64,000 nucleotides of DNA, from the NCBI RefSeq assembly GCF_963676685.1, contig NC_092346.1:55428001-55492000 (forward strand). The letters are read 5' to 3'. This DNA comes from Mytilus edulis. Its lineage: Eukaryota. Position 1 is the first letter of the stretch. Each line of letters opens with the position of its first letter. Shown here one piece after another: positions 1 to 64,000 of this stretch. Position numbers and translations under genes: made by a program. The notes under the pieces are model-generated. The model was not told the DNA's origin. It searched no databases and saw nothing but the letters and a program-made list of their open reading frames with translations.

Positions 1-204
1 TATAAATGACGTACTGTGAAGAGATGTTTATAGATTGATAGATGTTTGAGTTACGTCCAGTGGCAAATGTTTCATGCGTGTTCGAGAAGTTTGTTGAACA
101 CCTTTTTATTGAAAAACTAAAAGACTTAAATGGTATGGGTTTTGGTCATTGTTGGAAAACGAAAGTTGATCTGTAGCTAATTCTAATTGCATCCTTTTAA
201 CGTG

Positions 205-636
205 TACACAGGCAAAATTTGCTAACGTGAATTTCTCATGAATCTCGCATGAAATTCACGTGAAAAATTTCACGCGAGCTTCACCTCAAACGAGCTTATA
301 CACGAAACTCACGTGAAAATGTTCATGTGATTTCAAGTGAATTGAGATTCACATGATTCTCACGTGAAATATTTCTAATGAATTTTACGTGAACTTTAAA
401 AAAACAAAAAGCATTTTTCTGGTTTTTAATTAAATTTGAAAATTTATATGTTGTTTGAATTACTTTATTTTAAAAATTTATTTGAAGTTCACGTGAACAA
501 AATTATTGCTAATTTTACGCGAAATCCAAATGAGATTCATGTGAAACTCACGTAAAATGATTGCACGAGAGTTTCACGCATAAGTTAAATTCACGTGTAA
601 TTGCTGTATCTATTTAAAATCAAATTTGCCTGTGTA
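205..636. mobile_element. MITE with TIRs and TA flanks; interior built of TTCACGTGAA-like subrepeats
   Basis: TACACAGGCAAAATTTG at 205 and CAAATTTGCCTGTGTA ending at 636 are inverted; the interior is broadly palindromic with five exact CACGTG; no ORF. Confidence 0.8.
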
Positions 637-1629
637 AAATACAAAACTATTCTTGCTACAATTTATCTTGAAAGACAATTATGAACGAATTGACGTATTT
701 TTACTCTAAAAAGGGCACATGACAGTGTCAGATAATCACGCACAATATAACAACTTTGCTAATAATTACGGAAAATTTATTAAAGTTATTAAATCGTTCT
801 GTATTTAATTCTCGAATATTTTACGTATAATCCAAACTATCAAATCGGTTGCGCTAACTTCAAAACATTAGCAAATAAAAACGAACATGCTCCCGAAATC
901 AAATGAAACCACTAACTTGCAAGAAGAATTTCATTGTATAAAATGTAATTTTAAATTACTTTGATTTACTCAAATATGATGTGAAAAGTTCATTTAAAAA
1001 AAATTCAACAAATGATATATGTTAAGGTACAAGCAAGTTACAAAATACTAAAGTTCATTTAAGAACAAAGACCGATACGGTTTTGACATTATCAATAAAT
1101 ATGTTTAAGATCAATTGAAGATTGTTTTGAACTAGAGGCAAAGTGCATGTACACACTTAGCAGTTTATATAGGCCGGCGGATATTTGTTCAACTTATTTT
1201 GGAAACAATATTTTCAGTTTGACACCTTTCACAAATTTGATTTACTGACTATTAATAAAGCAATAAATTTCAAACCATCAATATTACATTGAACTATTTG
1301 ATAAATGAGATTTGTGTTTGTTTTGAACACTAGAAATAGCTATACTGTAGTACACTTCCCAGGACGATGTCATACCTAGTGCATTTTACATAATACAGTC
1401 CAGTATTAAGGAAATTACTAGTTGTACATAATTCATTTTACAAATGTTTGGGTTTTTTTTTTTTTTTTTTTTTATAAAAAGGATGAATGAATATAACGTA
1501 TGTAATGAAAAATTATCAATCATACGACGCATTCATTTATTAAAATAATAACAAGGCAATCATATTTGTTTATAACAGTTCTTTCCCTTTCACTGACTTA
1601 CAATGAATAGCAGACGTGTAACCTTATAA

Positions 1630-2015
1630 CTGATTTTTATAATTCGTTCTTTGTACTGTTTCACCATTGTACAATATTAGGGGAGAGGGTTAACCTGTTT
1701 AATATCGCCATTTTCTTTATGTATGTGTCTGTTCCATTTCAGGAGGCTGTAATGCAGTGGTAGTCGTTTGTTGATGTGTTACATATTTGTTTTTCGTTAA
1801 AAAAAACTTCACTAAAAAGGCTGTTAGTTTTCTCGTTTAAACTGTTTTTAAAACATATATGATTTCGGAGCCTTGTATAGCTTACTGTTGGGGCAGGGTA
1901 TGCTTTGCTCATTGTCAAAGACCATACGGTGACCTATAGTTGTGAGTTTCCGTGTCATATCGTCTCTTGTGGAGAGTTGTCTCATTGGCAATCCTATAAC
2001 ATCTTTTTTTTTTTA
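1630..2015 (+). mobile_element. Dispersed ~400-bp repeat (SINE-like, class unresolved)
   Basis: Shares GTCGTTTGTTGATGTG and ...AGTTGTCTCATTGGCA...ATCTTTTTT blocks with 9250-9655, 16905-17358, 57990-58160, 59500-59700 and reverse copies at 55060-55345, 30965-31060 and 37520-37610; boundaries approximate. Confidence 0.65.
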
Positions 2016-3033
2016 TATAATTGCATACACACTTGAATCTAGAAAGTATCGAACGTTGGTGCTATAAAGAGCTTAACTGTCCCTTTGACGTAATTTAAGA
2101 TTCATTTTTCCTACTCCTTTCTCTTATCATTCATTTTTGAACTTATTGGTAATATCTTTATCTTTTCGATAAAGTTTGTAATATTTGCTGCTGGAAGTTG
2201 AATATTTGCTTAGTCGGAAGTGAATGATGAAAAACGTGTTTAATAATCAAATGACCGTGCTGACATGCATGTGATATGGTCACAAGAATGCTATCATGTG
2301 AGGTTTGATAACTGATAATAAAGGACAGTTATCAGCCTGATAAAATGTTAAAAATTTACGCAATCCAATGTCATTCATTAATTTTCTGAAAAGTAATTTC
2401 ACAAATTCAGAAGTGACCTTAAATTATTATCAGCAGTTATCAGTGAGGTTGATTAGAGATAACATCTGCAAATCAATTGGACAATGTCATTTTAATTTAA
2501 GAAAGGGACATTTATGAAAAAAATAAAAATTGAGACAGTTAAATAAATAAAAAAACATCTTAATGTACCTTCGTTCTCAAAATGCATGAAATATATGCCA
2601 CTGAACGTTTAAGGAACCATCAATTAATCAATCTTAGTGTACTACTCGATATTCATTTTACACTTTTTAAAATTAAGATCAGGTTGAATATTTTGTCATA
2701 ATGATAAATCTTAAGCTCTTTTTTACGTTGCGTTCTTGAAATCTCCGACTATGAATACAAACCACAAAGGCATCAAAGGCCAGAGTGTTGATTACAAACC
2801 CGTACTAAAAACTTTAGCTTTGTACTTTAATATAATTATCGTTCATCTTAACAAAAATAGCGTACCTATTAGCACATATAATCTTTCTTTAGATAAATGA
2901 AAATGATAATATTAAGATAAAATACAGGTCTAACCACCAATATACAATACGAATCAACTATAAGAAAAGCTAAGCTAGTCATTGTTCGTGCCTCGGGACA
3001 AATGATGAAAGGTGGTTCACCTGAGAACACAGG

Positions 3034-3040
3034 TATATAA
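3034..3040 (+). promoter_or_regulatory. TATA box of gene 1
   Basis: TATATAA ~90 bp upstream of the ATG; a TATAAAA-type box lies 50-90 bp upstream of every paralog. Confidence 0.55.
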
Positions 3041-3125
3041 CTCCTATGACTTCGCAGTTTATCTCATTATATCAAAGTAGTCTCACCTGTTCACTTCGTC
3101 TGATCATAGTATTTAACTTTTCACT

Positions 3126-3320
3126 ATGGGTTTAAGTAGGAATATTGTCAGTTGTATTATTGTTGGTGATGGCATGGTAGGAAAGACATGCTTAGCTAAG
3201 AAATTTTGTGGACAAGAAATAGCAGATAATTATGTTGCAACCATTATGGATACTTTTACTGGAACAGTATCAGCTTATGGACAAAAATATACAATAAACA
3301 TCAAAGACACTGCAGGACAG
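3126..3320 (+). CDS. Gene 1 exon 1: Rho/Cdc42-like small GTPase (188 aa spliced)
   Basis: G1 GDGMVGKT, G2 YVAT, G3 DTAGQ; exon ends CAG|GTACGT, 65 codons, phase 0. Confidence 0.92.
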
Positions 3321-3662
3321 GTACGTTCATTCTTATATTGTTTAAGGAGGAATTGGCAACTTTTTTTTATTCAATTGACAGTAGATTATTTTTTTCTACG
3401 AAAAGTATGTTAGTCATAAAACTCTTCTTGCTTCCAATATGTCGAGATTCTAATACAGAATATTTTTTGTATTTAACAGATTCGCCAAAAATTCTCGATT
3501 CCAAACCAATTAAAAATGTTTCTCTCCGTCTGCGAAAAACGTTCAACAAGGGCTCAAAGTGCATATTAACCTCTCTAATGCAATTATTTTAAGCTGTTAT
3601 ATATCCATGATAATAGACTATTTCTAGTCATCTTAGTTAATTGATATTTCTTATATTTGCAG

Positions 3663-4034
3663 TTTGAAGACTCTGAAATGAGAGAAATTGTTTACAAAGA
3701 GTCCAATGTATGTGTCATCTGCTATAGCGTTCTAGACAGGGATTCTATGGAGAGTGTAAAATCATTATGGGTTCCAGAGATAAAGAACTTTTCCAAGAAA
3801 GTGCCCGTTGTTCTTGTAGCTACCCAGTCTGATCTCCGAGAAAAGGATAATACTGATCATATTACTAACGCTGAAGGATCAAAACTTGCCAAGGAATTGG
3901 GTATTGAACAATTTGTTGAAACTTCATCTTTTAAGAATGAAGGTGTTAAAGAGGCATTTGAAACTGTAGTGAAGGCCTTAGTCATGAACAAGAAGCGAAA
4001 AGCAAAATGGTTTAAGCCAGCATTTGGGTCTTGA
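3663..4034 (+). CDS. Gene 1 exon 2: Rho/Cdc42-like small GTPase C-terminal half
   Basis: Acceptor TTTCTTATATTTGCAG|TTT; CYSV...WVPEI...PVVLVATQSD (G4), ETSS (G5); tail KKRKAKWFKPAFGS then TGA, no CAAX; AATAAA at 4343. Confidence 0.92.
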   Translation, partial: FEDSEMREIVYKESNVCVICYSVLDRDSMESVKSLWVPEIKNFSKKVPVVLVATQSDLREKDNTDHITNAEGSKLAKELGIEQFVETSSFKNEGVKEAFETVVKALVMNKKRKAKWFKPAFGS

Positions 4035-4042
4035 ACTCAAAT

Positions 4043-4110
4043 TATAAGTCTCTGCCCGGAGACTTGTACGTAAAAGATGAACTTCTGAATGCACTCAACT
4101 ATGTGCATTC
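4043..4110 (+). other. Two 3'UTR stem-loops shared with paralogs
   Basis: TATAAGTCTCT-GCCC-GGAGACTTGTA (4043-4068) and GAATGCAC-N8-GTGCATTC (4087-4110); similar hairpins lie downstream of genes 2-9. Confidence 0.6.
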
Positions 4111-4858
4111 GATGAAATTCGAAATGTCCGAGCGTAAGCTATCCACTGGTATGATGACGGAGATACAAATATAGAAACTTACTATGTCTACCGTGTGACA
4201 TTGTTCTAACAACATCAATGGAAACAGAAGCTATGTTTAAATACAAATCATAAAGATCGTATATGATAAAGAACCATTAATAAGCTATTTATAAAACTGT
4301 CAACATGTGTATTTATAAACATGAGCAAGCATATTGTTTTCCAATAAAATCATTTAACCTTTTTTATGTATTGGTTTTGTCATTTGTGATGAATCAGTCA
4401 GTAGTTCACCGCAAGTTGAAAGGTGTATTAATTTGTATGTAGTCACCCCCTCATTAAGACGCTCTAGTCAATCCATCATAATATTAATTAAACACATAAT
4501 TAAAAATAGAATGTATGTCATGATGACCGTCATAAACAACCATTTGTATGGTCACTTAGCAAATGAAAATAACTCTTTTTAAATATGGTGCTTCCGATGC
4601 GCTATCTTCTTCACGAACGCTCAAATCCGAAGTTTGAAGACTGTTTACATGTTTGAAGAGACAAATGATATACAGGGAGACAGAACAAAACCACAACCAT
4701 ATACTGTAAAAGTACTTTTTTCGAGGGTATCAATTTTGGTGGTTTGATCAAATACATGTTCATGGATTCTTAAATTCGTGGATTTTAATTCATTAAAAGA
4801 CAAAAAAATGGTCGGGAGATTTTCAAGCCATCTGAAACAAAAACTCGTTGGTATATAA

Positions 4859-5305
4859 TAGTATGAAATTCAAAACAGTGTAGCTGTGGCCATTGATTGA
4901 CACATTAAAATCATTCATTGACTGGGACAATTTAGGTGAACGTTTGTATGTAACGACCAATGCTCACTATGTACTTTTTAAAGACACTTAAACTATGGGG
5001 TCACCAAAGGTTCTCAACACCTAAATAAAGTAATTCGAAAAATTAATCAGAAATAACACGATATTTTGATTTATATCAATTATATAAATCAAAACACAAA
5101 GGTTATTCCTGATTATTTTTTCGAATTATTTTATAACTAAAGGCGTTAAGAAACCTTTGTTGACCCTACAGTTTAAATGTCTATCGTAGGTACGTCATGA
5201 ACAGTGGTTGTTACAGACAAACGTTCACGTAAATTGTCCCAGTCAATGGATGATTTTGATGGGTCAATCAATGGCCACAGCTATACTGTTTTGAATTTCA
5301 TACTA
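4859..5305. mobile_element. 447-bp near-perfect palindromic MITE, TA flanks
   Basis: TAGTATGAAATTCAAAACAGTGTAGCTGTGGCC...GGCCACAGCTATACTGTTTTGAATTTCATACTA; almost identical inverted copy at 21447-21893. Confidence 0.92.
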
Positions 5306-6394
5306 ATTTCTTAGACATTGCAAAATGAGATTGCAAATGAGACATAGTAACATTTGCTTGAAGGAAAATACAGAAGGCATATACGACATAGGTCAGTTTA
5401 AGGTCGTTTAAAGGTGAAAACAACTGTACTTTAGGGTAATGTCTATAAGAACCGGGTGTTTTTTTCCATGGGACATGTGGTGCATGTACACTGGTATAAG
5501 CAGAAATGTATTATTGGATTGACAATTGCCGTTATTTTGATCAATTCTCATTTAAATTTTACGAAAGCTTGGTCTACAGTTCTCTGTTGCGACGTGAGCA
5601 TTATATTGTTTTGATTAATTTCTAGTTCAGATTCTCTTAGCTTCGTATATCTTTATATAACTTTGGTTTTCAATGCGTAAAGCTATTTACGATTCTTATG
5701 AAGGTAAACAAAGAATTGTCACCAGAAGAGTTTAAGTAGCCCAAGTTATAGTTTTACTAATGAATAGTTGTAAATAAATAAGTACATTTAACTCCAAATT
5801 ATCATTTATGATACAAATCTTCGGTTCGAAATAATTATGTATTTGAACTATTAAACATGCTGCCGAGAAGGATAACGTCTAGTGTCGTAAACTCCTTTAT
5901 AGTGATCAGTGCAGGCGGAAATTGTCTTCGTATTTTTTAAATAGCAAACACAATTTGACAAAATAAAAGCAAAATTCGCAGGTTAAAGTAATACTACTAT
6001 TAATAATCGATAAAAAAAAGTATATCAGTTGGAACATGTCATTTTCCATATGAGGTCTTATACCCTCTCAGAACTATCTCATCTTTATCTGATATAAGAT
6101 CTTGCAAAAATATGGGGACTATATGTGACGTCATTAGTTGAGCATCATATCGATATCAGTCCCAGCTTTGCATGAACTGTACTTGATACGGATAGGCGAT
6201 ATCTTTTTGCGCCAAAGCTTCTTCAGCACCACTCAATTTCAAATACATCAGGCTGAAGCTAGTGAACAATAATTTAAATACTATAGGTATCATCTAATTA
6301 AGCCAATTTTATGAATTTATTTATTGGCGCAATTGTGGGTCCTCAATGCTCTTCAACTTTTTACTTGTTTGGCTTTACAACTTTTTTGATCTGA

Positions 6395-6438
6395 GCGTCA
6401 CTGATGAGTCTTATGTAGACGAAACGCGCGTCTGGCGT
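6395..6438 (+). ncRNA. Minimal type I hammerhead ribozyme within a dispersed repeat (~6338-6472)
   Basis: GCGTCA|CTGATGA|GTC-TTATGTA-GAC|GAAAC|GCGC|GTC^|TGGCGT: full catalytic core, stems I and II pair, stem III is palindromic, predicted cleavage after C6432. Confidence 0.85.
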
Positions 6439-8063
6439 ATTAAATTATGATCCTTATGGTACCTTTGATAACTAATTATACCATCAGAAAAAAAAGAGTG
6501 GCACAAATGATTCCTTTTAAAACTGTATAATTGATTCAAATTGGTTCTGCCCATACAGACTTACTCAGAACCTTGCGTGAAACACCATGTTCCCCCTAGC
6601 TATATCAAACAGGCAAATGTGTAGTAGGCATATTTGCGCTAAATACGATTTGATAGATTTCATTAGGAAGTGTCTTTAGATATTTTACGGTCATATTTCA
6701 TGTGTATTTCAAATGATATTGAAACAATCCAGTTAGAGAATAATATTGATAGCATGAAAAAAAATACCCAGCAAATTCTCTATATATACAAAAATAATAA
6801 TATGTGGTATAATTGTGAATGAGTCAACTCTCCACCAGAGACCAAATAACGTAGAAATTTTCAACTATAGTCAGCCAAACTTTTAAACGATGCAACAACA
6901 AAATATAACCCAATGACCGACTATGTAAAAGTAAATATCCTATACATGAGTGTACACAAATAATATAATAGAGTGACGTCTCCAAAAACCACAACGATTA
7001 GTAGGCTGAAGCAATTAATTATTTTTGTACCATAATGATAAATACACAACCTATTCTGGCGCCGATATATTAAATATATCCTCAATTAGACAAAATGCAG
7101 CAAAGTTATGTCTGTGTCGTGTTTTATAATGTGCAACCTTGCATTAAATGATACTAATTATTGTTTATGGTTTTTATAGTATGTGTGGCAGATATTAAAG
7201 TAAGCATGGTAAGTTTGTAATTCAAGAAAGTGGCTACCGTTCCATTATATGTGGAAATTATAGAACATGGACCTAGTTTACAACAACGTAGAAATCATAA
7301 GTTCAAAATAATTGATAAATTAGAATGATTGATGCATCTTAATATACGTGTTTAAGTGGTACCAACACAGTCACGTTCCTGATAAAAGTTGTTCTATAAA
7401 GGAGACAAATATGATATTCTTCTCATCTTAGTCGGTCTTAATTCATCACCGAAGGTGTAGTTTGTAGATTTGATGATCTTCGATTTTTTTTTCTCAGTCT
7501 AACATCACTCCCTTCGCTTAAACGTAAAGACCGTGTATCTTTAGTTTTCATGATCCTGAATTCAAGGACGTCCTCACTTTTTCTTTTGTACAATTCTTAT
7601 TTTTAAATTCTAGCTAGGTTGTCCTTACTTTTTCCTTTATACAAATCTTATATCTTAATTTCTATCTTCACACCTTTCTTGTTCGAGAGTGATATGACTG
7701 TCAAAATTAACATGTAAATATATGCTAGAAAAATTATTGCTAACCAACAAAATGACATTTCCGTATTGACTACAAACAATTCTATGTATGATTGTTTTCT
7801 GTCGGGGGAATCCCAACATCTCTATACCCTTTTGTGACAAAGAAGAAAAACCACAGGAACAGTATGACAGAATTAATATGTTTTATTGTTCACTGAATTA
7901 ATGATGCAGCCAGCAATAAATATTCACACGTATACTCTTTCATTCATGAGTGGGCACTTTTTGTGTCATGATAATAACGCATACGTTTCAATATTTATTT
8001 TTGGCTTTAATTCTAAACTTTCACTTAAATTCAAATCAAAGAACTATATGTTTTTTTTTTATA

Positions 8064-10554
8064 TATATGTTACAGTAAATAGGTGAAATTAGGAATTACA
8101 TGTAATCACTAAAATTTAGGGATTACATGTAATTCCTGATACACTTAGTAAATACATGTAATTCCTGAAACCGCCCAGTTATTACCAGTAATTACTAATT
8201 TTAAAACGAATTTTTACAGCTATTTACTAACCGTTGAAAACAACATTTATTCTTCTATTCTTGTAATACCTTGAGCAAAAAATGCTCATCTGCACAATTG
8301 TATGTGATTCAATAATATCAGTTTGAAAAATAAAACACAAACATAATGTACCCTTGCTAAATTTAAACATATTTGAAAATATCTATTTGATTTTTTTGGA
8401 AATGTTTTATTTCTGTGATACGTTATTAAACCTTTACATGTACTGTACATTTGCTATGCACAGATCTTTTTTAAAAACACATATGAAACTGCGTCAATTA
8501 ACTGAACTATCGATGCGGTCTATAGTTGTTTTGCAGGCAAATTTTATTTTAAAACTCACAATCTAACACAAAAGATGATAAATATAAACACAAAAAAAGA
8601 ATAACCTAAAAAATTGCCACGGAATCTGTTAAGGAATCGTAGCTGTCATTGGCACTCATACCACATCTTCTTGTATCTATATAAAACAAAAACCTTGAAT
8701 AAAAAAATACCCATTTTCATTCCAGTGCATTATAACTTTCATGTAGTTTTCAAAATTTGAATGTAGTAGGGTTAAATGTTAATTTTGTTTTGTCAAATGT
8801 TGTTTTTTTGGCAGTTTCAGTTGGCCTATCTTAAAAGTAAAATAATAAAAATACCGAATATTTAGAGACACTTTTTACCTTCAACTGGTAAATTGAAAAG
8901 CTGAAACATATCAAAGGAATGTAAAACAATCCGTAATATTCCTGACTTGGTACATGCATTTCCCTGTGTAGACAATGGTTGGGTAAATAATTCCTAGGTA
9001 GTCGGTGCTACAAGTAGAGCAGGATCTGCTAACCCATCAGCAGCACCTACGGTCACCCACATACAGCTGTGTGGTTCATGTTTTTGGCATTTAGACTAAA
9101 GGCCTATCAAAAATGACCATGGTTTTAATATTAAGAACCTTGCATATGTGGTACATTGTTTGACTCTTTCAATATTCAGAGTTTTTGAAAGCCCTATAGC
9201 TTACTGCCATAGCATAAAATGCTTCTTATATATGTATTCATTCCAATTGATATTTTATAGCGTGTCTTTCTATGTTGTGATGTTACACTATTGTTCCAGA
9301 TAAGGGAGAAGGTTTGGTACCTTCAAATGTTTAATCCCGCTGCAATTGTTTTCACCTGTCCTAATAGTTATCAAAGGTACATGTACCTAAGTCAGGAATC
9401 TGATGTTCAGTATTTGTCGTTTGTTGATGTGGTTCATAAGTGTTTTTCGTATTTTACATATTAGACCGTTGGTTTTCCCGTTTGAATTGTTTTACACTAG
9501 TATTTTTTGGGGCCCTTTATAGCTTGATGTTGTTGTGAGCCAAGGCTCTGTGTTGAAGACCGTACGTTGACCTATAATGGTTTACTTTTATAAATTGTGA
9601 CTTGGATGGATAGTTGTCTCATTGGCACTTACTTATACCACATTTTCCTTTATCTATTAAACAAATTCAAGTATGTGAAAATATTCAGATATAAAGATAA
9701 TGCTTATGATTTCAATACAATTACCGCTTTTCTACCTTGCTCAACTCAGTGTTTCTGAGTTTCAAAAAAGTACTGTTATAAATCATTATCAACAGTACTC
9801 TTACATGTCTTAAGTAACAAAACCCACCAACAACGTCAATTACATTACCATCAAAATACCATTCTTCTTCTACCCTTACATAACCACCTAGATTCTAAAT
9901 AACATCATTTGTGTGATGGAATTGTCAAACTCCATTTACAAGGGTACAACAAAATTGTGTCGAATAAAATTGAAAATGGAAATGTGACAAAGAGACAACA
10001 ACAACCCTACCAAAGAGTTAAAAAAAAAACCAGCCACTGGCCACCAATGGGTTGGTGTTTTAAATTTTATAATAGTACCTTTTACAGAATCAGAAAACAA
10101 TTATATCATCGGCATACTTAAATAAATACAATTCCTGTACATCATAAGGCGATTTACCATTGCTTAAAAATTCCCTTTCAAAATCATTCACATACAATGC
10201 AAATCCTGTTTTGTATTTTGTCTCTCTTGAAGAAATATTTGAAGTGATCAAGAATTCCTAATGAATATTAATCCAGAAAAGTGCTTCGGACACCCGAGAT
10301 TTATAAAGTGAAAAAAAAATGTTTTCTTTCACTTTTTTATAAGGGTTCTTGAATTATGTCAAAGATATTAAAACAAAAATATCAAGTTAGTAAATAGCTG
10401 TAAAAATGACAAAATAAATCAGTGATTACCTGTAATCACTAAACCAATCAGTAAATACATGTAATTACTAAATTGACTAGTAATTACAGGTATTTACTGA
10501 ATTGGTTAGTAATTACATGTAATTCCTGATTTCATCTATTTACTGTAACATATA
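8064..10554. mobile_element. ~2.5-kb non-autonomous DNA transposon with ~43-bp TIRs and nested repeats
   Basis: TATATGTTACAGTAAATAGGTGAAATTAGGAATTACATGTAAT vs ATTACATGTAATTCCTGATTTCATCTATTTACTGTAACATATA; subterminal ATTACATGTAAT arrays at both ends; no transposase ORF. Confidence 0.8.
9250..9655 (+). mobile_element. SINE-like dispersed repeat nested in the TIR element
   Basis: Same family as 1630-2015. Confidence 0.65.
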
Positions 10555-13500
10555 CATGTAGAACGAAGAACATGACAACACTCATTGTGATATTTTGAAA
10601 ATACCAATAATAAAAGTCAATCTGGCTTTTCTTGCCTTTGTTTCTTTAAATCTTTCTGAATAGCAGTTATCCAAATATAGATGTAATTTTTCAAATTAAT
10701 TTTGTAACAAGTACTTGTTTTCTGCTTTTTCAGTTTCATTTTTACGGCAATATTAAAATTCAGATCAATTTAACAAGATTATGAGAAAACTACAAAATTG
10801 TAATTTATAAATATATGTACAAAGCCTGGCGAATATAAAAAAAGGTTTTTGTGGCCCTCAATTTTTTTTTATAGGAAGTTAAACCTTTATGCATCATTTA
10901 ATTTAGTTGATATAACAGATTAAGCTTTAATGTTTGAATGACAATTTAGGCAGTTATCTGTAAGACACTGAATATATATGGAAACAAAAATAAATATGTA
11001 TTATATAAGTATACTGCGTACACTTACGGATTGCGCTAAACCCATTTACAAGCTTTTATAATAGACAGACAAAATATTCTGGCATTTTCACTATCGTGTT
11101 TTCATCTTGCAAACACAACCATATTTACTCATATACCCCACATCATTGACATAAAAAAGGAGAAGGAAATTAAGGATTTTTTTCCCACTTCAAAGTAAAA
11201 AAGTCTAGGTACAATGACTTAAACAAATTGAAATTCTTGTTTACTGCTATGATTTGAAAACGATGGACGATTAAAATACTTTGGGAGATTTATCATTAAG
11301 TCTGTGTAAATCTAGCATAAGAAATCAAAATATTTCATAAAGACATGCCATCAGCTATAACTAAGCATAATCGGTTTATTTCTATTTTCGTTTTCCAGTT
11401 TCTATATTTGAAATAAGGAACAGGAATGTTAAGCAGATATCAAATCGGTTTAGATATGATTTGACCTTTCTCTGTCGACATTGCTGGGGTTTCGTATATC
11501 CATGTAAAAAACAACTATGCAAAAAGATCGATTCTTGCAAAGACTTAAACACATACATTTAAAACCATTACATATAGCATGATATATAAAAGGCACCGGC
11601 GTGATATCATTAGAATCTATTCAAAAGATAAAAAAATAGCATATTTTGACGGAATGCAATAAGCAAAATCCACTTGATATAGCTTGAGACATGCACAAAA
11701 TGAATATGTCGATGTTTAACCTGTTTTCCCTCTTAAACAAGGACAATGAGACAACACAATATATAAAGAAAAAAACTCTCTACTATCAGCGTGAAAGGAC
11801 TTGGTTATTTCTTCTGTTGGATCAAATACCCTAATTGCACTCTTAGCCTATTGGCTTTGTCTCATTCTTGCCTCGTCTTTATGATTTTAATTGTACATTT
11901 TCACTTTAGAGCAATATGTTATAGCATATCTATTAATAAAATACCCTACCGTGATTTTCATGTAAAATATAATAAAAAAATTCAAAATTACACAGATAAA
12001 TATGATTCGATGTTTGAGAAGGATGCATTCGTGAAATCAATAAGAACTACGAGCATGATTCATTTATCAATTTGAATTTTATTTTAGAATATTTTTAAGA
12101 GCAGATTCTATAATTAAAAAAGAGGTATTTTTAAATCTTGTATGACAAAGAAGCATCAAAATAGAATCTATTATTATAGCTGGTATGAAACTGTTCCAAA
12201 GTTAGCTGAACTGAAACGGTTCCACCATTTATACTGGTCAGTTAACTGATATATATATATAGCTTTGATCTTGTACAGATGACGGTAAACAAGGGATAAA
12301 TCTGTCACTTATGATGATCATCATTTTCTTTCCTTTTGTAGTTGAGATATTTATAAACGCTACATGCTGTTAAAGATACTTGTTTTGGTCATTATAACCA
12401 ATGTCCTTGGTGTTATCAACTCTTGATCATATAAACAAACGTTCAAGGCTGTGCTATGTAAAATGTTTAAAGTTCAAATATAAAATGATTGATTTCGAAT
12501 GTAGCATGAGCATGATGTGCGTGTGTGTTATATGATGCTGAATATGATTTCCAAAGACATCATCACCCAATAGGAAAACAAGAATGCCCTTTGCAAAAAA
12601 AAAATGGACAATAAAAAAACGAAATGTTTTGGCCTTTTACCGTATACGAATATATATGTGCTGGTACTGTAAAACCATACTAAACATAATTTTATTTTGG
12701 CCACAAATTAAAAAAAAAAACAATGTTTACACAGTTCGATTAGTCTGAAAACAAATAAGAAGTGATAAGTGTATTTCTTTAAAATTAAAATGGTATGCGA
12801 TGTTGCTTTCACATCCTAATGTCCTTAATCTCCTTAACGGTTTGGTGTCCTTTGTGTCTTGTTTATTGATATAATATTAATTGTATAGGTAAAAAGCATA
12901 CAGGAATGATTCAGTTTTGTTCCCGTGTTGAGATATCGATATAATAAGGTGTTGCGCATTCCTGCTGAAGGTATATCAAGAAAAGCAATTCGAAAGCATT
13001 CTATTTATAACGTGTTGTTTTAATTTTTTGAAAGACATAAAATATTTTGTTGCAGAATTAAATACCCACCTTCTTGGGTTATTGGAACTATATATGCTAT
13101 TTAAAACCCTATCCTGACCTCTAATTATATATCTTTTGATCCCTTGTTTATTTATCATGTTTCTCTTGTCAAGGCTGATCATGTCTAACACTAGCATGAC
13201 CTTTTACATAACAAAATACGTACGCGTTCCTAAATAATGGAAATGCATATGTTAGAATGCATTTCATAAAGAACATGCACAAGACTAGTGAGCACCCAAC
13301 TTCAAATTTAAAAACTAAAAAGCTTTTTCTTAGTTCACCTGGCACTATAAACTTTCTCATTACTTTGCGTCCGTTCTCCTCTGAAACTACACCTTCTCTT
13401 TGGAACCTCTAGTTTTTAGTACAGGATGCTGCTTGCATTTAAAGTTTTCGTTTAACTTATTCACCATTTTCTTTGTGGATTACAGCTTTTCTTACTTTAT

Positions 13501-15114
13501 GTAACATTGTGTCTATTTTTAAGACTGTATTTTAACCTTGATTTCTATTGTTTATTTGTGTCGTATAAGTCACATCTCCTTTTTTGACAATAAATTGAAA
13601 TTTTAGACAAGCTGAAAGTTCATAACCTGTATATTGTCTGAAACTTTTTTTATGAATGAATTCAAGTGGACAATCAACTTTGTAATTAATATTCTTTTAG
13701 GTGTTGTAGTGTAAATATCAACATGGTCATTAAGATTTCTTAATTTAAATTGTACTTTCAAAATACATGAATAGTCCCGAAATATCTTGAATGAAAGGAA
13801 GTATGGATCTCATTTTCTCACAAACATCGAAATAGCGAACACCGTACGTTGATTTATTACAATAAGATCGTTTCAGTTAAATAAATGTCAGTAACATGTG
13901 CATTATAATTAATTTAATAACTAATTACAATACTTATGTGTATCGCGAAACTTTTATTTGGAACATTTAACTCCTTACAATTTCAAAGACATGATATTTC
14001 TTTTCTTTCATCTTTTAAATCAAGTCCCACTGTTTCGATTTTTGAAGGAAGATTGTACTTTTGCATTATCGATAAGCAGTATTTTATTTTTCGTGCATTT
14101 CATATTCAAAATCTGTATTTTGTTTTTCATGTATCAAATCATGCTTAACAAACTGATAGTTACCCAACACCTTCACTATAAACAGAGTTTTAAAAATAAT
14201 TTAAAATAACTGTCCATCCAATAAACAGAAACAAAATCGTTATCATCAAGTAAAGGAATTCATATATCAAAAGTTTGTTGTATAATACAAAAAAAAAATG
14301 ATTAAAATTTCATGCAATGGACGACGATACAAACTTATTTGCATTAGTTATGCAAACGGAAAGTCTTTTTTCTTTGACTTATTATTTATAATTGTCCTTT
14401 GGTATTCTCCATTTTTTGTAATGCATTTATTATACTGTCCCTCTGGTATCTTTCGTCCCTCTTTCATACGTGTTATTCCATATTCTTCAAATGAATAGAA
14501 AAACCATAATCTACATAGAGTCAAGTCCCGTCAACACTTATATAATAATTGTATCTTGCTGTACATTAGTTAATTCTGTAAACATACGGATAATCTTTGT
14601 TACAAAATCTAGAAGCCCAAAACGGCTAGAAATAACTGATTGACAGGACGGTGTTAGGAAGTGGAAGTCTGTTGTATGAGTTTAACAGTTTATTTCGTGA
14701 ACATATTTATCTAACACTTTTATCTAATATTTACCAATTTATCATAACTATTGTATTGGTCTTTAAAAGAGCATACACGTTTTGCATTGTACATTTTCTT
14801 AAAACATTGTCAATATCAAATATGATTATCCATCCCATTTCCGCATAACAAACGTTTCAATTTTGATGTTACAATTTAGATTATATTATAAAGTTGAATT
14901 ATCGCTCTGAAACACTAGTCTGGCTCAATACACATATGATAGGTCGTATCCTTCTCGAAACTGAATATTCCTCTATTACCATTGGTATGAAGGATCACAA
15001 GGTTGAACATCTAGGTTCAATTTATGACCTTTTCTCTTTGCGAGGATAAAGTATCTGCACTTTAAGACATGGTGTCATGGTATTTTATATCCCTTGGCTG
15101 TGATACATACGTTT

Positions 15115-15486
15115 TCATCGTCCGAAAACACGTTTTATAATACTGGCTGTCTTCTTTTTGTATATAACTGAAGCTAAAACAACGCTTTCAAGAACATTTC
15201 TCATCCCAGTTTTCGCAGCAGCTGAACATTTATTATAATATTCAGCCCCAATAAGTTTTGTCATATTTTGTCCTTCTAAGTCAGAAACATGTTGAGTGTT
15301 ATTTTCATCGCGAATGTCACTTTGGGTCCCAACTAAGATAACTGGCCTCCTTTTGTTGAATTTACGAATTTCATGTATCCAGAATGACTGCACATTGTTA
15401 AAGGTTTCTCTCTCTACTACACTATAGCAGACGATAATGACGTCAGCATCTGAAATCATTTGTGATCGTGTGTGTTCATCTTCATG
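15115..15486 (-). CDS. Gene 2 exon 2: Rho/Cdc42-like small GTPase
   Basis: Acceptor TTTAG|CAT GAA GAT GAA; 372 nt, same length as gene 1 exon 2; GTQSD, CSAA; tail KKKTASIIKRVFGR then TGA. Confidence 0.92.
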   Translation of the reverse strand, partial: HEDEHTRSQMISDADVIIVCYSVVERETFNNVQSFWIHEIRKFNKRRPVILVGTQSDIRDENNTQHVSDLEGQNMTKLIGAEYYNKCSAAAKTGMRNVLESVVLASVIYKKKTASIIKRVFGR

Positions 15487-15624
15487 CTAAATGCAGAAAA
15501 TAGAAAAAAAATATTAATGTGTTTTTAAAGGAGTAACAATGTGGAAAAATCAATTGACTTCGGTTTAAATTTTATTGAAATGTTACTGAAGAAAAAATCC
15601 GTGTAACATTAAGAAATTTCATAC

Positions 15625-15819
15625 CTGACCATTTGTATCCTTTAAATTAACACTGTACTGGTCACCGTAAGCAGTCACATAACCTATATAACTCTCGGCT
15701 ACAGTAGCTACATAATAATCAGGGAACGAGTCACCAGCAAATGCTTTGGCCATGCATGTTTTACCTATAAGTCCATCACCAACAATTGTGCAAGATACAT
15801 CATGACTGAAGCAAACCAT
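15625..15819 (-). CDS. Gene 2 exon 1: Rho/Cdc42-like small GTPase (188 aa spliced)
   Basis: ATG at 15819 (MVCFSH), GDGLIGKT, YVAT, DTNGQ|GTATGA donor, 65 codons; TATA at ~15896-15904. Confidence 0.92.
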
Positions 15820-16904
15820 TTTCACTTATCGGTTAGCGGTTGTAATTTTTTTAAAAGGCTACGACAAAAATGATTATCAACTATTAATTCAAACTTTTTA
15901 TATACCATTACTAATTGCCTGATTGAACTCTATTGTTTACAATAATCTCCTGCTAAGTAAAATTGAATTATTTTCTATTGTTTTATCTTGTCAATATACA
16001 TTGTGTATAGTAACCCCCCTGGAGCTTCTAGTCAGTATGTCGTATTGGCCGCTTGGGGGCATGAAAATTTAAACTCCATGCTTGTCCTTATTTTGGAGCA
16101 AGGTGTTAATGAGAAAAAAAAGTTTGAAAGGATTAATCTTTGAAATTATCAATATTGCTTGAGAAAAAAGTTGTGTATACAAATTAAACATGTCATTGAC
16201 CTATTCGATATAGGAAAGCCCATATGATCGGGCTAATACAGAAGTATCGGGGTGATAACTGGACAGATATGCAAAAAAGCAGATATTAAATAGTTTATCA
16301 TATGCTTTTACTTATCGGCTAGGTTGAAAACTGAAGTACGTTCAAACAGCATTTGTGCTTTTTTTTTTTTTAGCAATGGTGTTTTTTTTTTATCGTTTGA
16401 CGAGTTTGAATGTCCTCCTGGTATCTTTCGCCTCTCTTTTGCAAACGTTTATTTTACAGTGATATTTTGATTAATGCCATTGTCTTCAGTTTTATTACAT
16501 TTTCCAAACTAGACATATCCGTTTGATAAATGAATATAGCACTCACTAAACTCCGTTATATATTTCTAAGTAATGTAGTCAAGCTCAAATTATACTTGGA
16601 CGTTCAAATCTTATAATATTAATTCAGAAGAAAAAGAAATCAAATTATGATTCCTGACAAAATTCTTGTGAGGTGTCATATTTTATTTCATAAAACTGAC
16701 CACAAATTTGTATTATTGCTTTGTGATGCTTTATTGTTAATGTATAACAAAAACAAAAAAAAAAGATTTACACAATTCATAATTTACGTAGAAATTTTGT
16801 AAAATTAAAATTAGAAATGCGAACAGTCACTGCACATTTTTGCCATAGAATAAAGAAAGAATTCCAAGATCTGAACCTTTTGGTTGTTAGGGATGAGGGA
16901 TGGA

Positions 16905-17358
16905 TAAATACCCTGCCACGTCCGATCTGTGTTTCAGTTTGATGTATTTCTGCTTTGTATCGAACTGATGAGTTGAGCCTCCTTCAGCTGTTTTTTTATA
17001 GTTTGTAATTGTGATGTGCTGTAACAGCACTGTCCAAGGTTGGGGATGATTTAGTGTTCACAAACATGTTTAACCCCGCCATATTTTCATGTGCCTGTTC
17101 CAAGTCAGGAGTCTGTAGTTTATTGGTTGTCATAAGTTCATATTTGTCATAAATGATTTTTCGTAATATGTTTTGTTACAAATAAGGCCGTTACTATTCT
17201 CAATCATGGCGGGACCTTTTAGAGCCAGTTATACGGAATTGAGTTTTCTCATTGTTGAAGATCGTACGTACAGTTGCCAATAATTGCTTACATTCACTTC
17301 ATTTGAACTTTGCAGGATAGATGTCTTTATGGCAATAACACCTCATTACCTTATTTTT
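16905..17358 (+). mobile_element. SINE-like dispersed repeat
   Basis: AACCCCGCC...GTGCCTGTTCCAAGTCAGGAG...CTCATTGTTGAAG blocks shared with other copies in the window. Confidence 0.6.
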
Positions 17359-18385
17359 GAATAAGCCGAAGTGATAAAATCCACTGAGAGTCAACTATTG
17401 GCATATGTTTAAGTAAGTGTAGTAAAACTTAATTGATATATAGGTTTAAAAGAGGGGTGAAAGATACCAGAGGAAAATCCAAACTTATAGATCGAAAATA
17501 AACTGACCATGCCATGTTTGTTTTGATCACAGTTTCTGTACATCCCATTCGTTGTATAACCACCTGTTTTGTAAGATATTTGTTAGAAAAAAACCCACCA
17601 AAAACAAAAAACAACTAACTGGATGTTTAAGTCATATATAAATCCATCTGTTTGACAATGTAATACCTGTATCAAGAGTTTCATTTCGAAGTGTTTAATT
17701 TTTTCACGAGTTGTATGTTGTATGTGTATGTTTCTTTGATTTATTTTGCGAAAATGTTTGTGAATTGACATGACTATCATAATTTTTTACAAACAAAAAA
17801 CACCATAATGTACTTTTAATTTTTTTTAATATTCATAATACGTAAAAAATTGATACATTATATTTTTTTACATATTGAATTCATTGTCACTTCGATTATC
17901 ATAATTTGAAAGAGTTTTGTTTGTCATGCAATGTTCAATATTCATAAAACATCACCAGTGTCAGTTTCAGACAGCTGACAATCGTTGTAAGTGTCAATTG
18001 GTATGCTAATATTCACCATGTCCTATTCATTTATTTCCCAATGTGTGTTCGTATTTGCTCCATTACGGCGTAATGGACCATACTATTGTCATTGTGCAAG
18101 GTTATTCACAAACTTTTCAGCAGCCTGCGTTCCAGCTTCGATCCGCAAACTTAATGAAAATTGTTCCGGAATGGAAACGATCACTGTACGAAGTTTGCGT
18201 TTTTCAATGGTATGGTAGAATCGCCTGCATCTATGCCTTCACTCTGCTCCGTATTGCAAATGTACACCGGTGGTACAATGCAAGCAGACGTGGACTTAAA
18301 GTATCAGGCTTCAATCTATCTTCATACTGATATCTGTTTATAATCATATTATTCAACTCTGGGATGAGAGAATTCTCTCAGTTTT

Positions 18386-19138
18386 TCAACGTGAGAAAAC
18401 ACGTTTCAGTACATTTGTCTTCTTCTTTCGGTATCTAATGGCGGCACAAACAACACTTTCAAAGACATTTTTGACTCCGTCATTAGTAGCGGAAGAACAT
18501 TTGTTGTAGTAGTCAGCCTTTATTGATTTCATTAAATTCTGTCCTTCAGTGTCGGACACGTGATCAGTGTTATTTTCATCACGAATGTCAATTTTAGTTG
18601 CCACTAAAACAATCGGCTTTTTCTTGTGAAGTTTTCTGACCTCTGGAACCCAGACGGATTTGGCATTCTCAAATGATTCACTGTCAACTGAGCTATAGCT
18701 TACAATGATTACGTCAGCGTCTGTAATTGCTTGTAATCTTGTTGATTTTTCTTCATGCTGAAAAGATAAATGAGAGAATCATGAGTAAACTATAAAATAA
18801 AATTCATTTATGTTTTGAATCAATGTTTGTGTAAATACAATTCAATATTCTTTTGAATTAAAATAAATTTAATCTAATCTTATTTTATATATTTTCAAAA
18901 TTTGTCTTTATAGATATTTGTAAAGATTCTTTAATAATATTTATTTATATGTTTACCTCATGAATATTCAAATTGTATTTGTCCCCATAAGCAGACACAG
19001 ATCCACTGGTTGTTTCTGAAACTGTGCAACATATTTGTCTGAGAATTGGCTTCCAGCAAATCTTTTAGAAAGGCATGTCTTACCAACCATTTCGTCACCA
19101 ACAATTTCACAGGAAACAGTGTTCTGGTAGCAAACCAT
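18386..19138 (-). pseudogene. Gene 3: two-exon Rho-like GTPase, frameshifted (exon 1 19138-18957, exon 2 18757-18386)
   Basis: 1-nt deletion between 19025 and 19026 relative to paralogs (GTT GC- ACA GTT) gives TGA at 18970-18968; P-loop reads GDEMVGKT; corrected exon 1 ends NIHE|GTAAAC with no DxxGQ; exon 2 is an open 372 nt. An assembly indel cannot be excluded. Confidence 0.8.
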
Positions 19139-21158
19139 TCTTTCGATTTAAAAAAAAATCTTTAAACGTTGAAGTACGTAGAAAAAGTGTTATGCAAGCA
19201 GGTAAAATCTTCAGCTCTTTTATAGTTCACAAGTCGTTTGCTTTGGTAAATTCATTGTCAATTAAGATCTCCTACAAAGTGAAGATTCCATTGTTTGAAA
19301 ACTGTCAATACTGTGTGATCAAATATACCCCCAAGTGTTACAACCAAGGCGATTCTATCGCTGCCTGTGGTTGAAATTTGAAACTTTCTTCTTGTTATAT
19401 TTTTAGCCCTTTTATCTCATTGTAGATAAAAAGGAAACATTCTTTGTTAACTTCATGTTATTGATTATTTTGATGTTGTTTGTATTTCTTTGTTTTGATA
19501 TTTGATAGTTTTTAAACTCTACAGTGAAAATTATCAAACATTATAAGTTCACAATGAACAAAGAGAAAATTAAAGGAACAACAAACATGAATAACAATTT
19601 AATAACTGACTTTGCTTACTACATGGTATTGATTTTTTTTATTATTGACATCCTTATCTTTTGATCCCCGAATAGATATATAGTTGTTTCATTGGCAATC
19701 ATCCTACTAACATTTTTCTTATATTGTTATTTATACCTTGTAGCTATACCTTGTAGCCTATGTCTTAATTAAGACTACCGCATTTTCATTTTTAACCAAA
19801 GAGACAACTTTTGCAAAAAAACTGAAAACAGAACGCCTCTGAAGCGCTATTCTGGATGTAACATCATCAGGAACGCCCAAAGCAGAAAAGTTGAAAACCA
19901 AGAATGTCTAATAACCTGGAAAAAGGACCTAACAATATACTCAAATTTATTTAGGTCAACTTTGCATAAGGCAGTTGAAACCTAAGTGTCTTTTGATGTC
20001 AAAACTTGCGATACTGCATCATACCACATCTTCTGTTTTATATATACTTGCATAAATATAACTACAGTTTAGTTAGAGATTTGAAAAGATAGATTCACAT
20101 ATTCTTTTGCATGTTTCTTATATAAAAAAAAGGACATAGTCATTCAGTATTGATAAAGCGAAGAGCATATACAATATAAAAAAAGGTCATTCCTCTCTCC
20201 AGAACTATCAGAATAATCCATCATAGAACTGTCCTGAATAGTACTAGTTGACACCATCAGGGTAAACTAGATTAAAAGGTAAGATATAGATAATACCTTT
20301 ATAACCGACTGTGTCAAGGTCGTTAAAAACTTCCATCATCATATACATTCATAGTATTTTAAGAAAGCTTAAAAGTAGTCACATATATAAAATTTCTGTG
20401 ACAGAGACACTTGCTTACTACTGGAAATAGTTAAGAACTGGATACAAACAGATATGTACATAGTCATTGGCCATATACAGACCCAGGAAGAATTTTAGGA
20501 AGCAATGACATACACGAACAGCTATATCATAGAACTTAGGCCATAAGTGTCCATTCATCAGAATTTTATAATTTCCGAAAACAAAACATTGGTACAAAAA
20601 TGTATATTCTGAATACTCCAGCTCGCATTATTTTGGCACAATCTTTATGGGGTGTCTATTTATTGTAAAACCGCTTTTGTTTTAAACAATACACTTACAT
20701 TTGGCCAACAGAAAGGTATCATATTTTTTGTTTTGATTTTGAACAATAGAATATATTCCCTGCAGAGATCTTACAAAGGCAGTAATATGAGGCGTCCAGG
20801 TGGTAATACATTGTCTATATTGGGAGCATGTATGCTATTCATTTGCTTTATTAAGCAACTTCTTTTCCTCTATATAAAAAGCATGAAACATTTTGCATAT
20901 TTTGATTTCAAAACCCGTGCCTGCAACAACGTAGTTTGGAGGAAAATTTGATATACCTTTTTTTATAAACAAGTGTTCTGTGAATGCAATTACAGTGTCT
21001 GTTCTAATGTGGTGATGTACATTTACGTTTATGGATATAATAAAGGTGGAGCATTTAAATATTCCTTTTATTCAACGCAAACGTGTAACAGTGACAGATA
21101 TTTTCATAAATTGGATTTAATTAATTGGTTTCTGAAATGATTTAGAGCTGAACATACA

Positions 21159-22176
21159 TATTGATAGACTTTTTTTATAAGTTTTTTTTTTTTCTAAATT
21201 GTTATGTTTTGTATTTGCTTTCAGTAAAAAAAAAAAAAAAACATTTCTTAATTTAGATTTTTTTTGCAGATTTATGTGTCAATGATTCATTTACATTTCC
21301 ATTTTAAAGGAAAAAAGATAAAATTTGAGCTTCATTTGAAATGTTCAAAAACGTTTGATAATACAAAATGTTCTATGCACATTAGGAACAAGTTATTTTT
21401 TTAAGTGAAACCCAGGGTAAATTACAAAAAGGGAAACATGACCAAATAGTATGAAATTCAAAACAGTGTAGCTGTGGCCATTGATTGACCCATCAAAATC
21501 ATCCATTGACTGGGACAATTTACGTGAACGTTTGTCTGCAACAACCACTGTTCATGACGTACCTACGATAGACATTTAAACTGTGGGGTCAACAAAGGTT
21601 TCTTAACGCCTTTAATTATGAAATAATTCGAAAAATTAATCAGGAATAACCTTTGTGTTTTGATTTATATAATTGATATAAATCAAAATATCGTGTTATT
21701 TCTGATTAATTTTTCGAATTACTTTATTTAGGTGTTGAGAACCTTTGGTGACCCCATAGTTTAAGTGTCTTTAAAAAGTACATAGTGAGCATTGGTCGTT
21801 ACATACAAACGTTCACCTAAATTGTCCCAGTCAATGAATGATTTTAATGTGTCAATCAATGGCCACAGCTACACTGTTTTGAATTTCATACTATTAATAG
21901 CCCTTTTTTATAATTTTTTTTTTCTAAATTGTTATGTTTTGTATTTGCTTTCAGTAAAAAAAAATAAACATTTCTTAATTTAGATTTTTTTTGCAGATTT
22001 ATGTGTCAATGATTCATTTTCATTTCCATTTTAAAGGGAAAAAAATAAAATTTGAGCTTCATTTAAAAATGTTCAAAAACGTTTGATAACACAAAATGTT
22101 CTATGCACATTAGGAACAAGTTATTTTTTTAAGTGAAACCCAGGGTAAATTACAAAAAGGGAAACATGACCAAATA
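21159..22176 (+). repeat. ~290-bp direct duplication (21159-21448 and 21892-22176) flanking a MITE
   Basis: Both copies run TATT(G/A)ATAG...TTCTAAATTGTTATGTTTTG...GGGAAACATGACCAAATA. Confidence 0.9.
21447..21893. mobile_element. 447-bp palindromic MITE, inverted copy of 4859-5305
   Basis: Same termini and length; arm-specific variants are swapped, showing opposite orientation. Confidence 0.92.
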
Positions 22177-23939
22177 AGACATTAAAGACATATCAACCAT
22201 AGAACTGCATGGAAAATAACTGTCACAATCCTGACTTGGTACAGGTACCAAAGTCACATATTAAATTGTTAACAGTTCAAATAAGTAACAAATATTATGT
22301 TTCAAATATTTCCCATTGCAGGACAGGAACTGCCTAAATTTTTCGAGTGCAGCCTCCTTCGAAATGCTGTTCATGTTTCATTTTCGGTGTAGAGTTTAAA
22401 ATGTTGTTTTAAGTCATGGTTTAGTCCGGCTTTTGTGACTACTTGTTTTAAATTGTTGCCTTGGTATATTCTGTCCTTTTTTCCATGTCAGACAACGAAT
22501 GTTGAAAACAAAATGTTCAATGCCCGAATAACTTTGTATGTTTTTATCATTCCTCCTGAGTTTTTTACCATTTAAAATGCTCGTAATACTTTATATTTAC
22601 TGATGCTGATAGAATAATATTTTATTAAGATATTTTGGTTATTTAAAATCAGTTTATTAACAAAATTGATGTTTTTTTGGCAAAATTTTGATATTTCTCG
22701 TTTAATAAAAATGTATTTATAGGCTAAATTTTTACGATATAAAGACATTAAAAGTACAAATATCATTAAAAAGTATCAAATATTTTATGTCATTTTACCA
22801 ATGCATCGTTTTTGTACCTTTCAAGTTTTCATTATTTTTTCTAAAAGATTTTTCGTAAAACAAGAAACTTGAATTTACTTTTCTACTTGTTACCATATTC
22901 TAGGACAATCGTTTTTTTTCACAAAAAAAGCTAAATTAGAGGATTGTTGCTTAAAAAAACACTCTTCAATGATACCAGGCTTGTACTTTTTAACGTCAGA
23001 CGTGCTCCTTGTTACATAAGGATCGCCAGTGGGTCTCGAATTAAATCAGTAGGAAGGCATTATGAAAAATAATATTAACAGTTTTTAAACCAAACAAAGA
23101 AAATGTAACCAAAAAACGATAAGGATGTATGATTGATCCTAAGTGTTTCAAATATAGAAAAATTTAAGCGGAACGGATAATAAAAAGTAAAATAACAAAA
23201 ATACCGAATAAAAATGACCGCACCATTAATGTTTCCAGCTTTTTTTTTAGCAGTGGCATCGACCTACTGGACCCATTAAAACCACCAATGATAGCAGGCT
23301 AATAATTTAGGTTAAAACGAGATTATCAATGACTATAGATATTTTTCATTTTCGTAGGCCTGATCCAAACATCTCTTCCCGCTATAAGTAAACCACATAA
23401 TGTGACTTATCAGCGAGTTTTCGTTTATCATGATAAACACAATGGGTGCCGTAAATTGAGCAGAATCTTCTAAACGTTGCAGTGATAATCATTATGCTCC
23501 CCAATCTTAAGTTTTCTTTGTATATATTTGTGCACTGCTGGTTGCTGTTTTTCATCAGGCCATTGGATTGTCTAGAGAGGTATGGGAGTTCATCCTTATT
23601 GATTCTGTTTCTACTTATGAATAATTAGCTAACTTTCCATTATCTTCGATATCAATTAACCTTATGTGTTTGTAGAAATAAGAAGATTCGGTATGGGTGT
23701 AAATGAGACTACTTTACATTCAAGTCACAATGTGTAAAACAGCAATAATTAGTATTTGGAAGTTCAATCAATACTTATACAATAATAATATAATGACAAG
23801 TAGCAATGTGCAAAAGCAGCAATGATAAGTATTTAGAAGTTCTATCAATACACGAGATAGACTTTTTATATGTTAGTGAATAATACTTGTACTAGCACAA
23901 AGATTATGACAGTCAAAGCATATAATGTTTTACAGAATA

Positions 23940-24139
23940 GCAACTATACTAACAAACAATGAAATCAATGAAACAGTATCAATTACACACCACAAGCAGT
24001 GAAATAGTCATATAGGTAGAACTCCAGGGGGTTAATATGATCATATATACAAAATTTAAAACAATAGAATTGTCACTTTGCAGGAGATATTTTATCAAAC
24101 AAAAGAAGAGACGGAGCGATCAACTTAGGTTCTATAAAA
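23940..24139 (+). promoter_or_regulatory. Gene 4 promoter with family-conserved motifs
   Basis: CTCCAGGGGG (~24022), TGCAGGAGAT (~24079), TATAAAA 24133-24139; similar motifs in the same order upstream of genes 2, 3 and 5-9. Confidence 0.55.
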
Positions 24140-24221
24140 GGCAGGCGACTTTAAACTTTCTTCATAACACATTTGTTGATTTAAAAACTCTGACGAAAAC
24201 CAATCTAAGTATAGTTCAAAA

Positions 24222-24770
24222 ATGGTTTGCTACGAGAACACTGTTTCCTGTGCCGTTGTTGGTGATGGAATGGTAGGCAAGACATGCCTTGCTAAAAGAT
24301 TTGCTGGAAACCAGTTATCTGAACAATATGTTGCTACAGTTGCAGAAACAACAACTGGATCTGTGTCTGCTTATGGTGACAAGTACAGCGTCAATATCTA
24401 TGAAGATCAATCAGCAAGATGCAAAACAATAACAGAAGCTGACGTCATTGTGGTATGCTACAGTGCAGTTGACAAAGAATCATTTGAAAACGTCAAATCC
24501 TTTTGGATTCCAATGGTCCGAAAACTAAATAAGAAGAAACCAATTGTTTTAGTCGCTACACATAGTGACATGCGTGATGAGAATAATACTGACCATGTAA
24601 CAGACACTGAAGGACAAAACTTTATGAAATCAATTAACGCTGACTATTACAACAAATGTTCTGCTGCTACAAACGAAGGAGTAAAGAATGTCTTCGAAAG
24701 TGTCGTCTGCGCCGCTATTAGATATAGAAAAAAGAAAACCAATGTGCTTAAACGTGTTTTCGCACGATGA
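24222..24770 (+). CDS. Gene 4: intronless Rho-like pseudo-GTPase lacking G3/switch II DxxGQ (182 aa)
   Basis: Single ORF; GDGMVGKT, YVAT, NIYEDQ where DTAGQ is expected, ATHSD, CSAA; tail KKKTNVLKRVFAR. Confidence 0.92.
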   Translation: MVCYENTVSCAVVGDGMVGKTCLAKRFAGNQLSEQYVATVAETTTGSVSAYGDKYSVNIYEDQSARCKTITEADVIVVCYSAVDKESFENVKSFWIPMVRKLNKKKPIVLVATHSDMRDENNTDHVTDTEGQNFMKSINADYYNKCSAATNEGVKNVFESVVCAAIRYRKKKTNVLKRVFAR

Positions 24771-27216
24771 ACTTGAACTTGTCTCTGCCCGGAGATAAAC
24801 ATTAACTACACAAATCTTGTGTAAAGAATAGCAAAACACTTGCTGTAAACAGACTTTGCGATAGAAGGAGATGGAGGTGGAATGTACCACTGGTGTACAT
24901 TCCGACAATGGATTAAAATATTGCTGTCGAATTACAGTGTTTGAGATGGAGAATAAGTAGTTCCGGTGATGTTCAAGGACATGAACTTAGAAAAACAATA
25001 TGAAATCAGTCATATTTATGAACTTTAAAGAGAAACGAATTGACTTAGTGAAAAGACACAAACAATACTTGTTTATTATTGTAAAGATGATAACAACAAT
25101 TACTTTAATTTATGTTTTAAAAATAAATTTTACGAAAAAAAATATTTGTTCTCTTAATATTTTATTGATTGTATATTGAAGGAATGACCTGTAAAGGTAT
25201 AAATACTACTTAGTTACAAGTTTAGACTTAAGTTCAAATAAGAATGATGTTGTATTGCATGAAGACATTGATAAAATAGAGACATCATGAATACTACTTC
25301 TCAGAGAAAAAAAGACGAAAAACAAACAACGGTCCAGTAAAGAATAAGTTGTACAGCACATTTTTAACACAAGTTTTAAGATCATAAAAAATTTACCCAA
25401 CCTATGACAATGCTTTAGGGTGAAACAGAATGCAAAAGTTACGAAAGGGACATTCAAAACACATAAATCAAAACTGAAAACACAATGGCAAAAACGAAAA
25501 TAAAAAACAAAAACCTAAGAAAGCTACATAACACATAGAAAACTAAAGAATAACATACACGAAACCCGTCGAAAAAAATTTGCTTAGGTTATGTTTATCC
25601 GAAATATATTAATTAGTCCTTTATCTGTATTTAAAAGGATTTTTTTATTGACCATGGTATACCTTCATCTTACATTAGTGTTTTCGAAGTTACAATTTAG
25701 TGATTGTGCTCATTAAAAATCACGAAATCTTTGTTGTAAACGACATGTCCTTTTAATCGACCAAACAATAATATGAAGCAAAAGTACCATTCGAAAATAG
25801 TAAAAAAGGAAGTTGAAATCATCATGATTTGTACTCAAATGTCACACCATATCAACAGAGAGGTATCAGTAAAGGTTTGGTGGTTCGCTCGTATTGTCAA
25901 AATTGTTATCTATCGGTTCAATCTCTATATATATTGAACAGAAAATAGAAAAAAGGAATTTCCTCCAGATTTTTCTTAAAAACCCATGTATAACGTTTTA
26001 CTATTCCTCAGTGTGTATTTGCACTTCTATAACGCACGATAACAATCAACGTCATCTTTGTTAAGTGATATGTATTTTTTTATAGAAAACTGCTGAAGCC
26101 TAAAACTCTATGTTGTTTTAATCAATCTGTTATACAAACCCAATAAGACAACGAAAAATTATAAATTGTACGACAAGTTTTTTATTTTCTTTTTTAGGCC
26201 CGGCGTTGTCAATTTTCTTTTCGAATTTTCTAGTCTGCATGTCCTTTTGGTATTCTTCGCTTTGCGTTGTTGTTATCGCTTAATAATTTTTATTAACGTG
26301 ATACGTGATCTGAAGAAATATTTTTTTTGTATATTGTTGTATTTTGTTAACATTTTGTTTTGAATATTCCCTTCGTATCTTTTGCCTATTTTTATTCCGA
26401 ATACCTGAACATTTTACATAGGTCTTGAGAAATGTTTCTCTATTTTAAACACAATTAAGCTGTCGTATGAACATCATATAATAGTAGATCATGACTTGGA
26501 ATTGATAAACCATTGGGACCATAAAATTTACGAAAAACTTAACAACCTTTATTTGAATTGGTAATCTTTTGTTGAGTTTTGATTTTTCATCTTGTTCATG
26601 AAGTATTCATGATGTTGTCTATAATGATGTGTTTTTATTTGCATTAAAAGCAAAGTGTGTTACCCAGTAACATTGATATTTTGTTTAAATATGAATATTT
26701 TTCATTGATTTTTATCAAAAATTAATTGACTGTAACAACCTTTACATGTCATTCCTTCAATGTATTGCGAGTACATATCAAACAAAATAAACACATTTTT
26801 TTTTATAAGATCATTTATTTTCATTATATAAATCACTGTTATTATTTTACAATAATATACAATAATAATTTGTGTCTTTTCACCATTTAAGTTTTTTTCT
26901 TCAAATTCATTCTCATAACTAATTTATAATGTTTTTCAATGAATTATTACGTTTCCCTTTAAGTTGATACTGATGACTGATTTCATATTGTTTTTGTAAG
27001 TTTGTGTCCTTGAACATCATCGGCACTACTTATTCTCCATCTCAATCACTGTAATTCGACATTAGTATTTCAATCCGTCTTTGGAATGTACACCAGTGGT
27101 ACATTCCATCTCCAACTCCTTTTATCTCAAAGTCTTTTGGTAGCAAAAGGTTTTGCTATTCTTAACACAAGATGTGTTTAGTAAATGTTTATCTCCGGGC
27201 AGAGATAAGTTCAAGT

Positions 27217-27765
27217 TCATCGTGCGAAAACACGTTTAAGCACATTGGTTTTCTTTTTTCTATATCTAATAGCGGCGCAGACGACACTTTCGAAGACATT
27301 CTTCACTCCCTCATTTGTAGCAGCAGAACATTTATTGTAATAGTCAGCATTTATTGATTTCATAAAGTTTTCTCCTTCAGCGTCTGATACATGATCGGTA
27401 TTGTTCTCATCACGCATGTCACTATGTGTAGCGACTAAAACAATTGGTTTCTTCTTATTGAGTTTTCGGACCATTGGAATCCAAAACGATTTGACGTTTT
27501 CAAATGATTCTTTGTCAACTGCACTGTAGCATACAACAATGACGTCAGCTTCTGTTATTGTTTTGCATCTTGCTGATTGATCTTCATAGATATTGACACT
27601 GTATTTGTCACCGTAAGCAGACACGGACCCAGTTGTTGTTTCTGCAACCGTAGCAACATATGTGTCTGAGAATTGGCTTCCAGCAAATCTTTTAGCAAGG
27701 CATGTCTTGCCTACCATTCCATCACCAACAACGGCACAGGAAACAGGGTTCTCTTGGCAAACCAT
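27217..27765 (-). CDS. Gene 5: intronless Rho-like pseudo-GTPase (182 aa)
   Basis: ATG at 27765 (the ORF-track start 27774 is TTG); near-identical to gene 4; TATA 27848-27854. Confidence 0.92.
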   Translation of the reverse strand: MVCQENPVSCAVVGDGMVGKTCLAKRFAGSQFSDTYVATVAETTTGSVSAYGDKYSVNIYEDQSARCKTITEADVIVVCYSAVDKESFENVKSFWIPMVRKLNKKKPIVLVATHSDMRDENNTDHVSDAEGENFMKSINADYYNKCSAATNEGVKNVFESVVCAAIRYRKKKTNVLKRVFAR

Positions 27766-28599
27766 TTTGTACAATTTCTGTTTAAAATCTTTAAACGTGA
27801 AATAAGCAAGTAGAAAAGTGTTATGCCAAATGTAAAATCTTCAGCCCTTTTATAGATCCCGAGTCGTTTGCCTGGATAATTCCATTGTTTATAAAGATCT
27901 CCTACTAAGAGAAGATTGTATTGTTTATAAATGACAACCCTGTGTGATCAAATTTACCCCCAAGTGTTTCAACCTAGATAACTCTCTCACTGCTTGTGGC
28001 TGAAATATGAAACGTTTTATTGTTTTATTTATAGCATTTTTCTCTTGCAGTTTTAGCTTAATGGAAACATTTCTTTGTTAACTTCATGTTATTGAACCTT
28101 AATTATGATGTTGTCTAGTTTTTCTTTGTTTTGATATTTGATAGTTTGTAAACTCGATGCAGTAAAACATAATACATTACCAGTAAGCAATACAGTAATG
28201 GGAAAGGAAAACACAAAACAGGGTGTTCTGTAATCATATAGTTTAAAAATATAGCAGACGTATAATTGATAAGTAAAACATAATCGGTACCAATTTTACT
28301 GTCCTTGGTGCACATTGCGACAATTACTGTTTCTGCAGTGATGCTCAAGACAAAAATATTTGTAAATCAAAAGCTTATACAAAACGGAACAACAGTATAG
28401 CAAAAATTTGTTATTCTAGTTTTTAGGTACATCAAAAGAAGTAATTTTACATACCGCATACTTCGTTTAAAAATTACAATATGTTGTCGAAAGTGAAGTT
28501 CCTTGCAAACCAGTCAAGAAGGAAAATAAATTATAAAGTCGAACTTTATAGACACTTATCGTAAACAATAGATGAAGCATTTTCTTCAAACAATTATTC

Positions 28600-28910
28600 A
28601 AGTCCAGTAGTCAGCACTTTTTGTGCTGACATAAATTATCATTGATATTGTTATATTTATAAATTAACCGTTTACAAAATTTTGAATTTTTTGAAATACT
28701 TCTAAGGCTTTTCTACCTCAGGCATAGATTACCTTAGCTGTATTTGGCAACACTTTTAGGAATTTTGGATCTCAAAGCTCTTCAACTTCATACTTTATTT
28801 GGCTTTTTTTAAAACTTTTTTGGATTCGAGCGTCACTGATGAGTCTTTTGTAGACGAGACGCGTGTCTGGCGTACATATAAAATTTAGTCCTGGTATCTA
28901 TGATGAGTAT
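28600..28910 (+). mobile_element. Hammerhead-bearing repeat (Penelope-like/retrozyme-type); core mutated
   Basis: GCGTCACTGATGAGTCTTTTGTAGACGAGACGCGTGTCTGGCGT at 28830-28873, GAAAC changed to GAGAC. Confidence 0.7.
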
Positions 28911-31361
28911 ATTAATATGAAAATGATGACTCTTTTACTATAGTTAATACACAATTTTGCTTACACTTCAAACTTCGAGTGGGTATCTATTCATTATTTA
29001 CTTGCCTTTGTTTTAAATGATTGTATCAGTCACACAGAAAGCTATTAAATGAATTGTTTTGATTTTGAGCAAAGAAACATATTCCCCACAGAGATATAAC
29101 AATAGGTGTAACATGAGGCGGCCTGGTGGTAATATTGTCAACACAAGGGACATATTGCGATATTTACATGTAATGGAACTTGGTTTCCTCTATATATAAA
29201 GCTTTGATACTTTGCTTTTTATAATACAAATCAAGTTTATCTAACTAGCTTGGATGAAAATTGTATGGAAATATTTGGATTAACAAGTGTATTTCTTGAT
29301 GTCTTGTGTGCGTAATTAAAATGCTGCAATGCATGTGGGGAAGTAAATACGATTTCATCAAAATGATTTCGCGATGATTTGGATATAAAACAACGTAAAA
29401 TGTCTAATATGACTTAACATTAGAATGAGGAAATTCACAGTGCCAAAGTGATACAGTAGATAAATATTTTTCTTTAATTGGATGTTATTTATGGATTTCC
29501 ACATAACGTTATGACTTTATTTGCATATTCTAGACATTTTTTAAAAAGGACCTAGTGCATGAAAAATAAATTTCAATTTCTCATATTTGTTATCTAGATT
29601 GTCAGGTGGTATATTTATTCTTTTTTTTTACTCAATTCACTGTAGCTTTTATTTTCCTTTACATTATGAAGGGTTCACGTAAATGGGATCGCTAATTAGG
29701 TTTAAGTGAACAATGTACCTAAATAGGAAAGGTTGTTGGTAATTTAATGAAAATAGATAATTTATGTAAGCCTAAGCTGCATTTGGTTTGAATTTCGATC
29801 GAAAATGAACTTGGATCATAATGAAAACCTTATACAATGTATTTGAGCAAAACGTTTTCTTCTGGTCATCATTTCAAAATTAATAAACGACTAAATAAAC
29901 CAGGTAAGAGCTCAAAAATATTCTTCCCTTTCGAGAAAATAGTCAGTTATACACATTAGGATTTGGAATATCAATAGTGGAAACGATTCAAAATCAGTAA
30001 AAGGAAGAATTCATTACTAATTATCATTTCATGTATCTGTGATATGTTATTCTGCAAAAAACAATCAATTCAGTCATTAGACAATAGGATCAGTTGTTGA
30101 ATAAAAAGCTGTTGCAAATGAAATCAAATATCAAATATATATTCTCACAGTAAATGCTTAAATAAATAGAATCAAATGGTACTTTTTGTTGTTTTCCTGT
30201 TTTATTTGTTAATATTAGTTGGTCAATGTTAGCCTTGAGAAACGTCTGGTTGCGTACATGGCAAATGTCTATTTAAAGTTTCCTGCTCCTTAATAAGGCA
30301 ATAATAGTATATCGGTGTAAATAACCTGCTTAAGAGGTTTTAGAGTCAAATTGATTGACATTTCTAGATGGCTTTTCAGACTGAATGTGCAGGTTGCTGT
30401 CTAAATGAGTTTGCCATATGCAATCTTTACTTTCTATTTGTAATGAACTTCTTATTTAAGTTAATCTACACATATATACAATCGGGCCCTTTCTATATTC
30501 CTTTGAAATGATTTACATTGTTATATACAGGCTTTATAGATGTCACTAGTATACTTTTTGGTTACATTTAAAGTAACATAGAGATGTAGCAGGAGTAGTT
30601 TACTTATGTTCAGCCCATTTTGAATACACAAACAAAGATACAAAAAATCTTTTAGTGTATCAATTGGATTTCTAAATTGAACGAAACCGGTGCGTTCAGA
30701 TGGTTTGACTCTGTAATGCAGGACTACTCTGCAATGTGAATCAAGACTTATTTAGATAGATCATACAAAATAAACTCATCATAGATATCAGGACTAAATT
30801 TTGTATATACGTCAGACGATCGGTTATTTTATTGATCACATTACAATACTGCTCATGGATTGAATACCGACAAACATGTTTCTAGTTAGTTGCAAAACAT
30901 AGCAAATGATGACAGGGTATATGATTTTTTTAAACGGAATGTAAAATCTAATTAAAGTGATATAGGAATAAGAAGATGTGGTATGATTGCCAATGAGACA
31001 AATTTCCATCCAAGTCACAATTTATAAAATAAAAACAGTATAGGTCTTCAACACGGAGCATATGCACACATATCGTCGACATTTTCCTGAGATTTACTCA
31101 GGGTCCGAAAGCTAAGATAACAGGATATCAGATAACCCAAACCTAATGTTTGAAATTTCTTTATTACTATTAAACTTATTAGTAAGAGTAGAACATATGT
31201 ATCATAGCCAACCCTTCTTCATTGAACAAACTTATCGATAAAAAGGAATATATATATTTTCCTTGGTATCTTTCTATCTTAAGTAACAACACAGTTATTA
31301 GCTACATTGCAAATTTAAGTGTTTCATTTAAAAACAAACTTTAATAGCGTTCGTTTCCGTA

Positions 31362-31530
31362 AATAGTTATCAAAGGTGTTAAAATTAGAATTTGATACGA
31401 TAGACACGCGTTTCGTCTTCATAAGACTCATCAGTGACGATCATATCAAAATAGTTATGAAGTCAAAAACGTACAAAAATGAAGAGCATTGAGGATTCAA
31501 AATTCCAAATCATTTGCCAAATACTGCTTA
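31362..31530 (-). mobile_element. Hammerhead-bearing repeat; core intact, stem I weakened
   Basis: Reverse strand CGTCACTGATGAGTCTTATGAAGACGAAACGCGTGTCTATCG at ~31397-31439. Confidence 0.7.
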
Positions 31531-32128
31531 GTAACGTTTCAAATGTCAATAATAGGGTCACTGCTTCTATAAAAAAAGACTACATTGCTGAAGACAGATG
31601 TGTTTTATTTTTCGAAGATGTGATCCGATATATTTGCTTGCATTTATAACTTATGACCTCTTATCGTGTGCAGTACAACATGTGCCATAAGTGAAGCAGG
31701 AACTGAGTTTATCTTTGGACTTTAAAGTATTTATGCTGATAACTCTTTGATAGTCTGAGTGTTATTTCTGAACTGCCGGATTTTTCTGTCTAAACTCAAG
31801 TTTTTCTTAAAGACATCTGATTTTTTTGCTCACTTGTTTTTTTCTTTTTCTTTAAAGATTACTGTTAAAATTAATATAAAAGGTTGAGATCTTACTATGA
31901 ACATCTTTTACATGATTTTCCCGGTTTCTTTGATCTATCTTTACATTGTGTATTTGATTCTATTAACATACCCGTAACACGTTATGCAACTAATGTGTTA
32001 ACAGGGAAAAAAATAGTATTTGGTAGTTAGTTGAAATACAGAAAATTTGTATGTGTTTGTCAACACTAGAACTAGCACTTACATTGTCTACAGTCTAGGT
32101 ATATGATAATAAAAGTAAACAAAGTTGT

Positions 32129-32311
32129 CAACTATACACAGAAAACAATGGCATAAATCAAACGATATCAATTTACACACAACAAGCAGTGAAATGATCA
32201 TATAGTTAGAACTCCAGGGGGGCTTATATGATTACATACATGCAAATATATAAACAATAGAATTTTCACTTTGCAGGAGATATTTTCAAACAATAGAAGA
32301 AACAGAGCGAT
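32129..32311 (+). promoter_or_regulatory. Orphan copy of the gene 4 upstream region with no downstream gene
   Basis: Colinear with 23941-24120 (ACAAGCAGTGAAAT...AGAACTCCAGGGGG...CACTTTGCAGGAGATATTTT...GAGCGAT); TATA and CDS absent. Confidence 0.7.
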
Positions 32312-33762
32312 AAATCTAAATTTAGATACACAACGTTATGATTTCAGTTTTGCAAAACATAGAATTTTCTTTTTCGTTGTGCCATATACATATCAGTCGA
32401 AAATAAAGTTTTAAGGCTTCTGAAGCGGTTTTGTCCACAACAATTTATCATGATTTTTAATAGACCCATTAACTTATGGTTAACCTGAGAAATGTGAGAT
32501 AAGATCTAAGCATACCAATGTCATTAGAAGTACCATAAGGTGAACACAGACAGACGAAAGACTGAAATCAGTCGGATAAATATAACCTGAGATTATCTCC
32601 ATTATTTGATGGAGTTTGTGTTATTAAGTGTCAAGTTTTCTAGATAGTATTTATTTGAGTTTTTTTAATTGTTGTATTTTTTATATGGTCTTGTCAGCTC
32701 TCATCATTGCATGAGAAAATTTAAAATCACAAATAAACTCCAAGAAAAATTAAACGAAGGTCTTTAATCAAATGGCAAAATCATAAGATAAAACACATTG
32801 AACGAATGGATAACAACTGTCATATTCCTGACTTGGTACACACCATTTTTTTATGTAGAAAATTGTGAATTGAACCTGGTTTTATAGCTTGCTAAACCTC
32901 TCACTTCTATAACAGTCGCATCAAATAATGAGAGTTTAATACACCTTCAGTATCTTCTTCATCTGTATTTTTTCTGATATATGAACATTTGACGTGTGTT
33001 GGATGTGAACTGAGTAATTTATCCACACATTAAAACAACTAGTGGATCTCGTCTATAATAATTGTTTTTGTTTTATTATAATGGGTTTCGAATATTGCAT
33101 GTTTTTCGTGGGTTTTTTTATGCCCTCCGACCGTTTTTAATGCTTCTCCTTCGACATGTAGTTGTATCCCATTTATATGTTTTTAATTGCTTTTAAATAA
33201 AAATCAAAGTTTTTCCCATTAACATTGATGTTTTGTTTCAATATGAAAACATTTCAATGATTTTCGTCAAAAATGTTACTGACTGTAACAACCTTTCATT
33301 CCTTTCACTGTATTATGAGTATATAGCAAACAAAATACATATTTTTCATATAAGATAATTTATTTTCATAATATAAATCACTGTTATCATTTTACAATAA
33401 TTAACAATAATAGTTTGTGTCTTTTCATCACTTCAGTTTTTTCTTCAAATTCATCATCATGACTAATTTGATATTGTTTTTCAATGAATTATTTCGTTTC
33501 TCATTAAGTTCAAACTGATGACTGATTTCACATTGTTTTTGTAAGTTTGTGTCCTTGCCCTTACTGGCACTACTTCTTCTTCATCTCACAATCACTGTAA
33601 TTCGACAGCAGCATTTCAATCCATCGTAGGAATGTACACCAGTGGTACATTCCATCTCCAACTCCTTCTATCTCAAAGTCTTTTGGTAGCAAAAGGTTTT
33701 GCTATTCTTAACACAAGATGTGTTTAGTAAATGTTTATCTCCGGGCAGAGATAAGTTCAAGT

Positions 33763-34311
33763 TCATCGTGCGAAAACACGTTTAAGCACATTGGTTTTCT
33801 TTTTTCTATATCTAATAGCGGCGCAGACGACACTTTCGAAGACATTCTTTACTCCTTCATTTGTAGCAGCAGAACATTTATTGTAATAGTCAGCATTTAT
33901 TGATTTCAAAAAGTTTTGTCCTTCAGCGTCTGATACATGGTCGGTATTATTCTCATCACGTTTGTCACTATGTGTAGCGACTAAAACAATTGGTTTCTTC
34001 TTATTGAGTTTTCGGACCATTGGAATCCAAAATGATTTGACGTTTTCAAATGATTCTTTGTCAACTGCACTGTAGCATACAACAATGACGTCAGCTTCTG
34101 TTATTGTTTTGCATCTTGCTGATTGATCTTCATAGATATTGACACTGTATTTGTCACCGTAAGCAGACACGGACCCAGTTGTTGTTTCTGCAACCGTAGC
34201 AACATATGTGTCTGAGAATTGGCTTCCAGCAAATCTTTTAGCAAGGCATGTCTTGCCTACCATTCCATCACCAACAACGGCACAGGAAACAGTGTTCTCT
34301 TGGCAAACCAT
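33763..34311 (-). CDS. Gene 6: intronless Rho-like pseudo-GTPase (182 aa)
   Basis: ATG at 34311; intact ORF; TATA 34394-34400. Confidence 0.92.
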   Translation of the reverse strand: MVCQENTVSCAVVGDGMVGKTCLAKRFAGSQFSDTYVATVAETTTGSVSAYGDKYSVNIYEDQSARCKTITEADVIVVCYSAVDKESFENVKSFWIPMVRKLNKKKPIVLVATHSDKRDENNTDHVSDAEGQNFLKSINADYYNKCSAATNEGVKNVFESVVCAAIRYRKKKTNVLKRVFAR

Positions 34312-35144
34312 TTTGTACAATTTCTGTTTAAAGTCTTTAAACGTGTAATAAATCAGTAGAAAAGTGTTATGCCAAATGTAAAATCGTCAGCCCTTTTATA
34401 GATCCCGAGTCGTTTGCCTGGATAATTCCATTGTTTATAAAGATCTCCTACTAAGAGAAGATTGTATTGTTTATAAATGACAACCCTGTGTGATCAAATT
34501 TACCCCCAAGTGTTTCAACCTGGATAACTCTCTCACTGCTTGTGGCTGAAATATGAAACGTTTTATTGTTTTTTTTATAGCATTTTTCTCTTGCAGTTTT
34601 AGCTTAATGGAAACATTTCTTTGTTAACTTCATGTTATTGAACCTTAATTATGATGTTGTCTAGTTTTTCTTTGTGTTGATATTTGATAGTTTGTAAACT
34701 CGATGCAGTAAAACATAATACATTACCAGTAAGCAGTACAGTAAGGGGAAAGGAAAACACAAAACAGGGTGTTCTGTAATCATATAGTTTAAAAATATAA
34801 CAGACGTATAATTAATAAGTAAAACATAATCGGTACCAATTTTACTGTCCTTGGTGCACATTGCGACAATTACTGTTTCTGCAGTGATGCTCAAGACAAA
34901 AATATTTGTAAATCAAAAGCTTATACAAAACGGAACAACAGTATAGCAAAAATTTGTTATTCTAGTTTTTAGGTACATCAAAAGAAGTAATTTTACATAC
35001 CGCATACTTCGTTTAAAAATTACAATATGCTGTCGAAAGTGAAGTCCCTTGCAAACCAGTCAAGAAGGAAAATAAATCATCAAGTCGAACTTTGGACACT
35101 CATGCATAAGCAATAGATGAAGCATTTTCTTCAAACAATTATTC

Positions 35145-35457
35145 AAGTCCAGTAGTCAGCACTTTTTGTGCTGACATAAATTATCATTGATATTGTTATA
35201 TTTATAAATTAACCGTTTACAAAATTTTGAATTTTTTAAAATACTACTAAGGCTTTTCTACCTCAGGCATAGATTATCTTAGCTGTATTTGGCAACACTT
35301 TTAGGAATTTTGGATCTCAATGCTCTTCAACTTCGTACTTTATTTGGCTTTTTTTTAAAAACTTTTTTGGATTCGAGCGTCACTGATGAGTCTTTTGTAG
35401 ACGAGACGCGCGTCTGGCGTATATATAAAATTTAGTCCTGGTATCTATGATGAGTAT
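35145..35457 (+). mobile_element. Hammerhead-bearing repeat (duplicate of 28600-28910)
   Basis: Motif at 35377-35420 with the same GAGAC change. Confidence 0.7.
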
Positions 35458-37917
35458 ATTAATATAAAAATGATGACTCCTTTACTATAGTTAATACACA
35501 ATTTTGCTTACACTTCAAACTTCGAGTGGGTATCTATTCATTATTTACTTGCCTTTGTTTTAAATGATTGTATCAGTCACACAGAAAGCTATTAAATGAA
35601 TTGTTTTGATTTTGAACAAAGAAACATATTCCCCACAGAGATATAACAATAGGTGTAACATGAGGCGACCTGGTGGTAATATTGTCAACACAAGGGACAT
35701 ATTGCGATATTTACATGTAATGGAACTTGGTTTCCTCTATATATAAAGCTTTGATACTTTGCTTTTTATAATACAAATCAAGTTTATCTAAGTAGCTTGG
35801 ATGAAAATTTTATGGAAATATTTGGATTAACAAGTGTATTTCTTGATGTCTTGTGTGCGTAATTAAAATGCTGCAATGCATGTGGGAAAGTAAATACGAT
35901 TTCATCAAAATGATTTCGAGATGATTTGGATATAAAACAACGTAAAATGTCTAGTATTCTTTACATAAGAATGAGGAAATTCACAGTACCAAAGTGATAC
36001 AGTAGATAAATATTTTTCTTTAATTGGATGTTATTTCTGGATTTCCACATAACGTTATGACTTTATTTGCATATTCTAGACATTTTTTAAAAAGGACCTA
36101 GTGCATGAAAAATAAATTTCAATTTCTCATATTTGTTATCTAGATTGTCAGGTGGTATATTTATTCTTTTTTTTTTATTCAATTCACTGTAGCTTTTATT
36201 TTCCTTTACATTATGAAGGGTTCACGTAAATGGGATCGCTAATTAGGTTTAAGTGAACAATGTACCTTAATAGGAAAGGACTTTGGTAATTTAATGAAAA
36301 CAGATAATTTATGTAAGCCCAAGCTGCATTTGGTTTGAATTTCGATCGAAAATGAACTTGGATCATAATGCAAACCTTATACAATGTATTTGAGCAAAAC
36401 TTTTTCTTCTGGTCATCATTTCAAAATTAATAAACGACTAAATAAACCAGGTAAAAGCTCAAAAATATTCTTCCCTTTCGACAAAATAGTCAGTTATACA
36501 CATTAGGATTTGGAATATCAATAGTGGAAACGATTCAAAATCAATGAAAGGAAGAATTCATTACTAATTATCATTACATGTATCTGTGATATGTTATTCT
36601 GCAGAAAACAATCAATTCAGTCATTAGACAATAGGATCAGTTGTTGAATAAAAAGCTGTTGCAAATGAAATCAAATATCAAATATACATTCTTACAGTAA
36701 ATGCTTAAATAAATAGAATCAAATGGTACTTTTTGTTGTTTTCCTTTTTTATTTGTTAATATTAGTTGGTCAATGTTAGCCTTGAGAAACGTCTGGTTGA
36801 GTACATGGCAAATGTCTACTTAAAGTTTACTGCTCCTTAATAAGGCAATAGTAGTATATCGTTGTAAATAACCTGCTTAAGAGGCTTTAGAGTCAAATTG
36901 ATTGACATTTCTAGATGGCTTTTCAGACTGAATGTGCAGGTTGCTGTCTAAATGAGTTTGCCATATGCAATCTTTACTTTCTATTTGTAATGAACTTCTT
37001 ATTTAAGTTAATCTACACATATATACAATCGGGCCCTTACTATATTCCTTTGGAAATGATTTACATTTTGATATACAGGCTCCGTTACGTTAGCTATATA
37101 GATGTCACTAGTATACGTTTTGATTATATTTAAAGTGACATAGAGATGTAGCAGGAGTAGTTTACTTATGTTCAGCCCATTTTGAATACACAAACAAAAA
37201 ATCTTTTAGTGTATCAATTGGATTTCTAAATTAAATGAAACCGGTGCGTTCAGATGGTTTGATTCTGTAATGCAGGACTACTCTGCAAAGTGAATCAAGA
37301 CTTACTTAGATAGTTCATACAAAATAAACTCATCATAGATATCAGGACTATTTTATATCTACGCCAGACGATCGGTTATTTTATTGATCACAGTACAATA
37401 CTGCTCATGGATTGAATACCGACAAACATGTTTCTAGTTAGTTGCAAAACATAGCAAATGATGACAGGGTATATGGTGTTTTTAAACGGAATGTAAAATC
37501 CAATTAAAGTGATATAGGAATAAGAAGATGTGGTATGATTGCCAATGAGACAAATCTCCATCCAAGTCACAATTTATAAAATAAAAACAGTATAGGTCTT
37601 CAACACGGAGCATATGCACACATATCGTCGACATTTTCCTGAGATTTACTCCAAACAGGGTCCGAAAGCTAAGATAACAGGATATCAGATAACCCAAACC
37701 TAATGTTTGAAGTTTCTTTATTACTATTAAACTTATTAGTAAGAGTAGAACATATGTATCATAGCCAACCCTTCTTCATTGAACAAACTTATCGATAAAA
37801 AGGAATATATATATTTTCCTTGGTATCTTTCTATCTTAAGTAACAACACAGTTATTAGCTACACTGCAAATTTAAGTGTTTCATTTAAAAACAAACTTTA
37901 ATAGCGTTCGTTTCCGT

Positions 37918-38082
37918 AAATAGTTATCAAAGGTATTAAAATTAGAATTTAATACGATAGACGCGCGTTTCGTCTTCAAAAGACTCATCAGTGACGATCA
38001 TATCAAAATAGTTATGAAAAACGTACAAAAATGAAGAGCATTGAGGATTCAAAATTCCAAATCATTTGCAAAATACTGCTTA
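37918..38082 (-). mobile_element. Hammerhead-bearing repeat (duplicate of 31362-31530)
   Basis: Reverse strand CTGATGAGTCTTTTGAAGACGAAACGCGCGTC at ~37959-37990. Confidence 0.7.
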
Positions 38083-38680
38083 GAAACGTTTCAAATGTCA
38101 ATAATAGGGTCACTGCTTCTATAAAAAAGACTACATTGCTGAAGACAGATGTGTTTCATTTTTCGAAGCTGTGATCCGATATATTTGCTTGCATTTATAA
38201 CTTATGACCTCTTATCGTGTGTAATACAACATGTGCCATAAGTGAAGCAGGAACTGAGTTTATCTTTGGACTTTAAAGTATTTATGCTGATAACTCTTTG
38301 ATAGTCTGCGTGTTATTTCTGAACTGCCAGATTTTTCTGTCTAAACTCAAGTTTTTTCTTAAAGGCATATGATTTTTTTGCTCACTTGTTTTTTTCTTTT
38401 TCTTTAAAGATTACTGTTAAAATTAATATAAAAGGTTGAGATCTTACTATGAACATCTTTTACATGATTTTCCCGGTTTCTTTGATCTATCTTTACATTG
38501 TGTATTTGATTCTATTAACATACCCGTAACACTTTATGCAACTAATGTGTTAACAGGGAAAAAAATAGTATTTGGTAGTTAGTTGAAATACAGAAAAGTT
38601 GTATGTGTTTGTCAACACTAGAACTAGCACTTACATTGTCTACAGTCTAGGTATATGATACTAAAAGTAAACAAAGTTGT

Positions 38681-38863
38681 CAACTATACACAGAAAACAA
38701 TGGCATAAATCAAACGATATCAATTTACACACCACAAGCAGTGAAATGATCATATAGGTAGAACTCCAGGGGGGGCTTATATGATCACATACATGCAAAT
38801 ATATAAACAATAGAATTTTCACTTTGCAGGAGATATTTTCAAACAAAAGAAGAAACAGAGCGA
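38681..38863 (+). promoter_or_regulatory. Orphan copy of the gene 4 upstream region
   Basis: Duplicate of 32129-32311. Confidence 0.7.
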
Positions 38864-40350
38864 TAAATCTAAATTTAGATACACAACGTTATGATTTCAG
38901 TTTTGCAAAACATAGAATTTTCTTTTTCGTTGTGCCATATACATATCAGTCGAAAATAAAGTTTAAAGGCTTCTGAAGCGGTTTTGTCCACAACAATTTA
39001 TCATGATTTTTAATAGACCCATTAACTTATGGTTAACCTGAGAAATGTGAGATAAGATCTAAGCATACCAATGTCATTAGAAGTACCATAAGGTGAACAC
39101 AGACAGACGAAAGACTGAAATCAGTCGGATAAATATAACCTGAGATTATCTCCATTATATGAGAGAGTTTGTCTTATTAAGTATCTAGTTTTCTATGTAG
39201 TATTTAGTTGAGTTTTTTAATTGTTGTATTTTTTTATATGGTCTTGTCAGCTCTCATCATTGTATGAGAAAATTTAAAAATCACAAATAAACTCCAAGAA
39301 AAATTCAAAACGAAGGTCTTTAATCAAATGACAAAATCATAAGATAAAACACATTGAACGAATGGATAACAACTGTTATATTCCTGACTTGGTACACACA
39401 TTTGTTTATGTAGAAAATTGTGGATTGAACCTGGTTTTATAGCTTGCTAAACCTCTCACTTCTATAACAGTCGCATCAAATAATGAGAGTTTAATACACC
39501 TTCAGTATCTTCTTCATCTGTATTTTTTCTGATATATGAATATTTGACATGTGTTGGATGTGAACTGAGTAATTTATCCACACATTAACACAACTAGTGG
39601 ATCTCGTCTATAATAACAGAGAACACCTAAGTTAACCATAACCTGAATTGTTTTTGTTTTATTATATTGGGTTTGGAATATTGCATGTTTTTCGTGGGTT
39701 TTTTTATGACCTCCGACCGTTTTTAATGCTTCTCCTTCAACAAGTAGTTGTATCCCATTTATACGTTTTTAATTGCTTTTAAATAAAAATCAAAGTTTTT
39801 CCCATTAACATTGATGTTTTGTTTCAATATGAAAACATTTCAATGATTTTCGTCCATAATGTTACTGACTGTAACAACCTTTCGTTCCTTTCAATGTATT
39901 ATGAGGGATATAGCAAACAAAATACATATTTTTCATATAAAATAATTTAATTTCATAACATAAATCACTGTTATCATTTTACAATAATTAACAATAATAA
40001 TTTGTGTCTTTTCATCACTTAAGTTTTTTCTTCAAATTCATCATCATGACTAATTTGATATTGTTTTTCAATGAATTATTTCGTTTCTCATTAAGTTCAA
40101 ACTGGTGACTGATTTCACATTGTTTTTGTAAGTTCGTGTCCTTGCCCATCACCGGCACTACTTCTTCTTCGTCTCACAATCACTGTAATTCGACAGCAGC
40201 ATTTTAATCCATCGTAGGAATGTACACCAGTGGCACATTCCATCTCCAACTACTTCTATCTCAAAGTCTTTTGGTAGCAAAAGGTTTTGCTATTCTTAAC
40301 ACAAGATGTGTTTAGTAAATGTTTATCTCCGGGCAGAAATAAGTTCAAGT

Positions 40351-40899
40351 TCATCGTGCGAAAACACGTTTAAGCACATTGGTTTTCTTTTTTCTATATC
40401 TAATAGCGGCGCAGACGACACTTTTGAAGACATTCTTTACTCCTTCATTTGTAGCAGCAGAACATTTATTGTAATATTCAGCATTTATTGATTTCATAAA
40501 GTTTTGTCCTTCAGCGTCTGATACATGGTCGGTATTGTTCTCATCACGTTTGTCACTATGTGTAGCGACTAAAACAATTGGTTTCTTCTTATTGAGTTTT
40601 CTGACCATTGGAATCCAAAACGATTTGACGTTTTCAAATGATTCTTTGTCAACTGCGCTGTAGCATACCACAATGACGTCAGCTTCTGTTATTGTTTTGC
40701 ATCTTGCTGATTGATCTTCATAGATATTGACGCTGTATTTGTCACCGTAAGCAGACACAGATCCAGTTGTTGTTTCTGCAACTGTAGCAACATATTGTTC
40801 AGCGAACTGGCTTCCAGCAAATCCTTTAGCAAGGCATGTCTTGCCTACCATTCCATCACCAACAACGGCACAGGAAACAGTGTTCTCGTAGCAAACCAT
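40351..40899 (-). CDS. Gene 7: intronless Rho-like pseudo-GTPase (182 aa)
   Basis: Intact ORF; TATA 40981-40987. Confidence 0.92.
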   Translation of the reverse strand: MVCYENTVSCAVVGDGMVGKTCLAKGFAGSQFAEQYVATVAETTTGSVSAYGDKYSVNIYEDQSARCKTITEADVIVVCYSAVDKESFENVKSFWIPMVRKLNKKKPIVLVATHSDKRDENNTDHVSDAEGQNFMKSINAEYYNKCSAATNEGVKNVFKSVVCAAIRYRKKKTNVLKRVFAR

Positions 40900-41887
40900 T
40901 TTTTGAATTTCTGTTTTAAATCTTTAAACGTGAAATAAGCAAGTACAAAAGTGATATGCCAAATGTAAAATCTTCACCCCTTTTATAGATCCCCAGTCGT
41001 TTGCCTGGATAAATCCATTGTTTATAAAGATCTCCTACTAAGTGAAGATTCTATTGTTTAAAAATGACAACTCTGTGTAATCAAATATACCCCCAAGTGT
41101 TTAAACCTTGAAACCTCTCTCACTGCTTGTGGCTGAAATATAAAACTTTTTATTGTTTTATTTTTAGCAATTTGGTATTGCAATTTTAGCTAAAAGGAAA
41201 CAACTCTTTGTTATTGAACATTATGATTTTGTCTCGTTTAATTTGTTTTGATATTTGATAGTTCGTCAATTCGATGCAGAAAAAAACCCATAGTACATAC
41301 ATGATACAGAAAAATGGTGGTACTTTTAGAAAATAGAACATTGTTGACGACAGATTTTTTGTAGCCATGATCCCATATATTGTCCTGCATTGGTGACTTA
41401 TAATTCCAAAAATATTGTGTGCAATACTACATGCGGAATGAGTGAAGCAGGAACTCGTTATTTTTTGGGTTATGAAAGTTTTACAAATCTTAAGGTTATC
41501 TGATATTTTGTTACACCGTCATTTTTTTCTTTCTTTCTAAAACCATTTATACAAACATATGATTTTTACTGCTCACTTGCTATTTCCTAATTCTATTTCT
41601 CGTGTTGTTCTTTTGATTACTTAATACTGTCTACATAGATAATAAATTTTAAGAACTTACTATGAATATCTTAAAGGGGACATTTCTTGTTTCTTGAATG
41701 TCTTTCCATTGTGTATTTTGTTCTGATAACTTATATTTAACATATTGTACAACATGGTTTAACAAAAATAATATGTACTTAGCCGAAAGTTAAAAAAGAC
41801 AGAATTGTTATTTGTTTGTCAAAACTTGTATTAGTACTTAGATTGTCTTCATTGTAAATATATTATACTAAAAGTAAACAAAATTAT

Positions 41888-42125
41888 CACTTACACACAA
41901 CTAACAATGAAATAAATAAAACAATATCAATTTACACACCAAAAGCCGTGACATGGTCATATAGTATAACTCCAGGGGGCTAATACAATCACATACATAC
42001 GAATTTATAGACAATAGAATTGTCACTTTGCAGGAGATATTTGTCAAACAATAGAAGCAACAGAGCGATCCACCTATGTTCTGTAAGGGTCATCCAGCTG
42101 AAAATATCTCACAAAATATTTGTCG
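41888..42125 (+). promoter_or_regulatory. Orphan gene-4-type promoter with decayed TATA
   Basis: CTCCAGGGGG, TTGTCACTTTGCAGGAGAT, GAGCGATC then GTTCTGTAAGGG where gene 4 has GTTCTATAAAAG. Confidence 0.65.
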
Positions 42126-43334
42126 TTCTAATGCATTTTTTTGTAACATTTTATTTTCATTGAAATTTTGATACATCACATTATGATTTCAGTTTCCACA
42201 CTTCAAATTTTCTATTTCGGAGTGGCATATGGCTATCGGTCAAAATTAAAGTATGGTTGCTTCTAAGGAAGTTTTGTCCACAACAAAGATTTCATGATTT
42301 TGAACAGGCAACTTCACTGATTCTGACTTCAAGATAAGATGAAAGTATGCCAATGAAAATAGAATTGTCTCTAGAACCATGCTGGTACAGAAAGATGAAG
42401 GACTGATATAAGTGGGATACACATAACTCGAGATGACCCATGTTTTGGTGGAGTTTGTGTTGCTCGGTCTTTTTTTCTATGTCATTCTTTGATAACTAGT
42501 TTGTCTTTTTGTCGTTTGTTCTTTTTAGCCATGACGATGCTAGTTTCTTAAGTGTTTTATATCCGCTTCGCATCTTCTATCTCTTTTTGGTTATGCCTTA
42601 TATGTGAACATTTGTCATAGGTGTTGAAACAAATTGCAATATTTTATAATATGTGTTGATAATGTACAGAACAAATAAATCGAACGTTATAAAACGAGTG
42701 GACATTGACCGGGAATTGCTTAACCAATTGGAGCACAAACATTTTAAACATTGTATCCGCAACCTGTATTTTACTTTGTGATTTTTTTATGTACTTTGTT
42801 TTTGTTGTTTCGTCTTTTTTTATGAGTGTTCATTGTGTTGTATCCAGTAATATTGTTGTTTTGTTTCAATTGGTATACTTTCCATCGATTTGTATCAAAA
42901 GCTTACTGACTGTAAGAACTGTTACATGTCATCCCTGTAGTATATCATAAGTAAATGGTTAACACAACAAATCATTTTCATGTAAGATAATTTATTCAAA
43001 CAACAAAAATTAAAGTAATACAATAATATACAAGTATTGGTTGTGTCTTTTCAACATATAAGTTTTTTTCTCTTAAAGTTTATCATCGTAATTAATTTCA
43101 CATTGTTTTTGTAACTGTTTGTCCTTGAACATCACCGGCACCACTTATTCTCCATCTCAATCACTGTAATTCGACAGCAGTATTTCAATCCGTCTTTGGA
43201 ATGTACACCAGTGGTACATTCCATCTCCAACTCCTTCTTTCTCAAAGTCATTTGACAGCAAGTATTTTGCTATTTGGACACATTTGAAGATGTGTAAAGT
43301 ATAGGTTTATCTCCGGGCAGAGATAAGTTCAAGT

Positions 43335-43883
43335 TCATCGTGCGAAAATACGTTTAAGCACATTGGTTTTCTTTTTTCTATATCTAATAGCGGCGCAGAC
43401 GACACTTTCGAAGACATTCTTTACTCCCTCATTTGTAGCAGCAGAACATTTATTGTAATAGTCAGCATTTATTGATTTCATAAAGTTTTGTCCTTCAGCG
43501 TCTGATACATGGTCGGTATTGTTCTCATCACGCATGTCACTATGTGTAGCGACTAAAACAATTGGTTTCTTCTTATTTATTTTTCTGACCATTGGAATCC
43601 AAAACGATTTGACGTTTTCAAATGATTCTTTGTCAACTGTACTGTAGCATACAACAATGACGTCAGCTTCTGTTATTGTTTTGCATCTTGCTGATTGATC
43701 TTCATAGATATTGACGCTGTATCTGTCACCGTAAGCAGACACAGATCCAGTTGTTGTTTCTGCAACCGTAGCAACATATTTGTCTGAGAATTGGTTTCCA
43801 GCAAATCTTTTAGCAAGGCATGTCTTGCCTACCATTCCATCACCAACAATGGCACAGGAAACAGTGTTCTCGTAGCAAACCAT
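43335..43883 (-). CDS. Gene 8: intronless Rho-like pseudo-GTPase (182 aa)
   Basis: Intact ORF; TATA 43965-43971. Confidence 0.92.
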   Translation of the reverse strand: MVCYENTVSCAIVGDGMVGKTCLAKRFAGNQFSDKYVATVAETTTGSVSAYGDRYSVNIYEDQSARCKTITEADVIVVCYSTVDKESFENVKSFWIPMVRKINKKKPIVLVATHSDMRDENNTDHVSDAEGQNFMKSINADYYNKCSAATNEGVKNVFESVVCAAIRYRKKKTNVLKRIFAR

Positions 43884-44877
43884 GTTTTCAATTTCTGTTT
43901 TAAATCTTTAAACGTGCAATAAGTCAGTAGAAAAGTGTTATGCCAAATGTAAAATCTTCAGCCCTTTTATAGATCCCGAGTCGTTTGCCTGGATAAATCC
44001 ATTGTTTATAAAGATCTCCTACTAAGAGAAGATTCTATTGTTTATAAATGACAACCCTGTGTGATCAAATTTACCCCCAAGTGTTTCAACCTTGAAACCT
44101 CTCTCACTGCTTGTGGCTGAAATATGAAACGTTTTATTGTTTTATTTTTAGCAATTTGGTATTGCAATTTTAGCTAAAAGGAAACAATTCTTTGTTATTA
44201 AACATTAAGATTTTGTCTCGTTTTATTTGTTTTGATATTTGATAGTTCGTAAATTCGATGCAGAAAAACCCATAGTACATACATGATACAGAAAAATGGT
44301 GGTACTTTTAGAAAATAGTACATTGTTGACGACAGATCTACTCTATCTTTTGTAGCCATGATCCCATATATTGTCCTGCATTGGTGACTTATAATTCCAT
44401 AAATATTGTGTGCAATACTACATGCGGAATGAGTGAAGCAGGAACTCGTTATTTTTTGGGTTATGAAAGTTTTACAAATCTTAAGGTTATCTGATATTGT
44501 GTTACACCGTCATTTTTTTCTTTCTTTCTAAAACCATTTATACAAACATATGATTTTTACTGCTCACTTGCTATTTCCTAATTCTATTTCTCGTGTTGTT
44601 CTTTTGATTACTTAATACTGTCTACATAGATAATAAATTTTAAGAACTTACTATGAATATCTTAAAGGGGACATTTCTTGTTTCTTGAATGTCTTTCCAT
44701 TGTGTATTTTGTTCTGATAACTTATATTTAACATATTGTACAACATGGTTTAACAAAAATAATATGTACTTAGCCGAAAGTTAAAAAAGACAGAATTGTT
44801 ATTTGTTTGTCAAAACTTGTACTAGTACTTAGATTGTCTTCATTGTAAATATATTATACTAAAAGTAAACAAAATTA

Positions 44878-45115
44878 TCACTTACACACAACTAACAATG
44901 AAATAAATAAAACAATATCAATTTACACACCAAAAGCCGTGACATGGTCATATAGTATAACTCCAGGGGGCTAATACAATCACATACATACGAATTTATA
45001 GACAATAGAATTGTCACTTAGCAGGAGATATTTGTCAAACAATAGAAGCAACAGAGCGATCCACCTATGTTCTGTAAGGGTCATCCAGCTGAAAATATCT
45101 CACAAAATATTTGTC
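44878..45115 (+). promoter_or_regulatory. Orphan gene-4-type promoter with decayed TATA
   Basis: Duplicate of 41888-42125. Confidence 0.65.
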
Positions 45116-46314
45116 GTTCTAATGCATTTTTTTGTAACATTTTATTTTCATTGAAATTTTGATACATCACATTATGATTTCAGTTTCCACACTTCAAATT
45201 TTCTATTTCGGAGTGGCATATGGCTATCGGTCAAAATTAAAGTATGGTTGCTTCTAAGGAGGTTTTGTCCACAACAAAGATTTCATGATTTTGAACAGGC
45301 AACTTCACTGATTCTGACTTCAAGATAAGATGAAAGTATGCCAATGACAATAGAATTGTCTCTAGAACCATGCTGGTACAGAAAGATGAAGGACTGATAT
45401 AAGTGGGATACACATAACTCGAGATGACCCATGTTTTGGTGGAGTTTGTGTTGCTCGGTCTTTTTTTCTATGTCATTCTTTGATAACTAGTTTGTCTTTT
45501 TGTCGTTTGTTCTTTTTAGCCATGACGATGCCAGTTTCTTAAGTGTTTTATATCCGCTTCGCATCTTCTATCTCTTTTTGGTTATGCCTTATATGTGAAC
45601 ATTTGTCATAGGTGTTGAAACAAATTGCAATATTTTATAATATGTGTTGATAATGTTCAGAACAAATAAATCGAACGTTATAAAACGGGTGGACATAGAC
45701 CGGGAATTGCTTAACCAATTAGAGCACAAACATTTTAAACATTGTATCCGCAACCTGTATTTTACTTTGTGATTTTTTATGTACTTTGTTTTCGTTTTTT
45801 TCATCTTTTTGTATGAGTTTTCATTTTGTTGTACCCAGTAAAATTGTTGTTTTGTTTCAATCGGTATATTTTTCTTCGATTTGTATCAAAAGCTTACTGA
45901 CTGTAAGAACTGTTACATGTCATCCCTTCAGTATATCAAAAGTAAAATGGTTAACAAAACAAATCATTTTCATGTAAGATAATTTATTCAAACAACATAA
46001 ATTAATGTTATACAATAATATACAAGTATTGGTTGTGTCTTTTCAACATATAAGTTTATTTCTCTTTAAGTTCATCATCGTAATTAATTTCACATTGTTT
46101 TTGTAAGTTCGTGTCCTTGAACATCACCAGATCCACTTATTCTCCATCTCAATCACTGTAATTCGACAGGTCTTTGGAATGTACACCAGTGGTACATTCC
46201 ACCTCCAACTACTTCTATCTCAAAAGTCTTTTTACAGCAAGTATTTTGCTATTTTTGACACATTTTAAGATGTGTAAAGTATAGGTTTATCTCCGGGCAG
46301 AGACAAGTTCAAGT

Positions 46315-46863
46315 TCATCGTGCGAAAACACGTTTAAGCACATTGGTTTTCTTTTTTCTGTATTTAATAGCGGCGCAGACGACACTTTCGAAGACATTCT
46401 TTACTCCTTCGTTTGTAGCAGCAGAACATTTATTGTAATAGTCAGCATTTATTGATTTCATAAAGTTTTGTCCTTCAGCGTCTGATACATGGTCGGTATT
46501 ATTCTCATCACGTTTGTCACTATGTGTAGCGACTAAAACAATTGGCTTCTTCTTATGGAGTTTTCTGACCATTGGAATCCAAAAGGATTTGACGTTTTCA
46601 AATGATTCTTTGTCAACTGCACTGTAGCATACAACAATGACGTCAGCTTCAGTTATTGTTTTGCATCTTGCTGATTGATCTTCATAGATATTGACGCTGT
46701 ATTTGTCACCGTAGGCAGACACAGATCCAGTTGATGTTTCTGCAACTGTAGCAACATATTGTTCAGCAAACTGGCTTCCAGCAAATCTTTTAGTAAGGCA
46801 TGTTTTGCCTACCATTCCATCACCAACAACGGCACAGGAAACAGTGTTCTCGTTGCAAACCAT
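46315..46863 (-). CDS. Gene 9: intronless Rho-like pseudo-GTPase (182 aa)
   Basis: Intact ORF; TATA 46950-46956; upstream region diverged but keeps CTCCAGGGG (47057-47066). Confidence 0.92.
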   Translation of the reverse strand: MVCNENTVSCAVVGDGMVGKTCLTKRFAGSQFAEQYVATVAETSTGSVSAYGDKYSVNIYEDQSARCKTITEADVIVVCYSAVDKESFENVKSFWIPMVRKLHKKKPIVLVATHSDKRDENNTDHVSDAEGQNFMKSINADYYNKCSAATNEGVKNVFESVVCAAIKYRKKKTNVLKRVFAR

Positions 46864-49800
46864 TTTCGAAGTTGTTTTTAAGTCTTTAAATGTGTTAAGA
46901 GTATTTAAAGTAGATAGTCGTTATGAGAGATAGTTAAAATTTCTGTCCTTTTTATAGATCGTTTGTTTTTCGGTCGGATTCTCCCATTGTTCTTCAAATC
47001 CCCTGCAAAGAAACAATGCTTTTGTTTTTTCTTGCACACTGGTGGTATCAAGTTTACCCCCTGGAGTCACTACGTATATGTCCAAATCACTCTATGTGGT
47101 AGGAATAGGAAAGTATTTTGAAATTTTTTAATGTTTACTTTTCGATAGTCGAGTTTTCCACAGACATAACAGTAATACAATACGGCGTTGGAGGAGAACA
47201 ACATTTTGTTTATACAGTTTTGTCTTTTTGCATTTCGTATGAATTATTGTTTTGAAATAGAACAACTCACATGAATGTCATGCTGTCTTGATTTTTGAGT
47301 TTGTAATCATGTATGATAAAGTAATACCCTTAAAGTAAACTTTTTGTGTAATTCCTCCTTTCTCTTTCAATACTTCCTACCTTGTTTGGAAGGCAGCATT
47401 TCTTATGAAACGAATAAGTCTTGTGAATGTTGTTGTCTTCTTTACTGTACTTGTTTATATAATTTTCGATGATTGTATAGTTTGATCTGTCTTTTTCAAA
47501 TTAGTATAGCTTAATGGTTTTTTTTTACTCAATTTTGACAAACATGCTATTCCGTGCAGACAGTGTATGTTGTTGAACATATTGTAGAAGGAATTCATAT
47601 CTGATAAAAGAAGAAGTCTGAAATAAGTTCAAATATGCTTGCATATTAAGCACAGTGATTTTCATACGATTAAATATTCGTTTGTGTCTGATTAAAAACA
47701 AACGGGTACAATATTTAATGCTAATGTTTGCCATGTAGATATACAAATTTCACTTCATTTTCTGCATAAATGTGTTTTCAATTAACATACCGATCACAAT
47801 AGAAAACCTCTATATAAGGTAGTAGATTATGCAAACTCAGATATAATTTACATGTTATATGGTATATATTGGTGTAAATAGAATGCACGTTTTTTTTGTG
47901 GATTCTCATTATATGACAGCCCACTGTCTGAACTTTAAGTGGAATTTTACTGATACTATATGTCGAAGATAGTCCAAGTGGGGTTATTGAATTGTTTTAA
48001 CATCAAAATATATCGCATTTCTCGTTTCCTTTTTTTACTATTATATTGACAGACCAACAGAGAGTTTCGAATATCACCGTCGTGGCTGAAAACAAAAGGT
48101 GTATTCGCTTGATTAGAAAACAATGAGTATACCTACTGATTGACTCAAGGTGGTAAATATCTATCTGGTTATCCTGGTAGGGGTTGTAATATTATTCACT
48201 TGTTCAGTTTTGAAAACTACAGGGGGTCAATGTACATATATACTGTATTTGGTTGTGCTCTATCATTTTTATTCTGTAGATGGAGTAGCGATGATTCCTT
48301 AGGGATATTCAGTGCAATTTCCACTGTTTGGCAATACTATATTTTTGTTTTACTTTATTATGGATTAATAGAAGTGGAATTATTTTGTGTTTTCTTCAAC
48401 CCAACAATATTCATGGATTATAAATTTATCAATATCATATATTTGTTTTAAAAACTAGTGATGATTTTGTGTTCCTGCAATTATGATAAGATTCAGGTGG
48501 ATGTAAAGAGGTTTGATGAGCAAGTTTGATCACTTAATTGTGTATTCTTCAAAAACAATTGTCGATGGATTAAATTTCATACACTGCAAACTGCATTGCA
48601 TTTGAAAACTGTTTGGTAATTCTGTGTTACTCTTTGGTCTCCCTTATGGTATCTGAACATTTCCAAAATTTGTGCATATTACGATTTGTTTATGAAAAGT
48701 TTATAACTATAGTAATAAATAGATTGAAAAAAAAATCCTCTATTTGTAATTTCAGACTTAATTTTTAAATTGTGCTTCTTTTTGCAAATTATTTATTAAT
48801 AATGTTAAAATATTTTACTAAACATCGGTTTCCATCCTAATATTTAGATTGCACACTTTCATGCAAACTGCAATTGATTTATAAGATGAGAGGCATCGAT
48901 GTTGTGTTTTTTTCGGTGGTGATTCAAGCTATGTTTAGACTCAGTGTCGTTTTGGGAAAAATAATTATTTTCAAAGGCGACAATAGTAGTATTTTGGGTC
49001 CGTGTTTTCATGGTTAAAAAAAATCGGTCTACAAAAAGACATATTCTGAGTTTTCAACATCTGTGGTTTTGAATACATTTGAATACATTTGAATAAAGGT
49101 GCCACTGCTTTTTTACGTAACATTGCCTTTTTAGGATATTGTGTGACTCCGGGTGGTTTTCTGTAAAAACGAAAATAAGAAACCGAAATTTCAAAATGCA
49201 AAATAAAAATTAAGGTCAAAAGCAAAACAATTTGCAAGGTAAGGTCACATTAACAGTTTAACATTGAAGAATAGTAGTATATTGATTTTTAAATGTCATA
49301 TTCCTTTGCTGGGGACATTTAACTTAAGTATTTAAATTATTTTGAGAAAAGATTTTAAACTATTTAATTAGGCAGATTTCGCTAAAAGACTCTTTGTTAA
49401 ATTCGTAAAATTAAGTAAATTTTCACTAAATAAAATTCAATACCGTCAAATTGACATACCCCATACCAAGTATAAACAGTAATATTGTAAATGGCCTTGT
49501 CCTGATTGTGCTACATAAATCTGATATTGTTGTTAGAATTTTATATTCAAAATAGTTGCAAAATATTATTTTAATGTAATTATTCTGCAAATAAAATGAG
49601 AGTTCTGTGAACCGGTCAGACAAGTTATTACAGGGAATTAAGCGTATTTTGTCTAGGATTGCAAATAAATCTTTGGGAAAACCTGAAAAATATTACAGTG
49701 ACTTTTTATGGTTCTTGCTTTGATATCACATCGTAAGTTTATAAGGATTATATATATTCAAGGAAATTATAATATAGCACGTACTCGTGGTCTTGATCTT

Positions 49801-50394
49801 AGAATAAAATCACTGAATACAAAGTTACTTTTTTCGTAAACAAATGCAACTAAAGTACCTATTTAGTCGACTCTATGATCAGTTGTAAAGGGTTGAATTT
49901 TTATTCATAAAAAAAAAAGAGTTAGCGAATGTGTTATTTACAAAGAACTAAACACAGAAAAATCAAAAAAAAAATTTTGTTGGAAAAGGGGGATAAGCTT
50001 TTTATCGCGATTTTTTAAAAACCGAAAGGTAAATCAAAGATGGAACAAGAAGTCATAAGTTCAGAAAAAAAACCTGACCTGAACATAAAAGTATCATGGA
50101 CGACATAAAAATAATTTGACCTTGTTCCTAATAATTACAAGCATTTCGTTTATATGTTATAATGTGAATTATAGCATATTATAGAGTTCCTGACATGATA
50201 TATAAAATAACTCTCTTAAATTGAGTAAATTATTAATTATAATTTGTTTTATCATCAAGAAACTAAAGTTCCATCTTCCTCAGTTGACCTTAGATGCTAT
50301 CATTTTAAGTCCCCTTTTTTGTCATACAGCTCTTTCTTCTACATCATTTGGTTTCAAATATTCGGCTTTGAGCGTTCCTGGTGAAGATAATTAA

Positions 50395-51187
50395 AGCCTC
50401 GGTCACACCTTACCGGATAGCTCGAACGGACGCCTAACGGATAAAAAAAAAGTTATCCGTTGACAAAATTTTTATCCGTTGGGAGTCTGTTGGTGTACTA
50501 ACGGACATGTAACGAATGCCTAACGAACACACAACGGACATTGAACGTACGTGAAACGGATACGTACCGGACAGAACGGACGTCGAACGTACATCCAACG
50601 GACGAGTACCGGATAAAACGGACACCTAACGGAAGCGTAACGGATAAAACGGATAAACAAAATAATCTGAAAAATAAAGGCAATAAACCATCTAAAAATT
50701 AAAGGCAATAACCCATGAGAAATTTCAGTTGGCATTTGTCCGTTTTACATCCGGTAGGCATCCGTTTTATCCGTTATCCTTCCGTTAATGTCCGTTTCAC
50801 ATCCGTTTTATCCGTTAGGCGTCCGTTAGGTGTCCGGTAGACGTCCGTTGGTGAATTGGTCTACCGGATCTCCAACGGATGCATAACGGACACGTAACGG
50901 ATACAAAACGGACGAGTACCGTACAAAACGGACGCCTAACGGACGACTAACGGACGTTCAACGGACATTTTATCCGTTGGACGTCCGTTCAAAGTTTTGA
51001 ACATGCTCAAAATTTTCAACCGGACAGAACGGACGTCAACGGATAAAACGGACGCTTAACGGACGCCTAACGGATATGGGCGGACGCCTAACGGATAAGA
51101 ACGGACGTCTAACGGACATGAACGGATTGAAAAAAAGTTATCCGTTAGGCGTCCGTTCAAGCTATCCGGTAAGGTGTGACCGAGGCT
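50395..51187. mobile_element. PIF/Harbinger-like MITE with TAA target duplication and AACGGA(C/T) micro-repeats
   Basis: TAA|AGCCTCGGTCACACCTTACCGGATAGCT...AGCTATCCGGTAAGGTGTGACCGAGGCT|TAA; ~50-bp TIR; a 3-bp TWA TSD is typical of PIF/Harbinger. Confidence 0.85.
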
Positions 51188-53429
51188 TAAGAGAAGCGCC
51201 TTAAACATAAAAAGTCAAATCACAAAAATACTGAGCTCAAAGGAAAATTCAAAACGGAACGTCTCTAATCAAATGGCAAAATAAAATGATAAAATACATC
51301 AAACGAATAGACAACAACAAAAAACATAAAAGTTATATACATTGTAGTTTTATTTTCATTTTCATAAGAGCTTTTTTTTTAATCTTTATTAAACGTTCTT
51401 CTGTGAGATTTTTTTTATTAATATTAATGGGTTGCAATGTTATTTTGATACTTATCTATTGATATTGGTTTCGTGTGGATGTTAACTCATTTACGAATAC
51501 GAAACACATCACTTTCATGGACATCATCTTCCATTCCGTCCATGACTTTATACTTTGTTTTGAAACCCCAGATTGTTGGAAAACTGATAAGACAATCTGT
51601 GTTGGGTTATAAAGATCTACTGGTATTGTGCCAATAATCCGTTAGTTTAAATTTGTAAGCAAGAAATTTAAAAGGGAAAACTCTGTTTGAACCGTTTGAT
51701 TATATAATAGATTTGATAATAGCTTGATACATAACAACCTTTCAATAACCATAGCCTTGATTGCGAGTGTCTGTGACATATCCTCGACATGAATCAAAAT
51801 ATTGCAGCCGGTGCAGTGTACCCGCTTGATAATAACACTAAAGTGGGGTAGAAAGTAAATCTGTTCTTAAAACTACAACGTGTTGGCATTTTTAAACGTA
51901 ATTTATATGAAAATTGGATGTACATAATGACCTCATAAAACAGATGGTCTAAGAATTAAATATAATTACACATAGTAGATTAGCCTGAACAAAACACTGG
52001 AATTATTGAATTATACTTTACCATTTCCAAAGTTTATATTGATTTGTTTGACAATTTAAAGAGAAACGCTATACATGGACTTTAGTTTATTAGCAAAGTG
52101 TAAGTGTTACTTGTATAAAGTAATAACATGTGCACCCTCTATTTCTCTCTTTATCTAAAAAAAATTTAAAAAAATAGAAAGAGAATTTCAAGCCACCCTG
52201 TTGATTTATATAAGTGACTTGTCAAATGTCCGTCTTTTTGGAAGGTCACCTGAATATATACGTGAACGTGTAAAATGCTATTGATAGATGAAGTTGGTAC
52301 GACATTGTCCTTGAAAAGGGACACAGCGAACTGACAAAATACCTTTCGTAAAATTATTCCTAAATTATTTGTTGATATTTTCCTAATATTATGATGTTGT
52401 CAATGGTAATTATTGATAAGCGTTTCGTCTATGCTGAGATTCCTTCATTGTTTTAAAGGTTAACTTTTAAATCTTCGTGGTTTTATTGCTACGTCTATTT
52501 TTTTTGTCACCAGCTTTTGGATTCTAAATACTCGTCGGTCGTACAAAATGAACGCGAATCTTGAAAAGTCAAATTTTAAAGTTACAAATCCTATATTCAA
52601 ACATTTAAATTACAATAATCAAACTCAACATACTCATACTCATTCCATGAAAAAGAAAAGCAAACATTAGTTTGAAACTGGAAACAAATATATTCAGTTC
52701 ATGAAATGTGCGTTTCTGAGAATATCAGTATAAAGACGTTGTTAAACTGTTAAAGTGTGCTTTTCTTAAAAGCATTTGAACTTTAGATTAATAAATATAG
52801 AGATAGTAAGTAAGTCTAGCCAGTGAAACAAAATGAATATCTAGTACACTTTCAATAAGCAATGACTTATCTACAAGGTACTTAGTAGGAGTTGTTTATT
52901 ACTATATATTTGACATTGGAAATTATATTAATATTTATACAGCTTATAAATCTAATTCCATTTCTTTGTGTTCAACAAACTGTGTATAAATAACATTTTG
53001 TCTACACTCTTTAAATCGCCTGTATCAGCAAATACTAAAGGCTTAAAGGTTGAAATCAGCATGAGACCATTGTATAGTAGTAAAACTGACCTTGGTGTTT
53101 AAATTCAAACTTTCACGTAAACAACTTATAATACGTCATGTACTGGCCGATCTTTTGGTCAGTCGTGGTAAAGATAAAAGGCCAGTTAGAGCACACAGGC
53201 ATTAATGAAACTTATTTTAAATCAGCTCATGAACCAAAAATAAACGTACTTAATGCACATTTCTGGTTAAATTAGCGAATAATTAATTGGTGGTGGTATG
53301 ATTGTCACTAGAGTCCAAATAAAGTGGATGTAAACTAGTGGTCACTGTTATATCTTCAACAATGATGATATACATTTGGGACAGTGGTTTAATATCACAG
53401 CATATGAAAAATACTGTCAATTACAGTTA

Positions 53430-53730
53430 AAAGAAATCCAAAAAAAAACGAGCTCCAAAAGAAAATTAAAACGGAAATTTCTTTATAACATGACAAAATC
53501 AAAAGCTAAAAACATCAAACGAACATCTAACGAATGGAAAACAACTGTCATATTCCTGACTTAGTACAGGTATTTTCTTATGTGGGAAATAGTGGATTAA
53601 TCTGGATTTATGGCTAGCTTCACCTCTGACTTGTAGGACAGTCGCATGTAATTCCATTGTATTGACAACAATATGCCAGCAAATCAAACAGACATAATAG
53701 AATAAAACGTCAAAAATTTGGGTACATTGT
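53430..53730 (+). mobile_element. Dispersed repeat (AACGAATGGA.AACAACTGTCATATTCCTGACTT family)
   Basis: Other copies at ~8833-8990, 22185-22250, 32725-32925, 39280-39480 and 51210-51320. Confidence 0.6.
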
Positions 53731-54193
53731 ACAGCAGTTTAACATGAAAATGTCTTGACGCTTTCATTACATGCTTTCTTTGTTATAAAATGTATTGAAC
53801 AAATACATAAACTTCTTTTTGGTGATTTGTTAGAAGAGAACAAATGTTTCAACACCCCTCTGAATCGAACAAAAAAATCACAGAACTTAAATCATCAAGG
53901 CTAATTATTTTGTATAAGCTGAATTATTGTTTGTTTGTTCTTTCGTCATTCTTCTCAAACCATTGTGTTGCATAGGCATGTATCTCCATACATTAACGTT
54001 ACCAATAATCGATATGCAAATAAAATTCTTCAAATATTAACAATAATTGAATATGCAAATAAAACTTGCTACCTTCTTTAAATCTAGCTTGCTAATGCCA
54101 CCTTTCAAAATAAACTAATTCGTTCATGGCATATTTAATGATTGAAAACGAACCGCGATGATTGAAAGTCAACGTTATTCGCTCCATGTCTAT

Positions 54194-54562
54194 TCATTTA
54201 CCCATGAGAGTGTGAAGAAGACTTGATCGACGCCTTCTTTTAGACTTTATAACTGATAGTAAAATATCTTCAAATAACTCATCTACTTCTTCTTTGTTAT
54301 CAGATCTACACTCGATGTACGCATCAAATTTGTTAGATTCCATAATATCAAGTCCTTCTCGTTTAGATACATTGTTATGTTCGTCTCTTGTGTCTTTGTA
54401 TGTGGCAACTAATACCACTGGCGTTTTCTTGCATAGGTTTCTAATTTCAGGAATCCAGAATGACTTGACATTTTCAAAGGATTCTCTGTCAGATACACTA
54501 TAACACAAAATAAATACATTGGCTTCTTTGTAGGACTTTGTTCTAACCTCCTTATAGTCATG
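54194..54562 (-). CDS. Gene 10 exon 2: divergent Rho-like small GTPase
   Basis: Acceptor TTTTTCAG|CAT GAC TAT (HDYKEVRTKSYKEANVFILCYSV); VATYKD, ECRS; tail KRRRRSSLLHTLMGK then TGA. Confidence 0.9.
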   Translation of the reverse strand, partial: HDYKEVRTKSYKEANVFILCYSVSDRESFENVKSFWIPEIRNLCKKTPVVLVATYKDTRDEHNNVSKREGLDIMESNKFDAYIECRSDNKEEVDELFEDILLSVIKSKRRRRSSLLHTLMGK

Positions 54563-55523
54563 CTGAAAAATAAAACAAAATACACCATAAGTAATTTAAT
54601 CTATTTGTGGGACTAATTCTGTGCATGGGCTAAGCATTAATGAGCAAGAGCAAAGACCGGTTGGCTGGAAATCAGAATTAGGTGTCCGGGAAGGGTTACC
54701 GTAATATATTTTCCTGCAGACTGTCAACATTGTCCATGAACTAGAACGTTAACAATCTGACTCGGCGTGTCAGTCTCATACAAAGCAGGTTTAATAATTA
54801 TGTTACATACATATAAAACATGTTCTAGTCCTGAATATGCATATAATTTGCAACATGTTGTTCAAGAGTCATCCGTCATCATTAGTTGCAAAAGTTTTAT
54901 TAACGATTGTGATACGCTTTATGATTTGTCATTAATTTGTTTTGTAATATTTTTGATTATTTGAAAACAAAAAAAATCATTTAGGTATCTTACACATTTA
55001 CATATGAGAAGGAAAACAAATCATTATGTTACAACGTTAAATATTACTTAAGCTAATATAAAAATTGGGAGATGTGGTATGATTGCCGATGAGACAACTA
55101 TCCACCAGTCTGAGAGTAAAATTGAAGTGGTAGTAAGCAATTATAGGCCAACGTAAGCTTACTAAATTTCAAAATCTAAAGCACTTTGGGGTTAGATATA
55201 AATAATAAGAAGAAGATGTGGTATGACTGCCTTTGATACAACTCTCCACAAGAGACAAAACGATACAGAAATAAACAACTATAAAAGGTCACCGTACGGC
55301 CTTCAACAATGTGCAATGCTCATACCGCGTAGTCAGCTAAAAAAAGGTCGTATTCCAATAGAATAAATAATTTGTTTTAAACACTAACCTGGCCAGATGA
55401 GTAGACGCTATTTTGAAATAAACAACTATAGGTCACAGTATGCGTTTCAACAATTTGCAAAGCCCATACCGCATTGTCAGCTAAAAAAGTCTCATCTTTC
55501 AATAAAAAAAAGGAACTACTAAC

Positions 55524-55724
55524 CTGGCCAGATGAGTCTACAATTTTGATGACATAATTTGATCCCAGCATGTAAGTCGGTACAGTGTATAAATCAGAAA
55601 CTGTAGCTGTATAGTCGTCTGATGTTTGACTTCCGGTAAATGTTTTACAAATTTGAGTCTTTCCTACCATCCCATCTCCTACAATAGGGCACATCACAGT
55701 TTTATCATTCTCGTGTGTTAGCAT
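55524..55724 (-). CDS. Gene 10 exon 1: divergent Rho-like small GTPase (189 aa spliced)
   Basis: GDGMVGKT, YTAT, DSSGQ|GTTAGT, 67 codons, same phase-0 intron as genes 1 and 2; TATA 55775-55781. Confidence 0.9.
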
Positions 55725-56259
55725 GTTGTTTATAAGTCAGATCGTCAACTGATCATTTTAAGTCGCATTCACAGTTTTATACCCTAAACTTGAAAAAAAT
55801 TATCCATCTTAAGCACACAACCTTTCAACCGACTAATCCCTCCATAATGACCTTCGACGAGAATTTGAACGCTACTGTGAAATTATTAATCTCTTTCATC
55901 AAAAAATGAAATGTCTCCTTTGCTTTTGAATTATTAATTTTAAGCCTGTCAGAATGTAGACAGTTTTAAAAGAGATAGTTAATTCAAACAAATATCTTAT
56001 AAAATGAAATATATGAATTAAGATATTTGCGTAAATTTGTTTAAGACAAAGTAACTAAGGTTTCAACTCCCTCAGGCAGATTTTACCTTAGATGGTTTTT
56101 GTTATATATTTTATGTTGGTCCCTTTTGGTTACAAAGCGCTTTGATTGTTTCGGGTCTTGTACATCATAGACTTCCAATATTCGACTTCGAGCGTTCATG
56201 ATGAAAGTAAATTCTGAAAAGCGGTTTGGAAGCATGACATTTAAAATGTGTTGTTTTTA

Positions 56260-56530
56260 TTTTTAGCTATTTTGTGCCCCAATGTCCCAATCTGAGCTTA
56301 TGCCATGACTTGGCGTTCGTCGTTATCTGTTGTCTGGCGTCGTCATCATCCGTCGTGGTCGTAAACTGTTTAAAAATTGCAGTTTTTGGCTTATCTTATA
56401 TCTTTAAAAAAACGGTACTTAAAGCGAATCTGACATTGGTTAAAAATGTTAAAAGGTCAAGATCTATCAGCCCTGAAATTTTCAGACGAATCGAACGACC
56501 CATTATCGGGTTGCTGCCACTAAATTAGTA
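56260..56530 (+). mobile_element. Helentron/HINE-like fragment
   Basis: TTTTAGCT...TGAGCTT sub-terminal inverted repeat followed by a CGTC/GTC microsatellite-like tract; related relic at ~13325-13440; classification from recall only. Confidence 0.4.
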
Positions 56531-57542
56531 ATTAAAATTTTCATTACTGGGTTTTTACTGTAATTCCTTTATAAAACTTAGGTTATTTAAGAATTAACAA
56601 AGTAGGATGTTTATACGACAAGGCATACATGTACCATAGGAGGTTTTGTTTTAATATGTTTTTTCAATTTCACAACATAGGTCGAAATCTATGGAATGGA
56701 ACGTTAACATTTTTTTTTCTTCTTTAGGCATGAACATATTAATATTAACGAGTTTCTTAATCAAATACAAGGTTTTTTAATTCTTTTTTTTTTAAAGATT
56801 TTTTTTCTGGAACAGTTTAATGCGTAGTGCAAGGATATCGAGGTCAGTAGAAAAGGTATCTTTTATAACAATATAAATTCATCAACAAGAACAATGTAGA
56901 ACATATTGATCAAATTTAGGGCGCACATGATTAAACTCTATTAAAAGTTATAGCAGATGTCGATGTTAATACGCTTTAACTTCGGTGGTAATAACCTATA
57001 ATTGGGATTGAAGTATTTTAATTGATTTAAATACTAGAATATTACATCTGTTCAGGACAGTCTGACTAGGAAATTATAGTTAATAATGAGATCTATATCA
57101 TTCTTTTCTCAATCAATTAATTAAAATTAAAAGTTTTGCGTACAATACTTGTTTATGCAATCCTTAGATTTGAACTTGACTTGACCTCACTAACTCTTTT
57201 TTTCGTAATTCATTGTTAAAATTTGATGGCATAATATCCCCATAGACATTTGTATAACAACAGCGTCTTTAGACCTGCAATTTGAACCATAACACTCAAA
57301 GTATAATAAAATTAAACTTAAAGAGGCAAAATTTGCATAATTGTGACACCATTTGAATGTTTAAGTAGTTATTTTCTATGGATTACATATATTTTACATT
57401 CTGAGTGAAGATGAATTATAAAGTAATTGGTATTTTGATTGATTTTTGGCACAGTCGTAAGGCCTCTTTTTAACCTGATCTTGAACTCTCAATACTTCAT
57501 AAACAAATCTATAAAATAATATTTTATCATATAATGAATACA

Positions 57543-57702
57543 CAGAGGCGGATTAAGGAGGGGGCAGGGGGCCCGCCCCCCTCCCCTTTTGGGGAAAAAT
57601 GTGTTTGCTTATATAGGGAATCACTGAAGCGTGACTGGAGCGGGCCCCCTCTTAGGGCAGTCAGTGGGCCCCCACTTATGAAAATTTCTGGATCCGCCAC
57701 TG
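57543..57702. mobile_element. 160-bp GC-rich MITE with 5-bp TSD
   Basis: ATACA|CAGAGGCGGAT...ATCCGCCACTG|ATACA. Confidence 0.75.
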
Positions 57703-59214
57703 ATACATGTACATTGTATATACAAAGAGCTGAATATAAAACTCCAACAAGTTTTCCTTTTTTTTTTTAGATAAAAAGCATTTCTTATCTTCTGTTAAAT
57801 TTTTTTTTTTAAATATCAATTTTGATAAGTGCAAACTTATTTATATTGCGTTCAGTGTTTAAGAATATCTGCTAAGCTTCTTTTTGGACAAGTTATCTAA
57901 GCAATTTCTTAATTTTTCAAATGCAAAACATTGTACAACCCTAGTAAACCATTAATGATCTTCAAACTATGTTCTATCTATGGGATTGTTTTGTTATCCA
58001 TGGTTCTTCCATATGTTTTGCATAGTTTGATTTTCTGTTGTGCCGTTACAGCACTGTCCCAGATAAGAGGAGGGTTGGTCGATGATTGCTTACCTCCGAG
58101 TCATTTGAACTTTGCTGGATATTTGTCTCAGTGGCAATCATACAACATTTCTTTGTTTTTCCATCAAATATTTAGAATTTACAAGTCCATTGACTTTAAA
58201 CACATCGCAAAATTCCAAAGTGATTAAGTGGTTTTGGAAATCAAAGGTGTATAACAATAAAATTCTTTATTTAACGAAGGTAACACATTTAACAATTACA
58301 TGTTAATCTTCCATGAGGCTTTCAAAAACTATAAATACAAATAGAAAAGGGGGAAAAAAAGACATACAAAGTAAAATACACAATACAGTTAAATATAGCG
58401 GCTTTAATATTGAATAAGTACATAATATGCATTAAATAGAAGAAGAAAAATACATTAGTTTCGTGCATCTTTATTCTGTTCAGTTAGAAAATAGTTTGAA
58501 CAGTTGGTCTTAAATGTATCTAAATTATCTATTTCTTTAATATTACTTGGTAAATTATTCCAGTGAATAAGACCAGAATATTTAAATGTTCTTTTAAAAA
58601 AATTAGAATTAGATTTAAAAAATCAAAATTAGGTATACTTGATTTGGAGTCTTAAAAATATAATGTAGATAATATTATTTCATTATCATATGAATATAGT
58701 TTTTAACTTAAGCATATATAATACGTAGGCGACTAAATCAACTATATATTTTCAATAAATGTATTTGCCAACTTTATAGTGTGAACAGAGTCAGTTAAAA
58801 ATCTTTATCTTTTTTGTAAATCAAAATATGCTGATGCTTTAAAATATATAACCACAGCAATTTATGTATAGAAGATATACTTGATAAAATATATATTTTG
58901 ATTGCAGATGAAAACTTGCTGATTTAAGTTAAAATCCGAACCACAATAATTTATAGATATTTATCAATATGAAAAATATTAAAATATTTATATTGTAAAA
59001 CATTTATCTGACCTTAATCTTACCACTAGATTAACAACGCCTATTAACACTCAAATAATTAAAATAGTTTAATGTTATCAATTTATCAACCTTGTATATA
59101 TATATTGATCGCTTGACCCAAGACTGACCGAAACCTAATTGAGTAACTATCATAAAAATGTTATTACCAACTATTTGGTTACGAAATTTTATATCATATG
59201 TTAAATGGCTATAT

Positions 59215-59347
59215 GTAAACTTCTCTCTCACTATCCGAATGGAAAGCAATTCATATTAGTTTAAACTGTCTTTCAAAAGGTAGATATATGTAACCTTCTT
59301 TCTCACTATCCGAATAGAAAGCAATTCATATTAGTTTAATCTGTCTT
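59215..59347 (+). repeat. Two-copy ~75-bp tandem repeat
   Basis: CTCACTATCCGAAT(G/A)GAAAGCAATTCATATTAGTTTAA twice. Confidence 0.8.
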
Positions 59348-61339
59348 GAAAGAGGAAGACAATCGATAACAAAAGAAAATATTGGGAATAGTCAAAAATC
59401 CAAGGCACCATGAAAAATTGCTTGATAAGCAAATGTTTTAGATAGCCGTAGGAACTATCTAAAATGAAGACACAGCTGCTTACATATGTTACTCCGGATC
59501 TGTTGCATGTTCCTGTCCCAAGTCCTTATTTTTAGCACATAAATCAGGTTCTGTTTTTTTGTTAACATTTTGTACTGTCGGGACCTTTTATATCGTACTA
59601 TACGGTATGGATTTTGTTCATTGTTGAAGGTCGAACGTTAATCCATTGTTCCATATATGTCAACTTCATTTGATCTCTGGATGCTTCTTCTTATTTTTAT
59701 TACACATGAAATAAAAGTATTCTCAAGATACAATTTGTCGCCAGTCTCTATGTAAAAAGTCAGAAGTGTATACATGTAGGAAGGGACGTTGACTCAACTT
59801 ACGAGGAAAATGTCAAAAAGACTTCAACCCCACTTTAGAGCAGAAAACAGTACAAGGCCACCAATTGGTCTTCAACACAGCGAGAAAATCACGCATTTGA
59901 GTTCAGTTATGATAGTCAAAAGAACTAATAGCGGTTTTTTGTCTGACTTTTGTTAGAAACGGTTACATGTATTTTATTCAAATCTGTACGTGTGTGATGT
60001 AGGGCTTGAAATATATATTGTTGGCATAGGTCTACCAATGAAGACATTGTGTTGGTTTTTGTTTTGTTTTGGTTGCAGTTTTTGCTGTATCGATAGAAGT
60101 TTGTTTATTTTCTATTGCATTTTTAAATTGTTTCCATTTTACACTTTTCTTTACACGAAGAATTTTAGTTATTGTCCATGATATTAAATGTATGTAGAGT
60201 CGATATGACCTTAGCACTATAACTTAAAATTGCAAGTAAGGAACGAATGTAACCCTGAATTGACCGGAGATTTTAAAGATAAGTTGAATAATAAAAACAT
60301 TTGCATAGTATGATTATGTGTGAACTTAAATTCAATTAAATGTTTAACTACTTAAATGTTTTCAGTTTCTAAAACGATTAAAAGAGAATTATTTTAATCT
60401 GTTTCACTCTATACTAGCATATTAGAATTATTCTAATGCTGTAATTGATCTATTGATTGGCCAAACTATTATATTTTCGATTATCCACTGAGGTTCTCCG
60501 TGTGGTCAGACTGAGGTCAATACGTAATGTCAATTATCCAATCATTCAATCTCACCCTGCTGACAAGTTTACAACATCTGTCCTGTTCAGGTAAAGCTAG
60601 GTGTTATTGTTTTTATGTAACTGTTCAATCAATTGGATAAGATTTAAATAGTCCACATTCCGAACGTGTCTGTAATACAGGAGCATTCCTTCAAGGACAT
60701 TTGATTCAAGCAAGCGCTTTTGAAATTTTCAGTCTTCCCTTGGACCAGTCGATATATTCAGGTAGTTTATTTGGTATACAACTGGAATGCTTTGCAAGAT
60801 CACGTAGTATAAATCGTGTGAATTCGAAAATAAAATTGAAGTTTTAAGTAAAAACACCTAATATGTTAACTCAGTCTAACGTCAGATGCAGATTTTGTAT
60901 TTTTACTTTTCAGATTGCTTTTTATACGAATGTTTTAAGTTATGATTCATAGATTTATTTTATTGCTGTAAACTAATGATGAATTATCATCAGTCATTTT
61001 ATTATCAAGACTATAAGAACCCCATTGAAAATAAGCTTCTTGGTTTACATTTGACATCCTTGGGTTAAGGCATTAGAGGTACATTTAGTCACAACCATTG
61101 CTATTAATTTATCAATTTATTAATGATTATTTATTAATATTGTATTAATTTAAGTTTCCAAAGCTAATTATATATTTGTATATATACTTTTACCTAAAAG
61201 TCTTTTTATCATAAATCTTTAAACATTATTACTTACTAAATCCTTTGGTTAATTGTTTGTGTTTTTTTTGTACAGTAATTTTTTGCATTCGAACAAGCTT
61301 TTTAGTTCTCTTGTCGTCAGAGATATTATATTTTTACCA

Positions 61340-61730
61340 ATGTTATCTCTTCGTAAATTTTACGGACGCCATCACGAGTTGGTTGACCGTTATGGAATAA
61401 CCGTTTCACAAATGATATCGGATATGTTCCTTACGTCGTAACTACAATCCCCTTCCCTCTCATAAATGTGACCTACCGAATTAGATTATCAGTTACCGGA
61501 TTTGTTATCTCATAAGCAACACGACGGGTGCCACAGGTGGAGCAGGATCAGCCTGAGATCACCCCTAGTTTTTGTTGGGGTTCGTGTTGTTTATTCTTTA
61601 GTTTTCTATGTCGTGTCATGTGTACTATTTTTTGTCTGTTTGTCCTTTTCATTTTTAGCCACGGCGTTGTCAGTTTATTTTCGATTTATGAGTTTGACTG
61701 TCCCTCTGGTATCTTTCGTCCCTCTTTTAT
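61340..61730 (+). mobile_element. 3' fragment of a retroelement (possibly Penelope-like RT C-terminus plus 3' tail)
   Basis: Peptide SLRKFYGRHHELVDRYGITVSQM resembles, from recall, the end of molluscan RT ORFs; tail TGTCCCTCTGGTATCTTTCGTCCCTCTTT recurs at ~14436, ~16410 and ~17450 (-). Confidence 0.5.
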
Positions 61731-62329
61731 CTAATAATGAATTAATGCTTGCACCTTTTTTCCGTGTACATTTTCAATAGCATTGTTATATTGTATATAT
61801 TATGTAGTCTCTTAAATGCAATGTATTTATATGTACTGTGCATCATTGGATAAAGAGTACTAAACATTATAGTGACGTCAATTCGAAATTTAAAATTTTA
61901 ATTTTTTACTTATCGAAATGGATTTTAGTTCTTACAACCATTATTTACTAATTTATTCATTTTTTTGTAGGTGGTAATATTTTATTGCTTGTTTGATGAA
62001 GCAGCAAAACTACTCAATCGTATATTATATTGAAAACGCCCTTGTAACAGTTGTAAAGTTTAAAGTACAAGTTTATATTTATTCTAAAATAGTAACGCAA
62101 AGATGTCCTGTTTCGTTTGATTATTGTTAATGCGTGGGTCGCTTGTATTTTATAGTACAACCATACAAATACACAATGTATTGCTTTCTGTTGAATTCTA
62201 TACACCAAACGAAATTACTTTGTGTAAAAACCAGAACTTGATTTTGATAGTTGGAAAATGACAAAATAGCATCATGGAAGTATCAGTAAACTCCATCATA
62301 TTACAAGGACTAGGATTCAAATATTTTAT

Positions 62330-62376
62330 ATGTCAGACGTGCGTTTCGTCTACAAAAATCTCACAAGTGACGCTCG
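62330..62376 (-). mobile_element. Degenerate hammerhead-repeat copy
   Basis: Reverse strand GAGCGTCACTTGTGAGATTTTTGTAGACGAAACGCACGTCTGAC; CTGATGA box mutated. Confidence 0.6.
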
Positions 62377-62988
62377 AATAAAAAAAATAATTAAAAACTC
62401 CTACGTGACAGTTCAGTTTTTGCTTTTATTCAAGTAATACATAGCAGAAACAAACGATACTTTGCACTAAGAGGATAACAGAAAATCAACAAAAAACAGT
62501 GGATAGACAACAGACCACATCAGCCACTTACACCCGATATCGGAGAGAGGGAACAATTAAAGTGGGTAAAACACTTACAAAATACCGAACGAAATTAAAG
62601 CTGATTGCATAACTTGAATAAGGCACCATTGTAGTGGGGTTGAACCAGTTTTTTTCTGCTCAAACTCCCTTCGCTTATCAAGACCATATGTCGTAAAACT
62701 AAAACACACAACAAACAGTCCAGCTACCGACTGGATGACCTTAGAAAGAAACAAAACAGCACACAATTTGGAATTTTCCTCGCTACTATAAGAAATGACG
62801 TTTTCTACGATGGCTCTGAGGTCGTCCCGCGTCTGAGGTAGCCACAGTTATTAGTTGGATACTGCTGGATATGCGCATCTTGTTCATTAACATTAACTGA
62901 ATACAAGTAATGCATTGGGAGATTGTGCTATTTGTCAGAAAGTTAGCTGTAATGAAAACCCATACACACATACACACTTTAATCTCCT

Positions 62989-63553
62989 AACTGGGCTTGG
63001 TATAATTAAATTGTGTATTGATCTTTGGCAACAATGAAAATAAAACAAAACCCACTAATTTCACTTAAGGCGTGACCATTTGGCATTGTCCAGTTGGGGG
63101 GGGGGGGGGGGGGGGGTGACGGAGTGGATGACACAAGTTTGTTTTGTGGATTGACTACTAGTTTTCATTTGCATCTATTGCTACGCTTGCATTTTTTCAC
63201 TTTTATGCACAACTGTTTCCTGCAAGATTATAATCATGTTCAGCTCATTCATTTTCAAAAACAAATTAACTGGGCTTCGTATAATTAAATTCAGATGTAA
63301 AGGAGATAACCATGTGTATTGATCTTTGGCAACAATGAGAAGAAAACAAAACCCACTAATTTCACTTAAGGCGTGATCATTTGGCATTGTCCAGTTGGGG
63401 TGGCGGAGTGGATGACATACGTTTGTTTTGTAGATTGACTACTAGTTTTCATTTGCATCTATTGCTACGCTTGCATTTTTTCACTTTTGTGCACAACTGT
63501 TTCCTGCAAGATTATAATCATGTTCAGCTCTTTCATTTTCAAAAATAAATTAA
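62989..63553 (+). repeat. Two-copy ~280-bp tandem duplication
   Basis: Units begin AACTGGGCTT at 62989 and 63268; a long G run in copy 1 is only G5 in copy 2. Confidence 0.88.
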
Positions 63554-64000
63554 TTTTCCATAGTTAACGCGGATTACTGTTTTGAATTAATTAATAATAT
63601 AGTGTTTTTATAGTATCAGCTAGAATTGCCTGATTTAGAATTCTACAAACTGCCGACTTTTGTCGTGGTTTGTTTATGGAAGTTTTAGCATGCAATGAAT
63701 AATCTACTTCCAAAAGCATATTTTAAAAGAATGTTTATTATACTCCCAACATTGTCCTTTCATATTAGAGCAACACAAATGAAATGCAACAAGATAACAG
63801 AAAATGACGGATGTCAAATTTGGAGCAGGATTGCTTACCACACCATTAAAAACAAAAACAAAACTAACAAACAAACAAACAAACAAACATCTGATACCAC
63901 CCCTGGTTTGGGTTGGGTTGGAGTTGCTTAGTATTATGTTATGTTGTGCTTGTGTTGATTGAAGCCGGAGTTGGAATCCCAAAGAGGAAACAATGACAAT

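What the first reader, a model, noticed from the sequence alone, without database searches (positions are those of the whole stretch)
18753..18962. Preserved intermediate: stepwise G3 loss, then intron loss via CATGA microhomology
Seen: gene 3 still has the intron, but its exon 1 is four codons shorter (NIHE| instead of NLKDTNGQ|), giving ATT CATGAG gt...ag CATGAA GAA AAA TCA ACA AGA. CATGA therefore flanks the intron on both sides (18962-18958 and 18757-18753). Deleting between these repeats removes the 199-nt intron plus exactly 2 codons and yields I-H-E-E-K-S-T-R. That aligns without gaps to I-Y-E-D-Q-S-A-R (ATC TAT GAA GAT CAA TCA GCA AGA, from 24396) in the intronless copies and explains the lengths 188, 184 and 182 aa. 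The intronless genes share upstream DNA with gene 3, so they are not retrocopies. Inference: imprecise intron loss by microhomology-mediated genomic deletion, with the intermediate state preserved in the same cluster.
Basis: partly seen in the sequence, partly recalled or inferred. Interest (0 to 1): 0.8.

Follow-up and report, generated by a model that had tools for sequence, protein, structure and literature searches.

The report
Mussel GTPase intron lost between repeats
In a mussel gene cluster, one gene keeps its intron between two copies of the letters CATGA, while six sister genes lack the intron plus two codons; this is a tidy but not unprecedented example of how an intron can be deleted from DNA.

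Summary
CATGA lies at 18962-18958 and 18757-18753 on the minus strand, on either side of a 199-nt GT..AG intron. Contigs of two runs that look like RNA join 18957 directly to 18757, so there is no micro-exon.

This frameshift allele segregates in the population. One run shows the intact frame, and orthologues in three Mytilus species encode 184 aa.

The order of events is supported:
- Eleven exon-1 ORFs from other mussel-like DNA end NI-x-E and run on into an intron, so G3 loss is old and came before intron loss.
- Close relatives of genes 4-9 are 184-185 aa in M. californianus and M. coruscus, with the two extra codons. They are 182 aa in M. edulis, M. galloprovincialis and M. trossulus.
- Shared promoter DNA rules out retrocopies.

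It is not shown that one 205-nt deletion removed the intron and the two codons together. Precise intron loss followed by a 6-nt slippage gives the same product. The exon structure of the 184-aa sister-species genes would decide this, and no tool here reached it.

This is a known kind of event. The scan had already noted the six intronless genes on this same window (s1-832286), not on other DNA.

The parts
18957..19138 (-). Gene 3 exon 1. It is 182 nt in this allele, against 183 nt (61 codons) when intact, and ends ...N I H E.
   Evidence: The intact orthologues are P0006, P0052 and P0053, and P0054 is an exon-1 ORF.
19024..19025 (-). Site of the 1-nt deletion (frameshift) in the window's gene 3 allele.
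   Evidence: One search shows a gap against all paralogs. In one search the X1 and X15 contigs lack the base, as the window does, while the X17 contig has one more base here, which restores the frame.
18958..18962 (-). The exon-1 copy of CATGA. One more exon base (G, 18957) follows it.
18758..18956 (-). Gene 3 intron: 199 nt, GT..AG, phase 0, single copy in the genome.
   Evidence: One search shows the joint in X15 and X17 and a colinear X1 contig. In one search the intron's only match in the genome is itself.
18753..18757 (-). The exon-2 copy of CATGA (first five bases of exon 2).
18386..18757 (-). Gene 3 exon 2: 123 codons plus the stop codon.
   Evidence: It matches Pfam Ras PF00071.
19155..19529 (-). 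Upstream DNA of gene 3 that is homologous to the upstream DNA of genes 5, 7 and 8. It includes a conserved CTATAAAAG about 75 nt before the ATG.
   Evidence: One search gives 76-80% identity over 361-389 nt and no match to gene 2 or gene 4. One search gives the alignment.
18261..18277 (-). Conserved palindromic 3'-flank element shared by genes 3-9.
   Evidence: 7 matches, one downstream of each of genes 3-9 and none by genes 1, 2 or 10; 0 expected by chance.
15115..15819 (-). Gene 2, a paralog that keeps G3. Exon 1 ends NLKDTNGQ, the intron is 138 nt, exon 2 starts CATGAAGAT, and the product is 188 aa.
24222..24770 (+). Gene 4, intronless, 182 aa. The junction ATC TAT GAA GAT starts at 24396.
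27217..27765 (-). Gene 5, intronless, 182 aa.
33763..34311 (-). Gene 6, intronless, 182 aa.
40351..40899 (-). Gene 7, intronless, 182 aa.
43335..43883 (-). Gene 8, intronless, 182 aa.
46315..46863 (-). Gene 9, intronless, 182 aa.

Best explanation
Gene 3 is the surviving intron-bearing member of a G3-less branch of a Mytilus Rho/Cdc42-like GTPase cluster. It shows the gene layout from which the six intronless 182-aa genes came.

Step 1 is old and shown. Twelve bases at the end of exon 1 were lost, most simply the D-x-x-G core, leaving ...N-I-x-E before the retained phase-0 intron. Point changes then turned x into H, so the exon-1 end (CATGAG) came to repeat the ancestral start of exon 2 (CATGAA).

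Step 2 is inferred. In the branch leading to genes 4-9, the DNA between the two (C/T)ATGA copies was deleted. Most likely this was a single 205-nt end-joining event at the microhomology, removing the intron and exactly two codons. It happened after the split from M. californianus and M. coruscus, whose copies still encode the two codons.

Step 3 is inferred. The deleted form then spread over the tandem array by unequal crossing-over or gene conversion.
For: - Anatomy and arithmetic hold.
- The splice is confirmed, with nothing between the exons, in two runs from two studies.
- 11 of 12 exon-1 ORFs from other mussel-like DNA end [NT]-I-[QNK]-E and run on into GT. Gene-3 orthologues of three species read NIHE-HE and are 184 aa.
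- Close relatives of genes 4-9 are 184 aa in 4 of 4 M. californianus proteins. In M. coruscus they are 184 aa in 3 of 4 and 185 aa in 1 of 4. Their junctions read YE-HE, YE-LE, HE-LE or YE-NE. All 15 named M. edulis, M. galloprovincialis and M. trossulus proteins of those clusters are 182 aa.
- About 370 nt of promoter DNA, including the TATA box, and a 3' palindrome are shared by gene 3 and the intronless genes but not by gene 2.
- Gene 3 is nearer to genes 4-9 (dN 0.11, dS 1.2) than either is to gene 2 (dN 0.27-0.28, dS 1.7-1.8).
- The 5-nt CATGA repeat is a better end-joining substrate than the 2-nt AG/AG that a precise deletion would use. This is my inference from the sequence.
- The idea of microhomology-mediated intron loss is in print (PMC3698931, abstract read).
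Against: - I could not see whether the 184-aa genes of M. californianus and M. coruscus have the intron. If they are intronless, the single-step reading is wrong.
- The time available for a one-step loss is short (after that split). A precise loss could have happened anywhere on the long stem (dS about 1.2).
- A copy-specific exon-1 signature is shared across species: gene 9 with P0050, P0048 and P0049, support 92/90. This suggests the array predates the split, so the deletion must then have spread to several copies.
- The free exon-2 tree put gene 3 with the gene-2-like and unnamed rows (86/77) rather than next to genes 4-9, although the AU test does not reject the sister position (p 0.58).
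- The repeat alone has a chance probability of about 3%.
- The window's gene 3 is a frameshifted allele.
Confidence: 0.45

Rival explanations
1. Two steps. The intron was first lost precisely, either by recombination with a cDNA or by end joining at the AG/AG junction bases, in the common ancestor of the Mytilus copies. That left intronless 184-aa genes, as M. californianus and M. coruscus would still have. Later, in the M. edulis complex, one unit of the resulting near-tandem 6-nt repeat (TATGAx-CATGAA) was lost by replication slippage, and the shorter form spread through the array.
For: - The 184-aa state exists among the closest relatives of genes 4-9 in two sister species.
- No exon-only ORF fragments belong to their protein clusters, whereas the gene-3 cluster holds such fragments (P0054, P0055). 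This is weak evidence, because those species may simply not be sampled in that collection.
- The long stem (dS about 1.2) gives ample time for a precise loss.
- Short deletions at near-tandem repeats are commoner than 200-nt ones and could recur in several copies (established knowledge).
- Precise losses are reported as the major type (PMC4443532, start of abstract only).
Against: - It needs two rare events at the same spot instead of one.
- The observed product is exactly what one end-joining event at the longest available in-frame microhomology would give.
- Other mussel-like DNA shows several distinct intron-bearing copies (11 exon-1 ORF clusters), so arrays of intron-bearing copies are normal in this family.
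Confidence: 0.4
2. Independent events. Genes 4-9 arose from a gene-2-like ancestor that still had G3, by one deletion of 18 exon bases plus the intron. Gene 3 lost its 12 bases separately, and its CATGA repeat is coincidence.
For: - 188 - 6 = 182, so one deletion would explain the length.
- The repeat alone has about a 3% chance probability.
- The window's gene 3 is decaying.
Against: - The 184-aa proteins closest to genes 4-9 read NIYE-HE-DQ.
- NI-x-E exon-1 ends are widespread.
- All 32 G3-less exon-1 rows fall on one side of a branch against the 6 G3-bearing rows, support 73/91.
- The flanks are shared by gene 3 and genes 4-9 only.
Confidence: 0.03
3. Intron gain. Gene 3 was intronless, and an element inserted, creating CATGA as a target-site duplication.
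For: Direct repeats flank the intron.
Against: - The 3' splice site lies at the same phase-0 position as in genes 1, 2 and 10 and in L031.
- The intron is single copy in the 1.37-Gb assembly.
- Exon-1 ORFs of other mussel-like DNA run on into the same E|V-N-I (GTAAAT-like) intron start in 9 of 11.
Confidence: 0.03
4. Genes 4-9 are processed retrocopies that were later amplified.
For: They lack the only intron.
Against: - About 370 nt of upstream homology to gene 3 reaches some 300 nt beyond the conserved TATA box.
- They lie in the same tandem cluster, next to gene 3.
- Two codons are missing, which a retrocopy of a correctly spliced mRNA would not lack.
Confidence: 0.02

Closest known systems
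Microhomology-mediated intron loss (van Schendel and Tijsterman 2013, PMC3698931; abstract read)
   Same: A small intron is lost at the DNA level, with short identical sequences on both sides of the lost segment.
   Different: In that model the microhomology lies at the exon-intron junctions and the loss is exact. Here the repeats lie wholly in exon sequence, six bases out of register with the junctions, so two codons would go as well. Here it is also a single gene family, not a genome-wide statistic, and the single-step nature is unproven.
Imprecise intron loss by genomic deletion (for example PMC4443532 in plants; search listing and start of abstract only)
   Same: The intron is gone together with a few flanking coding bases, in frame and fixed.
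   Different: This case is an animal tandem array. The pre-loss layout is kept in a paralog (gene 3), and the two codons are kept in sister species.
Reverse-transcriptase (cDNA) mediated precise intron loss
   Same: It removes an intron while leaving the promoter and flanks in place.
   Different: It predicts exact removal. The present copies lack 6 further bases, so a second event would be needed.
Rho/Cdc42-type small GTPases and pseudo-GTPases
   Same: The proteins match Pfam Ras PF00071 and Roc PF08477. The P-loop GDGxVGKT and a T-x-S-D G4-like motif are present.
   Different: The D-x-x-G-Q switch II motif is absent in genes 3-9.

Membership tests
Microhomology-mediated (end-joining) intron loss | The intron is absent in the derived genes at a position where relatives have one. 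| tested here: met
   Genes 4-9 are colinear ORFs. Genes 1, 2, 3, 10 and L031 have a phase-0 intron at that place.
Microhomology-mediated (end-joining) intron loss | Identical short sequences bound the lost segment in the pre-loss state. | tested here: inconclusive
   The feature is met in gene 3 (CATGA twice), but gene 3 is a paralog at dS about 1.2. For the true ancestor only proteins are at hand (YE-HE and similar).
Microhomology-mediated (end-joining) intron loss | The intron and the flanking bases were removed in one event. | not testable with these tools
   This needs the exon structure of the 184-aa genes of M. californianus and M. coruscus. No tool here holds those genomes, and the runs on offer were of three organisms that all hold half or more of gene 3's words.
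Microhomology-mediated (end-joining) intron loss | Loss in genomic DNA, not by retroposition. | tested here: met
   Upstream homology with the TATA box and a shared 3' element.
Precise (cDNA-mediated) intron loss | Exact removal of the intron with no change to the exons. | tested here: not met
   The present 182-aa genes lack 6 exon bases against gene 3 and against the 184-aa orthologues. It may still hold for an earlier step.
Processed retrocopy | No homology upstream of the transcription start; dispersed location. | tested here: not met
   homology to about -390; tandem array beside gene 3.
Transposon-derived intron (introner-like) with target-site duplication | Many copies of the intron sequence in the genome. 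| tested here: not met
   The only match in the assembly is the intron itself. That tool warns that very common words are skipped.
Rho-family small GTPase (Pfam Ras PF00071) | A match to the family profile above its cut-off. | tested here: met
   Gene 4 scores 93 bits (cut-off 21.6). Exon 2 of gene 3 scores 56.8 bits and exon 2 of gene 2 scores 59.9 bits.
Rho-family small GTPase (Pfam Ras PF00071) | G3 motif D-x-x-G-Q (switch II). | tested here: not met
   It is absent from genes 3-9 and present in genes 1, 2 and 10 and in L031.

The most novel reading that the evidence does not exclude
A single 205-nt end-joining deletion between two exonic 5-nt repeats removed an intron plus exactly two codons in the ancestor of the M. 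edulis complex and was then carried to every member of a six-gene tandem array. Both the pre-deletion gene layout (gene 3, and intron-bearing 184-aa copies in M. californianus and M. coruscus) and the product are still alive. That would make it a fully reconstructable natural case of imprecise, microhomology-mediated intron loss and of its spread by concerted evolution in an animal.
Probability: 0.42. Interest if true: 0.5.

Novelty: new member of a known kind. Interest (0 to 1): 0.35.

Why it matters
Mechanisms of intron loss are mostly inferred from genome-wide statistics. Cases where both the before and the after state can be read side by side are few. Here the before state is expressed and correctly spliced, and the after state is under purifying selection (dN/dS 0.14-0.47). 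Sister species hold a state with the two extra codons. One look at their gene structure would therefore tell whether a 5-nt exonic repeat directed an imprecise loss or whether a precise loss was followed by slippage. The case also shows that a region already stripped of the switch II motif tolerates further in-frame loss. It is a clean teaching example rather than a new principle.

Tried and rejected
What I tried that led nowhere:
- Sister-species DNA. The metagenome contig scan gave 16 loci. Only L031 is a close relative, and it is a gene-2-like gene that keeps DTNGQ. It holds no second family member.
- Exon-only ORFs of the sister species. Searches with gene 4 and with its first 60 codons found none that belonged to the relatives of genes 4-9. 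All 28 members of those four clusters were read. They are full length except one 166-aa row. This is no evidence either way, because those species may not be sampled there.
- Sequencing runs. They were of three coded organisms, and every DNA run listed holds more than half of gene 3's words. None looked like a more distant Mytilus, so the sister-species gene structure stayed out of reach.
- Run X21 (raw RNA reads of organism B). No read was laid, so it is no test.
- Trees. The exon-2 tree used 34 rows and 121 columns, with the first two codons left out. The free tree placed gene-3-like rows with the gene-2-like and unnamed rows (86/77). Holding gene-3-like rows with the relatives of genes 4-9 gave a log-likelihood 1.2 higher (p-AU 0.58). 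Holding all G3-less rows together gave 0.9 higher (p 0.56). So the exon-2 tree is unresolved. The exon-1 tree used 38 rows and 59 columns. It put all 32 G3-less rows on one side of a branch (73/91) but did not resolve gene 3 against genes 4-9.
- Rows left out of the trees. For exon 2: P0008, P0014-P0018, P0020, P0023-P0033 and the cluster members other than those named. For exon 1: the window's own gene 3, because of its frameshift; its orthologues stand in for it.
- Intron homology between genes 2 and 3. Nothing convincing appears in the alignment, as expected at dS 1.7.
- Literature. 'intron loss' + 'microhomology' gave 47 papers, 'imprecise intron loss' gave 11 and 'Mytilus' + 'intron loss' gave 11. 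None of the listed titles concerns this family. A 'find' for imprecise, in-frame and codons in PMC3698931 gave 0 hits. No supplements were asked for.

Readings I rejected, listed under rivals: retrocopy, intron gain with target-site duplication, and independent deletions.

Full report
WHAT IS THERE

The window is AT-rich animal DNA (GC about 0.31). It lies at 55,428,001-55,492,000 of contig C3 of a 1.37-Gb assembly. The closest database proteins are Mytilus proteins that their sources name CDC42 or Ras homolog member Q.

A translated search of the window with the pieces of gene 3 found ten Rho/Cdc42-like genes:
- Gene 1 at 3126-4034 (+).
- Gene 2 at 15115-15819 (-).
- Gene 3 at 18386-19138 (-).
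- Six uninterrupted 182-codon genes at 24222-24770 (+), 27217-27765, 33763-34311, 40351-40899, 43335-43883 and 46315-46863 (all -).
- Gene 10 at about 54200-55724 (-).

Gene 4 and the second exons of genes 2 and 3 match Pfam Ras PF00071 above its cut-off. In the whole assembly the six intronless genes are the only ones of their kind, and gene 3 is their only close intron-bearing relative, at 79% identity over exon 2. The next closest is gene 2 at 57%.

CHECK OF THE OBSERVATION

On the minus strand gene 3 reads ...AAT ATT CAT GAG | GTAAAC ... TTTCAG | CAT GAA GAA AAA TCA ACA AGA. CATGA lies at 18962-18958 and 18757-18753. The intron is 18956-18758, 199 nt. Genes 4-9 all read ...AAT ATC TAT GAA GAT CAA TCA GCA AGA, so a deletion from one repeat to the other (205 nt) gives their layout without gaps.

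Gene 2 ends exon 1 with NLKDTNGQ and has 65 + 123 codons. Gene 1 ends exon 1 with NIKDTAGQ.

Chance gives an in-frame shared 5-mer within 12 nt of both exon ends in 3.1% of 200,000 random draws, and one in any frame in 8.5%. The repeat is therefore suggestive, not compelling. CATGA at the start of exon 2 is ancestral, since genes 2 and 10 have it too.

In this window exon 1 of gene 3 lacks one base where all paralogs have it, at 19024/19025. The frame breaks after ...DKYVA. The allele also has GDE for GDG in the P-loop, and K-I for Q-S and S for R in exon 2, compared with the orthologues P0006 (M. galloprovincialis) and P0053 (M. edulis).

READS

Of the 24 runs offered I laid four on 18200-19350.
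- X1 holds all sampled words and may be the source sample. It has a 1620-nt contig colinear with the window from 18200 to 19065, intron included, with no difference. The frameshift is therefore not an assembly slip.
- X15 and X17 are the same coded organism from two other studies. The tool labels them 'RNA?' as a guess. Each has one contig (1043 and 646 nt, depths 16.3 and 9.6) that joins 18757 to 18957. The joint skips 199 nt with CT..AC on the plus strand, which is GT..AG on the gene strand. There are 109 and 110 letters on the shorter side and no letters in between.
- Both X15 and X17 have no depth in the four bins lying wholly inside the intron (18785-18940) and none from 19097 upward, while depth continues past the stop codon. 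That pattern fits RNA.
- The X15 contig carries the 1-nt deletion. The X17 contig has one more base there, which restores the frame found in P0006. The frameshift is therefore a segregating allele. Both contigs carry the Q-S and R variants (18591, 18595, 18680).
- X21 (raw RNA reads of another coded organism) laid no read, so it is no test.
- Short contigs with 5-8 differences from the window, and a loose end that reads the intronless junction, are cross-laid pieces of genes 4-9.

ORDER OF EVENTS

A search with the first 60 codons of gene 4 returned 12 short proteins. Eleven are exon-1 ORFs from unnamed ENA, Logan or JGI contigs. They end [N/T]-I-[Q/N/K]-E and then read on into V-N-I (9 of 11), V-I-R or V-N-T, which is a GTAAAT-like intron start as in gene 3. 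The twelfth is a gene-2-like fragment. The matching exon-2 ORFs start HEEQ, NEEK or YDEQ after intron-derived residues. The G3-less, intron-bearing layout is therefore widespread in mussel-like DNA and older than the intronless genes.

K, N, Q, H and Y at the variable position are linked by single base changes. The simplest origin is loss of exactly D-T-N-G from ...K-D-T-N-G-Q. This is my inference.

L031, the only close hit of the metagenome scan (1 of 16 loci), is a gene-2-like gene that keeps DTNGQ before the intron.

SISTER SPECIES

The four protein clusters closest to genes 4-9, plus the gene-3-like cluster and a one-member M. trossulus cluster, were listed in full. Lengths come from that table, and I read the sequences of some members.

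| Species | Proteins close to genes 4-9 | Junction |
|---|---|---|
| M. californianus | 4 of 4 are 184 aa | YE-HE, YE-LE, HE-LE |
| M. coruscus | 3 of 4 are 184 aa, 1 of 4 is 185 aa (extra residue near the N-terminus) | YE-HE, YE-LE, YE-NE |
| M. edulis, M. galloprovincialis, M. trossulus | all 15 named proteins are 182 aa | YE only |

Gene-3 orthologues of M. galloprovincialis, M. edulis and M. coruscus are 184 aa with NIHE-HEEKSTR. The loss of the two codons dates to the stem of the M. edulis complex.

NOT RETROCOPIES; KINSHIP

- The DNA upstream of gene 3 aligns with that of genes 5, 7 and 8 over 361-389 nt at 76-80% identity. It gave no blastn match to gene 2 or to gene 4.
- The multiple alignment shows a conserved CTATAAAAG about 75 nt before the ATG in genes 3-9. 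Homology reaches some 300 nt further upstream in genes 5-8. Genes 4 and 9 share only the proximal part, in more divergent form.
- A palindromic element about 110 nt after the stop codon occurs once behind each of genes 3-9 and nowhere else in the window: 7 matches against 0 expected.
- Gene 3 against genes 4-9 gives dN 0.11 and dS about 1.2. Gene 2 against either gives dN 0.27-0.28 and dS 1.7-1.8.
- The trees are less clear. The free exon-2 tree put the gene-3-like rows with the gene-2-like and unnamed rows (86/77). The tree holding gene 3 with the relatives of genes 4-9 had a slightly higher likelihood and was not rejected (p-AU 0.58).
- The exon-1 tree put all 32 G3-less rows on one side against the 6 G3-bearing rows (73/91).

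Taken together, gene 3 is closer to genes 4-9 than gene 2 is.

SELECTION AND ARRAY HISTORY

Among genes 4-9, dN/dS is 0.14-0.47 with dS 0.05-0.19.

In exon 1, gene 9 groups with one M. galloprovincialis, one M. californianus and one M. coruscus protein (92/90). More than one copy therefore probably existed before these species split. The two-codon (or 205-nt) deletion must then have spread among copies by unequal crossing-over or gene conversion.

MECHANISM

What is shown:
- G3 went first.
- A spliced 184-aa layout with (C/T)ATGA on both sides came before the 182-aa intronless layout.
- The change was made in genomic DNA.

What is not shown is whether the intron and the two codons went together. 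Both routes give the same product:
- One step: an end-joining deletion of 205 nt at the 5-nt repeat. This is the longest in-frame microhomology available, against 2 nt (AG/AG) for an exact deletion.
- Two steps: exact loss somewhere on the long stem, then slippage of the resulting near-tandem 6-nt repeat in the M. edulis complex.

I rate them 0.45 and 0.40. The exon count of the M. californianus and M. coruscus genes decides between them, and no tool here reached those genomes.

Intron gain with a target-site duplication is disfavoured. The 3' splice site is the family's conserved phase-0 site, and the intron is single copy in the assembly.

COMPARISON WITH WHAT IS KNOWN

Microhomology-mediated intron loss has been proposed from Caenorhabditis and Drosophila comparisons (PMC3698931, abstract read). 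Imprecise losses are reported from plants and other groups (PMC4443532 and others, listing and start of abstract only). Deletion of introns during double-strand break repair has been suggested (PMC3020277, listing and start of abstract only). Three searches found nothing on this mussel family.

This is a new and unusually legible member of a known kind, not a new kind.

Noticed in passing
window 19024-19025, 19092, 18591-18595, 18680: The window's gene 3 is a frameshifted allele that also has P-loop GDG>GDE and G4-region QS>KI changes. It is still transcribed and spliced. The frameshift segregates: the X1 and X15 contigs carry it and the X17 contig does not. One exon-1 ORF from other mussel-like DNA (P0038) also has GDE.
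   Followed up: partly
window 18261-18277, 24883-24899, 27087-27103, 33633-33649, 40221-40237, 43202-43218, 46180-46196: A conserved palindromic element (TGTACCAC-Y-GGTGTACA) lies about 110 nt after the stop codon of each of genes 3-9 and nowhere else in the window (7 matches, 0 expected by chance). It could be a 3'UTR hairpin or a protein-binding site.
   Followed up: partly
window, first 30 nt after the stop codons of genes 3-9 (for example 24771-24800): The short inverted repeat just after the stop codon (CTCTC..CCC.GAG), noted earlier as s1-832547, is visible in the downstream alignment of genes 3-9.
   Followed up: no
window 24222-46863, compared with proteins P0048, P0049 and P0050: Exon 1 keeps copy-specific signatures shared across Mytilus species (gene 9 with one copy each of M. 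galloprovincialis, M. californianus and M. coruscus). The stretch around the junction is nearly identical in all six window copies. This mosaic points to gene conversion or unequal crossing-over within the array.
   Followed up: partly
window 23772-24221 and 46864-47313 (upstream of genes 4 and 9): Gene 4 is inverted relative to genes 5-9. Genes 4 and 9 share only the proximal ~230 nt of the promoter region with the other copies, in more divergent form. Blastn of the gene 3 upstream DNA found no match to gene 4.
   Followed up: no
L031 1854-2800: A metagenome-labelled contig carries a mussel-type gene-2-like GTPase gene (DTNGQ kept, intron of about 370 nt). Host DNA of a mussel is therefore present in that assembly. 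Many of the unnamed exon-only ORFs probably have the same kind of origin.
   Followed up: partly
G000:C3 55.23-55.55 Mb: The family extends well beyond the window. Further exon-1 and exon-2 matches at 33-44% identity to gene 4 are spread over about 320 kb of the same contig, with other groups on contigs C1 and C2.
   Followed up: no

Follow-up and report, generated by a model that had tools for sequence, protein, structure and literature searches.

An array of intronless, Cdc42-related genes without a G3 motif in Mytilus, predicted to encode pseudoGTPases

How does a small G protein come to lose its G3 motif, and what could it still do without it? Few features of P-loop GTPases are as constant as DxxG. 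The question is raised by six genes (genes 4–9; Table 1) in a 64,000-nucleotide stretch of the Mytilus edulis genome, hereafter the window. Each of the six carries the motifs GDGMVGKT, YVATV, YSVNIYEDQSAR, THSD and CSA and ends in KRVFAR or KRIFAR. As the original prediction had it, all six open reading frames are intact and intronless, with a TATA box; each is 182 codons long, in DNA of 31% G+C. In-frame TTG extensions are present on two of the six and are unneeded. Since the genes have no intron, database contigs that match them cannot be assigned to transcript or to DNA.

Table 1. Features of the locus in window coordinates (a slash marks an exon boundary)
Feature	Position	Strand	Details
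Gene 1, canonical paralog	3126..4034	+	exon 1 3126-3320 (DTAGQ/gtacgt), exon 2 3663-4034
Gene 2, closest canonical paralog	15115..15819	-	exon 1 15819-15625 (KDTNGQ/gtatga), exon 2 15486-15115 (HEDEHTR)
Gene 3, intron-bearing G3-less relative	18386..19138	-	exon 1 19138-18957, intron 18956-18758, exon 2 18757-18386
TATA of gene 3	19224	-	block equivalent to gene 4 promoter
Gene 4 promoter and 5'UTR	23980..24221	+	TATAAAA at 24133-24139
Gene 4, intronless 182-aa G3-less Cdc42-like ORF	24222..24770	+	
Gene 4 3'UTR	24771..25130	+	AATAAA at +352
Gene 5, intronless 182-aa copy	27217..27765	-	ATG at 27765
Gene 6, intronless 182-aa copy	33763..34311	-	ATG at 34311
Gene 7, intronless 182-aa copy	40351..40899	-	
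Gene 8, intronless 182-aa copy	43335..43883	-	
Gene 9, intronless 182-aa copy	46315..46863	-	
TATA of genes 5-9	27854, 34400, 40987, 43971, 46956	-	blocks equivalent to gene 4 promoter
Gene 10, canonical paralog	54194..55724	-	exon 1 55724-55524 (DSSGQ/gttagt), exon 2 54562-54194 (HDYKEV..)

Genes 1, 2 and 10 have DxxGQ, as do all remaining paralogs of this genome. Genes 1, 2 and 10 have two exons, with a phase-0 GT-AG intron directly after the Gln, and read DTAGQ/FED, DTNGQ/HED and DSSGQ/HDY, respectively, across the junction. The length difference first reported, 182 versus 188 residues, holds for genes 4–9 against genes 1 and 2, but gene 10 has 189 residues by its exon coordinates. Likewise, the count of six G3-less genes stands for the intronless ones, and a genome-wide search found no further full-length intronless copy beyond genes 4–9; the window total is nevertheless seven, since gene 3 also lacks the motif but has an intron. 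That intron, of 199 nt, lies between an exon 1 ending in NIHE/gt and an exon 2 beginning with HEEKSTR. Gene 3 is a pseudogene in this genome, with a 1-nt frameshift in exon 1, a P-loop reading GDEMVGKT and a G4 motif changed to TKID; intact orthologs of 184 aa are found in M. galloprovincialis, M. edulis and M. coruscus (P0006, P0058 and P0059).

Structure prediction indicates that the array proteins keep the G-domain fold. The Pfam Ras profile (PF00071) matches them with E = 2e-26 to 8e-27, residues 11-163 aligning with profile positions 3-158 of 162, and an AlphaFold2 model (pLDDT 89.4, pTM 0.86) has six strands and five helices in canonical order. In Foldseek comparisons the model scores a TM of about 0.8 to Rho, Rac and Cdc42, and its best 50 matches are all Rho-family chains. 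The top structural match is Entamoeba histolytica Rho1 (PDB 3reg; TM 0.80-0.84, rmsd 1.7 A), a Rho protein without the insert helix, which differs from the array in being a working GTPase with G3 and CAAX intact and is 26% identical to it. Among solved structures, Cdc42 is closest in sequence (E = 1e-27, about 33% identity). Like Cdc42 and TC10, the array proteins have a P-loop of the GDGxVGKT form, equivalents of Tyr32 and Thr35, a G4 of the TQxD type and a G5 reading CSA. They are not orthologs of Cdc42, but belong to a bivalve-specific clade, their nearest relatives being bivalve-only proteins. A helix inserted between G4 and G5 is a defining Rho feature (PMC4669188); the alignment with Cdc42 has a 9-residue gap at the insert, and in the model no helix lies between residues 114 and 127. 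No array copy has a CAAX box, the proteins ending in ..RKKKTNVLKRVFAR, and the switch-I effector core FDNY of Cdc42 has become AETT. The description as Rho-like therefore stands in that Cdc42 is closest by sequence and Rho-family chains are closest by structure, and falls short in that most of the Rho insert, the CAAX box and DxxGQ are missing; the parent family, itself with a shortened insert and without CAAX, can be called Rho-like only loosely, by similarity.

How far does the loss of G3 extend? DxxGQ is absent from genes 4–9, from gene 3 and from 68 related sequences, in every one of which a Glu follows beta-3 (68/68; DxxG in 0/68). Where these sequences are not truncated, the other motifs are kept: the P-loop in 63/63, T[QH]SD in 55/56 and CS[AS] in 59/59. 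In the tree, canonical gene 2 sits next to a single clade that unites the G3-less sequences. Another mussel has many intron-bearing G3-less relatives, among them unspliced gene calls whose exon 1 ends in NI[NHQ]E/gt, and a 912-nt contig holds an exactly spliced, 184-aa G3-less ORF. The proposed G3/switch II deletion is thus found in all six genes, but it is older than they are and common to gene 3 and its intron-bearing relatives in another mussel. These comparisons indicate that the motif was lost before the intron, in an intron-bearing gene, and in a group wider than genes 4–9.

Every canonical relative listed has 4-6 more residues between beta-3 and alpha-2, and an HMMER alignment sets Glu61 opposite Asp57 of Cdc42. 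The loss is best read as the removal of T-x-G-Q together with a change of Asp57 to an invariant Glu. One parsimonious reading would be a 12-bp in-frame deletion at the end of exon 1, from GA(T ACN NNN GGN CA)G/gt to GAG/gt (deleted bases in brackets), which would take out T-x-G-Q and convert Asp57 to Glu in one step. The claim that the Asp of the Mg-bound water had been lost was therefore not confirmed: an invariant Glu occupies the same aligned position, and the Asp was probably replaced. The equivalents of Gly60 and Gln61, by contrast, were indeed removed and not substituted, which makes canonical switch II function and canonical hydrolysis implausible; Gly12 is kept. To our knowledge, the known GTPase-dead Rho proteins lost their activity through point substitution. 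With the fold kept and the hydrolysis residues lost, the array proteins are predicted to be pseudoGTPases.

We propose, at a probability of roughly 55%, that the six genes form an intronless branch, confined to Mytilus, of a mussel subfamily of G3-less, Cdc42-related proteins, and that they encode nucleotide-binding, non-cycling pseudoGTPases regulated by expression. Judged from the motifs alone, guanine nucleotide and Mg2+ would be bound through the P-loop, the switch-I Thr, the invariant Glu, G4 and G5; without Gly60 and Gln61, switch II would not sense the gamma-phosphate, and GTP would not be hydrolysed in the canonical way. Deprived of these functions, the proteins would act as non-cycling binding modules, like Rnd or RhoH. 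A polybasic C-terminal helix probably holds them at the membrane, and they may be controlled through the amount expressed (TATA promoter, structured 3'UTR, copy number), not through GEFs and GAPs. Rnd1/Rnd3 and RhoH are predicted to be unable to hydrolyse GTP and are likely controlled by expression instead of GEF/GAP cycling (PMC2565660, PMC10211241). They are the nearest parallel to the presumed working of the mussel proteins, but their changes are substitutions (Gly12 to Ser; Gln61 to Asn in RhoH) and they keep DxxG, insert and CAAX, whereas the array keeps Gly12, has Gly60 and Gln61 deleted, a shortened insert and no CAAX, and is not orthologous to them. The RGK proteins (Rad, Gem and Rem) lack a lipid anchor, and their non-canonical G3 is missing the Gly-Gln pair; they have a basic C-terminal extension and bind nucleotide without classical switching. 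They would be a further possible parallel to the array; unlike it, they are members of the Ras branch, carry long extensions at both termini and possess a G3 of normal length (DxWE).

It is conceivable that the G-fold binds no nucleotide and serves only as a protein-binding module. PseudoGTPases of this sort have been described as class i (PMC12490416, PMC10211241), and both CENP-M and the N-terminal pseudoGTPase domain of p190RhoGAP have a G-fold that has given up catalysis and acts through binding (PMC10211241, PMC5593906). The Walker-B/G3 region is required for Mg2+ coordination and gamma-phosphate contact, and its core is missing here; the altered effector core is also compatible with a pure scaffold. 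However, CENP-M and the pG1 and pG2 domains of p190RhoGAP, which come from other lineages, bind no nucleotide and retain none of the G motifs. In the mussel proteins, G1, G4 and G5 hardly vary among 60-odd sequences from two lineages, and the Asp57 position is still acidic. This conservation is hard to explain unless nucleotide is bound, and we regard a nucleotide-free scaffold as unlikely.

It seems similarly doubtful that the proteins are working switches of an unconventional kind, in which Glu61, Asp62 and Gln63 of Y-E-D-Q, or a partner residue in trans, replace Asp57, Gly60 and Gln61. The E-D-Q stretch past beta-3 could in principle supply candidate unconventional Mg-binding or catalytic residues, non-canonical catalytic residues being known in some GTPases; besides the aligned position of Glu61, Gln63 is invariant in 29/29 array proteins. 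Elsewhere in the G3-less clade this Gln is nevertheless not conserved, proteins of the gene 3 type reading HEEKS, NEEKS or HEEQT in that region; no Gly is available for gamma-phosphate contact, and the link after beta-3 is shorter than in the canonical relatives listed.

How did the non-cycling branch that we favour arise? Genes 4–9 share flanking elements: CTATAAAAG is invariant 86-93 nt 5' of each of their ATGs, and the equivalent block of gene 3 has its TATA within that range too. In addition, AATAAA or ATTAAA follows every stop by 327-400 nt, and the 3'UTR is conserved for ~330 nt across genes 4–9, with two hairpins in gene 4, one at 24779-24798 (TTGTCTC-TGCCCG-GAGATAA) and another of 9 bp (GGAATGTAC..GTACATTCC). 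Some 370 nt 5' of the ATG, reaching past the TATA box, are homologous between gene 3 and genes 4–9. Because the promoter of gene 3 is common to both, genes 4–9 appear to be DNA duplicates that lost an intron, not classical retrocopies. A G3-less gene would have been duplicated in tandem, promoter included, and then have lost its sole intron, and the intronless gene would have multiplied to 4–6 copies before or during the Mytilus radiation. Array copies of the M. edulis complex lack two further residues (184 to 182 aa), probably through a later 6-bp loss; the order, precise intron loss before 6-bp loss, is based on the protein models of M. californianus and M. coruscus, in which the copies have 184 aa.

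Processed retrogenes, in which a gene-3-type mRNA was reverse-transcribed, inserted nearby and tandemly duplicated, would account for intronless copies that adjoin an intron-bearing parent and for 184-aa forms in M. californianus and M. coruscus that equal the exact spliced product. Genes 4 and 5 also have short A runs 13-18 nt past the poly(A) signal, but at just 4-9 nt these match chance expectation in 70% A+T DNA, and no target-site duplications were seen. More importantly, homology to gene 3 continues for ~280 nt 5' of the TATA box and is there as high as in the coding part (~79% identity), yet a processed transcript would not include this sequence. We consider this route improbable next to duplication of DNA.

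Within the array, variable sites are mosaic and fail the four-gamete test. Differences among the copies are mostly at third codon positions, and the flanks of genes 4 and 9 have diverged, both as originally described; 5' flanks of these two genes reach K of about 0.5, against a coding third-position p of 0.07-0.13. Since the four-gamete test fails and the coding sequences of genes 4 and 9 have diverged much less than their promoters, gene conversion appears to homogenise the array copies, a process that would have continued after their multiplication.

Is the array under selection, and for what? Mean dN/dS among genes 4–9 is 0.22 (bootstrap CI 0.12-0.39), with 1 reached in 0/2000 replicates and Fisher p of 1e-7 to 2e-3 for the deeper pairs. 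A value near 1, named in advance as the outcome that would speak against a selected array, was thus not found. Arrays of 4–6 copies also occur in five other, independently assembled Mytilus species, in the same gene order (gene 3, then the array, under consecutive accessions); the 29 array proteins of the six species are 91-99% identical, and the N-terminal signature of gene 9, MVCN..CLTK, has orthologs in 6/6. The dN/dS values and genus-wide conservation indicate that the array genes are kept by purifying selection. Between Mytilus and another mussel, exon 2 of the G3-less gene is 78-80% identical, against 71-72% for that of canonical gene 2, which suggests that constraint was not relaxed after the motif was lost.

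A putative dosage amplification is plausible. We speculate that the genes could represent a new class of small G protein, nucleotide-locked with switch II cut out, acting as a decoy or competitor, tuned by dosage, towards host Rho regulators or Rho-targeting pathogen factors, its copies kept alike by concerted evolution, but the odds of this full picture are low. The narrower idea of an immune decoy, a sponge or bait for Rho-modifying bacterial toxins or host Rho regulators, was part of the original prediction and did not gain support. The circumstantial points that fit it are the retained Tyr32 and Thr35 equivalents with Gln61 gone, the multi-copy array and a 'Rho GTPase' orthogroup reported as expanded among stress and immune families of bivalves (PMC8382680). 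Against these, effector loop, Rho insert and C-terminus are unlike those of genuine Rho targets, making the proteins poor mimics, and selection on them is purifying, not diversifying, in both halves (omega 0.14-0.36); we judge a decoy very unlikely. That the copies are drifting non-functional young duplicates or assembly artefacts, as copy-number variation in mussel genomes and the broken gene 3 might suggest, is scarcely credible given six of six frames open at 31% G+C, the low dN/dS, orthologous arrays in five other independent assemblies and invariant promoter boxes and poly(A) signals.

To call the system undescribed was too strong, since six public proteomes annotate the array genes as CDC42-like, those of the five other Mytilus species under the name CDC42/cdc42 homolog, and all copies bear the label CDC42 or RhoQ; our literature search nonetheless found no paper on their missing motif. 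The practical weight of the locus is modest, pending expression and biochemistry. It is a clean case of stepwise remodelling, from motif loss through intron loss to a further 6-bp loss, and equally of concerted evolution in a tandem array and of misleading database names. The Gly-Gln core of switch II has been physically removed, yet the protein remained under selection, was kept in at least two mussel lineages and was amplified to an array. The family thus offers a ready set of sequences on whether nucleotide binding survives once switch II is cut, and a natural experiment in what a Ras-fold protein may be capable of without it.

The window, A+T-rich animal DNA with a G+C content of about 31%, carries six intact open reading frames of 182 codons, one on the forward strand (gene 4) and five on the reverse strand (genes 5–9). 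All six encode a Ras-fold G domain (Pfam PF00071, E ~1e-26) and share GDGMVGKT (G1), YVATV with the switch-I Thr, YSVNIYEDQSAR, THSD (G4) and CSA (G5). Their canonical paralogs in the window, genes 1, 2 and 10, consist of two exons each, span 188 codons (genes 1 and 2) or 189 codons (gene 10, by exon coordinates), and read DTAGQ/FED, DTNGQ/HED and DSSGQ/HDY, respectively, with a phase-0 GT–AG intron immediately 3′ of the Gln codon. At least 12 further two-exon paralogs lie over ~320 kb of the same chromosome, every one of those checked keeping DxxGQ, while a genome search found no seventh full-length intronless copy in the assembly. The original prediction of six selected, non-switching Rho-like pseudo-GTPases was right in all details of the observation that we checked, its coordinates being exact and the TATA box and diverged flanks confirmed; its evolutionary framing and functional guesses need correction.

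What became of switch II in these proteins? Gene 3, an intron-bearing relative in the window that also lacks DxxGQ, aligns to gene 2 without gaps (Y-N-L-N-I-H-E versus Y-S-V-N-L-K-D-T-N-G-Q). On this alignment position Asp57 (Ras/Rho numbering) appears to stay acidic, as Glu, with T-x-G-Q lost, and a HMMER alignment likewise matches this Glu to Cdc42 Asp57. Both changes would follow at once from one 12-bp deletion that turned the exon 1 end GA(T ACA AAT GGT CA)G/gt into GAG/gt. Among 68 distinct sequences without the G3 motif, Glu occupies the Asp57 position in all and DxxG occurs in none. In M. californianus and M. coruscus the array proteins (184–185 aa) have NIYE-HE/LE/NE-DQSAR, the precise spliced product, and every copy in the M. 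edulis complex, the six included, is short of one further x-E unit (182 aa).

The motif loss had been tied to the six intronless genes. All six indeed lack the motif, but gene 3 lost DxxGQ while retaining its intron, so the loss is older than the array. Gene 3 is decayed in this genome, with a 1-nt frameshift, a P-loop Gly-to-Glu change and G4 QS changed to KI; intact 184-aa orthologs that read NIHE-HEEKS occur in M. galloprovincialis, M. edulis and M. coruscus. The M. edulis reference protein is 99.5% identical to its M. galloprovincialis counterpart, and the broken copy resembles an allele in decay or a polymorphism of the presence/absence type. Further G3-less sequences came from unspliced gene calls of DNA from another mussel in ENA, JGI and Logan assemblies, whose distance from Mytilus is marked by a gene 2 ortholog of 72% identity. 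There, at least 10 distinct exon 1 sequences end in NI[NHQ]E and run into gta.., and matching exon 2 sequences begin with HEEQ, NEEK or YDEQ. Several of these genes are co-located on contigs of 51 kb (related proteins P0232, P0242, P0257 and P0269) and 144 kb (P0218, P0246 and P0268), an intron-bearing G3-less cluster of this mussel's own; outside Mytilus, therefore, the subfamily has undergone an independent expansion. A 912-nt contig, probably a transcript, holds an exact spliced 184-aa open reading frame with NINE-HEEQ. In trees built, like the alignments, with spliced (joined-exon) models of genes 1 and 2, the G3-less sequences without exception cluster together next to canonical gene 2, and the Mytilus array is a well-supported subgroup (99/98) of that cluster.

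The nearest relatives of the six belong to the genus Mytilus, with identities of 96–99% in M. edulis and M. galloprovincialis, 93% in M. trossulus and 91–92% in M. californianus; M. coruscus copies fall within the same 90% clusters. Public proteomes label them "CDC42", "cdc42 homolog" or "Ras homolog family member Q". Each species has 4–6 copies, whose consecutive accession numbers follow the gene 3 ortholog; the array is therefore syntenic, and its age is at least that of the genus. The gene 9 type (MVCN..CLTK) has orthologs in six of six Mytilus species (tree support 85/86), and at least two copy types had already arisen before M. californianus and M. coruscus separated from the M. edulis complex. 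A 2015 survey of bivalve Rho genes lists nine classical subfamilies only (PMC4669188), and a list of bivalve expansions includes a 'Rho GTPase' orthogroup (PMC8382680); neither mentions the missing motif or a G3-less family, and the accession numbers of the array proteins do not occur in the searchable literature.

The array is under purifying constraint. Pairwise Nei–Gojobori dN/dS among genes 4–9, the comparison proposed at the outset, ranges from 0.13 to 0.47 with a mean of 0.22, well below 1 (codon-bootstrap CI 0.12–0.39; 0 of 2000 replicates reached 1), and Fisher tests on the deeper pairs give p values of 1e-7 to 2e-3. At 0.026, dN is ~6 times below the 3′UTR divergence. Constraint is weaker over the N-terminal 60 codons (0.36) than over the remainder (0.14), and dN/dS shows no sign of positive selection among the six or in either of these parts. 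An alignment of 29 array proteins, drawn from six species, has mostly singletons among its variable columns. On the dN/dS values and the arrays in other species, we reject chance reading frames, assembly artefacts and decaying duplicates. Between Mytilus and the other mussel, exon 2 of the G3-less gene 3 type is 78–80% identical and that of canonical gene 2 is 71–72% identical; constraint was not relaxed by the motif loss.

How did the array lose its intron? The six and gene 3 have ~370 nt of upstream sequence in common (~79% identity, with several conserved blocks), extending far past an invariant CTATAAAAG box, and they also share 3′UTR islands; A runs 3′ of the poly(A) signals are no longer than expected by chance. 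Because a processed transcript would not carry the shared upstream sequence, we interpret the copies as tandem DNA duplicates minus the single intron rather than as classical retrocopies. The intron may have been removed by recombination with cDNA or by exact deletion. Intron loss through a deletion between two CATGA repeats is less likely, given that the M. californianus and M. coruscus copies with NIYE-HE/LE-DQSAR match the exact spliced product and that no array-type exon 1 fragment running into an intron was found. We also reject retrocopying of an mRNA that had used a cryptic splice donor 18 nt upstream: there is no GT at that site, gene 3 lost the motif with its intron in place, and the promoter is shared.

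Tandem duplication was followed by exchange among copies. The 6-bp loss is present in all copies of the M. edulis complex despite copy types that predate that complex's split, variable sites form a mosaic across copies that fails the four-gamete test, and promoter divergence of genes 4 and 9 from the remaining copies is K ~0.5, against 0.07–0.13 at coding third positions; gene conversion is therefore ongoing over the coding and 3′ parts. Units are spaced at ~3.0 kb from genes 7 to 9 and ~6.5 kb from genes 5 to 7, where the gene 5–6 and 6–7 units each contain ~3.4 kb of extra sequence, possibly a transposon, with no open reading frame of 90 aa or more.

Several smaller elements accompany these genes (see table). 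A hairpin 9–14 nt 3′ of the TGA stop has a conserved TGCCCG loop and a stem in which old paralogs differ by compensated changes. The stem is AAGTCTC/GAGACTT in gene 1 and TTATCTC/GAGATAA in genes 5, 6 and 8; it differs by one base in gene 7 and contains a G–U pair in genes 4 and 9. The hairpin is weaker in genes 2 and 3 and missing from gene 10. Rfam gave no family match in the window, this hairpin included. A second, perfect 9-bp hairpin, GGAATGTAC-N7-GTACATTCC, lies ~120–145 nt past the stops of genes 4–9, conserved in all six 3′UTRs and partly in gene 3. Conserved promoter elements of the six and gene 3 are two copies of TTTATAAACAAT(A/G)G, which has a forkhead-like core, together with a block CTTGGGGGTAAATTTGATCACACAG; upstream of genes 5–8 these elements lie roughly 130 to 180 nt before the ATG. 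A short repeat in three copies, probably a dispersed element, encodes a near-identical peptide, MVVTYKRSPKLSQSMNDFNVSINGHSYTVLNFILL.

Positions of gene 3 and of smaller elements in the window
Feature	Position	Strand	Remarks
Gene 3	19138-18386	-	intron 199 nt; exon 1 ends NLNIHE, then gtaaac; exon 2 begins HEEKSTRLQ
Stop-proximal hairpin	24779-24798	+	same place in genes 5-9
Stop-proximal hairpin, gene 1	4043-4068
Second hairpin	24885-24915		example
TTTATAAACAAT(A/G)G copies and CTTGGGGGTAAATTTGATCACACAG block	44010-44070	-	example
Extra sequence	about 28180-31570
Extra sequence	about 34730-38120
Short repeat	4823-4960	-
Short repeat	21393-21548	-
Short repeat	21792-21983	+

An AlphaFold2 model (pLDDT 89.4, pTM 0.86) retains the entire G fold, with beta-3 (residues 53–60) linked by five residues to a short alpha-2 (66–72), and its confidence drops only in switch I and across this link. 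By Foldseek the model groups with structures of Rho, Rac and Cdc42 (TM ~0.8), with Entamoeba Rho1 as the top match. Besides the G3 motif, the mussel family is short of 9 Rho-insert residues relative to Cdc42, ends in a long basic helix, RYRKKKTNVLKRVFAR, in place of a CAAX box, and has AETT instead of FDNY as its effector-loop core; it is Cdc42-like by descent and fold, yet in its G3 motif, insert and missing CAAX box it departs from three defining Rho features. Nucleotide-free pseudoGTPases have lost P-loop, G4 and G5 motifs (PMC12490416, PMC10211241). Non-truncated sequences of the G3-less clade keep the P-loop in 63 of 63, T[QH]SD in 55 of 56 and CS[AS] in 59 of 59. The most economical reading of these motifs is that guanine nucleotide is still bound, and that both Gly60, which contacts the gamma-phosphate, and the catalytic Gln61 have been lost. 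Without these two residues the protein would not cycle, and it may instead be controlled by the amount made, in the manner of RhoH and Rnd (PMC2565660, PMC10211241). A strong TATA promoter, a structured, conserved 3′UTR and the copy number would fit control at the level of expression.

GTPase-dead Rho proteins and pseudoGTPases are already established kinds. The feature described here is genuine, tidy and testable, though at present no large surprise. What is new is a conserved, amplified subfamily with the core of switch II excised, a variant within an established kind rather than a separate one.
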